Shown here: positions 1 through 64,000 of the stretch, in pieces
Position numbering within the stretch: the first letter of the stretch is position 1
Layout of the letters: the number at the start of each line of letters is the position of its first letter
Assembly (NCBI RefSeq): GCF_963921235.1
Contig: NC_086109.1
Span: 12,462,001-12,526,000, forward strand
DNA: 64,000 nt
DNA from: Mobula hypostoma
Taxonomy: Eukaryota
Reading direction: 5' to 3'
Position numbers and translations under genes: made by a program
Notes under the pieces: generated by a model
Told to the model about the DNA's origin: nothing
Seen by the model: only the letters and a program-made list of their open reading frames with translations
The model's database searches: none

Positions 1-1009
<1,009 letters not shown>

Positions 1010-1039
1010 TATATCATACAACTAATATATGCAGACATC

Positions 1040-3150
1040 CACAGCATGGTAAATTTTAAAATTGTCCCATTCAGGCCTCAAGATTTAATCACTGTGGAGG
1101 ATTTCATGCTCTTGTGGGGTAACACCTTGACTGACAAGGGGGATCACTCTGCTTGGCAGGTAAGATGTGGCTGAGAAACTATCTCAGGTTCTGGGGCCTC
1201 CTGTGTGGCGGCTGTAGGAGCTGATGCTAAGACTGCAGGAAGTGGTTCTGACAGCTCTGGGCACTTCGCTTCTCCTTCCCCTTTCTTTCTCTTGTTTATG
1301 CATTTTGGTCTTGGGAAGATGCAGTTGGTTAATTGGAGTATTCTCTTATTAATCCTTCTAGTTCTCCCTTTATGATCTGATCTCTCCTCTTGGTTTCCTC
1401 ATCCACATCATCATCTGACGAAACGTCTGCTCTTGACTTCTCATTGACTCCTTTCCTTTCGACTTTCCATTAATCCAGCTGAGCTTTGGTCTTTACTTCT
1501 ATTTTTACGACGCTTTTTGTCTTCCACTTGAAATTCATGTAATAAGCATAATGCATACAGAGTAGGTTCTGGTTCTTTATACTCACAAAAGCAGAATACT
1601 TGCAACTTTCCTGAAGCTCCTTGAATTCTCTTACAGCTTAAGACCTAGACGTATTTCACACATAACTGACTGACTAACATGCCAGAAGCTTTCTTTTGAA
1701 ATATTTCCCACAAAAACTGTTGTAAATGGACCAGTGTTTTCGTGACTTTCACACTTCCTCTGATCAGCATGCTCCTTCCTTGGTCCAATATGCTTTCCAA
1801 CCAGAAGTACAGATATTGGCAGCAACACCTCTTAGTCCTCTTTTGGGCAATGGTTCATGTTGTTTGTCATGGAGACCATTGTGGCATCATCCAGTACCTT
1901 TCTCAATGTGTTTTCAGTTGGCTTCATCACAGGGGATATGGCGTGCAAATTATTTTACGGGTCTCCAATCAAGTAGAAGTTGTCTCAGCCAAGGATGTCT
2001 CCACAATGCTGGTCCTTCTATTGTTAGCACATGTAAGCTCAATGTGGCTTATTGTTTGTTGTATTTCACAGTTACAAATTTTATTCCTACAGGAGTTTTC
2101 TTTTCTCCAGGATAAGTTCTTAGCTGAGTATCCGCAGACCTTAGGAAACTTTGAAATGCTGTTCAAACTCATTTTGTGGAACGACTGAAAGACTGAAACA
2201 GCTGAACCCAGTGTCCAATTCCATTTTAATTAGTTGCCCCATTTATTTCTGGCGTAAGCCATATTGCTTGTCTATTGTTAATTTTTACACTGTAACTCCT
2301 TAGGCTACATAGTCCTGTGTCATCTCATCATTATCAGATTTTTCATCTACAGCATGTAGATTAGTGTTCTTCTGAAGCAGCAACTTGACTTTTTAGCTTT
2401 TTCTCTTCCTTGTACTGTCCATTTATTTTTTTCTCTGCCTGATATGCTCTTTGTATGTGTCCTGCTTTGTTGCACTTTCTTCAAGTTTCACCTTTAAACC
2501 AGAATTTGTTTGGTGAATGTGAGCCCCTGACACAACAGTAACATAATATTTGTTTGGCATGGCTGGTTTTGGTTCAGAAATTGAAATTTGTTCACATTCA
2601 CTTTCATTCCTAACTACAATTCAGTTGCATCTCTTTCTGTGGTTTCTAATGAAACACCAATTTCCACTGCTCTTTTGGATGTAGATATGATTCAGTTAGG
2701 AGTCATTTTTGAATGTTTTCTTGTAAGATTCCACAAACTAAACAACCTCTCAGTGCATCATTAATCACATTATCAAACTGACAATGCTCAGACATTCTCT
2801 TCAATTCAGCCATGTACCCTTGAAGCAAACTTGACAGGCTAAATGGCCTAACGCTGAACCTACATTTATGGCCTTATGGTCTTGACTCCCTCAGGAAAAC
2901 TCAGGAGCCTGAATGTAATCTGTTTGCCATGTATGAATTTTCATTCTCAACTAAACCAAAAGGATAAACCACTTATTAACAACAGCAGTTTATAAACAAG
3001 TATTTTAACTGATTATTAATTATTAGAATATACAACAGCACTGACCTCTAACGTGTGAAACCATAGAGAAGAGTTTAATAGAGTAAAATGGTCTCAATCA
3101 GTTCACAGCCACGATAGGGTTAAAATTTGTTGATGTGACAACAAAAAAAA
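1040..3150 (-). mobile_element. Degenerate Ty3/Gypsy LTR retrotransposon internal region (gag zinc knuckles, protease, integrase C-terminus; internally deleted)
   Basis: Minus-strand translation gives decayed knuckles (C..RGSH; RKCNKAGHIQRA, about 2460-2550), the protease motif KMELDTG (about 2205-2227), and a tail PELSEPLPAV...EAPEPEIVSQP...PTR (about 1085-1262). Many stops and frameshifts. Confidence 0.7.
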
Positions 3151-3369
3151 TCATACTGAGATCAGTGAGATTGACATGTTGGAAATAGAATGCTGAAAAA
3201 GAAGTCACTGTCCTGAAGTATGGTAACATTACTTTTTCACCTTCATGAAGTTAACAATTTAATGACGAGAGGTTAACTCTTCACAAATTATACAAGTTGC
3301 ACAAGAAGGAAGAACTATGAATTATTTTATCTTGGTGCAAAATTCCAGCAGTCAATACTAGTGTAGTCT

Positions 3370-3417
3370 TCACTTTACCTTATGGACCAGTCTGTGAGGA
3401 TCTGATTCATTGTGTCT
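3370..3417 (-). CDS. Receptor gene B/C, terminal exon: short cytoplasmic tail RHNESDPHRLVHKVK*, no ITIM
   Basis: Acceptor ttgccttttacag| at 3418-3419, phase 0, matching the TM exon. Stop TGA at 3370-3372; the same AAG-TGA ending is present in the paralog at 42411-42461. Confidence 0.75.
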   Translation of the reverse strand, partial: RHNESDPHRLVHKVK

Positions 3418-3665
3418 CTGTAAAAGGCAAAGGTCAAATCATCAGATTCATTGACACTGGGAACTCTGCTTTAGAGTTGTGTCTGGAGTCCAATATATTC
3501 ACATCAAGCATTCTGCACACATACAGTGTGTCAACATCTTGACAATCTCATCTGCAGATAGCTTTGGATTGACCATTGGATAAGGAAAATGAAATGTGTT
3601 TAAATGTCTTTCCTCAAATGATGAGTATGTTTGAAAGCAAATTCCACTGATGTCCATAAACCTAC

Positions 3666-3756
3666 CTTAATTTGTCTTGTGAACCATGAGACTGAAATAG
3701 TGCAGGTCAGCAGCAGAGCGAAGAGCAGCCAACGACCAACCTTCCATATCATGAAA
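3666..3756 (-). CDS. Receptor gene B/C, transmembrane exon FMIWKVGRWLLFALLLTCTISVSWFTRQIK (basic K/R at the N-terminal end of the TM)
   Basis: 91 nt between acceptor cccctttgcag| and donor |gtaggt; phase 2 to 0; hydrophobic. A paralogous 91-nt exon lies at 42717-42807. Confidence 0.85.
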
Positions 3757-4061
3757 CTGCAAAGGGGAAGAGATACAGAACTGATGAGACAAAACGAGAT
3801 GGCTTTGTATTTGAAACATTAACCTTCTGTTCCCTCTGTAACATTTGTGGTGTGGAGTGAGGTAAATAAAGAGAGTCAGAGGAGTTCAGCTAGAAGGCTA
3901 CACTAGTATTGACTGAACAGCAGGATTCGGGAGGGTTAACAACCTGTGATCGTCAGTAACAGACCTAATCACTGTGACTTGGTCATGTACAAATGAGTTC
4001 TCTGAATTAAGAAGTCGTAGGTGAAAATGGATTTAGGAAAAATAATGAAGTGTAGAGGTGC

Positions 4062-4101
4062 CTTTATGATACTGAAATGTCACTGGAGAAAGTGGACACA
4101 G
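4062..4101 (-). pseudogene. Relic Ser/Thr stalk exon (AVSTFSSDISVS*) with an in-frame TAA
   Basis: Acceptor ttccttacag|CTGTGTCCACTT matches 43096-43135. 40 nt if a GC donor is used; phase 1 to 2; TAA at 4064-4066. Confidence 0.45.
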
Positions 4102-6883
4102 CTGTAAGGAACATGTCACACAGTACACGATCGTTTTTTCATTACCACCATCAGAGAGGAGGTAGAAAAGCATGAAGAGACACACTCAATATTTTAGGAA
4201 CAGATTATTCCCCTCTACCACCAGATTCCGGAAGTCACAATAAACCAACCCATGAATACTACCTCAGTATTTTTGCTTTCTTTTTGTACTACTTATGAAT
4301 ATATATTTCTTATTGTAATTTATAGTTTTTGTGTTGCACTGTACTACTGCCACTAAACAACACATTTCATGACATATGTCAGTGATATTAAACCTGATTC
4401 TGATTCTGTGAGGAAGACACAAATAGAGAACATGTAGGTAGATATGAAAGATAATGAAAGATGCATGACGGAATATCGAACTGAGAAAAACAATCATGAG
4501 GGTGATCAAAAAATGTCACTCCCTGACTGCAGTGGGCAAAGCAAAATTGAGTTCAACGGTTTCTAAAGGACTCACTCACAACAGAAGATCTAAAATCCCG
4601 TTAAGAGCCTTTGTAAATTGAAGAAGCAATGGGGTAAATCAATCAGGGCAATGAAAATGACCACAATAAAATGTAATTATGATGATAAGATAGTAGGAAC
4701 CAGGTAGGAATAAAAGCAAATTATCTCAAGACAAGACAATGGCAACATTTTCAATGTGGTCATTCATTGATTCTATTGTGGTTATTGGAATTACTGAGTA
4801 TCCCTGCATGAAAACAAATCTCAGGGATGTATATGGTGATATATATGTACTGTCAGGTTTGAAATCTTGTCTACGATTCATCCAGTTCAATTACTTCTCT
4901 TCTTTAGCAGAGAACCGAAACTGAACACAACACTCCAAGTGTCATCTCATCAATTGTCTTGTACAACTGAAACATCACATCCCAACTTCTGTACACTGAC
5001 TGATGCCAAATGCCTTCTTCGCTACCCTTTTGAACTCTGACTACACTTTCAAGGAACCAAGTACCTGAATCCCAAGATCCCACTGTCATTTAACACTTTT
5101 CAAGGCTGACCAATCACCGTGAAAGTCTTACTTGATTTGACTTTTGAAAATGCAAAAATTTGCACATATCTAAATTAAATTCCACTTGATATTCCTCAGC
5201 TCAAATACCAGGCTGATAAAGATCCAGTGTAATTCTTCAAAATCGTGTGCAGGTCAGTGGGACTAGGCAGAAAATGGTTCGGCACAGCTGAGAAGGGCCA
5301 AAAGGCCTGTTTTGTGCTGTAGTTTTTCTATTGTTTCTATGGTTTCCTATTCACTGTCTCAAAAATTGTCTGAGTGTCATCTACAAATGAATATTTTTTT
5401 TCTGCAATTACTGTTGTTGAGACAGTGGTCAACTCTGCAAGTTGCTACCTTATTGCTTATTGCTCTACCTGCAATCCTTGAGTCAGTAAAAATCAGTGAA
5501 TATTACAAGGGGAAAAAGCATCCTGGGGTTTGACAAACAAACAAAACTCATCCTCACACCATGGGATGAGGTTAGTGAAGGAGTAGTCATGGAAAACACT
5601 GCATGGCTACTCTTTAAGTGCAGCAAATGATTCTACTTTCCTAAGAATAAACATTATAAGAAACTAGACTTGCTTTCCGTGGAGAATGAGGTTAAGAGTG
5701 GATATGACTGAGGGATGCAAAATTATGAGATGTACAGGTTGGATAGGCAACAGCAAACTTCCCCATTCTCAGAGGTGAATAAAACTAGATGACATAGATT
5801 TAGAAGGGATTTGAATGGATTGTTTTTACCCAGAGAGTGGTGGAAACAGAGTCACAGTCAGTGTTTGGTGAAGTGTCTGAATGAGGTCTTAAGTTAGATC
5901 TCCACAGAAGGCATTGGGCCATGTGCTGGAAGATAGGGTTTGTTGCACAGAATTGTGCAAACGTCTTAAGCACATGTAAAATAATTCTGTAAAGTGAAGA
6001 TGCTCTCAGAAATAATGAAATGAAAAGTCTCTATGTATCAAATATATGCTATATAGAGCAGCAAATAGTAAAAAAAAATAAATCAAATCAATATTGGCTT
6101 TAAAACTGGATCAAATCTGTTAGGTACGCAGTCACACAATTTTATAAGAAAGTTGGCTGGAAGGTTGTTTCAAGCACCTATTACACAACACCATGATATG
6201 AACTCTGAGCCTTAAAGTTCAAAGTAGATTTATTGTCAAAGGACATAAATGTCAGCATACACAATTGAGATTCTTTTTTATTGTGGATGCACTTAAAATA
6301 TCCATAGATTAATAACCAGAACAGAATTAATGAAAAACTACCCAAGTAATGCATTCAACCAGAGTATAGAAGACAACAAACTGTGCAATTTGAAAAAGAA
6401 ATAATAAATAAATAATAAATATCGAGAACATGAATTGAAGAGTCCTTGAAAGTTATTACATTGGTTGTGGGAAAATTTCAATGATGTGGCAAGTGAAGAT
6501 ATTGCCTGGCCTGTTGAATTCCTTCAGCATTTTATGTGTGTTGATGAGGCAATGAAGTTCATTGAAGCTTTCCCCTTTAGATGATTAATAAACACTACAA
6601 TTATCTACTTCTAAAATATGAACTAATATCAACTTTGAAGTCTAAGTTATTACAAAGTATTTAGAGAGATTTATTTATTTATCTTGGAGTCTTGGGGTTA
6701 AAACATGTAGGAGAGTGTTGGTTCTACCACTGGTTGTAGAACTGAAAACAATTCTCACAGGCATTCTATACAAGTAAAACTGTAACTTCTCCCTTAATTA
6801 TCTCTCATATGGGAACAGGACCAATCATAGTGCCAGCAATAAGAACATCGTACCATTAAGCAGAACTAGATCAAGAGGTTTAC

Positions 6884-6929
6884 CTTACAGTTGATACTGT
6901 CGTAAATGTTTCACATGAATATTCACGTC
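6884..6929 (-). CDS. Receptor gene B/C, stalk exon (G)REYSCETFTTVSTV(S)
   Basis: Acceptor tctttccttgcctcaacag| and donor AAG|gtaaac; 46 nt; phase 1 to 2, which bridges the C2 exon (ends phase 1) and the TM exon (starts phase 2). Confidence 0.72.
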
Positions 6930-7334
6930 CTGTTGAGGCAAGGAAAGATAATTCAGTCTCATGTGCTTTGCAAATGCAGCCAAGCAAGAGTACATGGTTG
7001 ACAGGTGGAAACTCTTTCCTTGAATAAAGGGTTGCTTGGTTACATGGAGGTCAGTAATTTCTGTTTCCTGTGCAAATGCGAACACCCATGTTCCTGGGGA
7101 AGTTATGGGGCTTGGATCGTCGGGATCACAAACTCTATTTAATTGGAAGTGAAAGTTCCAGCCAGGCAAATGACAACTACCAGCTCTGGGAGATCTGTTG
7201 TTGGGGTCGCAACATTCACCAGAGGGATGAATACATCTCTGCACTGAGTGTATGTGGAGATATTGGACCAAGTTCAGTTGTTGATACGACAGGGTAATGC
7301 TTCTTTTCTCAATGAAAAGACAACTCCTGGTATA

Positions 7335-7550
7335 ATGTAAAATGCGGGAGGAATTCAACAGTTCAGACAGCGTCTACGTAAAGAATAAACAGTTAACATT
7401 TCAGGCCAAGATCTTTCTGATGAAGGGTATTGGCCTGAAACTTTGACTGTTTATTCCTTTGCGTAGATGCTGCCTGACCAGCTGAGTTCTTACAGCATTT
7501 TGTAAACGTTGATCTTGTCTACAGCATCTACAGAATCTCTTGTGTTCCTG
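7335..7550. repeat. Inverted pair of Penelope-derived short repeats with a degenerate hammerhead core
   Basis: AAGAATAAACAGTTAACATTTCAGGCCAAG (7381-7410) is the inverse of CTGATGAAGGGTATTGGCCTGAAACTTTGACTGTTTATTC (7417-7456). Confidence 0.65.
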
Positions 7551-8460
7551 TTCTAATAACGTCATTGAACATCAGAGAGTTATACAGTATGGGAACAGGC
7601 CCTTTAGCTCAACTCATTCACTCTGATGAGTTTGTTTAACTCATCTCGTCTCACTTGCCTATATTAAGCTCATATCTCTTTTCCAGAAATGCTTTAAAGT
7701 CATTTTTATGTTATCCGCCTCTACCAATTCATTCAGTAATTTGTTCCAGATAACCCCCCAATCTCTGTGTAAAAATACTGTCCCTTATATCCCTTTTATA
7801 TACAACATTGAGCAGTAAAACACAGTACAGACCCTTCAGCCGATGATGTCACAGCCTTAAACCTACTCCACGATCAATCTAACCTTTCTTTCTACACAGC
7901 ACACAACCATCCATGTGCTAATCTAAGAGTTCCTTAAATATACCTGATATATTTAGCAGCATCATGATGAATCTCCTTTAAAACCTCTAAAGTTGCCGCA
8001 TTCTTTTTATAATGAGGTGACCAGTACTAAACACTATACTCCAAGTGTGGACTAACCAGAGTTTTATACAGCCCTAGCATTACCTTGTGACTCCTGACTT
8101 CAATACTTCGATTAATGAAGGCCAACATAGCAGGTGCCTACTTCACCATCCTATCAACTTGTGTGTCAACTTCAAAAGATATTTGGTTTTCGACCCCAAT
8201 ATCTTGCTATTAATCTTGTATTTTGCCTTAAGATTTCCTCTTACCTAACGTATACCTTCACACTTTTCCAGATAGAATTCCATCTGCCTCTTCAGAGACC
8301 AGTTCTGCACTCTGTCTATCTCCATAAGACGACAAAGACCATAGAGTTAGGCCTTCAACCCATTGAGTCTGCTCAGCCATTTTATCATAGTTGATCCATT
8401 TCCTTCTCAACATTCTCCTTCCTTCTCCCCATCAACTTTCACATTCTGACTAATCAAGAA

Positions 8461-9672
8461 TGTTATGGAGTGCTCCTGCAGGACTGGACCCAGGTGCGGA
8501 GGAATGGCAGGATGCCCAGGATGAGACGGAACCAAGAGGTAAGATGTTGGAATCAGAACCTCGGAGGAGCGACTGAGTAAAACCATGAGGTAATTCATCC
8601 TCTCTGACACAATGGCCACCCCAAGGCCCCAACTGATTATCCTCTTTAAATAATCATAGACTGAGGGAATTATGAGCCAGCCACAATTAACTTGACAAAG
8701 TCAAACCGAAAACACAAGGGCTTATCAACTCTAGTTAAGGCACTGATTAGCAAACACAGCTGCTTAAACACACCAGAAGCTGAATGCACTACAGCACGCA
8801 GCAGGGCTCAAGACAGTTCCTCCCCTCCTAAGGCTGGCACCTGACTGACTAGGGAGCTCTCGAGGCAGGTCTGAAAACACAAGGGGGACCTGGAGCTTGA
8901 GGCAGCGCTGGAGAATCCAGAACAGATTCGGAGCTTTCGAGGCAGGTCTGAAAAAACACGACAGAACGGGAGCTCAAGGCATAGCATTTGACTTGGAACC
9001 ATAGCACTTGACTTGGATGCACAGCATGTGACTTGGAAACACAGCGTTTAACTCAGGAAAAAAGCCTAAGATGGGAGACCTTATGAAACTTGTTGACCCA
9101 GATAGCTGTGGAAAAAATCTTGAACACAGACCGGAGAAGCTCAGAACCTCCATTGGGTCCATACAATGGGAGTCATTCTGTCATGGTGCACACCCTGAGG
9201 GCTGGATCCAGGTGTAGAGAAACAGCAGGATCCCCAGGATGAGATGCAAGGTAAGACAAGGGAATCAAAGCCTCAGAAAAGCGATGAGTAACACCATGAG
9301 GTAATTCATCCTCTCTGACATAATGACCACCCCTGAGGCAGCAACTGAGATTCCTCCCTAAATAATCATAGACTGAGGAAAACATAAGCCAGCCACAATT
9401 AACCTGACAAGTCAAACCGAAAACACAAGGGCTTATCAAGACCCTGATGAAGGGTGTCGGCCTGAAATGTCGACTGCACCTCTTCCTAGAGATGCTGCTT
9501 GGCCTGCTGCGTTCACCAGCAACTTTGATGTGTGTTGCTTGAATTTCCAGCATCTGTAGAATTCCTGTTGTTTAGGGCTTATCAACTCTAGTTAAGGCAC
9601 TGATTAGCAAATACAGCTGCTTAAACACCCCAGAAGGTCAGCGCTCTATGGAAAGCTACAAGGCACATGACA
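8461..9672 (-). mobile_element. Miniature non-autonomous LTR retroelement (TRIM-like)
   Basis: Direct repeats 8461-8815 and 9179-9672 with TGT...ACA ends; 5-bp TSD AAGAA at 8456-8460 and 9673-9677; minus-strand polypurine tract AGGAGGGGAGGAAC abutting the 3' LTR; internal region only 363 bp with an MDPME... start remnant. Confidence 0.8.
9440..9573 (+). mobile_element. Penelope-derived short retroelement inserted in the LTR; hammerhead-like core CTGATGA-AGGGTGTCGGCCT-GAAAT-GTC
   Basis: Flanked by a 12-bp TSD AGGGCTTATCAA (9428-9439 and 9574-9585); absent from the sister LTR. Confidence 0.75.
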
Positions 9673-11396
9673 AAGAACCTATGAACCACTGCCTTAAATG
9701 CACCCAGTGACCTGACCTCCACAGCCGCCCATGGCAAAGAATTCCAGTCTCACTGCCCTCCGGCTAAAGAAATTCCTCTTTATCTCTGTTCTAAATGGAC
9801 ATTCTTCTCTTTTGAGGATGTGCCCTCTGGTCCTCGACTCCCTCACCAAAGGAACATGCTCTTCCCATCCACTCTATCTAGGCCTTTGAACATTTGATCG
9901 GTTTCAATAAGATGCCCCCTTATTCTTCTAAATTCCAGTGAGTAGAGGCCCAGAGCTTTCAGTTGCTGCTCATATGATAACCCTTTCATTCTCAGAAACA
10001 TTCTTGTGAACTTCATTTGAACCCTCTCCAAAGTCAACACATTTTAGATAATTGGCCTAGAAATGCTCACCATAGTCCCAGTGAGGCCTCAACACTGCCT
10101 TACACAGCCTTAGCATTACATCCTTACTTTTACAATGCCTATAAAAAGTATTCAACCCCCTTGGAAGTTCAAGGTTTTATTGTTTTACAATATTGAATCA
10201 CAGTGGATTTAATGTATAAATGCAAACATGCTGAACAACGCTTCCACTTCTTCAGTCAAGTCCCTTATAAAAATCACAAAGGACAGAGGTTCCTGAACAG
10301 AACAAGCCTCCATTAATCAGAGAATTGAGATCAAGAGTCACGAGATAACTGTGTAATACCACTGGTCACCATCTCCTGGCAGAATACATTATCTACCAGC
10401 ACCCTCTGACCTCTGTGGGCAAACCAGTTTCAATTGTCAGAGTGTCTCAAATGAAGAGGCATAGTAGCAAGATTAGGATTGGGTAATTTAAAATTAGGTG
10501 CATAGGAACTTCTTCACAGTCCTTGGAATTCTCCACCTGGAAGGTTGTGAAAGTGGAGTGGTAGAGATATTTAAACAGAAAGTAGATATTTTTGATATAG
10601 TTCAGCAAATGGAGAAGTGGGAAAGGGCATAGAGGAGCAGGGACGGCCAGGTATAGGTCAGCCAGGATTATATTGAATAATGGAGTAGACTTCAGAGACT
10701 AAACAGCCTGCTGCGGCCATCCTTCCTGAGTTCTTGCACTAACTGCAGGTGGTTTCCACTGTTTCTTTAGTCTCTACAATTCTCTCTATTTTCCACGAAA
10801 CAAACCACTGGCAACTATTTATAGATCCAGAAGGAGCGAGTTTGAGTATTTGCTCTTTTTCAAGGATGGAACAATCTCAGTCATCAACCAGAAACATCAG
10901 CTGCTTAGACACAAAGCCACCATCGTCAGCAAGAACTGGCTGCAGACAGGAAGTACTCTGGTGAAAGACTCAGTTCTCAGCTATTGAATATGGCATTCGA
11001 TTCTCTGCAAGAATTGTCACAGCGGAGACAGAATAGTCCAGAAATGCCTGAATGCAGCCTAAAGAACATAACAGATTAACACTTCAACCCACTAACCCAC
11101 CCCTCCACAACACGCACCACCACTACATTATCATTTCATGTCACCCACCTTAGGTACAAACATTATTATGCCTAGTGTCACTTTATGGACATACACAGTC
11201 ACTACATACAAACAATCTTATGTATTTATAATTATTTTGTTTATTTATTGTTGTGTTCTATATCATATTGTTTTTTTGTGCTGTATTGGACCCTTACACT
11301 TGTGTACTAGAAATGACTTTAAGCAATCTTGAATCTTGAAAACGGTACATGATACTCAATCAATCATCCTGATGATTCGCACCCTCCACCACTTAC

Positions 11397-11708
11397 CAGT
11401 GCCAGTGATTTGAATCACAAAACTGCAATTGCCTTCCCTGTTGTAGATGGACACGTTCACTATTTCACTAGACTTTGCTCCACAAGTATTCGAGGCTGTG
11501 CAGTAATATTGATGGTGTTGGTAGTTGAAGGATTGACAATGTAGATCCAGTTTACTGGTGACAGAGATCACAGATGATGTGTTTTCATACCATGTGTATT
11601 GAATGGGAAGGGATCCCTGGACAGACTCACAGGACACTGACACGGAGCCCTCAACACACGAGACATTTGCAGGAGACAGAAATTGAAGCACAGGAACAGA
11701 CACCGGTT
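11397..11708 (-). CDS. Receptor gene B/C, C2-type Ig domain exon (membrane-proximal)
   Basis: 312 nt, phase 1-1, acceptor tctttcccacag| and donor |gtaagt. VSCESVQGSLPIQYTWY...YYCTASN motif; open frame. Confidence 0.9.
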
Positions 11709-13059
11709 CTGTGGGAAAGAATCAGTGAACATCAGAAAATCAATAAAGATTTCAGCAGCTCTGCATCTCAGCCAGGGCCAGCAGGTGGGTGTCTCACCTC
11801 TAAATCCACCTGTGTGTCTGCATCCTCCCAGATGCCTGAACTGCCACATCTGCCATTATCCCAAAACACAGCAAGACTCTGGATCAGGACAGCAGTGATG
11901 ATACTGAGAATGTGATGTGTCAGTGTGAAAATCAGGGTGCAATCTCTCTCAGCAACAAGGAGACAGTCTCCAGTGGAGTTTTTAAAAAAATCAATGCAAA
12001 TATTGTTTTAAGGTGAGAGGTGGGCAATTTAAAGGAGATTTGTGAGACAAGTTCTTTAGCTACAATGAGCGTGGTGACTGTTCTGTCAGGCAAGAAGGCG
12101 GAACAGGTATAACAACAATATTTAGAATGCATTTAGACTAACCCACAAAAAGTTTGGCACAGGTGTAATTATGGACATTTGCAGGCAGATGGAATTAGCT
12201 TAGACTGACATCATAAAATCATAGAACTATAAGACATAGGAGTAGAATTAGGCTATTTGGCCTATTGAGTTTGCACCACCATTCAATAATGTTGATATAT
12301 TTTCCCTCTCACCCCCACTCTGCTGCCTTCTCCCTGAAATCTTTGACACACTTACTGATCAAGAACCTATTAACTGCCACTTTGAGGATACCCAATAACT
12401 TGTCTTCCACAGCCTTCTGTGTCAATAAATTCCACAGATTCACCATCCTCTGGCAAAAGAAATTCATCCAAAAGGAATGTCCTTCTGTTGGCTTTCCCCT
12501 AGTCTCGACTTCTCCACTGCTGGAAACATGCTTCTCACATCTACTCTATCTAACCAGTCAATATACTATAGGTTCAATGAGATCCCATCTCATTCTTCTA
12601 AATTCTAGTGCGTAAAGCCTCAGTGCCATCCATATGTTAACCCTTTCATTCCAGGGAACATGGTCAGTGGAGCACATGATGGCCAAAGGCATCCTCAGTA
12701 TCATCACTTCTGTGCTGGCTGTTCCATGTTCAATCTTCTTCTGTAGTTCCATTTCTGCATTTTCCACATGGGAATGGTCAGGCAGGTCAGCAGGTACTAC
12801 AGGTGGGGACTTGGAGCTCCTTGACTGGTATGGAGGGAGAGAGAAAGAGAGAGATAGGGGCAGTGGGGCTGGAGAGGGTGTGACTGATCCCTGAGGTGAG
12901 ATGGGGATTGGGTTGCCCTGCTCCAGGGGGACTGAGCGGAGTCTGTTGAGCCTCAGCCTAACGGAGCCTCAGAATATTGGTGCTGCCCTGGGTCTTCCCA
13001 TGGAAAATATGGATCAGACATTTCAATGGAGATATAATGTCAATCAATGAGAAACCTAC

Positions 13060-13380
13060 CATCAGACACGTGTAGATGCACATCAAACACTGGATGATTG
13101 CCAGATGTTGTAATTCCACATCTGTAAAGTCCTGTATCTTGAGAGACGAGATTCTCCATAGTAACAGTAAATATTCCCTGGGTTGTGTTATCTCTGATTG
13201 CCATTTTTCCATACTGCTCATTTGTCCCATTTGTATCCACTAACGATGTGCATTGGTGATCCCACATGCGGCACCAATACTTTGTGTGTGAACGGTACAT
13301 TGGTGCATAGTGACAATCAATTGTGACCGTTCTTCCCACAACTCCTCTTACTTTATCTTCTGCCCATAAAGCACCTGAAA
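13060..13380 (-). CDS. Receptor gene B/C, V-type Ig domain exon, CD300/pIgR-like
   Basis: 321 nt, phase 1-1, donor GATG|gtaggt. TIDCHY...KYWCRMWDHQC...DTGLYRC, with the extra C-X6-C pair typical of CD300/pIgR V domains. Confidence 0.92.
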
Positions 13381-15469
13381 CTGAGGGAGAAGTTCTTCAG
13401 AAAATGGACAGGTAAAATTAAATTTACACAGACTGCATGCAGTTTGGGAAGACAACAGCATCGTCCCTCAACACGAGCTCACAGCTCTTCACAACTCATG
13501 ATTTTTATTTGATTGGAGTCATCATTATCACTGCCCACTAATGTCTCAGTCTGTTTCCACATTTCTGAGTCAATAGATAACTGATCCAGTCCCATTCCAG
13601 GCAGGTGAGCCTGAGGTCAGTGGTGGGTAAATTGTGTAACAATAGACCACCTGAACTTGCAAAGGGAAGCTCTGATTTTGGATGGTCAACCTGATTTTGT
13701 GTGTGGGAAATAATCTCTCAAAAAAAAATTGTCTTGACTTTTTTGTGAAGAGATGATCAAAGGAACTGTTGAGAACAGGGCAATAGAGTTTAGCACATGA
13801 GTTTAGCAAGGCTTATGACAAGACCCTGCATAGTAGACTGATGTGTAATGTGAGATCACATGGTAAGCTAGTTGGATGGATACTGAAGAGGCTTGGTGAA
13901 AATAATCACTTTGTGGTTGTTGGTCTACTGACAACATCTGACTTTATCACCAGTGGGGTGCCATCAAGATCAGTGCTGTCGTTTGCCAACTAAAGTTTTT
14001 TGTCATCTGCATTAATAATTTGGAATGAAAATGTAGGTGACGTGATTAATAAGTTGCCAATGACAGAGTAGTGCGGTGGACAATGGAAAGATCTAAGCTT
14101 ACAATGGGACCTGGAAAATGAACCAGGGTTCAGCCCCATTACTCTGCACTAGCATGACTCCCCCACCTGAGCCCGTCCCGTCTGCCTGCATTTGACCTGT
14201 CTCCCTCTCTTCTCATTTCTACAATCAGGTGGAAGGTGCAGGAGTCTTGGGTCCCACACCGCTGGGTTTGCCAGCAATTGTTGCCCTTAAGCCACCGTGC
14301 TCCAGGATTGGCTTCACTCGCCGCAGCACTGAACTGACTCCACAGCTGTGGACTCACTTTCAGAGACTCTGCCTCTCATGTTCCATGTATTATTTGTTTA
14401 CATATTGTTATGATTTGCGCGACTCATCATCTTTTGTTTGTCTGTCAGTCTTTGCTCTGTGTGTCTTGTCATGAATTCTACTGTGTTAATTTGTTTTGTG
14501 TGTATCTGCAAGAAAATGAATCTCTCAGTTGTTTGTGATATAGGTACTTTGACAATAAATTTACTTTGAACTTTGAACTAGGAAAGTGGCCAATGAAATG
14601 GCTGATGGAATTGAACTCAGGCAGTGTGGAGTGATGCACTTTGGGAAATTAAACAAGGGCACAACTTACACTGTAGGGAACGAGGTGTGCAATGACAGTG
14701 GTCCCTGAAAGTGGCAACACAGGTGGACTAAGTGGTGAACAAGTCATACGATCTGCTTGCCTTCATTGGATGGGGCATTAAGTACAGCTGGGATGGCATG
14801 TTACAGCCATAAAGGACATTGATAAGATCTCATCTTGACTACTCTGTGCAGTTCCAGAGGAAGAGTGTGATTAAATTCAAGAGGGTGACAGAAAACATTC
14901 ACAAAGATGCTGCTGGGACTGGAGGGTTTGGGTTATGGATAGGCTGGGACTGATTTCCCTGAAGTGAGGGCAGCTGAGGGGTGACCTTATAGAGGTTCAC
15001 AAATTAAGAGGGGCAAAAGTATGGTAGCATTCCTTATCCTAGGGTAAGAGAGTCGAAAACTAGAGAGTCTAGACTGAAGGTCAGAGGGCCTGGAGGGGCA
15101 GTGTTTTCCACACAGAGCAGTGTGCACATGGAAAAGGCTGTCAGGGGAAGTGCTAGAGGTGGGTACAAATTTAAAATACAATTGGAAAAGTTCATGGACA
15201 GGAAAGCTTGAGAAGCATACCGACCAAATACAGGGAAATACAGGGAGAAGCTCAGGAAGAGACTATGGACTTGGGCTGAAGCTCCTGTTTCCAAAACCTG
15301 TAACTCTATATGACTTTGCTGCATCTTCTCTGAACTAGACCACACTTTTGAAAGGTTAAATTCAGAATTCTATTTCACTGCACAGGTGTGATAGCTTTTG
15401 GAATCACAGCCAATCAGCTTACACTTCAACTGAAATGTTTGAAGTTCAAAGTACATTTATTATCAAAGT

Positions 15470-15920
15470 GGTGGCATCCGTTAGTCTCGCAAGACCATGG
15501 ATCTGCGCCTGGAAAGTCTAGCTTCAGTCTGTGTTAGAGCAGCATCTGTTGTGGCTATAGAGGCCCACATGGGAGTGACAGTCTCCGCTGCAGCGACTGC
15601 ACTTGAAGGCGCTGTCCTCCAGTGTTGTCTTGGTGCTGTTTCTCCAACAAGTGCGCTTTTCTCAGCAGCAAGCCTCAGCTTCTCTTCTCCTCTTTTTAGA
15701 CCACTGCATAGTTCCAGCCTCCAGTGAGAGCGATCGCTTGCGATGTCCTCCCACCTCTTGACGTTCATTTTTAGTGACTTCATGTCTCTCTAGCAAACGT
15801 CTTTGAAACGAAGATGGGGCCGCCCTTGTCCTCTATTGCTGGAGGCCAGTTCCCCGCACAGCAGGTCTTTCGGGATCCTCTTGTCTGACATGCGGTGTAC
15901 GTGGCCCAGCCAGCGGAGAC
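15470..15920 (-). mobile_element. RTE-clade LINE 3' fragment
   Basis: RRLRWLGHV.RM...RIPKDLL.GEL...GRP.LRFKD followed by DCHSHVGLYSH; typical RTE ORF end. Confidence 0.8.
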
Positions 15921-17574
15921 GGCGTTGTTATTATCGAAGTATGTATACTATATACAACATTGAGATTGTCTCCTTACAGGAACCCACAAAACAAAGAAAC
16001 CAAATAGAACCCATTAAAAAAACACTGTCAAACATCCAATATGCAGAAATAAAAATCATGCGAACCATAAAAGTAAGCAAATTACGTTCGGAACTGAAAT
16101 TCGCAAAAATGGGTCACAGACACAAAGCCAGTCATCACTGCAGCCGATTCAGGAGCCCGTTAATTGCAAGCTGCAGCCTTAGTTCAGCACAGAGACGAGT
16201 AAACCCTGTGGAGCAGCAAGCTGAACACCGGCCCATTCCTTGCCTACAACAGGCATCCCTATAGTGTTTCCCATGGATTTTGAAGGTTTATTATTCTATT
16301 CTCAATCACGAAATGCAGCAGCCTTGATCATTTCAGTGCATAGACTCAAATAGAAGGTGTGGGCTCCCTTCTCATATCTCTGCCCCACTAAAGGAAACGT
16401 TCTCTCTAAATCCACTCTAATTAGGCCTTTCAATATTCGATTGGATTCAATGAGATTCCCCTCAAAGTCAAAGTCAAAGTAGAGATTTATTATCAGAGTG
16501 CGTACATCTCACCACACACAACCCTGAGATTCTTTTGCTGCGGGCATACCTAGCAAATTTACAGTACAGTAACTGTAACCAGAATCAATGGACAACAAAC
16601 GGTGCAAACTTTGACTTTGACCTTGTTATCCCCAAACCTGCCATCCAAGTGATTAACATACACCATAAAAAGTAGCAGTCCTAACACCAGCCCCTGCGGA
16701 ACTCTACAAGTCACTGACAGGCAAACAAAAAGGCACCATTTTGTTCACATTCTTTGCCTCCTGCCAGTCACCCAATCTTTTATCCATGCTAGAATCTTTC
16801 TAGTAATACCTGGCTTCTTATCTTGTTTAGCAGGCTCATATGTGGCACCTAGTCAAAGGCTTTCTGAAAATCCAAGTCAACAATATCCACTCTCTTTTAT
16901 CTGTCTTGCCTATTATTTCCTCAAAGAATTCCCACAGATTTTTCAGGCAAGATTTCCCCATAATGAAACCAAATGTCATCATGCACCTTCAAGTACCCTG
17001 AAATCCTATCCTTCATAATGAACTCCAGCACCTTCCCAACCACTGACATCAGGCTAACTGACGTCAATTCCCTCTCATTTGCCTCCCTCTCTTCTGAAAG
17101 AGTGGAGTAACATTTCCAATATTCCAGTCCCACAGAACCAACCCAGAATCAGATCACTACTAATGCCTCCACAATTTCTTCAGCTTCCTCTTTAAGAACC
17201 CTGGGGTGTAGACCATCTGAGTCAGGTGATTTATATACCTACCTCCACTCCTCTCAGCTTCCCAAGCACCTTCTCCTTAGCAAGAGCAACTACACTCACT
17301 CCTTGACATTGCCCCTTGACATTGCTGAATTTCTGTCATACTGCTTGTGTCTTCCTCAGTGACCAATAATATAAAATGCTTATTAAGTGATTCCTCCATT
17401 TCTTTGTACCTCATTTCTATGTCTCCAGCTTCATTATCCAGTGATCTAATATCCACTCTTGCTTCTCTCTTACACTTTATATATCTGAAAATCTTCTAGT
17501 CTCCTCTTTTATATTATTGGCTATTTTCCCTTTATATTTAATCTTTTCTCTCCTTTTGGCTTTTCTTGTTACAT

Positions 17575-18000
17575 TCTTCAACAAACTCACTCGTAAGGCC
17601 AGTGATGTTGTGGGGATGGAACTGGACTCTCTGACGGTGGTGTCTGAAAAGAGGATGCTGTCTAAGTTGCATGCCATCTTGGACAATGTCTCCCATCCAC
17701 TACATAATGTACTGGGTGGGCACAGGAGTACATTCAGCCAGAGACTCATTCCACCGAGATGCAACACAGAGCATCATAGGAAGTCATTCCTGCCTGTGGC
17801 CATCAAACTTTACAACTCCTCCCTTGGAGGGTCAGACACCCCGAGCCAATAGGCTGGTTCTGGACTTATTTCATAATTTACTGGCATAATTTACATATTA
17901 CTATTTAACTATTCATGGTTTTATTACTATTTATTATTTATGGTGCAACTGTAATGAAAACCAATTTCCCCCGGGATCAATAAAGTATGACTATGACTAT
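17575..18000 (+). mobile_element. Rex1/Babar-like LINE 3' end
   Basis: KLHAILDNVSHPLH...RCNTEHHRKSFLPVAIKLYN, then a 3' UTR and a (TATGAC)n tail. Confidence 0.75.
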
Positions 18001-18388
18001 GTTGGTTTTTTAAAGTTCCCCAATTCTCTAACTTCCCACAAATTCTTGCTATATTATATGTCCTTCCTTTTCCTTTTATGACAGTGCCACTGTCTCATGA
18101 TTCAACACTCATTCTAGTATCTTCAGTGCAAAAACCAGAAGTATGAATGGAATGCCACCAATTTGTCTGGAGCTGCAAGTCCAGCTATGTTTAAGATGTT
18201 CCACATTTTCCAGGAGAAGTCACAGACTTAACTGTTGACTACACTTTGATCTACCCCATGGAGGCTGCAATGTGTAGCTTCTACGAATGCAAAGAATTTC
18301 CTTACCCTCAGTAGAAGTATAAGAACAGCAGTAACAGAGTAACAAAAAGAAATCTTTAAATGTATCCTTCCTTGAAAGGAGAACTTAC

Positions 18389-18709
18389 TGGTGCCATTAA
18401 TTCTTGTCACATATCCGCAGATCTCTCTGCTGTTGAAGATTGTCACATTTAGCATTCCGCTGGATTTTATTCCAAGCCTATTTGAGGCTTTGCAGTAATA
18501 TTGATGGGCTTGGAGGTCTAAGGATTGACAAGGTAGAACCAGTTCATTGGTGTCTGAGATCATTTGATCCCCAGATGAGGTTTGTTCATACCATGAGTAC
18601 TGAATGGGAAGGGATCCCTGGAGAGATTCACAGGACACTAACACGGAGCCACCGAGATGGGAGACATTTGCTGGTGACAGATTTCGAAGCACAGGGACAG
18701 ACACAGTTT
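18389..18709 (-). CDS. Receptor gene B/C, C2-type Ig domain exon
   Basis: 321 nt, phase 1-1, acceptor ccttcccacag| and donor |gtaagt. VSCESLQGSLPIQYSWY...YYCKASN; paralog of 11397-11708. Confidence 0.9.
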
Positions 18710-18769
18710 CTGTGGGAAGGAATTGAACAATCAGACACTGAATGAACATCTGAAAATCAAACTCTCTTC

Positions 18770-19319
18770 TGCCACTGTATTAGGTACACCTGTTCACCTG
18801 CTTGTTAATGCAAATATCTAATTAGTCTATCATCTGGCAGCAACACAGTACATAAAAACATGTAGACATACTCAAAAGATTCAGCTGTTGTTTAGACCAA
18901 ACATCAGAATGGGGAAGAAATGTGATCTTAGTGACTTTGACCATAGAATGATAGCTGGTGCCAGACAGGGAGGTTTGAGTATCTCAGGAACTGTTGAATT
19001 CCAGGAATATTCATACATAGTCTGCAGACTTTACAGAGAATGGTGCAAAAAGCAAAAAGTATCCAGTGAGCAGCAATTCTGTGAGCAAAAATGACTGGTC
19101 AATGGGAGAGGTCAGAGGAGAATGGCCAGGTAGTTTCAGGCTGACAGAAAGATGACAGAAATTCAAATAAACATGTGCTATGACAGTTATGCAGAGGAGC
19201 ATCTGGGCACACAACCCACAGTTAAGCTTAAAGGTAATGGGCCACAGCAGCAGAAGACCATGAACATATTCCTTGGCCAATTTATTAGTTATAGGAGGTA
19301 CCTAATAAAGTGGCCACTG
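18770..19319 (+). mobile_element. Internally deleted Tc1-like element (transposase N-terminus only)
   Basis: MGKKCDLSDFDHRMIAGARQGGLSIS...; terminal repeat GTACCTAATAAAGTGGCCACTG ends at 19319. Related partial copies lie near 20620-21072, 32790-33230, 40345-40425 and 56660-57575. Confidence 0.8.
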
Positions 19320-19409
19320 AGTATTTAAAGACAGCAGCTTGTGAGATATCTGTCACATGTTTGATGGCTATCAGGAAAAAACTACCCGCTGTATAAAGGG
19401 AAACATTTC

Positions 19410-20340
19410 AGAATCAGAATCAGGTTTATTATCACTGGCATGTGTTGTGAAATTTGTTAACTTAGCAGAAGCATCTAGATGCAATACATAATATAGAAGA
19501 AGAAGGAAAAAAATAATAAAATAATAATAAGTAAGTAAATCAATTACAGTACACATATTGAATAGGTTAAAAATTGTGCATCAAACAGAAATAATATATA
19601 TTAAAAAAGTGTTGTAGTGTTTATGGGTTCCATGTCTATTTAGGAATCAGGTGGCAGAGGGGAAGAAGCTGTACCTGAATCGCTGATGTGTGCCTTCAGG
19701 CTTCTGTACTTCCTACCTGATGGTAACAGTGAGAAAAGGGCATGCCCTGGATGCTGGAGGTCCTTAATATTGGATGCTGCCTTTCTGAGACACCACTGCT
19801 TGAAGATGTCCTGGGTATTTGTAAGCTAGTATCCAAGATGGAGACAACTAAATTTACAGCCCTCTGCAGTTTCTTTCGGTCCTGTGCCATAGCCCGCCCC
19901 CCGCCCCCCCGATACCAGACAGTGATGCAACCTGTCAGAATGCTCTCCACTGTACATCTATAGAAGTTTTTGAGTGTATATGTTGACGTACCAAATCTCT
20001 TCAAACTCCTAATGAAGTATAGTCGCTGTCTTGCCTTCTTTATAATTGCATCAATATGTTGGGACCAGGTTAGGTATCTGAGATCTTCACACCCAGGATC
20101 CTGAAATTGCTCACTCTCTCCACTTCTGATCCCTCTTTGAGGATTGGTATGTGTTCTTGAAGTCCACAATCCCTTCCTGAATTCCGCAATCAGCTCTTTC
20201 GTCTTACTGACGTCATATGCAAGTTCGTTGGTGCGAAACCACTCCACTCGTTGGCAAATCTCACTCCCATATGCCTTCTCATCTCCATCTGAGATTCTAC
20301 CAACAATGGCTGTATCATCAGCAAAATTATAGATGGTATT
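19410..20340 (-). mobile_element. Rex1/Babar-like LINE, RT C-terminal fragment with 3' UTR
   Basis: FADDTAIVGRISDGDE...SKTKELI...ARQRLYFIRSLKRFG...FYRCTVESILTGCITVWY; ends in a GATTCT-type tail near 19410. Confidence 0.85.
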
Positions 20341-20618
20341 TGACAATGATATTAATACAGAGATAGTGAGGAATGGACAGTGTCTGGACAAAGATCTTTT
20401 AAACTGTGCTGAGGCAGAGTGGGAGGAGAAGGAGAAGGAGATTGTTGTTCTTCAGACATGTCAGGAGTTGGACATTTCTCCATTCAACAGGCTTCACCCT
20501 GGGATTAGCACATCATTGCTCTCCAAGAGTTTTCATGTTCTGACCTTTCCCAGAGGAAACATGGATTTATTTCATTGAAGGCACAAAGTTACTCACTGAG
20601 AAACCTACCATCAGATAC
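20340..20618 (-). pseudogene. Remnant of a deleted V exon (last about 11 nt plus donor) and its downstream intron
   Basis: GAGAAACCTACCATCAGATAC near 20598-20618 and the adjacent about 260 bp are paralogous to 21185-21460, but the V coding body is replaced by Tc1-element sequence. Confidence 0.65.
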
Positions 20619-21449
20619 AGTGCCTATGGTCAAGAGATTCAGTTGTTGTTCAGGACAAATATCAGATGGGGAGGAAATGAGATTTTAGTGACTTTGACCA
20701 TGCAATGATAGTTGGAGTCAGTCGGGGCGGTTTGAATACCTCAGAACCTGTTGATGTCCTGGGACTTGCATGTTTAACAGTCTTCAGAATGGTGTGAAAA
20801 ACAAGAAATATCTAGTGAGCAGCAATTCCGTGAACAATAATGCCTTGATAATGAGAGAGGTCAGAGGAGAATGGCCAGACTGGTTCATGCTGACAGAAAG
20901 ATGACAGAAATTCAAATAACCTCATTTTATGACAGTGGTGTGCAGAAGAGCATCTGAACACACAAGACATCAAAGCTTGAAGTGAATGAATCACAGCAGC
21001 AGAAGACCATGAACAGACGCTCAGTGGCCACTTTATTTGGTATAAGAGTTACCAAATGAGGTGCCCACTGAGTGTTTAAAGGCAGCAACTTGTGAGATAC
21101 CCATCACATGTTTAGTGGCTTTCAGGCGGAAATGAAATTGCGACTGGGTTCAGTGACCTGCCATAGAGAGGGAAACATGTGGCACTGATATTAATGCAGA
21201 AATAGTGAGAGATGGACAGAGTCAGGACAAAGGTCCTGTAATCTGTGCAGAGGCTGAGCAGGAGGAGGAGGAGATTGCTGTTCTTCAAACACATCCACAA
21301 GATGGGCATTTCTCCACTGTACAAGCTTAACCCTGGGATCAGCACATCGTCACTCCCCAGGACATCTAATACACTGACCCTTCCCAGGGGAAACATGGAT
21401 AAGACATTTATTTTACTGAAGGCACAAAGTCAATCACTGAGAAACCTAC

Positions 21450-21770
21450 CATCAGATACTTGTAAATGTACATTAAATATCGGATCATGACCTGGTGTTG
21501 AAATCCCACAGCTGTACCATCCTGTATCTCCAGAGTGAAGATCCTCCACAGTAACAGTAAATATTTCCCATTCTGGGTTATCTGTGATTGATGCTCGTCC
21601 ACTCCGTCTGTGTTGCCCATTTGTTTCCATTAAAACTGAACATTGATGAGTCCATCCATGACACCAATACTTTGTGCGTGAGTGGTACTTTGCTTCATAG
21701 TGACAATGGATTGTAATCGCTCTTCCCACAACTCCTCTTACATATTTCTCTGCCCACAATGCACCTGAAA
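21450..21770 (-). CDS. Receptor gene B/C, N-terminal V-type Ig domain exon, CD300/pIgR-like
   Basis: 321 nt, phase 1-1. VSGALWAEKYVRGVVGRAITIHCHY...KYWCHGWTHQC...DTGWYSC; open frame with canonical splice sites. Confidence 0.92.
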
Positions 21771-23132
21771 CTGAGAGAGGCATTTTCAGATTTGAGGGGA
21801 AAGGAACAACTTAATGCAAACAAATAACTTTGAACATGATGGTAAAGCAGGTCCAGGTCATATCCGGCCTGTGGTCCATGACAGCACAGCCAGTGACTTT
21901 GGTTTGAAGTGCAGTCAGTGCTTTTACTGTGTCAGCACATTAAATTCCCACTGTAGAATCCTGAACAGAAACCCAGGGCTGAATTTCTAGTGCAGTATTG
22001 AAGGAGAGCCACAATGTAGTCTATCAATTACCTCAGACCATGTCACCCTTTCAAAGTACACTAAGTTCCCAGAGAACTCATTTGGGATGCTCCTGAGTGT
22101 GCGTCTCGGAATGCAGGGAACTCAGAAGTTGGAATGGGGATTGGTAGGACCATTTGAGATCATGTTTCAATTCTCTCCATGTCCTGACATCCTCCACTAA
22201 CAGACACGTTTATAAACTTCAGAAAGAAACCCATCATGATGTCTGAAACTGTGTCTTCTGGTTCTGATGGAAATTTTATCTTTTGTGTTTGTCAAGTGTT
22301 TCTATGTGCAGTTAGAAGGTGTGCAACAGTGGTCGTTACCACTTCCGTGTCTAGAAATCCAAGTGTGATTTCTATTTCTAAAAGGATACATTGGAAGTTT
22401 AAAGATAATTTGTTAGTTGTTTTGGAATTAAAAACCACATCAGTAATGATAAACATCAGCTACCAGAGTGTCAAAATCCCATCTGGATCAGAAAGGCCTT
22501 TAGAGGCAGAAATCTCTCATCCCTACACACCTTGGTTTACCTTTGACTCCAGATCTAGTAATGTTCATTACTAATTGCTCCACTGAAATGGCCCAGGAAA
22601 GATTGATTGAAAGGTAGTAACATCGATTGTCATAGTGATCCCTGCAGAGTGAGATCAGATTCCGTCAATGGTAGACGTGATGTTCTCGCTTAAAAGCCCC
22701 CAGAAAATTTCTCCACCTGGACGTATTCTCTCCCCACCTGGCTCCACGCGATTCCCCTTTTCTCCTTACCTGCTTTCCCACTCACTCATCAGCAAACTCC
22801 ACTCCTTTCCCTCCCCATTCCATTTGTCTGTCGTGCTTCACCCTTCCTCAGTCCCCGACAACCGAGTGGACCCAGTCTCACACCTCCCCCTCTCCTATAT
22901 ACACTATCTCCCTCTCCACTCACACTTGATGAGGGGTCTCGAACCAAACCGTTGACATTTTCCCCTCCCCTGACAGATGCTGCTTGAGCTGCTGAGCTCC
23001 TCCAGCAGCTCCTCTGAACTCCAGATTTCTGACATCTTTAGTGCCTACAGATATTCAAGTACTCTTCTGGAAACAATGTACAGCCCCAAGGAAACATTGA
23101 TTAAAGAATGTCCAGTGCTGGTTGTCACTCAC

Positions 23133-23172
23133 CAGGTAGAAAACCAATCAGAAGAATCAAAGTCCACATCAT
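23133..23172 (-). CDS. Receptor gene B/C, leader (signal peptide) exon MMWTLILLIGFLP
   Basis: ATGATG...CCTG|gtgagt, phase 1. Joined to the V exon it gives MMWTLILLIGFLPVSGALWA, a complete signal peptide. Confidence 0.85.
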
Positions 23173-23214
23173 TTTATTCACAGAGACCCGGCCTGGATCT
23201 GTCTGTCCTTCTGA

Positions 23215-23620
23215 GAAAAAACTCTGAAATAAAAATGAGGAAGAAGTCAGCAGGAAGTTTGATCAAAAAACCACAGTGACCCGACTAGTGTGTGGTACAT
23301 GACAATCTGAAAAGCTTTTTGTTGTACTTAGCAATACAGAAACATTTGGGCAATTCCCAAAGACCAAATGAAATGGTGAGAAGTGTTAAAATATTGGACA
23401 GAAGCAACAGTAAATGTTCTAATCTGAAGCAAAAATAAACGGCTGGAGGTGTCGCGAAGCAGGGGGTTTCTCTGAAATGTTGACCACTCTGCCTCCGTAG
23501 ATCCCACATGACTCCCGAAGTTCCTCTAGAAGTTTTATTTTTTGCTTGATTTAAGATGTTAGCAGAGGCGAGTCATGGCGGAAAGTATTCATGATGAAAA
23601 GTTAATGGTGGAAAGGGAAA
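23215..23620 (-). promoter_or_regulatory. Putative proximal promoter with ETS/PU.1-type and RUNX-type motifs
   Basis: Directly upstream of the leader exon: GAGGAA near 23237, CAGGAAGT at 23251-23258, AACCACA at 23269-23275. The block is conserved at 32375-32760. Confidence 0.5.
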
Positions 23621-24433
23621 GAGCCCATTTTGGGTGTTGTGAGTGTGAGAGTAAAGTTACGTCACCCCGAGTCCCGCCCAGAGGATCGTTTGATGGCCTG
23701 TACTCACTGGAGATTAGAAGGATGAGAGATGATCTCATTGAAAGGCCTATATAAAGAGAATGTGGAGAGAATGTTTTCTATAGTAGGGGAGTCTAAGACC
23801 CGAGTGAACAGCCTTGAGAGTACAAGGATGTTCCTTTAGAATAGAGATGAGGAAGAATTTTTTGAGTTATAGACTGGTAAATCTGTGGAATTCACTGCCA
23901 CAGACAGCTGTGGAGGCCAAGTCATTGGATATATTTAAAGTGTAATTAGCTGCAGCAGTCCTAAATGGGAATATTTGATTATTCCCATTGGAGCTGTACA
24001 CAGAGTAGCCATTTATCGGCACCATCTTGAACTTTAACTAAAAATGTAATTGTTCAACCCTGACTTCATTGTAAACATGATAAAATCTGTATTCGCTGGA
24101 AGTCAACACACAGAAAATGCTGGAGAAAATCGTCATCTATGGAAATGACAGAAAGTCGACATTTCGGGCCAAGACCCTTCTTCGGGGCTGAGAAGGAAGG
24201 AGGAATGTTTTGGAAAAAAAAGCTGGGAGGAAGGGAAGAAGGCTAGCTGGAAGGTGACTGGTGAAACCAGGTGGGTGGGAAAGGTCCAGGGGTGGAGAAG
24301 AAGGAATCTGATAAGAGAGGAGAGTGCACCACAGGAGAAAAGGAAGGAGGAGGGGACCCAGGGGAAGTAACAGGCAGTTGAGAAGAAGTAAAATAAGGGT
24401 CATGCCCTGATACCTCGACAATATATTCATACT

Positions 24434-27306
24434 GGAGCATTCGTAATAAGGTGGATGAATTGAAAGTGCAGATTGTTATTAATGATTATGATATAGTTGG
24501 GATCACAGAGACATGGCTCCAGGGTGACCAGGGATGGGAGCTCAACGTTCAGGGATATTCAATATTCAGGAGGGATAGACATGAAGGAAGGTGAGGTGGG
24601 GTGGCGTTGCTGGTTAAAGAAGAGATTAATGCAATAGAAAGGAAGGACATAAGCCGGGAAGATGTGGAATCGATATGGGTAGAGCTGCGTAACACTAAGG
24701 GGCAGAAGACGCTGGTGGGAGTTGTGTACAGGCCACCTAACAGTAGTAGTGAGGTCGGAGATGGTATTAAACAGGAAATTAGAAATGTGTGCAATAAAGG
24801 AACAGCAGTTATAATGGGTGACTTCAATCTACATGTAGACTGGGTGAACCAAATTGGTAAAGGTGCTGAAGAAGAGGATTTCTTGGAATGTATGCGGGAT
24901 GATTTTTTGAACCAACATGTCGAGGAACCGACTAGAGAGCAGGCTATTCTGGACTGGGTTTTGAGCAATGAGGAAAGGTTAATTAGCGATCTTGTCGTGA
25001 GAGGCCCCTTGGGTAAGAGTGACCATAATATGGTGGAATTCTTCATTAATATGGAGAGTGACATAGTTAATTCAGAAACAAAGGTTCTGAACTTAAAGAG
25101 GGGTAACTTTGAAGGTATGAGACGTGAATTAGCTAAGATAGACTGGCAAATGACACTTAAAGGATTGACGGTGGATATGCAATGGCAAGCATTTAAAGGT
25201 TGCATGGATGAACTACAACAATTGTTCATCCCAGTTTGGCAAAAGAATAAATCAAGGAAGGTAGTGCACCCGTGGCTGACAAGAGAAATTAGGGATAGTA
25301 TCAATTCCAAAGAAGTAGCATACAAATTAGCCAGAGAAAGTGGCTCACCTGAGGACTGGGAGAAATTCAGAGTTCAGCAGAGGAGGACAAAGGGCTTAAT
25401 TAGGAAGGGGAAAAAAGATTATGAGAGAAAACTGGCAGAGAACATAAAAACGGACTGTAAAAGCTTTTATAGATATGTAAAAAGGAAAAGACTGGTAAAG
25501 ACAAATGTAGGTCCCCTGCAGACAGAAACAGGTGAATTGATTATGGGGAGCAAGGACATGGCAGACCAATTGAATAATTACTTTGGTTCTGTCTTCACTA
25601 AGGAGGACATAAATAATCTTCCAGAAATAGTAAGGAACAGAGGGTCCAGTGAGATGGAGGAACTGAGTGAAATACATGTTAGTAGGGAAGTGGTGTTAGG
25701 TAAATTGAAGGGATTGAAGGCAGATAAATCCCCAGGGCCAGATGGTCTGCATCCTAGAGTGCTTAAGGAAGTAGCCCAAGAAATAGTGGATGCATTAGTG
25801 ATAATTTTTCAAAACTCGTTAGATTCTGGACTAGTTCCTGAGGATTGGAGGGTGGCTAATGTAACCCCACTTTTTAAAAAAGGAGGGAGAGAGAAACCGG
25901 GGAATTATAGACCGGTTAGCCTAACGTCGGTGGTGGGGAAACTGCTGGAGTCAGTTATCAAGGATGTGATAACAGCACATTTGGAAAGCGGTGAAATGAT
26001 CGGACAAAGTCAGCATGGATTTGTGAAAGGAAAATCATGTCTGATGAATCTCATAGAATTTTTTGAGGATGTAACTAGTAGAGTGGATAGGGGAGAACCA
26101 GTGGATGTGGTATATTTGGATTTTCAAAAGGCTTTTGACAAGGTCCCACACAGGAGATTAGTGTGCAAACTTAAAGCACACGGTATTGGGGGTAAGGTAT
26201 TGGTGTGGGTGGAGAATTGGTTAGCAGACAGGAAGCAAAGAGTGGGAATAAACGGGACCTTTTCAGAATGGCAGGCAGTGACTAGTGGGGTACCGCAAGG
26301 CTCAGTGCTGGGACCCCAGTTGTTTACAATATACATTAATGACTTGGACGAGGGAATTAAATGCAGCATCTCCAAGTTTGCGGATGACACGAAGCTGGGT
26401 GGCAGTGTTAGCAGTGAGGAGGATGCTAAGAGGATGCAGGGTGACTTGGATAGGTTGGGTGAGTGGGCAAATTCATGGCAGATGCAATTTAATGTGGATA
26501 AATGTGAAGTTATCCACTTTGGTGGCAAAAATAGGAAAACAGATTATTATCTGAATGGTGGCCGATTAGGAAAAGGGGAGGTGCAACGAGACCTGGGTGT
26601 CATTATACACCAGTCATTGAAAGTGGGCATGCAGGTACAGCAGGCGGTGAAAAAGGCGAATGGTATGCTGGCATTTATAGCGAGAGGATTCGAGTACAGG
26701 AGCAGGGAGGTACTACTGCAGTTGTACAAGGCCTTGGTGAGACCACACCTGGAGTATTGTGTGCAGTTTTGGTCCCCTAATCTGAGGAAAGACATCTTTG
26801 CCATAGAGGGAGTACAAAGAAGGTTCACCAGATTGATTCCTGGGATGGCAGGACTTTCATATGAAGAAAGGCTGGATGAACTGGGCTTGTACTCGTTGGA
26901 ATTTAGAAGATTGAGGGGGGATCTGATTGAAACGTATAAGATCCTAAAGGGATTGGACAGGCTAGATGCAGGAAGATTGTTCCTGACGTTGGGGAAGTCC
27001 AGAACGAGGGGTCACAGTTTGAGGATAGAGGGGAAGCCTTTTAGGACCGAGATTAGGAAAAACTTCTTCACACAGAGAGTGGTGAATCTGTGGAATTCTC
27101 TGCCACAGCAAACTGTTGAGGCCAGTTCACTGGCTATGTTTAAGAGGGAGTTAGATATGGCCCTTGTGGCTACAGGGGTCAGGGGGTATGGAGGGAAGGC
27201 TGGGGCGGGGTTCTGAGTTGGATGATCAGCCATGATCATAATAAATGGCGGTGCAGGCTCGAAGGGCCGAATGGCCTACTCCTGCACCTATTTTCTATGT
27301 TTCTAT
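24434..27306 (+). mobile_element. Young CR1-clade LINE (APE endonuclease plus RT), slightly 5'-truncated
   Basis: 871-aa open frame 24601-27216 with GDFN, YLDFQKAFDKV, GVPQGSVLGP and FADD motifs; in-frame TGA at 24592-24594; (TTTCTATG)n tail. Confidence 0.96.
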
Positions 27307-30300
27307 ATCTATAGATGCTGTCTGCTGAGTTCCTCCACCATTTTGGGTGTGTCGGTTTTGATTTCATTGTGGTGCGAGGGTTGAGGTGATCCAAGAATCT
27401 GGCTGATTTATATTCTCCTGAATTTTTGTTGGCTGACTTTGCAATTGCTTATAAATACTTAACTCCACATTGTATGCAAATAGATAAATGATAAAATAAT
27501 TCCGTATACATGTAGAGTGGTTTTTGTTAAATATTTTTTCGGGGGAAACAGTGCAATATATTAGCTGTGAATGTACATCTGCTTAAATTCTGCACCTTGT
27601 GTAGTATGAGTGATGACTCTATGTATCAGCCACTGCTGTCATTTGTGTAATGTTCACCCTCAGCAAAGGATAAGAGAAGATAAATCTTTTTTTATCCCAA
27701 AGGAAATTATTGTTGCCCAGTCAGACATATACTGTATACTTTAAAATGCAAAAAATAAGCATTGATGTGGGTAGAACTTCTGTTTTATTTAATTGTCTTA
27801 ACAAACAGAATATGAGAAGTACCAATGGATGCTACACACTGACAGATGTTCTGGACTCTTCCTGCATTGTCCTGTCACTTCTTGGAAAACTTCTCAACAA
27901 TTATGGTTCCTTACGTAGTGGTTGACGTAGTAGTAGTATGGTTCAATATGCTGATGTGAACAAGTGCAGAGATATAAAACATCTTCAGTGAAGCATTTTT
28001 GTTTCAGCAACTAGATCACTGAACAACAATAATAATTTGGTGAAGAAAAGTGAAAAGGCCATTTAGCCACTGTGTTTAAACCTAATCCCACTCATGTACA
28101 TAATGGTGGGATTGTACAACAGTTTTTCATTCGTTGTTGAGAAGTTATCCAAGAACTGAAGCTTCATAAGGTATTAGTCAGATGACACTGGGAAAATAGT
28201 GAACAAACTTGGGTCCTTTATCCATTGAAGGATATGCTATAATTGGAGAGGGGCCAGAGGAGGTTCATGAGAATTATCCCAAGAATGAAAGGGTTAACAT
28301 ATAAAAATTGTTTGATGGCTCTGGGCCTGTACTTGCTGGAGTTCAGAATGATGGGGAAATTTCACTGAAACCTCTTGAATAGTGAAGCGCTTAGAACCCC
28401 AATGGAGTGTATGTGGAGAGGATGTTTCCAATAGTGGGGGAGTCTCAGACCAGAGGGTGTAGCCTCAGAATACAAGGATGTCCCTTTAGGAATTTTTTAG
28501 CCAGGTGGTGATGAATCTGTGGAATTCACTGCCACTGGCAGCTATGGAAGCCATGTAATTGGGTATGTTTAACACAGAGCTTAAAGTAGTTTTTGATTGG
28601 TAAGGTTGTCAAAGGTTACGATGCGAATGTGGTTGAAGGGAATAATAAAGCTGTCAGTATTGAATGGTGGAACAGAGGGAATGGCTGAACGGCCTACTTC
28701 TGTTCCCATGGCTTTTTGTATTATGGTCTTCCGGTCTTGTGGTCTTATGTGATGGAGCAGTCCAGGAAGAGGATGGAACAATTTATTTTCATGAGGCATC
28801 CATTGGAACTTCCCTAAGTTCAGTTTTATAAGTCAAGTAAAAGGGCACAAAAGTTCTAACCACATTCTTTGAGAATTGCTTTATGATGTCCTGATTCAGA
28901 ATCAGAATCGAATTTATTTACACTGCCATCTGATGCAAAATTTCTTGTTTTGCAGCAGAATAAAGAAACAAAAGCAAGTTCCTTCCCTCAGACCATTAAC
29001 AAGCTCAGGTTTAACAGGCCCAGAATCACAAGTGGGACCACTGCTTCTGGAGTTATCTGCAGCTAAACAACACCCAACAGATAACCCTGAGCTGAAGAGA
29101 TCATGAGCTCCAAACAGAATCTGGTGTTACCGCTTCACATCCTCACATAGCAGGTGAAAGATATTTTGTGATATTCCTCCTGGTGAGTAGGCCATTTCAA
29201 AGTTCAAAATTCAAATTAAATTTATCAACGTGCAGCACGATGTCACCATAAACTACCCTGATTATAAGATAATAATGCAGTTCACCTTCTCTCATTTTCA
29301 AGTCCCTTTGTTGTACGTTCATGGGTCACAGATCAGTACTGAGAAAAGTTACACCTTCTATTTGCAGATACATACCCTGACGACCAATGCAAGTTGCAAT
29401 AATTTGCCCCTCACTCATTTTATTCAGCACCCAACTTTAATTTCCATTGCTCATTCTCCTTTTGGACCTTTGTACAGTGACTGGAAATGTTCATGCTAGT
29501 GTCTCTTTCTCATTCCATTTCTTCAAAATGCATTTTGAAAGGTCCGTAATCATGCACCTGATCAAAGTTCAAAATGTACATGGTAAATGTATTATCAAAT
29601 TACATTTACATCACCATATGCTACCCAGAGATTCATTTTCTTGTAGGCATTCAAAGTAGAACAAAGAAATACAACAGAATCAATGAAAAGCAACACTACC
29701 TCTTGCATCTCCCCTAATCTTCCCTCCACTCAGCATTAATGGACATTCTCTGGTATTGGTCATTGTCACCATGAGAAAGAGGAGCTGTCTGTCCACTCAG
29801 TCTATGCCGTATACACTCCTTCTACACCTCTCTACCAAGTTATCTCTCACCTTCCTTTGCTCCAAAGAGAAGATCACTGACTCACTCAACTTTTACTTTT
29901 CCTCATAAGACATGTTCTCTGACCCAAGCAGCATCTTGTTAAACCTCTTCTGCACCTTCCCTAAAGCTTCCATAACCTTCCTATAATGAGGCAATCAGAA
30001 CTGAACACAATACTCCAAGTGTGATGTAACCGGAGTTCTGTAGAGCGATAACATTACCTTGCCGCTCTTGAATTGAATTCTCTTGACCAGTGAATTCCAA
30101 CACCTCATACACCTTCTTTTCCACACTTTCAACCTGCACAGCAACTTTGAAGAATGTTACGGACTTGGAGACCAATAGCCATCTGTTCCTCCACATTGGT
30201 CAGAATCCTACCATTAACTTTGTAATCTGCCTTCAAGTTCGATCATCCAAAGTGCATCACATCACATTTTTCTGTGTTAAACTCCATCTACCACTTCTCC

Positions 30301-30919
30301 ATCCAGCACCACATCCTGTCGTAACGTTCAACAACCTTCTGTACCATCCACAACACTGACGATCTTCACATCATGTGTAAACATGTGTACATGCATTGAA
30401 ATTTTGAATTAAGTAACATAACAGGAGCTTGTTCATATGTAGAAGTGTCCATAAGTCAGGTTTTCATAACCTGGGACTAAAATGTATCGTCTATTATCTG
30501 ACACATCATTCCTCTGACCATATCTGCTTTCTAAACTGACAGTCTTCCACTTTTAATACAGATCTGAAATGGTGTCCCAGAACTGAAACTGGGTTCAATG
30601 AAGGGTGTCAGAACAACTATCTCCCACTCAACATCAGCAAAACCAAACAGCTGATTATTAAGAACAGGAGAAGGTATCCAGAGGTCCATGAGGAAGTCCC
30701 CATCAGGGGATCAGAGGTGGAAAGAGTCAATAACATTAAATTCCTTGGATCTGTCCTGGGTCGAGCATTTAACTGCCATTACAAAGAAGGCATGGCAGTG
30801 CCTTATTTCAAAGATTCAAAGGTCCAACTTAATGTCAGAGATATGTATACAATATACATTCTGAAATGCTTTTTCTTCGCAAACATCCATGAAAACAGAG
30901 AAGTGCCCCAAAGAATGAA

Positions 30920-31620
30920 CAACGGTTAAATGTAAGAACCCCAAAGTCCCCCTCCTGTGCATAAGTGGCAGTGGGCAATAATCTTCCCTCTCCCCACTGG
31001 CAAAAATAAAGCAAGCATAGGCACTGCCACCGAGCACTCAAGCGTGAGCAAAGCAATAGCAAAGCCACAGACTTGCAGTTACCCCAAAGACTTCGCATTT
31101 CACTCAGCATTCGACATACCACAGTTTCTCTCTCTCCCTTATAAGGGAGAAGGAGGTGTCTCCCTTTTTCCCAACGAGCAGGGAGACATAACAAAAACTC
31201 ACTGGTTGACAATGTTAAAAGTCCATTACATCGCTTTTTCCGAGCTCTGTTCCCAAAGATCTCAAAGATCCCTGGTCTTTGGGCGTACAGCAGATATCCC
31301 GACTCCCCAGATGACACACAGATCTCCTGCCGTGACACCGACTCTTGATCCACCCGTCTCCAGTGCCCCGAAATCTTAGGCTTCCAAACCTGAGCTGGAC
31401 TATCAGGCCGAACCTTTGGCGTGCCGACCAACGGCCAGTCCCGAAACCCCGAGAACGAGTCCCATTTCTGCAAAGAACCAAAGTCAGTGTGAAATTCCAG
31501 GTCAGGGTCTTCAAAAGAAACCTGAAAGGGAAATATAAAGATATTAAAGATTGAAACAGAGCTATCTCCGAAAATGCAAGCAAAGGAGTTGCCGTTTAGC
31601 GCCACCTCCGCTTCCGAGTG
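30920..31620. repeat. Unclassified repeat, possibly a solo LTR
   Basis: Begins TGTAAGAACC, is GC-richer than its flanks and contains AATAAA; no coding motifs recognised. Confidence 0.3.
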
Positions 31621-32114
31621 TATTTTCCGCCTCCATTTTCTTGGAAGTTTGCGAAGATCAAAATGTCATCTAAACCTTTGACAAAGTTCTATAGATGCAC
31701 TGTGGAGAGCATTCTTACTGGTTGCATCATGGCATGGTATGAAAACACCAATGACCTTGAACAGAAAAACCTACAAAAGGTGGTGGATACAGCCCAATTC
31801 ATCACAGATAAACCCCACCTTAATGTTGAGCACATTTACAAGGAGCTAAAACAACACTCATCATTTATGAACACCTATCCAGGTCTTAATAATAGATTCT
31901 AACATCTTACCAACCACTGAAGTCAGGCTAATTTGCCTATAATTTTCTGCTTTTTTTCCCCCCCTTCTTAAAGTGTTGATTGGCATTTGTAATTTTCCAG
32001 TCCTCTGAAGCCTTACTTGAAAGATCACTGCTAGATCCTCCACAATCTCTTCTGCTAACTCGTTCAGAACCCTGTGAACAGACCAGTGCTGGCCCGGTCT
32101 CTGCAAAGAAAACA

Positions 32115-32152
32115 ATGTGGATTTCAATTCTTCTAATTTAGTTTCCTACCCA
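32115..32152 (+). pseudogene. Orphan leader exon, inverted and frameshifted (ancestral MWISILLISFLP)
   Basis: ATGTGGATTTCAATTCTTCTAATTTAGTTTCCTACCCA|gtgagtgacaacc is paralogous to 23133-23172, with a 1-nt insertion that creates TAG at 32139-32141. Confidence 0.75.
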
Positions 32153-32374
32153 GTGAGTGACAACCAGCATGGGACATCTTCATCATCAGTTTTGGTTTGG
32201 CATTCGAAGATATTGGAAACTGCAGTTCAGAGAAAACTCGTGGAGGAACTCGGCATCTGTCAGGGGGAAGGGAATTGACAGCGGTTTGGTTTGAGACGCT
32301 GAAGAGAATCTGAGTGGAGGGGAAAGTCTGTGTAAGTAGGAGAGTGGACATTGGGGAAGTAGCTGTCAAATCAA

Positions 32375-32760
32375 AATAAGGAAGAAGGGAGCAGGAAGTC
32401 CGATTTTGAACTGCAGTTAACCAACTGAAGTGTGATATGTGACAAAATGAAAAGTTCATAGTTACATTTTTAAAAAACAGTTCCCAATGACTGACAGAAA
32501 TGATGAGAAAAGTTGAATTGTTGGACACCAGCAACAGTAGATGTTATCTGGAGTAAAAATAAATTGCTGGAGGTGTTGTGAAGCAGGGGCTTTATCTGAA
32601 AATGTTGACCACTCTGCATCTGTAGATGTTCTCTGACTCCCTAAGTTGTTCCAGAAGACGTTTTTCTTGCTTGAGTGAAAATGTCAGCCATCATGAGTCA
32701 TTGAGTTTCACAGTGAGAAGTTAACTGAGGAGGAGAAAATAATGAGAAGAAGAGGAAAGA
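32375..32760 (-). promoter_or_regulatory. Paralogous promoter block of the orphan leader
   Basis: Same-orientation homology to 23230-23620, including CAGGAAGT at 32392-32399. Confidence 0.5.
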
Positions 32761-34681
32761 GTTTATCAATATGTTCCCTTGTTCAGAACAAACCTCAGAA
32801 TGGGGAAGAAATACAATTGAAGTGACTCTGGCTGTGGAATGATTGGTCCGTCTGAGTCTCTCAGAAACTACTGATCTACCGCAAATGGCACAAAAAACAG
32901 TCCCCAAGTTCTATTCGATTTCAGAGTTCCAAAAGGGTCCTCTGAAACCATACTTAAAACTGTTCCAAACAGTTCTGAGAACAGTGCAAACAATTAAACA
33001 AAAACATCTTGTTAGTGGCGGGTTCTGTGGGGGGGAAAATGCCTTGATAATGAGAGAGATTAGTAGAGAATGGTCAGACTGGTTCAACTTGACAGTAACT
33101 GAAATAACCATATGTTACAACAGTGGTGTGCAGAAGATCATGTTTGAAAGCACAACACGTCAAACCTGGAAGCGGATGAGCAGAAAACCATAGACATCCA
33201 CCCAGTGGCCACTTTATTAAACACCTCCTGTCGAATATATGTTGAGTGTTATTTTGCATATGAATGGAATAGTCCCCTCCATCAACAACCACCCCCATCT
33301 GTTTTGACAGCAGAGGGGAACTAAATAAACCTAGAGGTGTAGCAGTTGATCCAGAGCTCGTTGACAGAGTCAGAGTAAAATCTCTTAATGTCACCGGCCT
33401 GTAACGTTGAACAATCTTGTTCATTATGATAAATTGGTCAAAAATTTTAATTCAGAGGAATTAGAGTAGGTACACATTTAAAGCAATTTAAACTTGTATT
33501 CAAACTTAACCGAATCAAACAAATAGCTCCACTTACCTCCCTCATGTGGTCGGTATCTCCTGTTCATCCCGCTACCCTTGTAGTGGTCATGGATTCCCGA
33601 GATAGGCACTCTCCAATGTAAACCAGGGAGGCCTTCGATCATCAGGAGTCTGCATGATGATCCCAAGGTAAATGTCAATTCTGCCTCTGCACAGATACCT
33701 AAAATTTATATTATGAATGTCAGTAATGTTCTTCACTTGTTGCAAACTAGAGTCATGGGGTCAGAGTGTGAACGCAGGAACAAGTCATAAATGCTGGCCA
33801 CCCGCCTGTATTTTCTACTGGTTGGAGAAGTTAACAAAATCTATATCATGCTTATGTTTAGTTAATAGAACATGAAACAGTAAAAAAAACAGGAAAAGTC
33901 TGCCTTTACTATGACGCCAAATATGCTAATCAAATCTCCCCGTATATGTTCCTTATCACTCCGTCCCAGCATATTCATGTGTGTGAGTAATTGCTTCTTA
34001 AGTGTCATCATCACATCTTCTCCTATCTAACATAGCAGTGTATTCCAGGCATGTACAATTATGTGTAAAATTCCTTTAGGTTTTACCACTCTCTCCTCTC
34101 ATATTTGATCCTGGAGAAAATTACTTTGACTCTGCCTAAAAGCTGCTTAAAATTTCATACACTTCTCTCTGATGTCTCCTCAGTCTCCACAGAAAACAAT
34201 CCTAGTTTGTACAACCACTCCATACAGCTTATATACCCTAATCTAGAAAATAGGCAGGTAAACCTCTTCTGCAGCCACTCTAAAGGCTCCACATCCTTGC
34301 TGTTATGCGGCAGCCAGAACTACACACACACTCAAAATGTGGCTTAAGCAAAGTTTTATACAGCTGCTACATGCATTCATAACTCTTTTGGTTAATGTCC
34401 TGACTGAAGCCTGTTTTACCACCGACATTGCGTCTGTCTATGTTGCCAGCTTCACAGAGTTATGAACCTCCACTCCAAGCTTTGCACATCATTCTGGATC
34501 TGCCTTGGTGATAATTCAGTCAAATCTGTTTTGGAGAAGCTGCCTCTGAGAAACGAGCAAAGCAGGAAGCTGACATGATGTAGAAGGGGCCTTTCATGCA
34601 AACTCAGCATGCAATACATGGAACACACATCAAAGTTGCTGGTGAACGCAGCAGTCCAGGCAGCATCTCTAGGAAGAGGTA

Positions 34682-34714
34682 CAGTCGACGTTTCGGGCTG
34701 AGACCCTTCGTCAT
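34682..34714 (-). ncRNA. Minimal type I hammerhead-ribozyme-like motif in a Penelope-derived repeat
   Basis: Minus strand reads aTGACGA-AGGGTCTCAGCCC-GAAAC-GTC-GACTGT: stem II, GAAAC and the GUC cleavage triplet are intact; the 5' stem I arm is truncated. Confidence 0.6.
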
Positions 34715-35119
34715 ACGTGGCTTCGTTTCCTTTGAAAACTGTGTCAGATCTTTTCAGGCAACGCTTAAACTCACTTTTTCTGAAATATATTCCATTGGTC
34801 AGTGTAATTTCAAGAACTACGATGGGATTTCGCTTTACTTCAGTTCAATATTAGGGGGAAACAGCTGATAGGAATGACACATTCATGCATCCTGGTGACA
34901 TGCATTTTATTACAGTCATAAAATCTGTGTCGGCTCTGTTCTTGAAACATATTAAATCCATTTTGACAAGAAATGGTCTGTGTAAGTCGCTTAAGTATTT
35001 CTCATAGAATGATACAGGACAGAAGTTGGACAGGTCACATCTCTCTCCCCCTATGATCTCCATTAACTCTAACCCAGCAGACCTTCACTCACTTTCTCAG
35101 CTACTGAAAGTTGCCAATT

Positions 35120-35690
35120 CCACAATATATAAACGCAAGGAATTTCGCAGATGCTGGATTTTCAAAGCAGCATACACAAAACATTGGATGAATTCAGCAG
35201 GTTAGGCAGCCTCTACGGAAAGGAATATACAGTCAATGTTTCTGGCTGAGGGCCTTCTTCAAGACTGGGCAGGAAGAGGGAAGACACCATAGTAAAAATG
35301 TGGAGGGAGGGAAAGGAGGATATCAAGAATTTGAAGGGTGAAGCCAGGTGGGTTGGAAAGATAATAAGCTGGAGAGGAAGGAATCTGATAGGGGAGGAGA
35401 GTGGACGATAGGAGCAGGGGAAGGAGGAAGAGATCCAGGGGGAGTTGAAAGGCAGCGGAGAGAGGTAAGAGGCCAGAATGGGGAATAGAAGAAGAAGGGT
35501 GAGGATGGAGTTTTTTTCAGCAATATTCAACAACTTGTCCTGATAATCCAGTCCTGATGAAAGGTCTCAGCCTGAACCATCAACTGCTCTTTCCCTTCCA
35601 GAGATGCTGCCCGTCCAGCTGAACCCCTCCAGCATTTTGTGTGTGTTGCTCTGGATTTCTGGCATCTGCAGAATCTCTTAGGTTTATAAA
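35120..35690. repeat. Inverted pair of Penelope-derived repeats, each with a degenerate hammerhead core
   Basis: Minus copy about 35120-35510. Plus copy has CAGTC-CTGATGA-AAGGTCTCAGCCT-GAACC-ATC at 35549-35581. Confidence 0.65.
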
Positions 35691-35779
35691 TCCACAATAT
35701 CACTGTTCACCTGGTTAGATCATTAGATGTTAATTGAAACGTGGTCTACCCAGTTCATGCTGTGTGATTAGCTGCCACA

Positions 35780-38700
35780 GATTTGGTGGTGTGGCAATTA
35801 ACACTGGATCAGTAATCCAGAGAACCAATTATACGCTGGGGACATGAGTTTGAATCCCACCATAGCACTATGAAGAATTTGAATTCAATAAAAATATGTC
35901 GTAAATGTTGTAAAAAAGACATCTGGTTCACTAATGTCCTTTAGGGGAGAAACCCTGACATCCTTGCCTGGTCTAGCCTATATGTGACTTCAGGCCCACA
36001 GACTCTTAAATACCCCCTGAAATGGCCTAGCAAGCCACTCAGTTCTATCCAACCACTAAAGAGCAAATAGTAAGGAATTAACCTGGACAGACAACCTAGC
36101 ATTGACCTAGGCACTGGAAACAACAACGGCAAAACCAGCCCTGTCGACCCTGCAAAGTCCTCCTTTCTAACATTCCAGACTCCACCATCACCAGTCCGGG
36201 GTATGTACTGTCTCACCGGCAGGGCAGACCGAGCAGAGGTGGTGGAACAGTAGTATACAGTAGAGAGGGAGTTGCCCTGGCAACTCTCAACCTCGACTCT
36301 GGACCCCATGAAGTCTCATGTCACCAGGTTAAACATGAGCAAGAAAGCCTCCCGCTGATGACCACATACTGTCCTCCCTCCGCTGAAGAATCACTGCTTC
36401 TCTGTGTTGAGCAGCACTTGGAGGAGACATTGAGGGTGGCAAGGGCACAGAATGTACTCTGGATGGAGGACTTCAATGTCCATCACCAGGAGTGGCTCGG
36501 TAGTACCACCACAGACTGAGGTACTGGACATGGCTACTAGACTGGGACTACAGCAGGTGGTGAGGGAACCACCAAGAGGGAAGAACATATTTGACCTCAT
36601 TCTCGCCAACCTGCCTGCCGCGGAAGAATCTGTCCATGACAGCATTGGTAGAAGTTACCACCACGCAGTATTTGTGGAGAGTAAATCCCGTCTCCACATT
36701 GAAGAAACACTCCACTGCATTGTGTGGCACTACCACCGTGCTAACTGTGATAGATCGAACAGATCTAGCAGCCTGAGACTGAGATCTATGAGATCCTGTG
36801 GGCCATCAGCAGCAGCAGAATTGTACTCAACTACAATCTGCAACCTCATGACCCAGTATATCCCCCACTCTAACATGACCATCAGGCCAGGGGATCAATC
36901 CTGGTTCAATAAAGAGTGCAGGAGGGCATGCCAAGAACAACAGCAGGCATACCTCAATATGAGGTGTCACCCTGGTGAAGTCACAGTACAGGACTACTTG
37001 CAAACTAAATACCATAAGCAGCAAGTAATAGACAGAGCAAAGGGGTCCCGCAACCAAAGGGTCAGATCTATGCTCCATAGTCCTGCTACATCCAGCCGTG
37101 AATGGTGGTGGACAATCAAACAACTCACTGGAGGAGGATGCTCCAGAACTATCCCTATCCTCAATGATAGACAAGCCCAGCACACCTGTGCAGAAGATAA
37201 GGCTGAGGCATTTGCAACAATCTGCAGTCAGAAGTACCAAGTTGATGATCCAGCTCGGCCTCCTCCTGAAGTTCCCAGCATCCCAGATGTCAGTATGCAT
37301 TCCACATGATATCAAGAAGGGGTTGAAAGCACTGGCTACTGTGAAGGCTACATGCCCAGACAAAATCCCGGCAATAGTCCCGAAGACTTGTGCTCCAGAA
37401 GTTGCCATGCCTCTACCCAAGCTGTTCCAGTACAGCTACAACACCGGCATCTACCCGGAAATGTGGAAAATTGCCCAGGTATGTCCTGTACACAAGAAAC
37501 AGGATGTCTAACCCAGCCAATCACCACTCTATCAGCTGACTCTCAATCATTAGCAAAGTAATGGAAGGGGTCATCAACAGTGCTATCATGCAGCTCCTAC
37601 TCGGTAATAATCTGCTAACAGATGCCCAGTTTTGGGTTCATCAAGACCACTCAGCTCCTGACCTCATCACCTTCTTAGTCCAAAGACCTAAATACCAGAG
37701 GTGAGGTGAGAGTGATAGCCCTCGACGTTAAGGCAGTATTTGACCGGGTATGGCATCGAGGTGCCCTGGCTAAAATGGAGCCAATGGGAATTACAGGGAA
37801 AATCCTCCATTGGTGGGAATCATACCTGACACAAAGGAAGATGGTTATGGTGTTTGGAGGTCGATCATCTCGTCCTTGGGACATCATTGCAGGAGTTCCT
37901 CGGGGAAGTGTCCAAGGACCAGTCATCTTCAGCTGCTTCATGAATGACCTTCCTTCCGTCATAAGGTCAGAAGTGGGGATGTTCGCAGATGACTGCACAA
38001 TGTTCTGCACCATTTGTGACTTCTCAGATAGTGAAGCAGTTTATACTTAAATGCAGCAGGACCTGGACAATATCCAGGCTTGGGCTGACAAGTGGCAAGT
38101 AACATTCGAGCCCCGCCAGTGCCAGGCAATGACCATCTCCAACCAGAGAGGCTCTAACCATCGTCCCTAGGCATTCAGTAGCATCACCATCACTGAATCG
38201 CCTACTATCAACATTCTGGGGGTTACCATTGACAGGAAACTGAACTGGTTTGGCTATATAAACACCATGGCTACCAGAGCAGGTCAAAGCCCAGGAATCC
38301 TCTGGTGTGTAACTCACCTCCTGACTCCCTAGAGCCTGTCCTCCATTGACAAGTCTCAGGTCATGAGTGTAATGGAATAATCGCCACTCGCCTGGATGAG
38401 TGCAGCTCCATCACACTCAAGAAGTTTGACACCATCCAATGCAAGGTAGCTCACTTGATTAGTACCCGTTCCACAAGCATCCAATCCCTCCACCATCGAC
38501 AAACAGTTGCAGCAGTGTATACTATCTACAAGATGAACTGCAACAACGCACCAGACTTCCTAAGGCAGCACCTTCCAGACACACAACCACTATCATCTAG
38601 TAGGGCAAGAACAGCAGATACCTGGGAACACCACCACTTGGACATCCCTCTCTAAGTCACTCACCATCCTTACTTGGAAACATATCACCATTGTCGCTGG

Positions 38701-38869
38701 GTCAAAATCATGGAATTCTCTCCCTAACAGCACTGTAGGTGTAGCTACACCTCAGAGACTGCAGCAGTTCAAGAAAGCAGCTTGTCACCACTTCTCAAGG
38801 GCAGCTAGGGATGGGTAATAAATGCTGGCTTAGCTGGAGATGCCCACATTGCATAACTGAATAAAAAAA
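35780..38869 (+). mobile_element. Decayed CR1/L2-group LINE (APE plus RT) preceded by a tRNA-like, DeuSINE-like 5' segment
   Basis: B-box-like GTTTGAATCCC near 35848; Deu-like block CTGGTTCACTAATGTCCTTTAGG. Broken ORF with DFNVHHQEWL, ALDVKAVFDRVWH, GVPRGSVQGP and MFADDCT motifs; ends AATAAATGC...poly(A) at 38869. Confidence 0.8.
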
Positions 38870-39009
38870 GGTGAAATATGAGGAGAGATTCAGTACAGGA
38901 GTAACAGTTCCCATATGTTCACACATTTTGGGGAAGTAATACATTGTTTTTAACTGCTTATTCTTGATTTCACTGTAGAGTAAAAATTAAGGTGATCTGA
39001 GAAAATAAT

Positions 39010-40155
39010 TCATAGAATCATAGAGTCATAGAATAGTACAGCACAGTACAGGCCCTTCGGCCCACAATATTGTGCCGACCCTCAAACCCTGCCTCCCATA
39101 TAAGCCCCCACCTTAGATTCCTCCATATACCTGTCTAGTAGTCTCTTAAACTTCACTAGTGTATCTGCCTCCACCACTGACTCAGGCAGTGCATTCCACG
39201 CACCAACCACTCTCTGAATAAAAAACCTTCCTCTAATATCCCCCTTGAACTTCCCACCCCTTACTTTAAAGCCATGTCCTCTTGTATTGAGCAGTGGTGC
39301 CCTGAGGAAGAGGCGCTGGCTATCCACTCTATCTATTCCTCTTATTATCTTGTACACCTCTGTCATGTCTCCTCTCATCCTCCTTCTCTCCAAAAAGTAA
39401 AGCCCTAGCTCCCTTAATCTCTGATCATAATGCATACTTTCTAAACCAGGCAGCATCCTGGTAAATCTCCTCTGCACCCGTTCCAATGCTTCCACATCCT
39501 TCCTATAGTGAGGTGACCAGAAATGGACACAGTACTCCAAGTGTGGCCTAACCAGAGTTTTATAGAGCTGCATCATTACATCGCGACTCTTAAACTCTAT
39601 CCCTCGACTTATGAAAGCTAACACCCTATAAGCTTTCTTAACTACCCTATCCACCTGTGAGGCAACTTTCAGGGATCTGTGGACATGTACCCTGAGATCC
39701 CTCTGCTCCTCCACACTACCAAGTATCCTGCCATTTACTTTGTACTTGCCTTGGAGTTTGTCCTTCCAAAGTGTACCACCTCACACTTCTCCGGGTTGAA
39801 CTCCACCTGCCACTTCTCAGCCCACTTCTGCATCCTATCAATGTCTCTCTGCAATCTTTGACAATCCTCTACACTATCTACAACACCACCAACCTTTGTG
39901 TCATCTGCAAACTTGCCAACCCACCCTTCTACCCCCACATCCAGGTCGTTAATAAAAATCACGAAAAGTAGAGGTCCCAGAACAGATCCTTGTGGGACAC
40001 CACTAGTCACAATCCTCCAATCTGAATGTACTCCCTCCACCACCACCCTCTGCCTTCTGCAGGCAAGCCAATTCTGAATCCACCTGGCCAAACTTCCCTG
40101 GATCCCATACCTTCTAACTTTCTGAATAAGCCTACCGTGTGGAACCTTTTCAAAT
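39010..40155 (-). mobile_element. CR1 LINE 3' fragment (RT C-terminus), fairly young
   Basis: ORFs 39735-40265 and 39082-39714 carry GVPQGSVLGP, FADD and LVRPHLEYC; CTATGA-type tail. Confidence 0.9.
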
Positions 40156-40726
40156 GCAATTGATTTATATTTGCCTGAAAATTTGTCTCTGACTTCATAC
40201 ATGTGTTTGTAAAAGCTTAATTTCATTTTTTGTGTAAATAGCAAGATAATAAAATAATTTAACATACATGGGATCTATCATTCTATATTTGTTATTTCTT
40301 TAGAGGAAAACAGTACAGCATATTGTATTAGGTATGTATGCAAATACAGTCAGTGTCCACTTTATTGGTTACAACTGTACACCCACACTTTAAAGCAAAT
40401 TTCTAACCAGCCAATCATGTGGGTACTAGTGTTCGTAGTATACAAGACGTCTTCAAGGAGCGGTGCTTCAGAACGGCAGCGTCCGTTATTAAGAACCCCC
40501 ATCACCCAGGACATGCCTTCTCCTTGTTATCATCGGGGAGGAGGTACAGAAACCTGAAAGCACACAATCAATGATTCATGAACAGCTCCTTTCCCTCTGC
40601 ATCTGATTCCTAAATAGACATTAAACCCATGAACACTACCTCATTTTAAATATATATTGCTTCTGTTTTGCACTATTTTTAATCTATTCTATATTATTCT
40701 CTCTCTATATGTGTGTGTATATATAT

Positions 40727-40729
<3 letters not shown>

Positions 40730-40763
<34 letters not shown>
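40730..40763. repeat. (CA)n microsatellite
   Basis: Direct reading. Confidence 0.95.
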
Positions 40764-40765
<2 letters not shown>

Positions 40766-41129
40766 AACATAATTGATTTAGTTTTAAAATTTCTATATTA
40801 TCATGTATTGCATTGTTTTGCTGCTATGAAGTTAACAAATTTCACGACACATACAGGTGCTAATGAACCTGATTCTGAGAACGAGTGTACAGATATGAAA
40901 CACTCCTGTGTTTCCGCAGCTGGATTGGAGTTTCAACACCATACAACAATTCAGTGAAATGAGTGAAAATACTGTTGAATCATATTTGCTTGAATCAAAT
41001 CCCAATCCAGCAAACTCAACTGTGGAATATTGTAATGCTTTCCACTCTGTCTCTGAAGTGCTTTGTGATGTCCTATCCATTTTAAGCATTCCTTCCCTAA
41101 CAGCATCGACAAGCTCAGGTTGAACAGGT

Positions 41130-41350
41130 CCAGATCTATCAGTGGACATTTACAAAGACAGATGTTTAAAAAGGGCCCGAAGGATCATTGAGGACCCAAG
41201 TTACCCCAACCACAAATCGTTCCAGCTTCTACCATCCGGGAAATGGTACCCTAGCATAAAAGCCAGGACCAACTGGTCCGGGACAGATTCTTCCACCAGG
41301 CCATCAGATTGCTTAATTCATTTTGACACAACTGTATTTCCATGTCATAT
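41130..41350 (+). mobile_element. Rex1/Babar-like LINE 3' fragment
   Basis: DIYKDRCLKRARRIIEDPSYPNH..FQLLPSGK.Y.SIKART. Confidence 0.7.
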
Positions 41351-42410
41351 TGACTATCCTGTTGTACAAAATATCAATTATAAATTAGTGCGAGGTGTGG
41401 GAACTATAAGGTTGGTAGCAGTGGATGGGAGAGCAAAATAAGATAGCTTCGATCGCTGCGGCTGCTACAGGGTCATAAGACCCTGCTGGACATTAAGATC
41501 TTAAAGTACTCCGGGTCTACCCCATCAGCGAGTTGTTCGTTGGTGGAGAAACTGAAGGAGTCGGACTTGGTGCGGACCGTGATGCTGCCTGTGTCAGGTG
41601 CGCGAAGTTTAGCAGTGAGTGATCGTCTTAGTCATTTTTCTTGATATCACAAGACTCTGTTGGACATAGATGAAGTGGAATGCTGCAAGTCGGAATCACT
41701 GAGTTATTGGCAGATGACGATAAAACCATGTGGTTTCAGTCATAGCAACGACTCAGCACCAAGCTGTCGCCTGTTTACTGCCACCAGGGAGAGAATCGTG
41801 AGACTCGGCGCCGTCCTTGGAGGCATTGTGGAAGATGCCCAAGCTGGAGCCAGTGCTGTTCCCTAGTGCTCGCTCGGCAGCGGACGAGCCGTATTGTGTT
41901 CAACTGCAGATTTTTGCAACCTTCGTGGGACTCAGGGTCTTGTGTGACTGTATTTTACTGATATCTGAAATGAGCTTGCATTTATATGTGTTATAGTGTT
42001 TTGTGCTGTGTGTGACTGGTGGTATTGTGTTTTGCACCTTAGCCCCAGAGTAACGCTGTTTCGTTGGCTGTATTCATGCGTATTCATGACAATTAAACTT
42101 GAACAATAAATATGTGACTATCTGAAATGAAATTTGCCGATAATGGAAATACTCAGTAAATCAGGAGGCATCTGCAGAGATAAAACTGTCGTAATACTGA
42201 CACCGATGAGGGTAACATGTTGGAGAAGGAAATCAAAAATCAAAGTCACTGACTTGAAGGATGGCAACATTGTCTCGTGTTCGGTTTTCAGTTTCACGGA
42301 GTCAACAGTTTAATGACGAGAGGTTAATTTTCTCTGCACAAAGTGTGCAGAAGAATGAATATTTGATCTTGATGTAAAATTCCAGCACAGTCAGTGTAAT
42401 CTGGGAGTCT

Positions 42411-42461
42411 TCACTTTAACTCCTGGACCACCAGGCTGAAAGGATCAGATTCATCACGTCT
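42411..42461 (-). pseudogene. Gene A terminal exon, short tail RRDESDPFSLVVQELK*
   Basis: Acceptor ttgccttttgcag|; paralog of 3370-3417 with the same stop position. Confidence 0.7.
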
Positions 42462-42716
42462 CTGCAAAAGGCAATGGTCAACCCATCAGATTCTTCGACA
42501 ATGGGATCTCTGCTTTAGTTCACACGGTCACTCACAATGGAATTCTGTCTGAAGCAAGTATTCCATTCATTCTAAACACAAGAGACCATGTCAAAGCCAA
42601 GCTATATCATCTGCATAAAATTGAATTTGACCACAGGATAAGAAAGGATTCATATATTTAAAAGTTTTTCCTCAAATGATCAGTATATTTGATTCTGCTG
42701 ATTTCCTTAAGTCTAC

Positions 42717-42807
42717 CTTAGTTTCCCTTGTGAACCACATGACTGAACTCGTGCCGATCATCAGGAGAGCGAAGAGCAGCCAACGACCCACCTTCCATGT
42801 CATGAAA
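42717..42807 (-). pseudogene. Gene A transmembrane exon FMTWKVGRWLLFALLMIGTSSVMWFTRETK
   Basis: 91 nt, canonical splice sites, open frame; WKVGRWLLFALL is identical to the 3.7-kb copy. Confidence 0.8.
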
Positions 42808-43095
42808 CTGAGCAAAGGGGCAGAGATATAGAATCAGTGCGAGGAAATGAGGTGGCTTTGCGTTTGAAACACTTGCCTCCTGTTTCCACAGTAATCTTAG
42901 TGGAGTGGAGTGAGGTAAAGCAGCTGAATGGGGGGGGGGGAGTTCAAACAGGAGACTAAACTAGTGTTCAACTGAAACATGACTGCACAATTACTGGGAC
43001 ATGACTGCACAAAAATGAAGACTGTAAATCAGAAATTGCAAAGTGAAAATAAATTTTGGAAAGGAAGAGAAGGAAATGGTGAAGTGCAGAGGTGC

Positions 43096-43135
43096 GACAA
43101 TGATAAAGAAATAGAATTGAAGGAAGTGGACACTG
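43096..43135 (-). pseudogene. Gene A putative stalk exon AVSTSFNSISLS
   Basis: Acceptor ttccttacag|; phase 1 to 2 with either a GT donor (exon ends 43099) or a GC donor (exon ends 43096); donors are weak. Confidence 0.45.
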
Positions 43136-43249
43136 CTGTAAGGAAGACAGTGATAGAGTCCACGCGGAAAGATGTGAAAGATAATAAATGACGTGTGACT
43201 GATGGTGAAAGGGAGAAAGGACATGAAATCACGCAGACAAATTAGAATC

Positions 43250-43545
43250 ACAAGCAAGTGCCACACCTGCCCCTACACCTCCTCCCTCACTACCATTCAG
43301 GGCCCCAAACAATCCTACCAGCTGAGATGACACCACCTATGAGTTTGCTGGGTCATCTACTATATCCAGTGCTCCCGGTGTCAAATCATGTATATCGGTG
43401 AGATCTGGCATAGATTAGGAGACTGTTTCACTGAGCACCTATGCTCCATTCACCAGAAAAAAAACTGGATCTCCCAGTGGTCACCCATTTCAGTTTTACT
43501 TCCCATTCCCATTCTGACATGTCAGTCCATGGCCTCCTCTACTGA
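43250..43545 (+). mobile_element. Penelope-like element, GIY-YIG endonuclease fragment
   Basis: Decayed KCHTCPYTSSLTTIQGPKQS...VIY.I.CSRC..MYIGE...RLGD.F.EHL. Confidence 0.75.
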
Positions 43546-43592
43546 GCCAGTTATTTTGTTTGAAGTACAAAATCAGTCTCTGAGAAACCTGC

Positions 43593-43912
43593 CATCAGAT
43601 ACTTGTAGATGTACATTAATCATCAAATTGGGACCTGTTGTTCTAGTTCCACAGCTGTACCATCCTGTATCTCCAGAGCGAAGATCCACCATAGTAACAG
43701 TAACTGTTCTCCATTCCATGTTATCTGTGATTGACAGTCTTCCTCTCCATCTGTGATGCCCATTTGTTTCCACTAAAACTGAACAACTGACGGTCCATCC
43801 ATGGCACCAATACGTTGTGCACGAGTGGTGCATTGCTTCATAGTGACATTCGGTTGTGATCTCTCTTCCCACAACTCCTCTTACGTATTTTCTGCCCACA
43901 ATGTAACTGAAA
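43593..43912 (-). pseudogene. Gene A V-type Ig exon with a 1-nt deletion and a GC donor
   Basis: 320 nt versus 321 in both paralogs. GCAGAAAATAC versus GCAGAGAAATAT gives TAA soon after the exon start; donor is GATG|gcaggt. No leader exon was found upstream. Confidence 0.8.
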
Positions 43913-44279
43913 CTGAGGAGGGCATTTTCAGATTTGAGGGGAAAGGAACAAATTAATGTAAAAAATATTTTTGAACTTGACAGTAAAATCAGGTCCAGGT
44001 CACGTCCAGCATGTTGACCATGACACCATAGCCAATGATTTTGGTGGGAAGTGCAGTCAGGGCTGTTACTGTGTCAGCTGTGTCAGTGCTCTCTCCCCTG
44101 TGTCAGTACATTGTGGGTTTACTTCCCACTCCAGAGTCCTGAGCAGAAACCCAGGGCTGATCTTCCAGTGCAGTACTGAGGGAGAGCAGCAGTGTTGAAA
44201 TTTCAGTTACCTCAGATTATGATCAGCCTTTCAAAAGTACACAACGATGCCAGATATTTCATTTGGGAGGCTTCCAGAC

Positions 44280-44280
<1 letters not shown>

Positions 44281-44326
<46 letters not shown>
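44281..44326. repeat. (TG)n microsatellite
   Basis: Direct reading. Confidence 0.95.
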
Positions 44327-44330
<4 letters not shown>

Positions 44331-46249
44331 TTTATTTGTCTCAGATTCCAGGGAACTCTTGGGTTGAGATGGAGTTGATGGAGTTGGTAGGGTCACTTGA
44401 GGCCAATGTCCTGACTTGCTCCTCACATACAATTTTATAACCTGCAGAAAGAAACCCCTCATGACATCTGTAACTGTGCCCTCTGGTTCTGATGGAAATT
44501 TTATATTTTGTACCTGTCAAGTATTTCTCTGTGTAGTTAGAAGGTGCTGCAACAATGGTTGTTGCCACTGTAGTGCCTAGAAATCCAGGTGTGATTTCAA
44601 TTTCTGAAAGGTTACATTGAGTGTTTAAATACAATTTATTAATTATTTCTGCAATTAAAAAATCACATATCGATAATGGTAATGATCAGCTACCAGACTG
44701 TCAAAATCCCATCTGGATCGGAAAGACCTTTCAGGACAGAAATCTCTGATCTCAAGACAATGACGTCAATTGTCATAGTGATCCCTGCAGAGTGAAATCA
44801 GATTCCGGCAATGGTAGACCTGATGTTCTCGCTTAACACCCTCCAGGAGATTTCTCCAGCTGGATATAGTCTTCCCACACCTGGTTCCACACTATTCCCC
44901 TTTTCTCCTTATCTGCTTCCATCTCTCACCCACCTCCAAACTCCACCCTATTTCCTCCCCATTCCATTTGCCTGCTGTGCTTCACCCCTCCTCAGTTCCT
45001 CACCACTAAGTGGATTCAGTCTCACACCTCCTCCTCTCCTATTTACACTCTCTCCCTCTCCACTCACACTTGATGCAGGGTCTCGACCCAAACCGTTGAC
45101 ATTTTTCTTCCCCTTGACAAATGCAGTTTGACCCACTGAGTTCCTCCAGGAGTGAACTCTGACCTCTAGTTTCTGACATCTTTAGTGTCTACAGGTATTC
45201 AAGCACTGCTATGGAAACAGTTTTGAGGTCAAGTCATTGGATCTATTTAAAGTGATTGATTAATAAGGGCGTCAAAGGTTTCGGAGAGAAGACAGGAAAA
45301 TAAGAGAAGAGAGAGAAATAAGCAATGTTTGAATGGTGGAATAGACTCTATGGGAAGAAAGGCCTAATTCTGCTTCGATGTCTTTTGGTCTTATGGTCTT
45401 CTAATACAGGAAACAATCTGGTTAACCTCCTCTACAATCTCTCCAATGTTTCCACATCCTTCCTGTGATGCAGGAAACACATCTACACACCAAGCACGAA
45501 TGTGCCCTAACTATGTTTTCATTGACTTGCATCATGAATTCTTGACTGCTCAATGCTGGCCCAATGCCATAAGCTCTCTTCACCACCTACTTTACCATCT
45601 CTCTCTGATCTAAACTTTGCAGAGTTATTGACTTACACTTGTTCTGGATCTGCCTTAATAAGAATTCAAACGAACACATTTGGGAAACTTGTTGCTGAAG
45701 AAGGAGCAAAGCTGTGGGTTTAGATGAAATATTCTTTGCTTCAGTGACCTTGTAGATGTCTACTGATCTTATGGAGAGGCATAAAGCTGTGAGGGGCACA
45801 GAAAGAGTAAACCACACGATCACTTTCCCAGAGAAAGTGACGCCTGGCCAAATTTTTAGAGCCTTGGATGTAGTCTAATTTGACTTCAAGAAGGCCCCAT
45901 AATGGAGGTTAATCAGGAATCCATGGAGAGATAGCTAGGAGGAATCAACATTGACTTGAGGTAGGAAGAAAAAGTTGGTGTTTGAAGGCTGTTTCTTGGA
46001 ATGGAGGTTGGTGACTCCTGTCATGCCACAAGTATCAGTGTCTCGGCTCTTGTTATTCCTTATATATTTTTTATCAATCGTTCGGATGCAAACGCACAAG
46101 TAAGTCTCCGGAGGGCACAACATTAAGAGATGTTACTGATACTGGAGAAGGTTGCTATAGATTACAGGAGTATCTTGATCAGTTAGGGAGGTGCACTTAG
46201 GAGTGGCAAATGGATTTCAATAAATATAAGTGCAGTTGTTGGCCATCTC

Positions 46250-46650
46250 ATGGGGATGCCTTCCATGCCATTCCAGGACGTGCTGAAGCGCTTCTTATAC
46301 AGGCTGCTCCTGCACACCTTTCACTTCCCTGCCTTCGTCTGCTGACTGGACTTGCCTTGGTTGCTGGACCTCCTGGTGGGCTTGTTCCTGATCCTGGCCA
46401 AGATGGCCATTCATGGGTCTAGGTGGCGGAAGGTGGAGGGTGCTGCCCGGGCCGACTGCCTGCCCTTTTCCCTGAGGATACGTTCACGTCCGGCTGTCGC
46501 AGTGGGCACATCGGAGGACTTCCATAAACGGTGGACCCCACCATGGTATTGACTGTTTTTATATATTGTAGTAACCATATTTTAACTTCAGTATACTTAC
46601 TGTGTTGTAAATTTCCCCCGGGATTAATAAAGTATGACTGTGACTATGAC
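46250..46650 (+). mobile_element. Tx1/L1-like LINE ORF2 C-terminal fragment
   Basis: LLVGLFLILAKMAIHGSR.RKVEGAARADCLP; followed by a 3' UTR and a (TATGAC)-type tail. Confidence 0.6.
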
Positions 46651-47504
46651 TAGATATTGATTGTCTGTACCTCTGTGTTGTAAATAAACTTTTATAGTTT
46701 TGTTAAAAAAAGATGCATTTTGGAAAGTCAAGCCACCATCTGATTTATAATGATTTGGTGTTAGGGTGCATAATGCGACAGAATAACCCAGGAGTACAAG
46801 TGCATAGTTCACTGAAAACTCTGCAAAGGTGGTGTGAAATAAACATTCAGCACACTGGCCTTCATCAGTCTGGACACCAAGTACAGGAATTGGGATATTA
46901 TGCTGCAGTTGCATAATTTGTTGTTGAGTACTGTGTATAGTTTTCGTCACCCTGCTAGATGAAAGATATGGTTAAACCAAAATAGTGCAGGGCAGTTTTA
47001 CAAGGATGTTGTCAGGACAAGAGGGCAATGAGTTATAGTGAGAGGTTGGCCAGGTTAGATCATTATTCCTTGGAATGCAGGAAAATGAAGAATGACCTTA
47101 TAGAAGTGTTTAAGATTATGGGAGACATAGATAAGGTAGATGGTAACAGTTTTATTTCACCCCAGGGTACGGGACTCCAAAAATAAGGCCATAGACTTAG
47201 GGCGAGAAGGGGCAGGTTTAAAAGAGACCCGATGGCCAACTTTTTCATACAGAGGGTAGTGAGTGTATGGATAGTTCAAAGTAATTTGATTATCAAAATA
47301 CATACATGTCACCACATATAACCCTGAGATTCATTTTCCTGTGGGTAAGTAGAATGAATCACAATAGAATCAGTGAAAAACCACACACAACAGAAATGGA
47401 CAAAGAACCAACATGCAAATACGAAAAGAAAAGTAGAAATAATAATAATAATATAAACATACCAAAAATACATAATAAAAGACCAACAAATTCAAGATGA
47501 TAAA

Positions 47505-50463
47505 TATAGATAATGACAAGAAAGAACATAATTGTATAAGGGCTAAGAGAGTTGTAAAAGAGCTCCTGAAGGCTTTGTGTGTCAATGCAAGGAGCATTTG
47601 TAATAAGGTGGATGAATTGAAAGTGCAGATTGTTATTAATGATTATGATATAGTTGAGATCACAGAGACATGGCTCCAGGGTGACCAAGGATGGGAGCTC
47701 AACGTTCAGGGATATTCAATATTCAGGAGGGATAGACATGAAGGAAGGTGAGGTGGGGTGGCGTTGCTGGTTAAAGAAGAGATTAACGCAATAGAAAGGA
47801 AGGACATAAGCCGGGAAGATGTGGAATCGATATGGGTAGAGCTGCGTAACACTAAGGGGCAGAAGACGCTGGTGGGAGTTGTGTACAGGCCACCTAACAG
47901 TAGTAGTGAGGTCGGAGATGGTATTAAACAGGAAATTAGAAATGTGTGCAATAAAGGAACAGCAGTTATAATGGGTGACTTCAATCTACATGTAGATTGG
48001 GTGAACCAAATTGGTAAAGGTGCTGAGGAAGAGGATTTCTTGGAATGTATGCGGGATGGTTTTTTGAACCAACATGTCGAGGAACCAACCAGAGAGCAGG
48101 CTATTCTGGACTGGGTTTTGTGCAATGAGGAAGGGTTAATTAGCAATCTTGTCGTGAGAGGCCCCTTGGGTAAGACTAACCATAATATGGTGGAATTCTT
48201 CATTAAGATGGAGAGTGACATAGTTAATTCAGAAACAAAGGTTCTGAACTTAAAGAGGGGTAACTTTGAAGGTATGAGACGTGAATTAGCTAAGATAGAC
48301 TGGCAAATGACACAAAGGATTGACGGTGGATATGCAATGGCAAGCATTTAAAGGTTGCATGGATGAACTACAACAATTGTTTATCCCAGTTTGGCAAAAG
48401 AATAAATCAAGGAAGGTAGTGCACCCGTGGCTGATAAGAGAAATTAGGGATAGTATCAATTCCAAAGAAGAAGCATACAAATTAGCCAGAGAAAGTGGCT
48501 CACCTGAGGACTGGGAGAAATTCAGAGTTCAGCAGAGGAGGACAAAGGGCTTAATTAGGAAGGGGAAAAAAGATTATGAGAGAAAAGTGGCAGGGAACAT
48601 AAAAACTGACTGTAAAAGCTTTTATAGATATGTAAAAAGGAAAAGACTGGTAAAGATAAATGTAGGTCCCCTACAGACAGAAACAAGTGAATTGATTATG
48701 GGGAGCAAGGACATGGCAGACCAATTGAATAATTACTTTGGTTCTGTCTTCACTAAGGAGGACATAAATAATCTTCCAGAAATAGTAGGGGACAGAGGGT
48801 CCAGTGAGATGGAGGAACTGAGCGAAATACTTGTTAGTAGGGAAGTGGTGTTAGGTAATTTGAAGGGATTGAAGGCAGATAAATCCCCAGGGCCAGATGG
48901 TCTGCATCCTAGAGTGCTTAAGGAAGTAGCCCAAGAAATAGTGGATGCATTAGTGATAATTTTTCAAAACTCGTTAGATTCTGGACTAGTTCCTGAGGAT
49001 TGGAGGGTGGCTAATGTAACCCCACTTTTTAAAAAAGGAGGGAGAGAGAAACCGGGGAATTATAGACTGGTTAGCCTAACGTCAGTGGTGGGGAAACTGC
49101 TGGAGTCAGTTATCAAAGATGTGATAACAGCACATTTGGAAAGCGGTGAAATCATCGGACAAAGTCAGCATGGATTTGTGAAAGGAAAATCATGTCTGAT
49201 GAATCTCATTGAATTTTTTGAGGATGTAACTATAGTAGAGTGGATGGGGAGAACCAGTGGATGTGGTATATTTGGATTTTCAAAAGGCTTTTGACAAGGT
49301 CCCACACAGGAGATTAGTGTGCAAACTTAAAGCATATGGTATTGGGGGTAAGGTATTGATGTGGCTGGAGAATTGGTTAGCAGACAGGAAGCAAAGAGTG
49401 GGAATAAATGGGACCTTTTCAGAATGGCAGGCGGTGACTAGTGGGGTACTGCAAGGCTCAGTGCTGGGACCCCAGTTCTTTACAATATATATTAATGACT
49501 TGGATGAGGGAATTAAATGCAGTATCTCCCAGTTTGCGGATGACACGAAGCTGGGTGGCAGTGTTAGCTGTGAGGAGGATGCTAAGAGGATGCAGAGTGA
49601 CTTGGATAGGTTGGGTGAGTGGGCAAGTTCATGGCAGATGCAATTTAATGTGGATAAATGTGAAGTTATCCACTTTGGTGGCAAAAATAGGAAAACAGAT
49701 TGTTATCTGAATGGTGGCCGATTAGGAAAAGGGGAGGTGCAAAGAGACCTGGGTGTCATTATACGCCAGTCATTGAAAGTGGGCATGCAGGTACAGCAGG
49801 CGGTGAAAAAGGCGAATGGTATGCTGGCATTTATAGCGAGAGGATTCGAGTACAGCAGCAGGGAAGTACTACTGTAGTTGTACAAGGCCTTGGTGAGACC
49901 ACACCTGGAGTATTGTGTGCAGTTTTGGTCCACTAATCTGAGGAAAGACATCCTTGCCATAGAGGGAGTACAAAGAAGGTTCACCAGATTGATTCCTGGG
50001 ATGGCAGGACTTTCATATGAAGAAAGACTGGATGAACTGGGCTTGTACTCGTTGGAATTTAGGAGATTGAGGGGGGATCTGATTGAAACGTATAAAATCC
50101 TAAAGGGATTGGACAGGCTAGATGCAGGAAGATTGTTCCCGATGTTGGGGAAGTCCAGAACAAGGGGTCACAGTTGGAGGATAAAGGGGATGCCTTTTAG
50201 GACCAAGATTAGGAAAAACTTCTTCACACAGAGAGTGGTGAATCTGTGGAATTCTCTGCCACAGGAAACAGTTGAGGCCAGTTCATTGGCTATATTTAAG
50301 AGGGAGTTAGATATGGCCCTTGTGGCTACGGGGATCAGGGGGTATGGAGGGAAGGCTGGGGCGGGGTTCTGAGTTGGATGATCAGCCATGATCATAATAA
50401 ATGGCGGTGCAGGCTCGAAGGGCCGAATGGCCTAGTCCTGCACCTATTTTCTATGTTTCTATG
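47505..50463 (+). mobile_element. Second young CR1 LINE, same subfamily as 24434-27306, with frameshifts
   Basis: Near-identical by eye to the first copy. TGA at 47749-47751, frameshifts near 48315 and 49235, TAG near 49875; same tail. Confidence 0.95.
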
Positions 50464-50619
50464 TTAACAGAAACAATCCAACACATTAAGGGGATCCTGT
50501 AGCAGTTTAACACAATCTGATTACTTACGCAGGCTCAATCAAGTGGCAAACATCATTCATCAAAATCTTGCTTTAAAATACAAACTCAGAAATGAAATCA
50601 CACTTTACTATAAATCCAA

Positions 50620-50960
50620 GCCTGATCCAGTTTTAGAGTCAGAATACCACAAATTATATTACGACTGATCAGTTATTACAGATAGGACAATCTATAATAA
50701 TGTCCGGAAATAATAATACACAATAATTAAGTAAGAACAACTCATTTAGTAGATAAAGCTATTCCAAACCCACCTAACTTACAGAAATCAATAAATGAAA
50801 AACAGCTGGAACATGCTGAATTAAAAGAGGAAATTGAAAGACTTTGGAACATAAACAGGGTATACATTGCCTGATAGTAAAATCTACAACTAGTATCATC
50901 CCAAAGGCACTGCACAATAGCATTAAACAATTAGGGTTGCATGGTATTCTATGTACTACT
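50620..50960 (+). mobile_element. R4/Dong-like non-LTR element, restriction-like endonuclease fragment
   Basis: Decayed ...ITDRTI.NN.P...VDKAIPNPPNLQKSINEK...AELKEEIERLWN...TT.IIPK (PD..D..K-type RLE region). Confidence 0.6.
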
Positions 50961-52708
50961 AAAACTCTCAAGCTCTGTCTGTCTGTTTGTCTGTTTGTGA
51001 CCTCCAATTAGGGCAAACGGTGTATTACAGCAGCACTTCTTTTGGCTAAATCGAATTAAAATGCTCTAAGTTACAGAATGTAGGCAAAGTTCAGGGTTAT
51101 ATATTTGTATAAAATTGCTCATTCTCCAAAATCAACAGGCTCGCATTCACCCAAGAGCTGATCCATCATCATGGAAATTGGGACATGACAGCCCAATGCA
51201 TGCACACAGCCACCCTCAGCAGCGACACCTACTGGAGCAAAATGGCAGGGCAGCTCTATTTCGAGGGGTCACATTCTGCTAATCACCATCAGCATGTGCA
51301 GGATTGGGACAAATCTAACTGCCACCCATCAATAAGGGATAATTAAATCTTATTGTAATGACATACTTCAAGATACCCATAAAACCCTTTGCTGCAGTCA
51401 AAGGACAGCAGTGACTATATCACATCCGTTTAGGAAAGCGCCAACCACATCAAGAATAATCAGCATCCTTTGGTGTTACTGCTTCATATCTTCTATCCAG
51501 CATTAGAGTAAAAAAAATGGTCAGCCTAATTATGCCGCGTGGAAAGGGAAGGGGGACATTATGATCAAGAGATGACGCCAAACATCGTTGGGAACTGGTA
51601 AGGAGAGGGAGAGAAAAAGAATCGGATGAGGCCAGGGCCACAAGACTCCAGGATCATAGAGTCAGGACATAAAAAGATGAGAGAAGAAGAGACAGAGGAG
51701 GAGAGGCATGAATGTCTCCAAGATCAGAGATCAGTGAGATGAAGGATGAAGGATGAAGAGATGGGGGATGAAAGGACTGCACATTTCCAGAATGACAACG
51801 AAAGGCACAAGGGTAGCAGATAAACCAGAAATGATGCCATCAAAAGTGTCCTTCACTAAACGAGGAGGAGCTATATTTGCTTTGCTACGTGTCATTCTTC
51901 TTTAATAAACTGAGGTTTTCTACTTCAGTTTCCAAAGCAAAGCGATACCAATAGCATTGAGGAAAATTTAAAATGTTCATTCTGGTCACATCAGACTGCA
52001 CTACCCTTCTCTCAAAGGGTGCCCCAATAGGTCACCCCATTGTCTAGTATCTATGTAAGTCTTCTGAAATCCACAATACCAAACACCACTAGAACAGTCG
52101 GAAAGTTCTTAGCAATTGAGAAATGTGTGTGCTTGGCTATGCCCGTACCTCAAATTTTACCAGCTTGAGCTGAGAAATTAAGAAAAAAATAATAAGTGGT
52201 GCTCTGTTGGTCATGGTTGACCTTGTATGCTGTGTCCCAGCAGTCTACATGATAAGCAAGCCAGTACAATATAGAGTGTAAGCTGTTGCCCATGTAGCAG
52301 GCTCGCCTTCTTCACACAGCCAATGATTCCAAAGGAATGGCAGATATAAATACAGTTTGGCACCAGCGGCATCACAGGAGTTGCCAATCAGTATTGAACT
52401 CAATGTCGGACTGGAATAGGGACTCCAGCTCCAGATACTCCCCAAGCCTTACCCATGAGTGGGTATTACTGCAAGGCAGCAGAAGTTTGAGTTGCAGAGT
52501 CTTCCAGAGGAAGTGATAAGGCAGGTACAAACGTACCCATTTAAGAAGCACATGGATAGGTACATGGAGTGGCAGGGCTCAGAGAGATGTGGGCTGAATG
52601 CAGGAAATGAGAATCAGAATCCGGTTTAATATCACTGCCCTATGTCGTGAAATTTGATGGTTCACATCAGAGTTTCATTGATAGACATAATAATAAAAAA
52701 CTGTAAAT

Positions 52709-52711
<3 letters not shown>

Positions 52712-52745
<34 letters not shown>
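52712..52745. repeat. (TA)n microsatellite
   Basis: Direct reading. Confidence 0.95.
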
Positions 52746-52748
<3 letters not shown>

Positions 52749-55700
52749 ATTGCAAGTTTCAGTGTATTAATTATTAAAACACTGAAATTTACAGAAAGTA
52801 TTGTGAAAGTGTGAAAAATAATTAAATTAAATGCATAAAGGAGGAAAAAATAGTGTTATAGTGTTCATGGGTTCACTGTCCATTCACCAATCTGCTGGTT
52901 GAGGGTTTGAAGCTGTTCCTGAAACAATGAGTGTTTGATTTAAGGCTTGAGTACATTCTCCTTGATGGTAGCAATGAGGAGAGGGCATGCCCTATGTAAA
53001 GAGGGTCCTCAATGATGTATACTGTTTTTTTGAGGCATTACCTTTTGAAAGTGTCTTTGATTGTGGGAAGATAGTGCCCACGATGGAATTGGCTGAGTTT
53101 AAACTTTCTGCAGATTTTACTGTACAATTACCCCTCCATGCCAGACAGTGATGGATTCAGTTAGAATGCTCTCCACCGTACATCTGTAGAAATCTGTGAG
53201 TATCACTGACGCCATACCAAGTCTCCTCAAACTTCCGATGAAATATGCCGCCATTGTGCCTCCATTGTAATTGCATCAATATGTTGGGCCCAGGATAGAT
53301 ATTCAGAGATGTTGACACTGAGGAACTTGAAACTGCTCACCCTTTGCCCTGCTGATCCCTCGCTGTGCACTGGTGTATGTTCACTAGACTTCTCCCACCT
53401 GAACTGGGAGCAGCTGGGGTGGGCACTGCAGTCAGCATGGACAGACTGGGCCGAAAGGCCTTTATCCACGCTGTATTGCTCTGTAACTCTACGAGATTGT
53501 TGTGAGTGCTGAACTGAGCCACATGGACACTGAACATGTGAGATACAGAAGAACTTTATTCAACACAGCAGATTGAGAGAGTCTATTTCTGCTCTCTCCA
53601 AGCATCAGAACAGTGATGCTTTATACCTTGTAAATAAAAAGACAACAAACAGTGAATAAATGCAATTTAATAGCTATTGTTACTTAATCCTTAACTTTAA
53701 TTCTTAAAAATAGACTGGCAGCTTTTGCAGAATTGCATATTTATAATGGAAGGACATCCCAAATGAACAGCATATCTGAATTTTAATAGACTTGTGGCTG
53801 GTCCAAGAGCATCTCAGCATAAGCACCAGGCACCCAAAATGTATATTTTTTATTGCAAAGTTGAGCAATGACCCCCTGACTATACAAAGGCCTTTAATAC
53901 TGTATTAATTCAGGAGACGGCCACTTAATGGTTCCCCTGATTTTATCCTGAAGGCTTGATTAAGTGCAATTTAATATCACCATTCTTCTATTGTCTCACA
54001 CTGGGGTGGTATAGAATCAGACGAGGCCACCCTCAGGGTGAAGGAGCAACACCTTATATTTCATCTGGTTAACCGCTAACCTAATAGCATGAATATTGGT
54101 TACTCCATCCTGTTAAATAAAAGTCCTTCCCCCTTCACTCTTCTTCAATTCCCCACTCTGGCCTCTTACCTTTTCTTAACTGCCTCTACCTCCCCCGGGA
54201 CCCCTCCATCTTCCCTTTCTCCTATGGTCCACTCTCCTCTTCTATCAGAGTCCAGCCCTTCTTCTCCAGCCTTTATCTTTCAAACTCACCTGGTTTCACC
54301 TTCCAGCTATCCTCCTTTCCCTCCCCCTCCTTTTTATTCTGGCATCTTCACCCTTCCTTTCCACTCCTGATGAAGAATCTCGGACCCAAACATCGACTGT
54401 TCATTCACTCCCGTGGATGCTGCCTGTTCCTCCAGCCTTCTGTGTATGTTGCTTTAGAATCAGAATGTCTCACACTCAGTGATTGGTTTCAAAACTCTTT
54501 GACAATCAGTGGATTACATTGTACTTCAGGAAGCTTTGCTCCCATTTTTAATTAATACCAATTATCTCTATAATTTTATAACTCCTGGATAATACACAGC
54601 AGTGAAGAAAATGACTGATAAGGGGAATGTAGTAGATGTTTTACACATGGTCTGTTGTAAATCTTTTGTCATGGTCCTTCATATTATGCTGGTCCAGAAA
54701 ATCAAGTAACACAGGATCCATAGTGAGTTTGTAAGTTAGAAGCAAAGTTGGCATGTTGACAGACAACTAAGGCCATGGTGGAGGGGTGATTATCTGACTG
54801 GAGGCCTGTGACCAGTGGAGCTCTGTAAGATTCAGTGCTTGGATCTCTGTTGCTTGTAATAGATATAAATGATTTGCATGAAAATATAGGTAGTTTTGTA
54901 GACAAAATAAAATTGTAGGATCTGTGGATAGTGAAGAATGTGGTCGAAGGATACAGCAAGATATAGATCAGCTGGGAATTGGGACAGAGAAAAGACATAT
55001 AGACTTCAAATCACGCAAGCATGAGGTGTTGCATTTTGGGAGGTAAAATGCAAGACAAAATTATATAGTTACTGGCAGGACGCTGTGGAGCACTGATCTA
55101 CAATGAGATTGTGACATGCAAGTCCACAGCTCCCGAAAGTAACAATGCGAGTGAGCAGGGCAGTAAAGGCAGTGTATGGCATGCTTGCCAGCATTGAGTA
55201 TGAAAGTTGGCAAGTCATGTTGCAACTGTGTAAAACTTTGGCAATACTTAGAGTAATTGACTGTAGTTTCGGTCTTCATGCTATAGAAAGAATGTGGAGG
55301 CTTCGGAGATGTCTGTACAATAGAGGTTAACCATGGTTTTGCCTGGATTAGAGTGTAATAGCTATATGGGGAGCTTGGACAAGTTGGAGTGTCAGAGCCT
55401 GAGGGGCGAGCTATTGGAAAGGTGTGAAATTACGAAAGGCATAGATAGGAGAGATAGTCATAGCTTCCAGGGTAGAAGTGTAAAATACAAAAGGACCCAC
55501 ATTTAAGGTGTACAGTAGAAACTTTGAAGGGGATGTGAGAGACATTTTTTTTAAATACACAGGGAGTATAAGTAGTGCCTGGAATTGTCTACCAAGGGAT
55601 GTGGTGGAAGCAGATACAATAGCAACATTGAAAAGGTATTTAAACAGACACATGGACAGGTAAGAACGTGCAGACAGATGGAATTAGTTGGACTGGAATA

Positions 55701-56049
55701 ATGGTCAGCACAGACAGGATGAGCCAAAGGGCCTTTCCCTGTGTTATACCTTGATATGATCTACATTCTATATTCTTTGTTTCGCTGAATTTGCCTCAAA
55801 AGGTGAGAGAGTAGATTTCCAGTCAGTCTCATACAGCAATCTCTCATTATATAACAAACTCAAAATCCCAAGAATCCTTCTGGGAAAAGTTTGCTGTACT
55901 CAATCCATTGTAACTGTATCCTTCCTCAGGTGGAAAGAAACACAAAATGGTCCAGATGCAGTCTTACCAGGGCTCTGTATAATTGGAACATGATAATCAC
56001 TCTGTTAGCATTTAAATAGGTGAAAAAAGTTATGACTGAGGAGGGTGTG

Positions 56050-56620
56050 TCTTGAGTGAATATTGTAGAACTCAGAAAGAGGAGCAAGGGCATTTTGACA
56101 TTTGTAGGGGTGATCTAGCCTCCAAGAGGACCACAACCTTGTCAAGGTTTGAAGGCTTGTGTGCCTCAGTGACCCAGAGAGCTATGCTTTGTCTCTTGGT
56201 AGGGTTATCCTTGCCAATCAGGTCAAAGTGCAGAGGCCAGACTAAGAGTGGTCCACCGGTCCTCCAGGTTCGGGGTTTCAGCTCAGGGCTAACAACCCTG
56301 ACAGGTAAAACAAAACTGTTATAGAAACAGCAATGAAGAGTCCTTCTGCATCTGAGTGAGATGGTATTGCTGATTCTCAACCTGGGATTTGCCCAGCTAC
56401 CAAGAGTGAAAACTGAGAGGAAGCTACTGACATGATGAAGGAAGCCCTGAACACCACCAGAGATGGAGGACATTCATTGGTGCCCAAAATGCCAGCAGCT
56501 GAACGGGCAGTAACACAGAGAGATCTAGACTCAGACCCTTGCTTCCAATAGGTCATACTTGCTGATGAAGAGGAGCTAGAAAGGGGCCTGGGTGGAAGAA
56601 GCAGCTCAGAAAAAAGCTTG
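56050..56620 (+). mobile_element. RTE-derived non-autonomous element, 5' region
   Basis: Contains GGTCCACCGGTCCTCCAGGTTCGGGG...GGCTAACAACCCTGAC, recalled as an RTE 5' UTR; no RT motifs. Confidence 0.45.
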
Positions 56621-57622
56621 ACAAAGTAATTATGTGGATAGATTAAAGCAAAAGAGTTACACTCAGTGGCCACTCGATTGGGTACACCTGTTCACCTGCT
56701 CATAACGCAAATTCCTAATCAGCCAATCATGTGGTAGCAATGTGATGCATAAAAGCATGCAGATCTGGTCAAGAGGTTCAGTTGTTGTTCAGAACAAACA
56801 TTGGAATGGAGAAGAAATGTGACATAAGCGATTAACAAAAAAAAAGATCCAGTGAGTGGCAGTTCTATGCGTGCAAATGCCTTGTTACTGAGAGAGGTCA
56901 GAGGTGTTGGAAACCACTGCATTTTTAAAGTAATTCTTTCTATAAGATCTGTACTTTTTAAAAAACTCACGTATTTTTCACCGTACGTGCTGGTTTGTCC
57001 CCACTCATTGGCAGAAAGCGTTATAGCAGTTAAACTCATGGTTTATCATTTTTCTCATTTTTCACTGGGTAAGTATTAGCACATTACCCACGTGAGGTAA
57101 TTGTTTCAATTATGTATTGTATTAAGCCATTTTTTCTCTATAAGGAATTCTACTTAGCTATAAAAGTAATGGATTTTTCAGAGGTGCCATCTTTTTGCCT
57201 TTGTATTCTTTGCTGTTCATTTACCTCTTACTTTGTTACTCAGCTCTTAATTTATTTTGCTTTGTATTTGTCTGTTTGTTTGTAGTTTAAAATAAACAAT
57301 CATTAGAATTAAGATGCACATCCTTCCTGACTCCCAGAAGAACCAGAAGAAAGATTAAATAAAGAGGTCTTATAGAGGACAATGGCCAGACTGGTGGAAG
57401 GTGACAGTAATTTAAATAAACATGTGTTACAACAGTGGTGTGCAGAAGAACACTTTTCAATGCAGAACACACTGACATACATGCTTTTATGCATCTAGTT
57501 GCTGCTACATGATTGGCTGATTAGATATTTTCATTAACAAGCATCAACAGGTGTACCTAATAAAGTGGCCTCTGAGCGCAACTCTTCTGCCTTAATTCAT
57601 CCACATAATTACTTTATCAAGC

Positions 57623-57877
57623 TTATTCCAAGTCCTGTGGGGTACGAGGAGAGGAAGTTTTCCGTTTGGGCCTTGCGGGTTGGCTCTGAAATTTGATATC
57701 TGCGTAGGTGACACTGTCCTCATCAGTAAAAGAGTGCACTGCTCTTGATCTTCTTTTAAATTTCACGTTGGCATACACATTTCCATTTTCACTGTTAGCC
57801 AACTGGGCAGCTGCCTCATTGCTTCGAACATGGTGTAGATCTGCATAAACGATGTTTTCTTCCATCATGGCCAGTTC
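57623..57877 (-). CDS. Inhibitory receptor, terminal exon with ITIMs (IVYADL, VTYADI, and ITIM-like NVYANV)
   Basis: Acceptor tttatcatttcag|, phase 0; 84 codons then TAA at 57623-57625; three evenly spaced YA[DN][LVI] motifs. Confidence 0.88.
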   Translation of the reverse strand, partial: ELAMMEENIVYADLHHVRSNEAAAQLANSENGNVYANVKFKRRSRAVHSFTDEDSVTYADIKFQSQPARPKRKTSSPRTPQDLE

Positions 57878-59074
57878 CTGAAATGATAAATAACTTCCAA
57901 GATCTATTTTATGTCTGTTGAATGTGAAAGGTGAGGGTGTGAAAGGTTACTGGGAGAAGGCAGGAAAATAGGGTGGAAGGAAAATAAATCAGTCATGATT
58001 GAAGGGTGGAACAGTCTTGATGGGCCAAATGGCCTAATTCTGCTCCTATACCATATGATCTTACGGTTTTAAGTTCCTCCAATTTTTAAAAATAACTATC
58101 CTATGTTCATAACTCAAGTTCTTTTCTGATCTGTAAGTGGAAACACCTTCACTATCCTGTAAAACAATTGGATAGTCTTGAACACATCTACTAGATCACC
58201 CTCAGTTTTCTCTCTTTAAATAAACCCTGATCCTTTAAATAAACCCTCAACTTCTAGAATTTAATTTTCCAGAGTGGTTGATAACAGCTTATGACTCAAT
58301 GACTGTGATCCTCAGTCAGGACCCACTACTAACTGGGCAACAACAGCATGTTGCTTTACAACACCAACATGCTAAGCTGGTCCAAGGTGTTTCACAGAGT
58401 TTAGCAAGAGAAGAGTTTCAAAATGAACTTGAGAATTATTTGGGCAAATTACAATATTTTTAGGATTTACAGTCTAAATGGTTTGTTGTAGGAGGTTAAT
58501 TGATCACATGGGTGTAATTAGGTGGCTCGTGGGTCGGAAGGACCGGTTACTCTGCTGTATCTCTAATGAACAAAAGTTAAGAGGACAGAATTGCAGGAGT
58601 TCATGGTGTTAAGTCTAGTGTGTGGGATTTGGGCAGCTGAAGCTACCGACATTGGTAGTGGGATTCCAAGACTGGAGGATGCACAAGAGGAACAAACAGT
58701 TCTCTGAGGGTACAGCTCTTGGAGAGAACGTGATGCAAAGAAGGGAAAATGTACGGCAGAGCAGAATCCTTCAGCAATCTCCACTCTGCAGTTAGTTACC
58801 TTTGGAAAAGTGAAAAGCAACTGATGAAATTGTGAAATTGAGAAAGCTCTTTGATGATATTGACCTTAATTATTCAATTTGGAAAAATTAAATCAATTAG
58901 AACATTAATTATTGAAGGTAATAATAACAAGCAAGCTGAAAACTGTGGAAAATATCATGAACAAAGATTGTTGATAACAGACCTAAGGGTCAATAGAATA
59001 TTCATACTGGTGTCAGGATTGAGGGGTAGGGTGAGAAAGTGGGTGGGTGAGGTCAGCACAGGACAGATACTTAT

Positions 59075-59295
59075 TTAAAGATACAGCTTGGTAACAGGCC
59101 ATTCTGGCCCAACAAGCCCGTATTACCCAATTAAACTCATGTGACCAAATTAACATACTAACCTCTTTGGAATGTGGGAGGAAACCAGAGCACCCAGAGG
59201 AAATCCACACGGTCACGGAGAGAACATAAAACCTCCTTACAGAGAGGAGTGGAAATGAACCCAAGGTACTGGCGCTGTTTAGTGTTACACTAACC
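59075..59295 (-). mobile_element. V-SINE (HE1-type); further copies at about 59870-60160, 61855-62135 and 63690-63965
   Basis: Central domain GGATTTCCTCTGGGTGCTCTGGTTTCCTCCCACA, a tRNA-like head and a LINE-like tail. Confidence 0.75.
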
Positions 59296-59763
59296 ACTAA
59301 GCTACTGTGTCATCTCTAAAATTGTTATTCTTAATTGATCTGACCCATTTTTTCTGATTTCACATTGAGTTTGAGACTCAGAGGGAATATACAAAATGTA
59401 AACTGAAAAGCCATTGAACCCAAAGACAGATTTACACAATTAGATGCTCCATCTCTAACAGTAGAGAAAGGACCAATCTCACTCTTCACCATTCAGTAAT
59501 GATAATAAAGACTGGAGCCACTTAGATGAACAGTCAGGTAAAATATTATAGACGCACTTTAGGAAAAGCTGGATGAGCAGAACAGAAAGAGACAAATAAC
59601 CCGAAGGATAGGCCAATAGAAATCAATGAGGGGGGGTTCGGAGGTTTGTGTCTAATATAAATACTAGACTGGACTAGTGGGGATTAATGAGCTGTAAACT
59701 CCCATGTAATCCAATTTCTAAACATTCTGAAGCATTCAGACAATTTATACTTCAAGTCCGTAC

Positions 59764-59810
59764 CTGGGTATCCTTGTTGCCTTCTCCGTGAGTTGTGTTG
59801 TGCTTAGATT
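59764..59810 (-). CDS. Inhibitory receptor, cytoplasmic exon (E)SKHNTTHGEGNKDTQ
   Basis: Acceptor gtattttccag| and donor CAG|gtacgg; 47 nt; phase 1 to 0, bridging the TM and ITIM exons. Confidence 0.75.
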
Positions 59811-62669
59811 CTGGAAAATACAACATTACTGCTAAAAATTCCATGTCAGGAACAGACATAAAGATTTATTTATTTGTTTATTTAGTGATACAGCACACAG
59901 CAGGCAATTTCAGCCTTCCCCAGCAACCCTGGACAAACCAGATTAACCGTAACCTAATCATGGTGCAATTTCCATTGACCAATTCACCTACCCGGTACGT
60001 CTTTGGACTGTGGGAGGAAACTGGAGGACCCGGAGTGTATCCATGCATCCCACAGGGAGGACATACAGAGACTCCTTTCAGAACGGCACTGGAATTGAAC
60101 TGCAAACTTCAGAACGCCCCGAGCTGTAATAGCTTCACATGAACCACTAGGTTACCATGACACCCATACTGAATCTCAGAACCACGGGAACCCCAGCTGC
60201 AACACAGTAGTGATTCTTCACACAGAGCAAACCTCTGCTCTGGTTACTGCACAATGTTCAGAAAGGATCATATTGTTTTTTACCTCACCTTCTCTGCTAC
60301 TGAAAACTAACGTTTATCATCTTTGAACATTATGATAAAGGTTTTGGATTTGAAATTTTATCTTTCTTTTTATTGCTACAAATTCTGTCTGATTTACCTA
60401 CATTTCCTTCATTGTCTGTGTGTGTGTGCTTAGAGAATATTTCTCCTTCACAATATGATGGAGCAGATTACCTGACAATATTCACACTGTCCCATGAACA
60501 TCTCACTGATCTCCCCAGGACTCTGTGGTAGATTGTCCCTCAGGCAGGAGGAACAAACTGCCCAAAATAAAAATCATCTCATTTACCAACTGACCATAAA
60601 TCCTTTCAAATTCAACACCAAGATAAACAATTTCATATGGAAACCGAATGTCCCATCCTCAATGAACGGCTTTGATGGCCTTAGACTATTAGTGAATCTC
60701 ATGTTCCTTCCTGATATAGTTTGCTATTTTATTTCTAGCCACTAGATATCACTGCTTACTTGTAAGTTTACAGCAGTTTTTCATTCCTTACTACTGTGTT
60801 TCTAAGCAATTGACCTTTGACATTAGGTTGGCCTTTTTATAATCACTTGTGTACTTATTCGTTCATTTATCAGAAACAACTTGTGATGAGTCAAAGGAAT
60901 TTTAATCAACATTTGAATCCATCTCTTGTGAGAACAGCTAGAAGCATTGTCTTTTTACTCAGCTCCTTGTGCACTGCAATGCATTGGTGACCAATAAAAC
61001 CACCTTCAGACTACAACTACACCTGGACTGGAGTTTATCTATCTGTCTAGTCTAAAAAATAGGGAAAACCCTTGAGTGAGGGCAGAATAGTGCAAGTTGA
61101 ATTGTGAACAGATTTTATTTCCCAAATCCTGCTTCCCATTTTTTAATTAATGGTAGTTAACCATATAAAGAGAAATTTCAAAGGAAATCAAGAGCAGTAC
61201 ATTCTATTACTGATGAGGATAATGTCACCGATGCAGAAATCAAATCTCAAAGCCTGCCCATCTTTAAATCTTCATTTATCCTATTACTACCCACCTTTTG
61301 TCTCACACGTCATCATTCCTTATGAACTTATTCTGTCCTGTACTCCCTCAGAAACCCTCTCTTTTGTGCTTCCTTCCGTACTTCCTCTGCATCTCAAGAC
61401 TCGTTATTGCTCACATATTCCAGTTCTGATGCAAGACCATTGCCTTGAAGGATCAGCTGTTCCTCTCTCCATAGCTGCCATCTGACATGCTGTGCATCCC
61501 TAGCACTTTTCTGCCTATATCTCAGGGAATATTTAGGGAATTTCTCTTTGGAAAAGAATGCATTCCTTTGGTTCAGATCTTTGCAATAAACACTGGCTAG
61601 GGGATAATACTACGCTGAAAGTAATTGTCTGGTTTGTTGGGGAGAGAGAGAGAGAGAGAGGCCAGAAACTAAATCACGGGGAGCAGTTGAAATATTAGTT
61701 GTCTTAATTTTCAGCCAGTGAGTTGGAGGCTGCAGGGGCTTTATTTTCCAGTGTTCAACTCCATTTCCCCATCTAATAATAACACAGAGATGATCTCTGT
61801 ACTCACAGTTCTCTTCAATGGTTTACAAAGTCTACTTAAAGGACACAAGATTACTTATTTATTTATTTATACATCACAGAGTAAACCCTTCTGGCCCTTT
61901 GTGCCACGCTGACCCAGTGACCCCGACAAGCCTGATTAAACTTAATCCAATCATGGAACAATTTACAATGACCATATAACTCTCTTTGGAGAGTGGGAGG
62001 AAACTGGAGCACCCAGAGACACGTTCAATGGGCTGGACACAGAGACTCTGTACAGAACAACATCGGAATTGAACTCCGATCTCCAAAAAGCCCCAAGGAG
62101 TAACAGTGTGGTGCTAACCCCTACGCTACCGTGGTGCCCATCTCAGGATCATCTCAGCAAAGCAGACCCGTGACTTAATCTACAGCAACCAATGAGAGCA
62201 GGGTACTTTGTCCAGTGATATATAGTGAGTGGTAGATAGGTGAAAGATACACCTGATCTTTTTTTTTTGAGAATGACATGAGAGAATGAGTTTACACATA
62301 CATTGTCCAAATGATTGCTTTTAATTTGGAAGTTGTACTGAGGAACAGCTTATGGAATACACCTTCAAATACAACAGCTAATTCCCCAAAACTGAGTACA
62401 ACAGTGAGACCACCTAAATCTTTCTTCAACCCAGCCTCTTGGTTCTCTGCCATTCCACACCTGAGGTGAGATTCCATCACCTGATGTTTCAGGAATAATG
62501 GAGTCACCAGGTTCAGTGGAAGCAACACCATTTTATCATGTGTTGTAAACCAACAAATTGGCACTCTAATCCTGGCTTTTTGTTGACGGCAACGAAATCA
62601 AGTTCTTTAAGGTTCAGCTGCTAGTTATCATATTCATCATGAAATAATTAAAGGAAAAAAGAAACCTAC

Positions 62670-62761
62670 CCCTGTTTTTTCTCTTCAGGTAGCAAAGTAG
62701 ACAAATGACAAGTAGTATGAGAAGAGTTCCAACGACACTGAGCACAATTATGTAAGTAGGC
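62670..62761 (-). CDS. Inhibitory receptor, transmembrane exon PTYIIVLSVVGTLLILLVICLLCYLKRKNR
   Basis: Acceptor attctttaccacag| and donor |gtaggt; 92 nt; phase 2 to 1; uncharged TM followed by a basic stop-transfer segment. Confidence 0.88.
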
Positions 62762-63446
62762 CTGTGGTAAAGAATAGGAAAGGGTCAGTCCTGGTTTGAA
62801 ACTTATTCTTGGCCATTTGTAAAGTCTGACATTTACACAGCATTTTTCATGCATTCAGGATGTCTGCAGATCAGAAAATGAACATTAGACACTGTTGACA
62901 GTGTGGGAAATTGCAATAGCCGATCTGCTCACAGCAAGGTCTCACAAGTAGAAATGTGACCACGACCAATGATAGCGATTTGGTTAAAGAGTAACTATTG
63001 TCCGGGCTATTTGGGAACCCTCACATGTTCTTTTACAAACATTTCATTGGAACTGTTACATTAAAGAATTGATTGGTGGCTTCTTCTCTGACAGACAGAG
63101 TTGCTGACCATGTAGCCGAACCTCTTCTTTGAATGGTTTCCATGGTTTTCTTTGTTTTGCGGCTGTCTGGACCCTTGTTTGGCTTGGACGAGTCAGGCTG
63201 AAGGGCCTGTTGTTCTAATATACAACAATGACTTTAGTACTCAGAATATTTAGGGTAAGAAGATTATCTTTGATCTCAGGCTTGACACCTGTACAAGAAA
63301 ATCAGTTTCCAACACATCATTTCATTGAAGTTAATCATGTCAAATGTTTTTAATACCAGTTAAAGAGAAACAGATTTCTCTCCCAACTGGCTCTATTTGG
63401 AAGGAGTAGCAGTGAAACCAGCCGTAGAGAGAAACTTATACTTTAC

Positions 63447-63525
63447 ATTTTATCTGATTTAGATTCTTCCCCTTGTGTAGTTGTCGTAGATTCTGTCACA
63501 GTATTTTCACAGAAATGGATTGGCC
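63447..63525 (-). CDS. Inhibitory receptor, stalk exon (G)PIHFCENTVTESTTTTQGEESKSDK(M)
   Basis: Acceptor gattttcttttaacag| and donor |gtaaag; 79 nt; phase 1 to 2; Thr-rich. The Ig exons presumably lie beyond the window. Confidence 0.78.
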
Positions 63526-64000
63526 CTGTTAAAAGAAAATCAAATTAAATTTTATCTGCTTTGTATTTGCAAAAACAAGAGAGCACAATCGGTGGACCAA
63601 TGGGTACTTGAGCACGGTAGACCAAAGGTGATCTGTTATCCAATACACATTTAAAGATTAAAGATGAGATTTATTTGTCATATGTTCATCAGATCACACA
63701 GTGAAATGCATTGTTAGCAATGACAACCAACACAGCATATTTTCTGGGGGAAGCCTGCAAGTGTTCCATGCTTCCAGCACCAAAATGGCTTGCCTATGAA
63801 TTACTAATACTTGCCCGTGTGCCTTTGGAACGTGACAGGAAATCAGAGTACCCAGAGGAAACCCACACAGTCACTGGGAGAATGCACAAACAACTTGCAA
63901 CAGTGGTGGGAATTGGGCTCCGGTCGCTGATCACTGGTGCTGTAGTGGTGTTATGCTTATTGCTGTTCTCCTGAGCACCCAATTACATTCACTGACAATT

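Follow-up and report, generated by a model that had tools for sequence, protein, structure and literature searches.

The 64,000-nt stretch of the Mobula hypostoma (lesser devil ray) genome that we analysed, referred to here as the window, contains with a probability of about 0.88 a part of a modular domain immune-type receptor (MDIR) gene cluster in which activating and inhibitory members are paired and which evolves by birth and death. Its receptor exons lie on the minus strand and belong to an intact activating-type gene (gene A), a pseudogene (gene B) and the 3′ half of an inhibitory-type gene (gene C), with genes A and C 34 kb apart. MDIRs are multigene activating/inhibitory families resembling CD300, TREM, FCAR and pIgR (PMC3031540); for the description of the family we used this source together with the UniRef names and sequences. 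The MDIR-like paired, birth-and-death cluster proposed in a preliminary description of the locus is supported, and the signalling attached to it is what the motifs would predict. The finding is sound but unremarkable, as gene A is already in public annotation, and it raises no new question, since knowledge of the MDIR family and of its paired design goes back to 2006. For a myliobatiform ray it maps, to base accuracy, one activating MDIR gene, one pseudogene and the 3′ end of one inhibitory gene, which should help the annotation of elasmobranch immune genomes, and it documents that the activating W-x-V-x-R-W transmembrane (TM) module is conserved among rays, skates and sharks.

Exon organization of the locus

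Gene A (23172-3370, minus strand) is intact, with eight stop-free exons, canonical AG/GT sites and consistent phases (Table 1). Its exons are 100% identical to both RefSeq isoforms, and every exon of P0018 that lies in the window was matched exactly. P0018 is XP_062921369.1 of M. hypostoma, named FCRL5 X3, and P0154 is the isoform named pIgR-like X2. The V2 exon is present in P0154 and skipped in P0018, and its junction, GT-I-SGALWAED, is identical in the homologues P0007 and P0010.

Table 1. Receptor exons and exon fragments identified in the window
Feature	Position	Strand	Length (nt)	Product or motif	Remarks
Gene A leader exon	23133..23172	-		MMWTLILLIGFLP	ATG and GTGAGT donor; phase-1 donor; P0018/P0154 residues 1-13
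Gene A V1 exon	21450..21770	-	321	pIgR/CD300-type V-set, C-x6-C	Phase 1-1; 100% to P0018; AG/GT sites
Gene A C2a exon	18389..18709	-	321	FCRL-like C2	Phase 1-1; 100% to P0018; splice sites present
Gene A V2 exon	13060..13380	-	321		Cassette
Gene A C2b exon	11397..11708	-	312		100% to P0018; best PDB match FCRL5, 3.4e-37 (summed over 6 domains)
Gene A stalk exon	6884..6929	-	46	GREYSCETFTTVSTV	Membrane-proximal Cys; phase 1 to 2; exactly P0018 residues 333-346; AG/GT sites
Gene A TM exon	3666..3756	-		FMIWKVGRWLLFALLLTCTISVSWFTRQIK	Starts in phase 2, ends in phase 0; WKVGRW at 3746-3729
Gene A tail exon	3370..3417	-		RHNESDPHRLVHK, then VK* on read-through
Decayed copy of extra 3′ exon	29427..29522	-			tblastn 59% identity over 32 aa; two stops
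Inverted pseudo-leader exon	32115..32150	+		MWISILLI*	79% identical to gene A leader region (blastn); donor damaged
Gene B V exon	43593..43912	-	320		1-bp deletion, so that the acceptor frame meets a stop; GC in place of the donor GT
Gene B TM exon	42717..42807	-		FMTWKVGRWLLFALLMIGTSSVMWFTRETK	Intact in itself; WKVGRW at 42797-42780
Gene B tail exon	42411..42461	-		RRDESDPFSLVVQELK*	Donor GT changed to TT
Gene C stalk exon	63447..63525	-	79	GPIHFCENTVTESTTTTQGEESKSDK	Phase 1 to 2; 82% identical to P0010 residues 440-467
Gene C uncharged TM exon	62670..62761	-		PTYIIVLSVVGTLLILLVICLLCYLKRKNR	Starts in phase 2; 87% identical to P0010 residues 468-497
Inverted ITIM-exon fragment	61173..61253	+		VTDAEI	Inside gene C intron; tblastn 72-78% identity; Tyr changed to Asp
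Gene C small cytoplasmic exon	59764..59810	-		SKHNTTHGEGNKDTQ
Gene C terminal exon	57623..57877	-		IVYADL, NVYANV, VTYADI, stop	AATAAA at 57256

The same-strand V exons with an additional C-x6-C cysteine pair that had been described before were recovered as three exons on the minus strand, each with a Pfam V-set match and a YWC-x6-C motif (gene A V1, E 2.5e-12, CHGWTHQC; gene A V2, E 1.5e-12, CRMWDHQC; gene B V, E 7e-07, CHGWTVSC). The C2 exons of that description number two, both FCRL-like, and their matches to Pfam Ig_2, Ig_3 and Ig_C17orf99 fall below the Pfam cut-offs. These three V and two C2 exons are the only ones in the window; a search for more of either type at its two ends and in 27.3-42.3 kb and 50.4-57.6 kb gave noise alone. 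The WKVGRW motif on which two TM exons had been recognized occurs exactly twice in the window, and the three TM exons start in phase 2 as claimed, each following an AG acceptor and having as its first base the third of a split codon. The second WKVGRW exon belongs to the pseudogene (gene B), which corrects the earlier picture.

The tail of gene A

Tails of about 15 aa had also been assigned to the activating members, a claim that stands if the donor of the gene A tail exon is read through and does not hold in either RefSeq isoform, as both are spliced onward. On read-through, gene A has a canonical short tail of ~15 aa, RHNESDPHRLVHKVK*, with the stop ending at 3370. This short ending is found in skate MDIR5 and in 15 of the 17 complete ray homologues from outside M. 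hypostoma. This donor lies at 3378 and serves RefSeq isoform X3; both M. hypostoma RefSeq isoforms splice from the tail exon to a 31-aa exon outside the window that carries the ITIM-like SQYRGL. Compared with MDIR5, this is an added lineage-specific 3′ exon, absent from all other homologues (among about 260). If real, it would blur the ‘activating’ label of gene A. SQYRGL is unlikely to be a real ITIM, given that other homologues do not have the exon and that in the decayed copy near gene B the motif has changed.

Gene C and the paired-receptor pattern

Only the 3′ half of gene C lies in the window (63525-57623, minus strand), as four intact exons with consistent phases and AG/GT borders; its ectodomain exons are not within the window. 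An uncharged TM leading to an ITIM tail had been noted previously, and gene C is the gene that carries it, with two canonical ITIMs, IVYADL and VTYADI, which fit (S/I/V/L)xYxx(I/V/L) and stand about 47 residues apart, and a third motif between them, NVYANV, that is YxxV only. The terminal exon is 81% identical to the C-terminus of P0010 (E 9e-41). In searches for an annotated gene C protein, no database match exceeded 90%, and the P0195 C-terminal region as a query found no M. hypostoma protein other than P0195 itself. With its ectodomain exons lying beyond the window and no protein matched above 90%, gene C as a whole is a candidate intact gene.

The pairing is clearest when gene A is set beside P0195, an ITIM form encoded on the same chromosome. 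P0154 and P0195 are 79% identical over 334 aa, spanning leader, V, C2 and V, and then diverge completely with no remaining similarity; their V2 domains are 88% identical. At the level of sequence, this alignment demonstrates the paired activating/inhibitory character that had been proposed for the receptors. The tail of P0195 also passes the Pfam SIT cut-off (28.8 versus 27.6 bits).

Relationship to skate MDIRs and to FCRL

Comparison of the assembled exons with MDIR, CD300, pIgR, TREM and FCRL, which had been suggested as a check, identified skate MDIRs as the closest characterised relatives. UniRef matches of the gene A product include Rostroraja eglanteria MDIR3 (E 2e-223), MDIR5 (3e-197) and MDIR2 (1e-89), and gene A aligns colinearly with MDIR5 of the clearnose skate over 502 positions, at 62% identity, in an alignment that takes in the WKVGRWLLF TM. 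In the V domain phylogeny, the V exons of the window showed no grouping with an unrelated family and lie inside a cartilaginous-fish MDIR-type V clade (support 99/95), within which a batoid sub-clade (96/92) takes in MDIR2/3/5; all-V pIgR-like proteins and tetrapod CD300 fall outside the cartilaginous-fish clade. The proposed MDIR kinship is thus borne out by both alignment and tree. As in MDIRs, V-set domains with C-x6-C are combined with C2 domains, and the number of Ig domains is variable, being 3 or 4 in the annotated gene A isoforms and 1-6 in homologues.

Among solved structures, the ray V domain is of the pIgR/CD300 type (PDB phmmer: pIgR 5e-48, which is a summed value; CD300 1e-17; NKp44 1e-7; TREM2 3e-5). 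For the C2 exon, FCRL5 comes first among solved structures (E 3.4e-37 as the sum of 6 domains), with FCRL4 and CD22 next, a sequence match that does not imply orthology. Orthology to mammalian FCRL5 or other FCRL genes would fit these C2 matches and the ITIM tails used by the family, but domains 1 and 3 of gene A are CD300/pIgR-type V domains, whereas FCRL ectodomains, to our knowledge, consist of C2-type domains without V domains of this type. With the skate MDIRs as closest characterised relatives, and with one gene named both pIgR-like (X2) and FCRL5 (X3), we regard FCRL orthology as very unlikely. The RefSeq names FCRL5 and pIgR-like are automatic best hits for MDIR genes, because a single gene is called pIgR-like for isoform X2 and FCRL5 for X3.

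Pseudogene B and exon fragments

The pseudogene, gene B, lies at about 43.9-42.4 kb and is a dead copy of gene A. It has no leader and has lost the four internal C2-V-C2-stalk exons, and in the DNA alignment of its V exon with gene A V1 the differences are spread evenly over the codon positions (20/17/15). We also considered a functional single-V CD300-like gene at this position and rejected it on account of the frameshift after the acceptor, the GC donor and the missing leader and stalk. In addition, its phase-1 V donor is unfit for the phase-2 TM acceptor. Many LINE pieces fill the region alongside the inverted exon fragments. An ATTAAA at 3263, 3′ of gene A, is conserved between genes A and B.

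With gene A intact, gene B dead and inverted exon fragments nearby, the intact, pseudogenised and rearranged members described earlier do adjoin one another. The region might instead be a graveyard, without a functional receptor from any of the three units, and the clear death of gene B, the inverted fragments with the LINE pieces, and the failure to find an annotated gene C protein with the P0195 C-terminal region would all agree with this. Against it stand the eight stop-free exons of gene A with their canonical sites and annotated isoforms, and its C2b exon is fully present in putative RNA contigs (100% of sampled words in runs of the same organism, whose RNA nature is a guess). The four exons of gene C in the window are also intact, agree in phase and come with a polyA signal, and 70% of the sampled words of its last exon occur in the same-organism run X1, again with the RNA nature guessed. 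We therefore give the graveyard explanation only a very slight chance and retain the birth-and-death MDIR cluster as our reading.

Comparison with known receptor systems

That the genes are instead the ray's true polymeric immunoglobulin receptor, serving polymeric Ig transcytosis, is scarcely credible: pIgR does give the highest score of the solved structures for the V domains, both have several V domains per chain and NCBI names many homologues pIgR-like, but pIgR has V-type domains only and a long sorting tail, whereas the ray genes interleave V domains with FCRL-like C2 domains, end in a tail of about 15-20 aa or in one that bears ITIMs, have Lys and Arg in the TM and form a multigene family with paired types. 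In the V tree, moreover, the MDIR clade excludes the all-V pIgR-like proteins from skate, shark and electric ray. pIgR is a single-copy transport receptor and not a paired signalling family.

Mammalian CD300 (CMRF35-like) receptors share with the ray genes a V domain with the extra C-C′ disulfide, charged-TM activating and ITIM inhibitory members, and clustering in the genome. They differ in having a single V and no C2, compared with the four Ig domains, two of them C2, of gene A, and their tetrapod V domains form a clade apart from those of the ray.

The MDIR family was reportedly described in the clearnose skate (Rostroraja/Raja eglanteria) by Cannon and colleagues in Immunogenetics in 2006. 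Skate MDIR5 resembles gene A in its V-C2-V-C2 order, EYSCE stalk, TM motif and ~15-aa tail, which ends two residues past the same position; it comes from a different species, and in gene A the annotation treats V2 as a cassette exon. The inhibitory MDIR2 and MDIR3 resemble gene C, seen here as its 3′ half only, in an uncharged TM, a KRK-type stop-transfer and several (I/V)xYxx(V/I/L) tail motifs, with two Ig domains in MDIR2, five in MDIR3 and four in the ray genes.

Predicted signalling and exchange of cassettes

The gene A product is a type I membrane protein with a leader, V, C2, V (cassette), C2, a Cys-bearing stalk, a TM and a tail. Its TM helix has Lys and Arg at the outer end (WKVGRW), followed by a tail of about 15-20 residues that lacks signalling motifs. 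We infer from these motifs that the TM Arg most likely pairs with the TM Asp of an ITAM adaptor, for example FcR-gamma or DAP12, and that the ITIMs of gene C, once Tyr-phosphorylated, would recruit SHP-type phosphatases. Activating and inhibitory types have near-identical ectodomains joined to an exchangeable stalk-TM-tail cassette, with the TM exon starting in phase 2, and the family evolves by duplication and decay, gene B being the dead copy of A with inverted exon fragments nearby.

A more tentative proposal, which we hold to be possible but doubtful, is that the phase-2 stalk-TM-tail is an indivisible signalling cassette while the phase 1-1 V/C2 exons are freely skipped or shuffled, as with the V2 cassette. 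On this view the V/C2 exons could be joined in frame to a TM exon by a stalk exon alone, and a copy that has lost its stalk, gene B for example, would be dead. Small inversions of single exons, such as the leader at 32.1 kb and the ITIM fragment at 61.2 kb, may then be a mechanism, recurrent and specific to this locus, by which members are inactivated.

Beyond gene A, the TM motif also occurs in MDIR5 of the skate and in another 19 proteins from rays or skates. Its Lys is confined to rays and skates within this homologue set, and its Arg is kept in sharks as W-x-V-x-R-W.

Domain identity and family membership

A six-frame scan of the window picked out three V-like open exons showing the C...W...YxC pattern, and all receptor exons of the window lie on the minus strand. 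Each V exon exceeds the Pfam V-set cut-off (E 1.5e-12, 2.5e-12 and 7e-07) and carries the extra cysteine pair YWC-x6-C, as the preliminary description had read them. When compared with solved structures, the first V exon (V1) of gene A, the activating-type gene, scored highest with pIgR (5e-48 summed), then with CD300/CMRF35 domains (1e-17), followed by NKp44, TIM, TREM2 and FcmuR. The two C2 exons have sub-threshold Pfam matches to Ig_2, Ig_3 and Ig_C17orf99, and among solved structures they score best with FCRL5 (3.4e-37 over six domains), FCRL4 and CD22. The receptor is thus a mosaic of CD300/pIgR-type V and FCRL-type C2 domains.

A word-indexed search with P0018, RefSeq isoform X3 of gene A, returned 119 relatives, all from cartilaginous fishes, including the modular domain immune-type receptors MDIR3, MDIR5 and MDIR2 of the clearnose skate, Rostroraja eglanteria (E 2e-223, 3e-197 and 1e-89). 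MDIR5 is colinear with isoform X2 of gene A (P0154; 62% identity over 502 aligned positions) and shares its stalk EYSCE and transmembrane (TM) sequence WKVGRWLLF. In skate MDIR2 and MDIR3 the TM is uncharged and the tail contains tyrosine motifs. A maximum-likelihood tree built from 64 V domains places all three V exons of the window within a 99/95 clade of MDIR-type domains from chimaeras, sharks, skates and rays (disregarding a misplaced, long-branched catfish pair). This clade is separate from the pIgR-like proteins of skate, catshark and electric ray that have only V domains, from bony-fish/caecilian pIgR-like proteins and from rodent/lizard CD300. V1 and its copy in pseudogene B cluster with MDIR2 V1, while the second V exon (V2) clusters with V2 of inhibitory paralogues (100/100), in a wider group with MDIR5 V2 and MDIR3 V3. 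Homology, colinearity and this clade bear out the proposed MDIR-like identity.

Exon structure of gene A

V1, searched with HMMER against 1.8 billion representative proteins, retrieved P0018 (Mobula hypostoma XP_062921369.1, named 'Fc receptor-like protein 5 isoform X3') at 98% identity, and every segment of this protein matches the window exactly save the final 31 residues, which lie outside it. P0154 ('pIgR-like isoform X2', RefSeq) places V2 between C2a and C2b, and the V2 junction GT-I-SGALWAED is also present in homologues. Each exon border shows the canonical AG/GT. The Ig exons both begin and end in phase 1, the 46-nt stalk exon converts phase 1 to phase 2, and the TM exon runs from phase 2 to phase 0. 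The eight-exon model L-V-C2-V-C2-stalk-TM-tail is therefore correct as first proposed, its junctions being supported by RefSeq models and homologues. The MDIR family (reportedly first described by Cannon et al. 2006) was already known and gene A is already publicly annotated, under automatic names; what this analysis adds is an exact exon map, the identification of the RefSeq entries as MDIR genes, a description of pseudogene B's anatomy and the phase logic behind the stalk-TM cassette. All sampled words of exon C2b (100%) occur in sequencing runs X6, X9 and X10, which are from one organism and guessed to be RNA; for the last exon and 3' UTR of gene C, the inhibitory-type relative, the figure is 70% in X1, a run of the same organism also guessed to be RNA.

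Coordinates of features in the window (P0018 matches are matched coding stretches, with split-codon bases at exon ends left off)
Feature	Position	Strand	Note
P0018 leader match	23172-23134	-	exact
P0018 V1 match	21771-21451	-	exact
P0018 C2a match	18710-18390	-	exact
Gene A V2 exon	13380-13060	-	in P0154
P0018 C2b match	11706-11395	-	exact
P0018 stalk match	6927-6886	-	exact
Gene A stalk exon	6884-6929	-	EYSCE
P0018 TM match	3758-3666	-	exact
Gene A TM exon	3756-3666	-	phase 2 start
P0018 tail match	3417-3379	-	exact
WKVGRW, gene A	3746-3729	-
WKVGRW, gene B	42797-42780	-
Gene B TM exon	42807-42717	-	intact
Copy of 31-aa exon	29522-29427		two stops
Inverted leader-like exon	32115-32150	+	internal TAG
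Inverted ITIM-exon fragment	61173-61253	+	Tyr to Asp
Gene C stalk exon	63525-63447	-	IHFCE
Gene C uncharged TM exon	62761-62670	-	phase 2 start
Gene C 47-nt cytoplasmic exon	59810-59764	-
Gene C terminal exon	57877-57623	-	IVYADL, NVYANV, VTYADI
LINE upstream of gene A	24595-27213	+	unbroken 873-aa ORF
LINE upstream of gene B	47752-50369	+	several ORFs
Tc1/mariner-type remnant	88-561	+
251-aa ORF	19699-20451	-	ALKBH8_N-type match

The putative activating module

WKVGRW occurs at exactly two sites in the six-frame scan, as previously described. It was also present in 20 retrieved proteins, all from rays or skates by source name, while the equivalent TM position in shark members reads W(D/N/S)V(I/L)RW; the Arg is thus the charge conserved across the elasmobranchs sampled, and the Lys is confined, in this sample, to ray and skate proteins. 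Receptors using FcR-gamma or CD3-zeta are known to place an Arg close to the outer end of their TM. With the donor after 3379 unused, the frame continues through VK to a stop at 3370, giving the tail RHNESDPHRLVHKVK, and skate MDIR5 and 15 of 17 complete ray/skate homologues outside M. hypostoma finish alike (...YKVK, ...QEVK, ...HELQ), in agreement with the short tail first described. Both A and B have a conserved ATTAAA some 110 nt downstream. The 31-aa extra exon of two gene A RefSeq isoforms was found in no other homologue. We take the short tail to be the canonical gene A product.

Both stalk exons encode one membrane-proximal Cys, kept also in skate MDIR2/3/5 and sharks (EYTCD/E), and this conservation hints at disulfide-linked dimers.

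Gene C and the paired character of the locus

The four exons of gene C, whose Ig exons fall past the window end, show 60-87% identity to an inhibitory receptor of Hemitrygon, with consistent phases, canonical splice sites and AATAAA downstream; a database search found no entry matching the protein. As anticipated, an uncharged TM leads to an ITIM tail, in which the two outer motifs match the ITIM consensus and the one between them is YxxV only. P0154 and P0195, an ITIM-bearing M. hypostoma paralogue taken as lying on the same chromosome because their contigs have equal length (98,202,791 bp), share 79% identity across leader, V1, C2a and V2 (the first 334 residues) and then show no similarity, which together with the ITIM exon of gene C upholds the paired receptor character. 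Activating and inhibitory signalling by genes A and C are predicted from motifs only. Residues 360-461 of P0195 (TM and ITIM tail) score above the Pfam threshold for the SHP2-interacting transmembrane adaptor SIT (28.8 versus 27.6 bits), which may be only a motif-level resemblance.

Pseudogene B and rearranged fragments

Self-comparison of the window revealed two duplicated segments, 21.4-23.1 versus 43.5-45.2 kb (82-84% identity) and 3.3-3.9 versus 42.3-42.9 kb (74%). The V exon of gene B has 320 nt versus 321 in gene A, a 1-bp deletion 24 nt past the acceptor putting a stop into the frame set by the acceptor; GC replaces GT at its donor, and its differences from V1 fall evenly on the three codon positions (20/17/15). 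Homology to gene A ends at 45219, before the expected leader position, and no copies of C2a, V2, C2b or the stalk were found in the window. Since the V donor is phase 1 and the TM acceptor phase 2, a V-to-TM join is impossible; the tail-exon donor is TT instead of GT. Two inverted fragments were also found, a leader-like exon and, inside a gene C intron, part of an ITIM exon. These lesions and fragments, along with the 61% identity of V1 to V2 and of C2a to C2b, fit repeated duplication and decay. The observations of the preliminary description are confirmed, and its reading as an MDIR-like paired-receptor, birth-and-death locus is supported, with intact gene A, dead gene B and inverted fragments in one window.

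Repeats and mobile elements

GC content is 0.37-0.48 across this AT-rich vertebrate DNA, and LINE and transposon remains are abundant throughout. The LINE upstream of gene A encodes endonuclease and reverse transcriptase (Pfam RVT_1 2e-33), and its copy upstream of pseudogene B is 97% identical, whereas the flanking duplicated DNA shows only about 83% identity, indicating either two young insertions or gene conversion. Both DDE_3 and HTH_Tnp_Tc3_2 matches in the Tc1/mariner-type transposase remnant are under the Pfam cut-off. Direct repeats occur in the C2b-stalk intron of gene A (8461-8815 and 9179-9672, about 350-500 nt, with blocks of 75-94% identity) and in its V1-C2a intron (18872-19375 and 20630-21126, about 500 nt, 79%), the latter copies enclosing the 251-aa ORF, which is probably part of a retroelement. 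A (CA/TG)n microsatellite at about 44230-44310, in the intron upstream of the gene B V exon, gives VCVCVC and THTHTH runs in translation.

Follow-up and report, generated by a model that had tools for sequence, protein, structure and literature searches.

A modular domain immune-type receptor gene of the MDIR5 type in the lesser devil ray, Mobula hypostoma

A 64-kb stretch of DNA from the lesser devil ray, Mobula hypostoma (the window of this analysis), carries on its minus strand a gene of about 19.8 kb that sequence comparison identifies as one intact MDIR5-type member of the modular domain immune-type receptor (MDIR) family. We put at about 80% the probability that this is a single MDIR5-type gene for a type I receptor with four immunoglobulin (Ig) domains and an arginine-bearing transmembrane (TM) segment, presumed to signal through an ITAM partner. 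The family was reportedly described in skates in 2006, and the skate MDIR proteins are said to have been cloned as cDNA. The report in question (Cannon et al., Immunogenetics 58:362) is listed in PMC3031540 as ref. 35. The devil-ray receptor, real but ordinary, is already present in public gene models, under misleading names (pIgR-like and FcRL5) that are here corrected to MDIR5-type.

Exon chain and public gene models

An earlier note, made from the sequence alone, had proposed a stop-free chain of eight exons with GT-AG sites encoding leader, V, C2, V, C2, stalk, TM segment and tail, and this was reproduced: all eight minus-strand segments carry an AG acceptor and a GT donor, with the start ATG in exon 1 and a terminal TGA in exon 8, and they join (phases 1,1,1,1,1,2,0) into a stop-free open reading frame of 1500 nt, or 499 aa. 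The exons are as follows (positions in the window).

23133-23172, minus strand: exon 1, coding part, with ATG and 13 signal-peptide codons MMWTLILLIGFLP; phase-1 donor CTG/GTGAGT
21450-21770, minus strand: exon 2, V1, a V domain of CD300/pIgR type with the extra KYWC...C disulfide, starting VSGALWAE (V-set, 1.4e-12)
18389-18709, minus strand: exon 3, the first of the two C2-type domains, similar to FcRL5/CD22 and containing four Cys; its C-terminal hairpin ends INGT (FcRL5, 5.7e-26)
13060-13380, minus strand: exon 4, V2, a dedicated internal V type ISGALWAEDKVRG..., cassette exon (V-set; ray V2 clade)
11397-11708, minus strand: exon 5, second C2-type domain, membrane-proximal (Pfam, RefSeq)
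6884-6929, minus strand: exon 6, stalk GREYSCETFTTVSTV with a family-conserved Cys (RefSeq, homologue alignment)
3666-3756, minus strand: exon 7, TM segment SFMIWKVGRWLLFALLLTCTISVSWFTRQIK with the conserved Arg (RefSeq, model helix 453-483, alignment)
3370-3417, minus strand: exon 8, tail RHNESDPHRLVHKVK and stop, with an alternative donor AAG/GTAAAG after 3379 (RefSeq, alignment)

Pfam recognizes a V-set domain in both V exons (E 1e-12) and Ig_2, Ig_3 or Ig_C17orf99 in both C2 exons; V1 matches pIgR as well as CD300 chains, the V-domain matches to the latter lying at about 1e-17. An AF2 model (pLDDT 80.8) shows four Ig domains as well as a TM helix; searched with the whole model, Foldseek returned unspecific multi-Ig matches, pIgR first, while an ESM Atlas look-up with the C2 exon gave generic Ig clusters only. 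Because all the Ig exons are phase 1-1, a V-C2 pair could have been duplicated with the reading frame kept, and omission of V2 preserves the frame too (as in one of the RefSeq isoforms). Constraint on the two V-C2 units is only moderate (dN/dS between them about 0.6).

RefSeq represents the locus by three isoforms: X1 (XP_062921367.1, 528 aa) and X2 (XP_062921368.1, 515 aa), both called 'polymeric immunoglobulin receptor-like', and X3 (XP_062921369.1, 421 aa), called 'Fc receptor-like protein 5'. X1 is identical to the hand-built protein at 497 of 499 residues. XP_062921368.1 and XP_062921369.1 map exactly onto 23134-23172, 21451-21771, 18390-18710 and 13061-13378, and also onto 11395-11709, 6886-6927, 3666-3758 and 3379-3417; X2 is without the tail exon and X3 without V2. 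Exons 1-7 are identical to those of the RefSeq models, 3379-3417 is present in X1, and the exon 1 leader is the same in X1-X3 and in a paralogue (P0194). The three small exons for stalk, TM segment and tail are thereby confirmed, both by this exact mapping and by alignment with ray and skate homologues, so that the hand-built model, tiny exons included, agrees with the public model and with the receptor family published in 2006.

The proposed 3' end stood in part. Exon 8 itself is right, but the reading through to 3370 is not how RefSeq ends the gene: its models splice from the donor AAG/GTAAAG after 3379 to a ninth, terminal exon (EGREKETRHEHF...) outside the 64-kb window, in which X1, X2 and X3 all end, and none of the three stops at ...KVK (3370). 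The ...KVK stop is nevertheless the usual end in the family.

Relationship to skate MDIRs and to other receptor families

The closest known relative considered is MDIR5 of the skate Raja/Rostroraja eglanteria (ABC86800.1), which has 61.8% identity to the devil-ray protein over residues 2-499 versus 1-501 (lengths 499 and 501 aa, respectively). The two have in common the V-C2-V-C2 order, the SGALWA opening of both V domains, the stalk motif EYSCE, the membrane segment WKVGRWLLF and a 21-aa, tyrosine-free tail. The skate belongs to another batoid order, and its tail ends ...HELQ rather than ...HKVK; in the tree, moreover, its first V domain falls with the internal V domains and not with those that come first in rays, which makes the two only possible orthologues in the strict sense. 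The similarity to skate MDIRs is significant over the full length, MDIR3 and MDIR2 were also matched, and among rays the protein is colinear from end to end with predicted products of H. akajei (P0166, 77%) and M. birostris (P0169, 71%).

As in other MDIRs, the modules come from few Ig-domain subfamilies, in the order V1-, C1-, V2- and C2-type, and each of the four domains groups with same-position domains of other rays (the ray C1-type domains, for example, form a clade with an SH-aLRT of 99). Among the 247 related proteins collected, 32 have the same V-C2-V-C2 order, all predicted from sharks, rays and a chimaera; with skate MDIR5, these 32 bear out the architecture that the earlier note had proposed. 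The gene is also one of a cluster comprising charged-TM, short-tail forms and ITIM-tailed forms, as expected of MDIRs.

Three other families were considered and rejected. A pIgR would have pIgR-type V domains throughout its ectodomain and sorting signals in a long cytoplasmic tail, but domains 2 and 4 are here C2-type, matching FcRL5 and not pIgR, and the tail has only 21 residues. A CD300/CMRF35-like protein would have a single V domain with an extra disulfide on a stalk; despite that disulfide, the devil-ray protein differs in its four Ig domains, of which two are C2-type. FcRL proteins have only FcR/FcRL-type C2 domains, with an ITAM or ITIM tail, whereas FcRL5 is matched by the two C2 exons only, V domains alternate with these, and the tail has no tyrosine. 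There are, even so, some likenesses. Activating CD300 members and pIgR domain 1 resemble the V domains found here in having a second disulfide, KYWC...C, and activating CD300 forms combine a charged membrane residue with a short tail; yet CD300 has one V and no C2 domain, and pIgR has V-type domains only and a long sorting tail, unlike the alternation of V and FcRL-like C2 domains in the devil ray. Fc-alpha-RI, GPVI, NKp46, LILRA and PIR-A likewise have an Arg just inside the outer end of the helix and a short, motif-free tail, but their ectodomains are exclusively C2-type and they belong to the leukocyte receptor complex, the likeness to the devil-ray receptor being that of the Ig fold.

The second V domain

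A puzzling feature of the gene was that V2 opens with SGALWA, which in V1 follows the leader, although a second leader was not recognizable; the earlier note had suggested either that V2 was recruited as an internal domain or that two incomplete genes are present. The lack of a recognizable second leader was borne out by a search of the C2-to-V2 intron (13381-18388), where no leader-like or TM-like exon was found beyond chance, and of the two options it is recruitment that is supported. SGALWA opens every internal V domain of the family, those of skate MDIR3 and MDIR5 included; LWA forms a strand in both V domains of the AF2 model, and LWAE lines up with the N-terminus of mature pIgR (D1). The start of V2 thus belongs to the V fold and linker rather than being a stranded signal peptide, which settles the puzzle as a family-wide feature of V exons.

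Comparison of domains across the family shows that V2 is an old, dedicated type of internal domain, whose recruitment was family-wide and not local. Ray V2 domains, including that of sawfish, form one clade (SH-aLRT 93, 88 and 95). Of 33 V2-type domains, 31 are preceded by a C2 or V domain (27 by C, four by V), and the remaining two each begin a model that lacks a hydrophobic leader, so that a real leader precedes none of the 33; V1-type domains, by comparison, stand behind a leader in 85 cases. Searches of the introns for decayed Ig exons found none, and self-comparison of the V-C2 units showed similarity that reached no further than 10-70 nt beyond the exons, so that intron homology was of no help.

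This makes it highly improbable that predictors have wrongly joined two tandem incomplete genes, one with leader, V1 and C2 but no membrane exons and the other with V2, C2, stalk, TM segment and tail but no leader. Apart from the SGALWA start, such a view could draw on a leader-like open reading frame (MGSIWFLCFVGS, 16014-15978) with a GTAAGG donor, and on the fact that the ray models cited against it are all predictions. That reading frame was rejected as a second leader: it is a single weak candidate in T-rich sequence, in an interval of 5 kb for which 0.86 would be expected by chance (the background rate per 5 kb), and the interval has no copy of a TM, stalk or tail exon. The C2-to-V junction (INGT/ISGALWAED, INNT/VSGALWAESE) recurs, moreover, in dozens of models from at least 10 species as well as in the skate proteins MDIR3 and MDIR5, predicted models and skate proteins being the basis on which it is judged, and in RefSeq X3 the two C2 domains are joined directly.

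A single gene might still make mainly a protein of three Ig domains (V-C2-C2, like X3), V2 being a mostly skipped or decaying cassette. Both X3, with its in-frame skip, and a paralogue in M. birostris, for which a V2-skipping isoform has also been modelled (P0185, P0249), fit such a scheme, but it seems unlikely: V2 is intact, with all the Ig hallmarks and strong splice sites, it is the domain least diverged from its relatives, with 89% identity to the closest of them and an end branch of 0.054, and V-C2-V-C2 is the common form in the family. We would give a similarly slender chance to the suggestion that V2 is a regulated module, either skipped or, from a hypothetical internal first exon, opening a short V2-C2 receptor, with an Arg-bearing anchor that would pair with FcR-gamma. 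Regulation of this kind might then be why the internal V exon keeps its SGALWA start and its conserved intron flanks, and one MDIR gene would yield several ectodomains on the same Arg-bearing anchor.

Membrane segment, tail and signalling

Stalk, TM segment and tail are conserved among homologues, WKVGRWLLF being invariant in batoids. The Lys and Arg that the earlier note had placed near the outer end of the TM segment are present (positions 5 and 8 of a hydrophobic stretch of 25 residues), and comparison separates them: the Arg is conserved through sharks and occurs in all elasmobranch short-tail forms, while the Lys is found in batoids only. A basic membrane residue and a short, motif-free tail are the marks of the adaptor-coupled class of receptors, and it is from the conserved Arg and the 21-aa tail, with no tyrosine, that we infer an activating receptor. 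Having no signalling motif of its own, it would depend on an associated chain of the FcR-gamma, CD3-zeta or DAP12 kind that supplies an ITAM, has an acidic residue in the membrane and docks on the Arg, and it may be the activating counterpart of the adjoining ITIM-tailed MDIR genes. Activating and inhibitory MDIR forms have ectodomains in common, those of the ITIM-tailed paralogues being nearly identical to the short-tail ones. As to ligands, lipid or polymeric Ig may be guessed at by analogy with CD300 and pIgR.

It is also conceivable, though rather improbable, that the product of this one gene is not an activating receptor at all, and that the Arg and Lys are boundary anchors on a non-signalling binder, a decoy, an adhesion molecule or a protein that is shed. 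Both basic residues do lie close to the outer boundary of the hydrophobic stretch. The abstract of the 2006 MDIR paper is said to place MDIR5 among forms with no typical activating or inhibitory motifs, and the paper reportedly did not class it as activating; this may mean that the Arg and Lys were read as lying outside the membrane. Furthermore, FcR-gamma was not found in cartilaginous fish in a 2014 survey (PMC4016189). Against these points, the hydrophobic run beyond the Arg is just 17 residues long, not enough to cross the membrane, and the Arg should therefore sit inside the outer leaflet; it is, besides, invariant from sharks to rays in short-tail forms, whereas the ITIM-tailed paralogues have uncharged membrane segments. 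A charged TM segment in short-tail forms and an uncharged one in ITIM-tailed forms is the pattern of paired receptors, and the FcR-gamma partners Fc-alpha-RI, GPVI and NKp46 have an Arg at the same depth in the membrane. Whether the Arg of elasmobranch MDIRs couples to an ITAM adaptor is a question for the whole family and not for this locus alone.

Finally, we draw attention to two other features of the same window: a single-V copy with the same TM segment at 42411-43912, and exons for ITIM-type tails at 57.6-62.7 kb.

An MDIR5-type receptor and its public gene models

The minus-strand locus at 3370-23172 is an MDIR5-type receptor gene (MDIR, modular domain immune-type receptor), already annotated and ordinary for its family, and the eight-exon model built by hand in the earlier note is correct: all eight segments have AG acceptors and GT donors, and they chain without a stop (phases 1,1,1,1,1,2,0) into an ORF of 1500 nt (499 aa). 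The window contains no N and has a G+C content of about 41%. When the first V exon (V1, 21450-21770) was searched against 1.84 billion representative proteins, it gave a 100% match to a collected Mobula hypostoma protein, P0019 (XP_062921369.1, 'Fc receptor-like protein 5 isoform X3'), and a second search, together with a look-up of the cluster, brought in isoforms X2 (XP_062921368.1, 515 aa) and X1 (XP_062921367.1, 528 aa), each of which goes by the name 'polymeric immunoglobulin receptor-like'. These three cover the locus, so that the gene and its four-Ig product were already public. By exact mapping, X2 has exons 1-7 of the hand-built model and then a terminal exon (EGREKETRHEHF...) outside the window, and X3 is without the second V exon (V2, 13060-13380) and includes 3379-3417. 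X1 equals the hand-built protein in 497 of 499 residues, the sole difference being its use of the donor AAG|GTAAAG after 3379, through which the hand-built model passes to KVK-stop; that stop is used by no M. hypostoma RefSeq isoform. At the exon junctions, the codons ATT (Ile), GAA (Glu) and AAA (Lys) encode the same residues as in the RefSeq proteins.

The copy of the terminal exon used by RefSeq is absent from the window and must therefore lie below position 1. Another copy (EGREKETRHEHFQS..., 59% identity) occurs at 29427-29522 on the minus strand, with two in-frame stops and AATAAA directly after it, from which the RefSeq terminal exon looks like a repeated intergenic element supplying a polyadenylation site.

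Among the matches of the second protein search were 'Modular domain immune-type receptor' 2, 3 and 5 of the clearnose skate, of which MDIR5 (ABC86800.1, 501 aa) is 61.8% identical to the hand-built protein, aligned over residues 2 to 499; still closer are two collected proteins, P0166 from H. akajei (77%) and P0169 from M. birostris (71%). An account of MDIRs (PMC3031540, citing Cannon et al. 2006) describes them as a multigene family of the skate with both activating and inhibitory members, and as kin of CD300, TREM and pIgR. From skate to devil ray, the family keeps the stalk GREYSCE, the membrane segment and a short tail (TR..K..ESDP.....VK or LQ, then a stop), so its members usually end where the hand-built model does.

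Ectodomain, membrane anchor and tail

The alternating V-C2-V-C2 ectodomain of the earlier note is borne out by Pfam, which finds V-set domains in both 321-nt V exons (E about 1e-12) and C2-type domains (Ig_2, Ig_3, Ig_C17orf99) in exons 18389-18709 and 11397-11708. Among proteins of solved structure, the V exons resemble domains of pIgR and chains of CD300 (single CD300 domains score 1e-17 to 1e-18), with which they have a second disulfide, KYWC...C, in common; for the C2 exon FcRL5 is best (5.7e-26 across three FcRL5 domains), followed by titin, CD22 and CAR. The AlphaFold model (pLDDT 80.8) folds into four Ig domains, with a helix at 453-483. Both C2-type domains also have a second Cys pair (C181 and C218 of the protein are invariant in 30 homologues) and an extra C-terminal beta hairpin ending INGT/ITGT. 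The stalk contributes one more conserved Cys (EYSCE), which may be available to bond with another chain.

Of the two basic residues placed by the earlier note near the outer end of the membrane span, the Arg is separated from TRQIK by only 17 hydrophobic residues, so that it must sit in the outer part of the span, and it is conserved in the short-tail forms of sharks (W.V.RW.LF). The Lys is confined to batoids, in which the whole segment WKVGRWLLF is invariant. The 21-residue tail is free of tyrosine. ITIM-tailed paralogues have near-identical ectodomains and uncharged anchors, and this juxtaposition with Arg-anchored short-tail forms is the pattern of paired receptors. The receptor is accordingly proposed to couple, through the Arg, to an ITAM-bearing chain whose membrane segment holds an acidic residue. 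Mammalian FcR-gamma partners typically carry Arg at such a depth. A 2014 survey did not find FcR-gamma in cartilaginous fish (PMC4016189).

One gene or two

V2 begins with SGALWA, as the earlier note observed, which left the choice between recruitment as an internal domain and two incomplete genes. The domain order V-C2-V-C2 occurs 32 times among 247 related proteins, with Arg-type, ITIM-type or unassigned anchors, and every internal V domain of these proteins, including those of skate MDIR3 and MDIR5, has an SGALWA-like start (e.g. INNT|VSGALWAESE), as do V domains placed after another V. In an alignment with pIgR domain 1, LWAE falls on the mature N-terminus, and the AlphaFold model has LWA as a beta strand in each V domain; the motif therefore belongs to the fold and linker, with signal cleavage probably falling just before it.

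In domain trees (quick searches of about 106 columns, with SH-aLRT the only support), the internal V domains of rays, the sawfish Pristis included, form one clade separate from first V domains (93, 88, 95); skate internal V domains form a clade of their own (97), as do the first C2 domains of rays (99). Profiles of V1 type and V2 type were used to score each V domain of the set: V2-type domains followed a C2 in 27 cases and a V in four, the two others being a model cut mid-domain and one with a non-hydrophobic N-terminus; none stood behind a real leader. V1-type domains were preceded by a leader in 85 cases.

Nucleotide and peptide searches of the 5 kb between the first C2 and V2 (13381-18388) found no copy of leader, stalk, TM or tail exons, and no match to any family protein. 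The sole leader-like ORF there, 16014-15978, lies in T-rich sequence and is at background level (0.86 per 5 kb per strand), so the earlier failure to recognise a second leader is upheld. Order, motif, trees, V2 position, the lack of such exons in the interval and fold all argue against two incomplete genes, a reading that we reject as far as sequence allows.

Since each of the four Ig exons has phase 1-1 boundaries, the V-C2 pair could be duplicated in frame and V2 skipped in frame, as in X3. Between the two V-C2 units dN/dS is about 0.6, and dS is 0.42-0.48 for both pairs, a similarity that fits joint duplication of the V and C2 exons and is not decisive.

Neighbouring features

42411-43912 (-), adjoining single-V copy, Arg-type anchor as in the gene under study
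43593-43912 (-), its V exon (V3), 320 nt versus 321
42717-42807 (-), its TM exon (FMTWKVGRWLLF...)
42411-42461 (-), its tail (...SLVVQELK-stop)
57626-57931, 62671-62724 (-), exons of an inhibitory MDIR gene for an ITIM-type tail and an uncharged TM segment (EENIVYADLHH, TYADIKFQSQP, CLLCYLKRKNR)
25474-26268, 48629-49445 (+), transposon-like element, present twice; 199 aa align at about 42% identity with a section of the 1930-aa database protein P0140

The single-V copy is probably a pseudogene: its V exon has lost one A near codon 8, giving a stop in the expected frame, its donor is GC, not GT, and no leader was found for it. About 20 intron bases past the V-exon donors (gtaggtttctca.tga.tga; 21420-21450, 13030-13060 and 43565-43593, minus strand) are nearly identical in V1, V2 and V3, as is the acceptor region (ctcag; 21770-21780, 13380-13390); the rest of these introns has nothing in common. 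The flanks could reflect gene conversion or conserved splicing signals. The Ig exons of the inhibitory gene lie past the window end. Both transposon-like copies, located in stretches of strong GC skew, have an identical 17-aa ORF piece, and a diverged piece of the element lies at 16644-17240, within the C2-to-V2 intron.

What the first reader, a model, noticed from the sequence alone, without database searches (positions are those of the whole stretch)
57623..63525. Inhibitory receptor with three tyrosine motifs in one terminal exon
Seen: four exons chain in frame to GPIHFCE...DKM-PTYIIVLSVVGTLLILLVICLLCYLKRKNR-ESKH...TQ-ELAMMEENIVYADL...NVYANV...VTYADI...DLE*. Known: IVYADL and VTYADI fit the ITIM consensus [IVLS]xYxx[LVI]; NVYANV is non-canonical. 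Inference: the three YA[DN]x motifs, spaced about 23 aa apart, may come from internal duplication. The phase-1 stalk with xxCE matches the activating gene's stalk, suggesting a C2-containing ectodomain upstream of the window.
Basis: partly seen in the sequence, partly recalled or inferred. Interest (0 to 1): 0.7.

Follow-up and report, generated by a model that had tools for sequence, protein, structure and literature searches.

The report
Ray immune receptor's inhibitory tail
These four exons are the real, already annotated 3' end of a lesser-devil-ray immune receptor gene of the skate "MDIR2" (pIgR/CD300-like) family, whose tail carries the usual docking motifs for signal-dampening phosphatases; it is an ordinary member of a known family.

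Summary
On the minus strand, four exons (63447-63525, 62670-62761, 59764-59810, 57623-57877) have canonical AG/GT borders and compatible phases. They splice to 157 aa: stalk with Cys, uncharged membrane span, and a tail with IVYADL, NVYANV and VTYADI at Tyr spacings of 24 and 23 aa. This product is letter for letter the C-terminus of RefSeq XP_062921374.1 (LOC134355435, Mobula hypostoma), whose upstream part is alternating V and C2 Ig domains. A red-stingray orthologue is 80% identical without gaps. The tail matches clearnose-skate MDIR2 (BLASTP 3e-33), a family described in 2006. In 26 shark and ray tails the three tyrosines are kept in 22, 26 and 24 sequences. The Asn in NVYANV is unique to this copy; the orthologue has IVYANV. 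An ancestral fourth C-terminal motif is missing here. Internal duplication has modest support: 0.2% of shuffles reach the observed self-match. The window also holds activating partners with an Arg in the membrane span. The scan found a like inhibitory/activating pair 687 kb away in this genome (s1-141849) and judged it ordinary. Verdict: real and correctly read, but already annotated. Phosphatase recruitment is inferred, not shown.

The parts
63447..63525 (-). Stalk exon (GPIHFCENTVTESTTTTQGEESKSDK + 2 nt of Met), phase 1 in; membrane-proximal Cys
   Evidence: 100% tblastn match to P0014 residues 869-895
62670..62761 (-). Transmembrane exon (PTYIIVLSVVGTLLILLVICLLCYLKRKNR), no charged residue in the span
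   Evidence: exact suffix match to P0014
59764..59810 (-). Short cytoplasmic exon (ESKHNTTHGEGNKDTQ)
   Evidence: junction residues RESK and TQE recur in homologues
57623..57877 (-). Terminal coding exon, 84 codons plus TAA stop, carrying all three tyrosine motifs
   Evidence: 81% identical to the end of Hemitrygon XP_072886821.1
57836..57853 (-). Motif 1 IVYADL, canonical ITIM
   Evidence: Tyr kept in 22 of 26 homologous tails
57764..57781 (-). Motif 2 NVYANV; Asn at -2 is non-canonical; it also fits pYxN
   Evidence: Tyr kept in 26 of 26 tails; Asn at -2 only in this gene, orthologue has IVYANV
57695..57712 (-). Motif 3 VTYADI, canonical ITIM
   Evidence: Tyr kept in 24 of 26 tails
57251..57256 (-). 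First AATAAA after the stop; likely poly(A) signal, 3' UTR about 370 nt
   Evidence: inference only

Best explanation
The stretch is the 3' part (stalk, membrane span, two cytoplasmic exons) of LOC134355435 of the lesser devil ray. This is a type I membrane receptor of the elasmobranch MDIR2-type branch of the pIgR/CD300/TREM-like Ig superfamily. Its ectodomain lies beyond the window and is made of alternating V and C2 domains. Shown here: the exon structure, identity with the public protein model, orthology with a stingray gene, homology of the tail to skate MDIR2, and conservation of the three tyrosines. Inferred from what is established for ITIM receptors: when ligand brings the receptor next to an ITAM-coupled activating receptor, Src-family kinases phosphorylate the tail tyrosines. 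The paralogues in this cluster with an Arg in the membrane span are such candidate partners. IVYADL and VTYADI, and perhaps NVYANV, then dock the SH2 domains of SHP-1, SHP-2 or SHIP, which damp the activating signal. The 23-24 aa spacing suits tandem SH2 binding. The three motifs probably arose by ancient internal duplication, before sharks and rays split.
For: Canonical splice sites and phases. Exact identity of the 157 aa with the end of XP_062921374.1. 80% ungapped identity over 585 aa with Hemitrygon XP_072886821.1. BLASTP 3e-33 to MDIR2 ABC86796.1 over stalk, TM and tail. Tyrosines kept in 22, 26 and 24 of 26 tails from sharks, skates, sawfish, electric ray and stingrays. V domains of the model are nearest to pIgR D1 and CLM-1/CD300 among solved structures. 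Activating-type TM exons with Arg lie in the same window. MDIRs are described as multigene activating/inhibitory receptors (PMC3031540). The internal self-match is reached by 0.2% of shuffles. Words of the terminal exon and UTR are held at 0.41-0.53 in five small runs guessed to be RNA, against 0.05-0.19 for the whole 5.9 kb.
Against: There is no biochemical evidence for phosphorylation or phosphatase binding in any elasmobranch member that I could find. The second motif has lost its canonical -2 residue in this copy. The public model has 8 Ig domains where the orthologue has 4, so the 5' part may be a merged or read-through prediction. The gene's own leader could not be inspected.
Confidence: 0.8

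Rival explanations
1. The exons are intact, but the gene is a relic or works only as part of a chimera. It may have lost its own leader exon, and the 1025-aa public model may join the ectodomain exons of an upstream (activating-type) gene to this gene's V-C2-V-C2-stalk-TM-tail.
For: P0014 residues 441-1025 match the whole mature 4-Ig stingray orthologue at 80%, while residues 1-426 match it at only 68%. The model spans 64.5 kb. Unverified first-reader notes place a flipped leader exon about 30 kb, and an Arg-type TM exon about 36 kb, beyond the window's end, both inside the model's span.
Against: All four exons here are open with good splice sites. Identity with the orthologue is ungapped over 585 aa, unusual V domain included. 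About half of the terminal-exon words occur in small runs that may be RNA. The notes on the leader were not checked by anyone.
Confidence: 0.12
2. The receptor is not purely inhibitory. The invariant middle tyrosine in YANV (YANM in paralogues) is a pYxN / pYxxM site for Grb2 or PI3K p85. The tail would then give mixed signals, as reported for some mammalian CD300 members and for the adaptor SIT.
For: Tyr 2 is the only tyrosine kept in 26 of 26 tails. Its +2 Asn is frequent and many stingray paralogues have Met at +3. TM plus tail scores 30.3 bits against Pfam SIT, cut-off 27.6, and 21 of 24 family tails hit it.
Against: Without the membrane span the SIT score falls to 16.8 bits, E 0.01, so about half of the score comes from the hydrophobic span. 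In sharks, skates and the direct orthologue, motif 2 is a plain ITIM (IVYANV, IIYATV, IMYAAV). Motif matching alone does not show binding.
Confidence: 0.15
3. The chain is a chance set of open frames in repeat-rich intron-like DNA.
For: The region is full of SINE and transposon copies.
Against: Exact identity with a RefSeq protein, and conservation in nine other species and in the clearnose-skate MDIR2 protein.
Confidence: 0.01

Closest known systems
XP_062921374.1, uncharacterized protein LOC134355435 (Mobula hypostoma RefSeq model)
   Same: Its last 157 residues are identical to the product of these four exons, so it is the same gene.
   Different: Nothing differs in this part. The model carries no functional name, and its 8-Ig N-terminal part may be over-extended.
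XP_072886821.1, polymeric immunoglobulin receptor-like (Hemitrygon akajei)
   Same: Orthologue: 80% identity without gaps over 585 aa. Same stalk Cys, TM, exon-junction residues, three tyrosines and DLE end.
   Different: It has its own leader and only four Ig domains. Its motif 2 is the canonical IVYANV.
MDIR2, modular domain immune-type receptor 2 (Raja eglanteria, ABC86796.1; Cannon et al. 2006, cited in PMC3031540)
   Same: Same family. V-C2 ectodomain, stalk with Cys, uncharged TM, RESK juxtamembrane exon start, and a homologous tail with tyrosines in the same places (BLASTP 3e-33).
   Different: 35% identity. MDIR2 has lost Tyr 1 (AARVNL), has a 14-aa insert before motif 3, and keeps a fourth C-terminal PIYASV that this gene lacks.
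Mammalian CD300A / CD300LF (CLM-1) inhibitory receptors
   Same: The V domain is of the same pIgR/CD300 type (CLM-1 E 1e-17). They also have a tail with several ITIM-like tyrosines and paired activating relatives with a charged TM (own knowledge).
   Different: CD300 molecules have one V domain and no C2 domains (own knowledge). No orthology was shown and the tails are not alignable with the tools used.
Polymeric immunoglobulin receptor (pIgR)
   Same: Best solved-structure match of the V domains (E 4e-38 and 7e-31). This is the source of the RefSeq name 'pIgR-like' given to paralogues.
   Different: pIgR has V-type domains only and a transcytosis tail without ITIMs (own knowledge). This receptor alternates V and C2 domains and has an ITIM tail.
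SIT (SHP2-interacting transmembrane adaptor, Pfam PF15330)
   Same: TM plus tail of 21 of 24 family members hit the SIT profile over nearly its whole length, 30.3 bits for this gene. Both have a Cys near the membrane and ITIM plus YxN tyrosines.
   Different: The hit falls below threshold (16.8 bits) once the TM is removed. SIT has no Ig ectodomain. Homology is not established.

Membership tests
ITIM-bearing inhibitory Ig-superfamily receptor (functional class) | Type I membrane protein with an uncharged membrane span | tested here: met
   PTYIIVLSVVGTLLILLVICLLCYL has no Arg, Lys, Asp or Glu. The activating paralogues in the window have WKVGRW.
ITIM-bearing inhibitory Ig-superfamily receptor (functional class) | At least one cytoplasmic [ILVS]xYxx[ILV] | tested here: met
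   IVYADL and VTYADI, conserved in the family.
ITIM-bearing inhibitory Ig-superfamily receptor (functional class) | Ig ectodomain on the same chain | tested here: met
   It lies outside the window. XP_062921374.1 ends in these exons and has 4 V-set and 4 C2/Ig_3-type domains.
ITIM-bearing inhibitory Ig-superfamily receptor (functional class) | Tyrosine phosphorylation and recruitment of SHP-1, SHP-2 or SHIP, with inhibition of ITAM signalling | not testable with these tools
   This needs phosphopeptide pull-down or cell assays.
MDIR (modular domain immune-type receptors), MDIR2 type | Sequence homology to a founding member | tested here: met
   BLASTP 3e-33 between P0014:840-1025 and ABC86796.1. 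The skate intermediates are 74-75% identical to MDIR2.
MDIR (modular domain immune-type receptors), MDIR2 type | Ectodomains of the pIgR/CD300/TREM-like kind | tested here: met
   The top solved-structure matches of two V domains are pIgR, CLM-1, CMRF35, TREM and NKp44. The description of MDIRs is in PMC3031540.
MDIR (modular domain immune-type receptors), MDIR2 type | Multigene cluster mixing inhibitory and activating forms | tested here: met
   The window holds three V exons, two C2 exons and two Arg-type TM exons besides this tail.
Mammalian CD300 family (as orthologue) | Single V-type Ig domain ectodomain | tested here: not met
   The model and the orthologue alternate V and C2 domains. 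That CD300 has a single V domain is own knowledge.
pIgR proper | V-type domains only, and a tail with transcytosis signals rather than ITIMs | tested here: not met
   C2 domains are present and the tail is of ITIM type. The pIgR features are own knowledge.
SIT adaptor family (PF15330) | Pfam match above the gathering score that does not rest on the membrane span | tested here: inconclusive
   30.3 bits with the TM (cut-off 27.6) and 16.8 bits without it.

The most novel reading that the evidence does not exclude
In the stingray lineage the MDIR2-type tail is being worn down from four docking tyrosines towards two. The ancestral C-terminal fourth motif (xIYAxV) is kept in skates, sawfish, an electric ray and a sevengill shark. 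Here it was cut off by a premature stop at the place of a Gln codon (E-stop-A here, against E-Q-A in the long forms). That stop now sits on the edge of a 150-nt inverted-repeat arm. This copy has in addition spoiled motif 2 (Ile to Asn at -2), leaving a pYxN site. If real, tail erosion or rewiring would be a way to tune the strength or sign of paired-receptor signalling.
Probability: 0.2. Interest if true: 0.3.

Novelty: already known. Interest (0 to 1): 0.15.

Why it matters
It matters little beyond bookkeeping. The finding confirms that the devil-ray genome holds a cluster of paired inhibitory and activating receptors of the MDIR / pIgR-CD300-like family. It also lets an "uncharacterized" RefSeq protein be filed with skate MDIR2. 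The conserved three-to-four-tyrosine tail across sharks and rays shows that this signalling module is old, and it gives a defined peptide set for testing SHP-1, SHP-2, SHIP or Grb2 binding in cartilaginous fish. No member of this family has been tested biochemically, as far as I could find.

Tried and rejected
After that I sent no query or range holding those places to any search tool. Only local scripts used the whole-window file, as a BLAST subject. (2) Spliced cDNA-derived fragments: a search with the 157-aa tail for short proteins gave only two genome-derived stingray models. (3) DNA beyond the window: the look-up of encoding contigs listed the gene (64.5 kb) and the orthologue (24 kb) but returned no DNA. 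The leader, the V/C2 exons and the orthologue's 3' end could therefore not be read. (4) Cannon et al. 2006 and 2010 are not held, so MDIR is cited through PMC3031540. (5) Homology of the tail to the adaptor SIT: about half of the score rests on the membrane span, so I left it as a resemblance. (6) A profile of the tails against solved structures gave only TM-driven noise. (7) Relic of the fourth motif: none is recognisable after the stop or beyond the inverted-repeat element. Only the Ala codon after the stop agrees with the long forms. (8) Chance ORFs: rejected by exact identity with a RefSeq protein. (9) No complex prediction was run, because unphosphorylated peptides would not be informative.

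Full report
**What is there.** The gene lies on the minus strand.

| Exon | Coordinates | Borders |
|---|---|---|
| Stalk | 63447-63525 | acceptor ttaacag, donor gtaaag |
| Transmembrane | 62670-62761 | acceptor accacag, donor gtaggt |
| Short cytoplasmic | 59764-59810 | acceptor ttccag, donor gtacgg |
| Terminal | 57623-57877 | acceptor tttcag, stop TAA at 57623-57625 |

- The phases fit. The stalk exon enters in phase 1, and the split codons AT|G and G|AA give Met and Glu.
- The product is 157 aa: a stalk with one Cys (IHFCE), an uncharged membrane span, and a 105-aa tail.
- The tail carries IVYADL, NVYANV and VTYADI, with tyrosines 24 and 23 residues apart.
- Two motifs fit the ITIM consensus. 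The middle one has Asn at -2 and does not.

**Which gene it is.**
- A HMMER search of the terminal exon against 1.84 billion representatives gave nine hits. The best is a 597-aa "polymeric immunoglobulin receptor-like" protein of the red stingray Hemitrygon akajei, 81% identical at its very C-terminus.
- A search seeded with that protein's tail found Mobula hypostoma XP_062921374.1, "uncharacterized protein LOC134355435", 1025 aa.
- Its last 157 residues are identical to the spliced product. The window is therefore lesser-devil-ray DNA, and the public annotation already uses exactly these junctions.
- The gene spans 64.5 kb, of which the window holds the last 5.9 kb.
- Before the stalk the model has four V-set and four C2-type Ig domains in alternation.
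- The stingray protein (leader-V-C2-V-C2-stalk-TM-tail) aligns to residues 441-1025 of the Mobula model at 80% identity without a single gap. It aligns to residues 1-426 at only 68%.
- The second half is therefore the true orthologue. The 8-Ig form may be real, or it may be a merged or read-through prediction.
- I could not read the DNA beyond the window.

**Family.**
- The V domains of the model are closest, among solved structures, to pIgR domain 1, CLM-1/CD300, CMRF35, TREM and NKp44.
- A search from a skate homologue's tail returned "modular domain immune-type receptor 2" of the clearnose skate, ABC86796.1.
- The stalk, membrane span and tail of the present gene align to it with E 3e-33.
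[quoted passage not shown] 2006).
- The window fits that picture. It holds three V exons and two C2 exons and two membrane-span exons with the activating signature WKVGRW near 3746 and 42797.
- One of those activating genes has a stalk, EYSCE, like the IHFCE here.

**Conservation of the tail.** I aligned 26 tails from stingrays, devil rays, sawfish, electric ray, skates, white shark and sevengill shark.
- Tyr 1 is kept in 22 sequences, Tyr 2 in all 26 and Tyr 3 in 24.
- Tyr-Ala of motifs 2 and 3 are among the few columns that are at least 85% identical.
- Asn at -2 of motif 2 occurs only in this gene. The orthologue has IVYANV, the sharks IIYATV and ITYAEV, and the skates IMYAAV.
- Many stingray paralogues have TVYANM at this place.
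- Skates, sawfish, Narcine, Heptranchias and one stingray paralogue carry a fourth motif (xIYAxV) at the extreme C-terminus. This gene and most stingray copies stop earlier, after QD[LS]E.
- The long forms read QDSEQA there and this gene reads QDLE-stop-A. A nonsense change of the Gln codon is therefore a simple explanation (inference).

**Internal duplication.**
- The best ungapped self-alignment of the tail lies at offset 24 and scores 42.
- 500 shuffles gave 23.5 +/- 4.1, and 0.2% of them reached 42.
- With positions -2, 0 and +3 left out, the flanks of Y1/Y2 and of Y2/Y3 still score in the top 0.5% and 0.8% of control registers. Y1/Y3 does not stand out (7%).
- This supports an old duplication, older than the shark-ray split, but shared kinase and SH2 constraints could give part of it.
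- One Hypanus isoform shows a fresh tandem copy of the same module.

**Mechanism.**
- Shown: the anatomy, identity and conservation above.
- Inferred from established ITIM biology: Src-family kinases phosphorylate the tail when the receptor is brought next to ITAM-coupled partners.
- Inferred: the phosphorylated ITIMs dock SHP-1, SHP-2 or SHIP, which damp the signal.
- Inferred: the 23-24 aa spacing suits tandem SH2 domains.
- The middle YANV also fits pYxN (Grb2), and YANM in paralogues fits pYxxM. A mixed signal cannot be excluded.
- TM plus tail hits Pfam SIT at 30.3 bits, cut-off 27.6, and 21 of 24 family members hit it. Without the membrane span the score is 16.8 bits, so I treat this as a resemblance only.

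**Expression.**
- I sent no query or range holding those places to any search tool afterwards.
- Indirectly, five small runs (guessed, not recorded, as RNA; two studies) hold 0.41-0.53 of the sampled words of the terminal exon plus UTR. They hold only 0.05-0.19 of the words of the whole 5.9 kb.
- This is what spliced RNA would give, but it is weak evidence.

**Verdict.** The finding is real and was read correctly. It is the already annotated 3' end of an MDIR2-type inhibitory receptor gene in a known kind of paired-receptor cluster. An earlier follow-up in this scan reached the same judgement for a like pair 687 kb away (s1-141849). No member of the family has been tested biochemically in the papers I could search.

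Noticed in passing
window 61172-61259 (+), inside the intron between the TM exon and the short cytoplasmic exon: A decayed, inverted copy of about 90 nt of the middle of the terminal exon, from motif 2 to just past motif 3. It is 84% identical over 83 nt. The copy has a stop codon, and motif 3 reads VTDAEI (Tyr to Asp).
   Followed up: partly
window 56611-56759 and 57480-57627: Two inverted-repeat arms of about 150 nt, 84-85% complementary, enclose about 1 kb directly after the gene. The outer edge of the right arm overlaps the stop codon (57623-57625). The inner part of the arms is a dispersed repeat (another copy lies at 18771-18864), but the outer 50 nt are shared only by these two arms. 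It is unclear whether this is a transposon end or a local inverted duplication of the 3' UTR.
   Followed up: partly
outside the window: residues 664-775 of XP_062921374.1 (P0014) and 236-347 of XP_072886821.1 (P0001): The membrane-proximal V domain of this gene has Trp in place of the B-strand Cys (ITIDW) and Leu in place of the C-strand Trp (K[FY]LC). The same pair of changes is kept in the stingray orthologue and in none of the other V domains matched by the pattern scan of the fetched proteins. It is therefore a conserved oddity and not decay. This agrees with first-reader note s1-142954.
   Followed up: partly
window about 3746 (-) and 42797 (-); stalk about 6921 (-): Two activating-type membrane-span exons (IWKVGRWLLFALLLTCTISVSWF and TWKVGRWLLFALLMIGTSSVMWF) with an Arg in the span, and a stalk EYSCE. 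They belong to paralogous genes whose V exons lie at 13040-13339, 21430-21783 and 43573-43899 and whose C2 exons lie at 11356-11703 and 18228-18749.
   Followed up: partly
window 24601-27216 (+) and 47758-50372 (+): One open 871-aa endonuclease/reverse-transcriptase ORF of a LINE, and a second copy of the same element broken into four ORFs. Both lie between the receptor genes.
   Followed up: no
window 59100-59290, 59880-60130, 61860-62110, 63700-63980: Several copies of a tRNA-like SINE sit in the introns and upstream of the stalk exon.
   Followed up: no
P0013 (Hypanus sabinus isoform X2, 704 aa): This Atlantic-stingray isoform carries a tandem second copy of the tail module (MATLENNIVYTDL...GTVYAEM followed again by MATLEENVVYTDL...). 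The module therefore still duplicates.
   Followed up: no
locus (gene range of P0014): The collection also lists a 1350-residue product with V-set, Ig and faint SIT hits on the opposite strand, running over the whole 70-kb locus. This may be a conflicting or nested gene model in this cluster.
   Followed up: no
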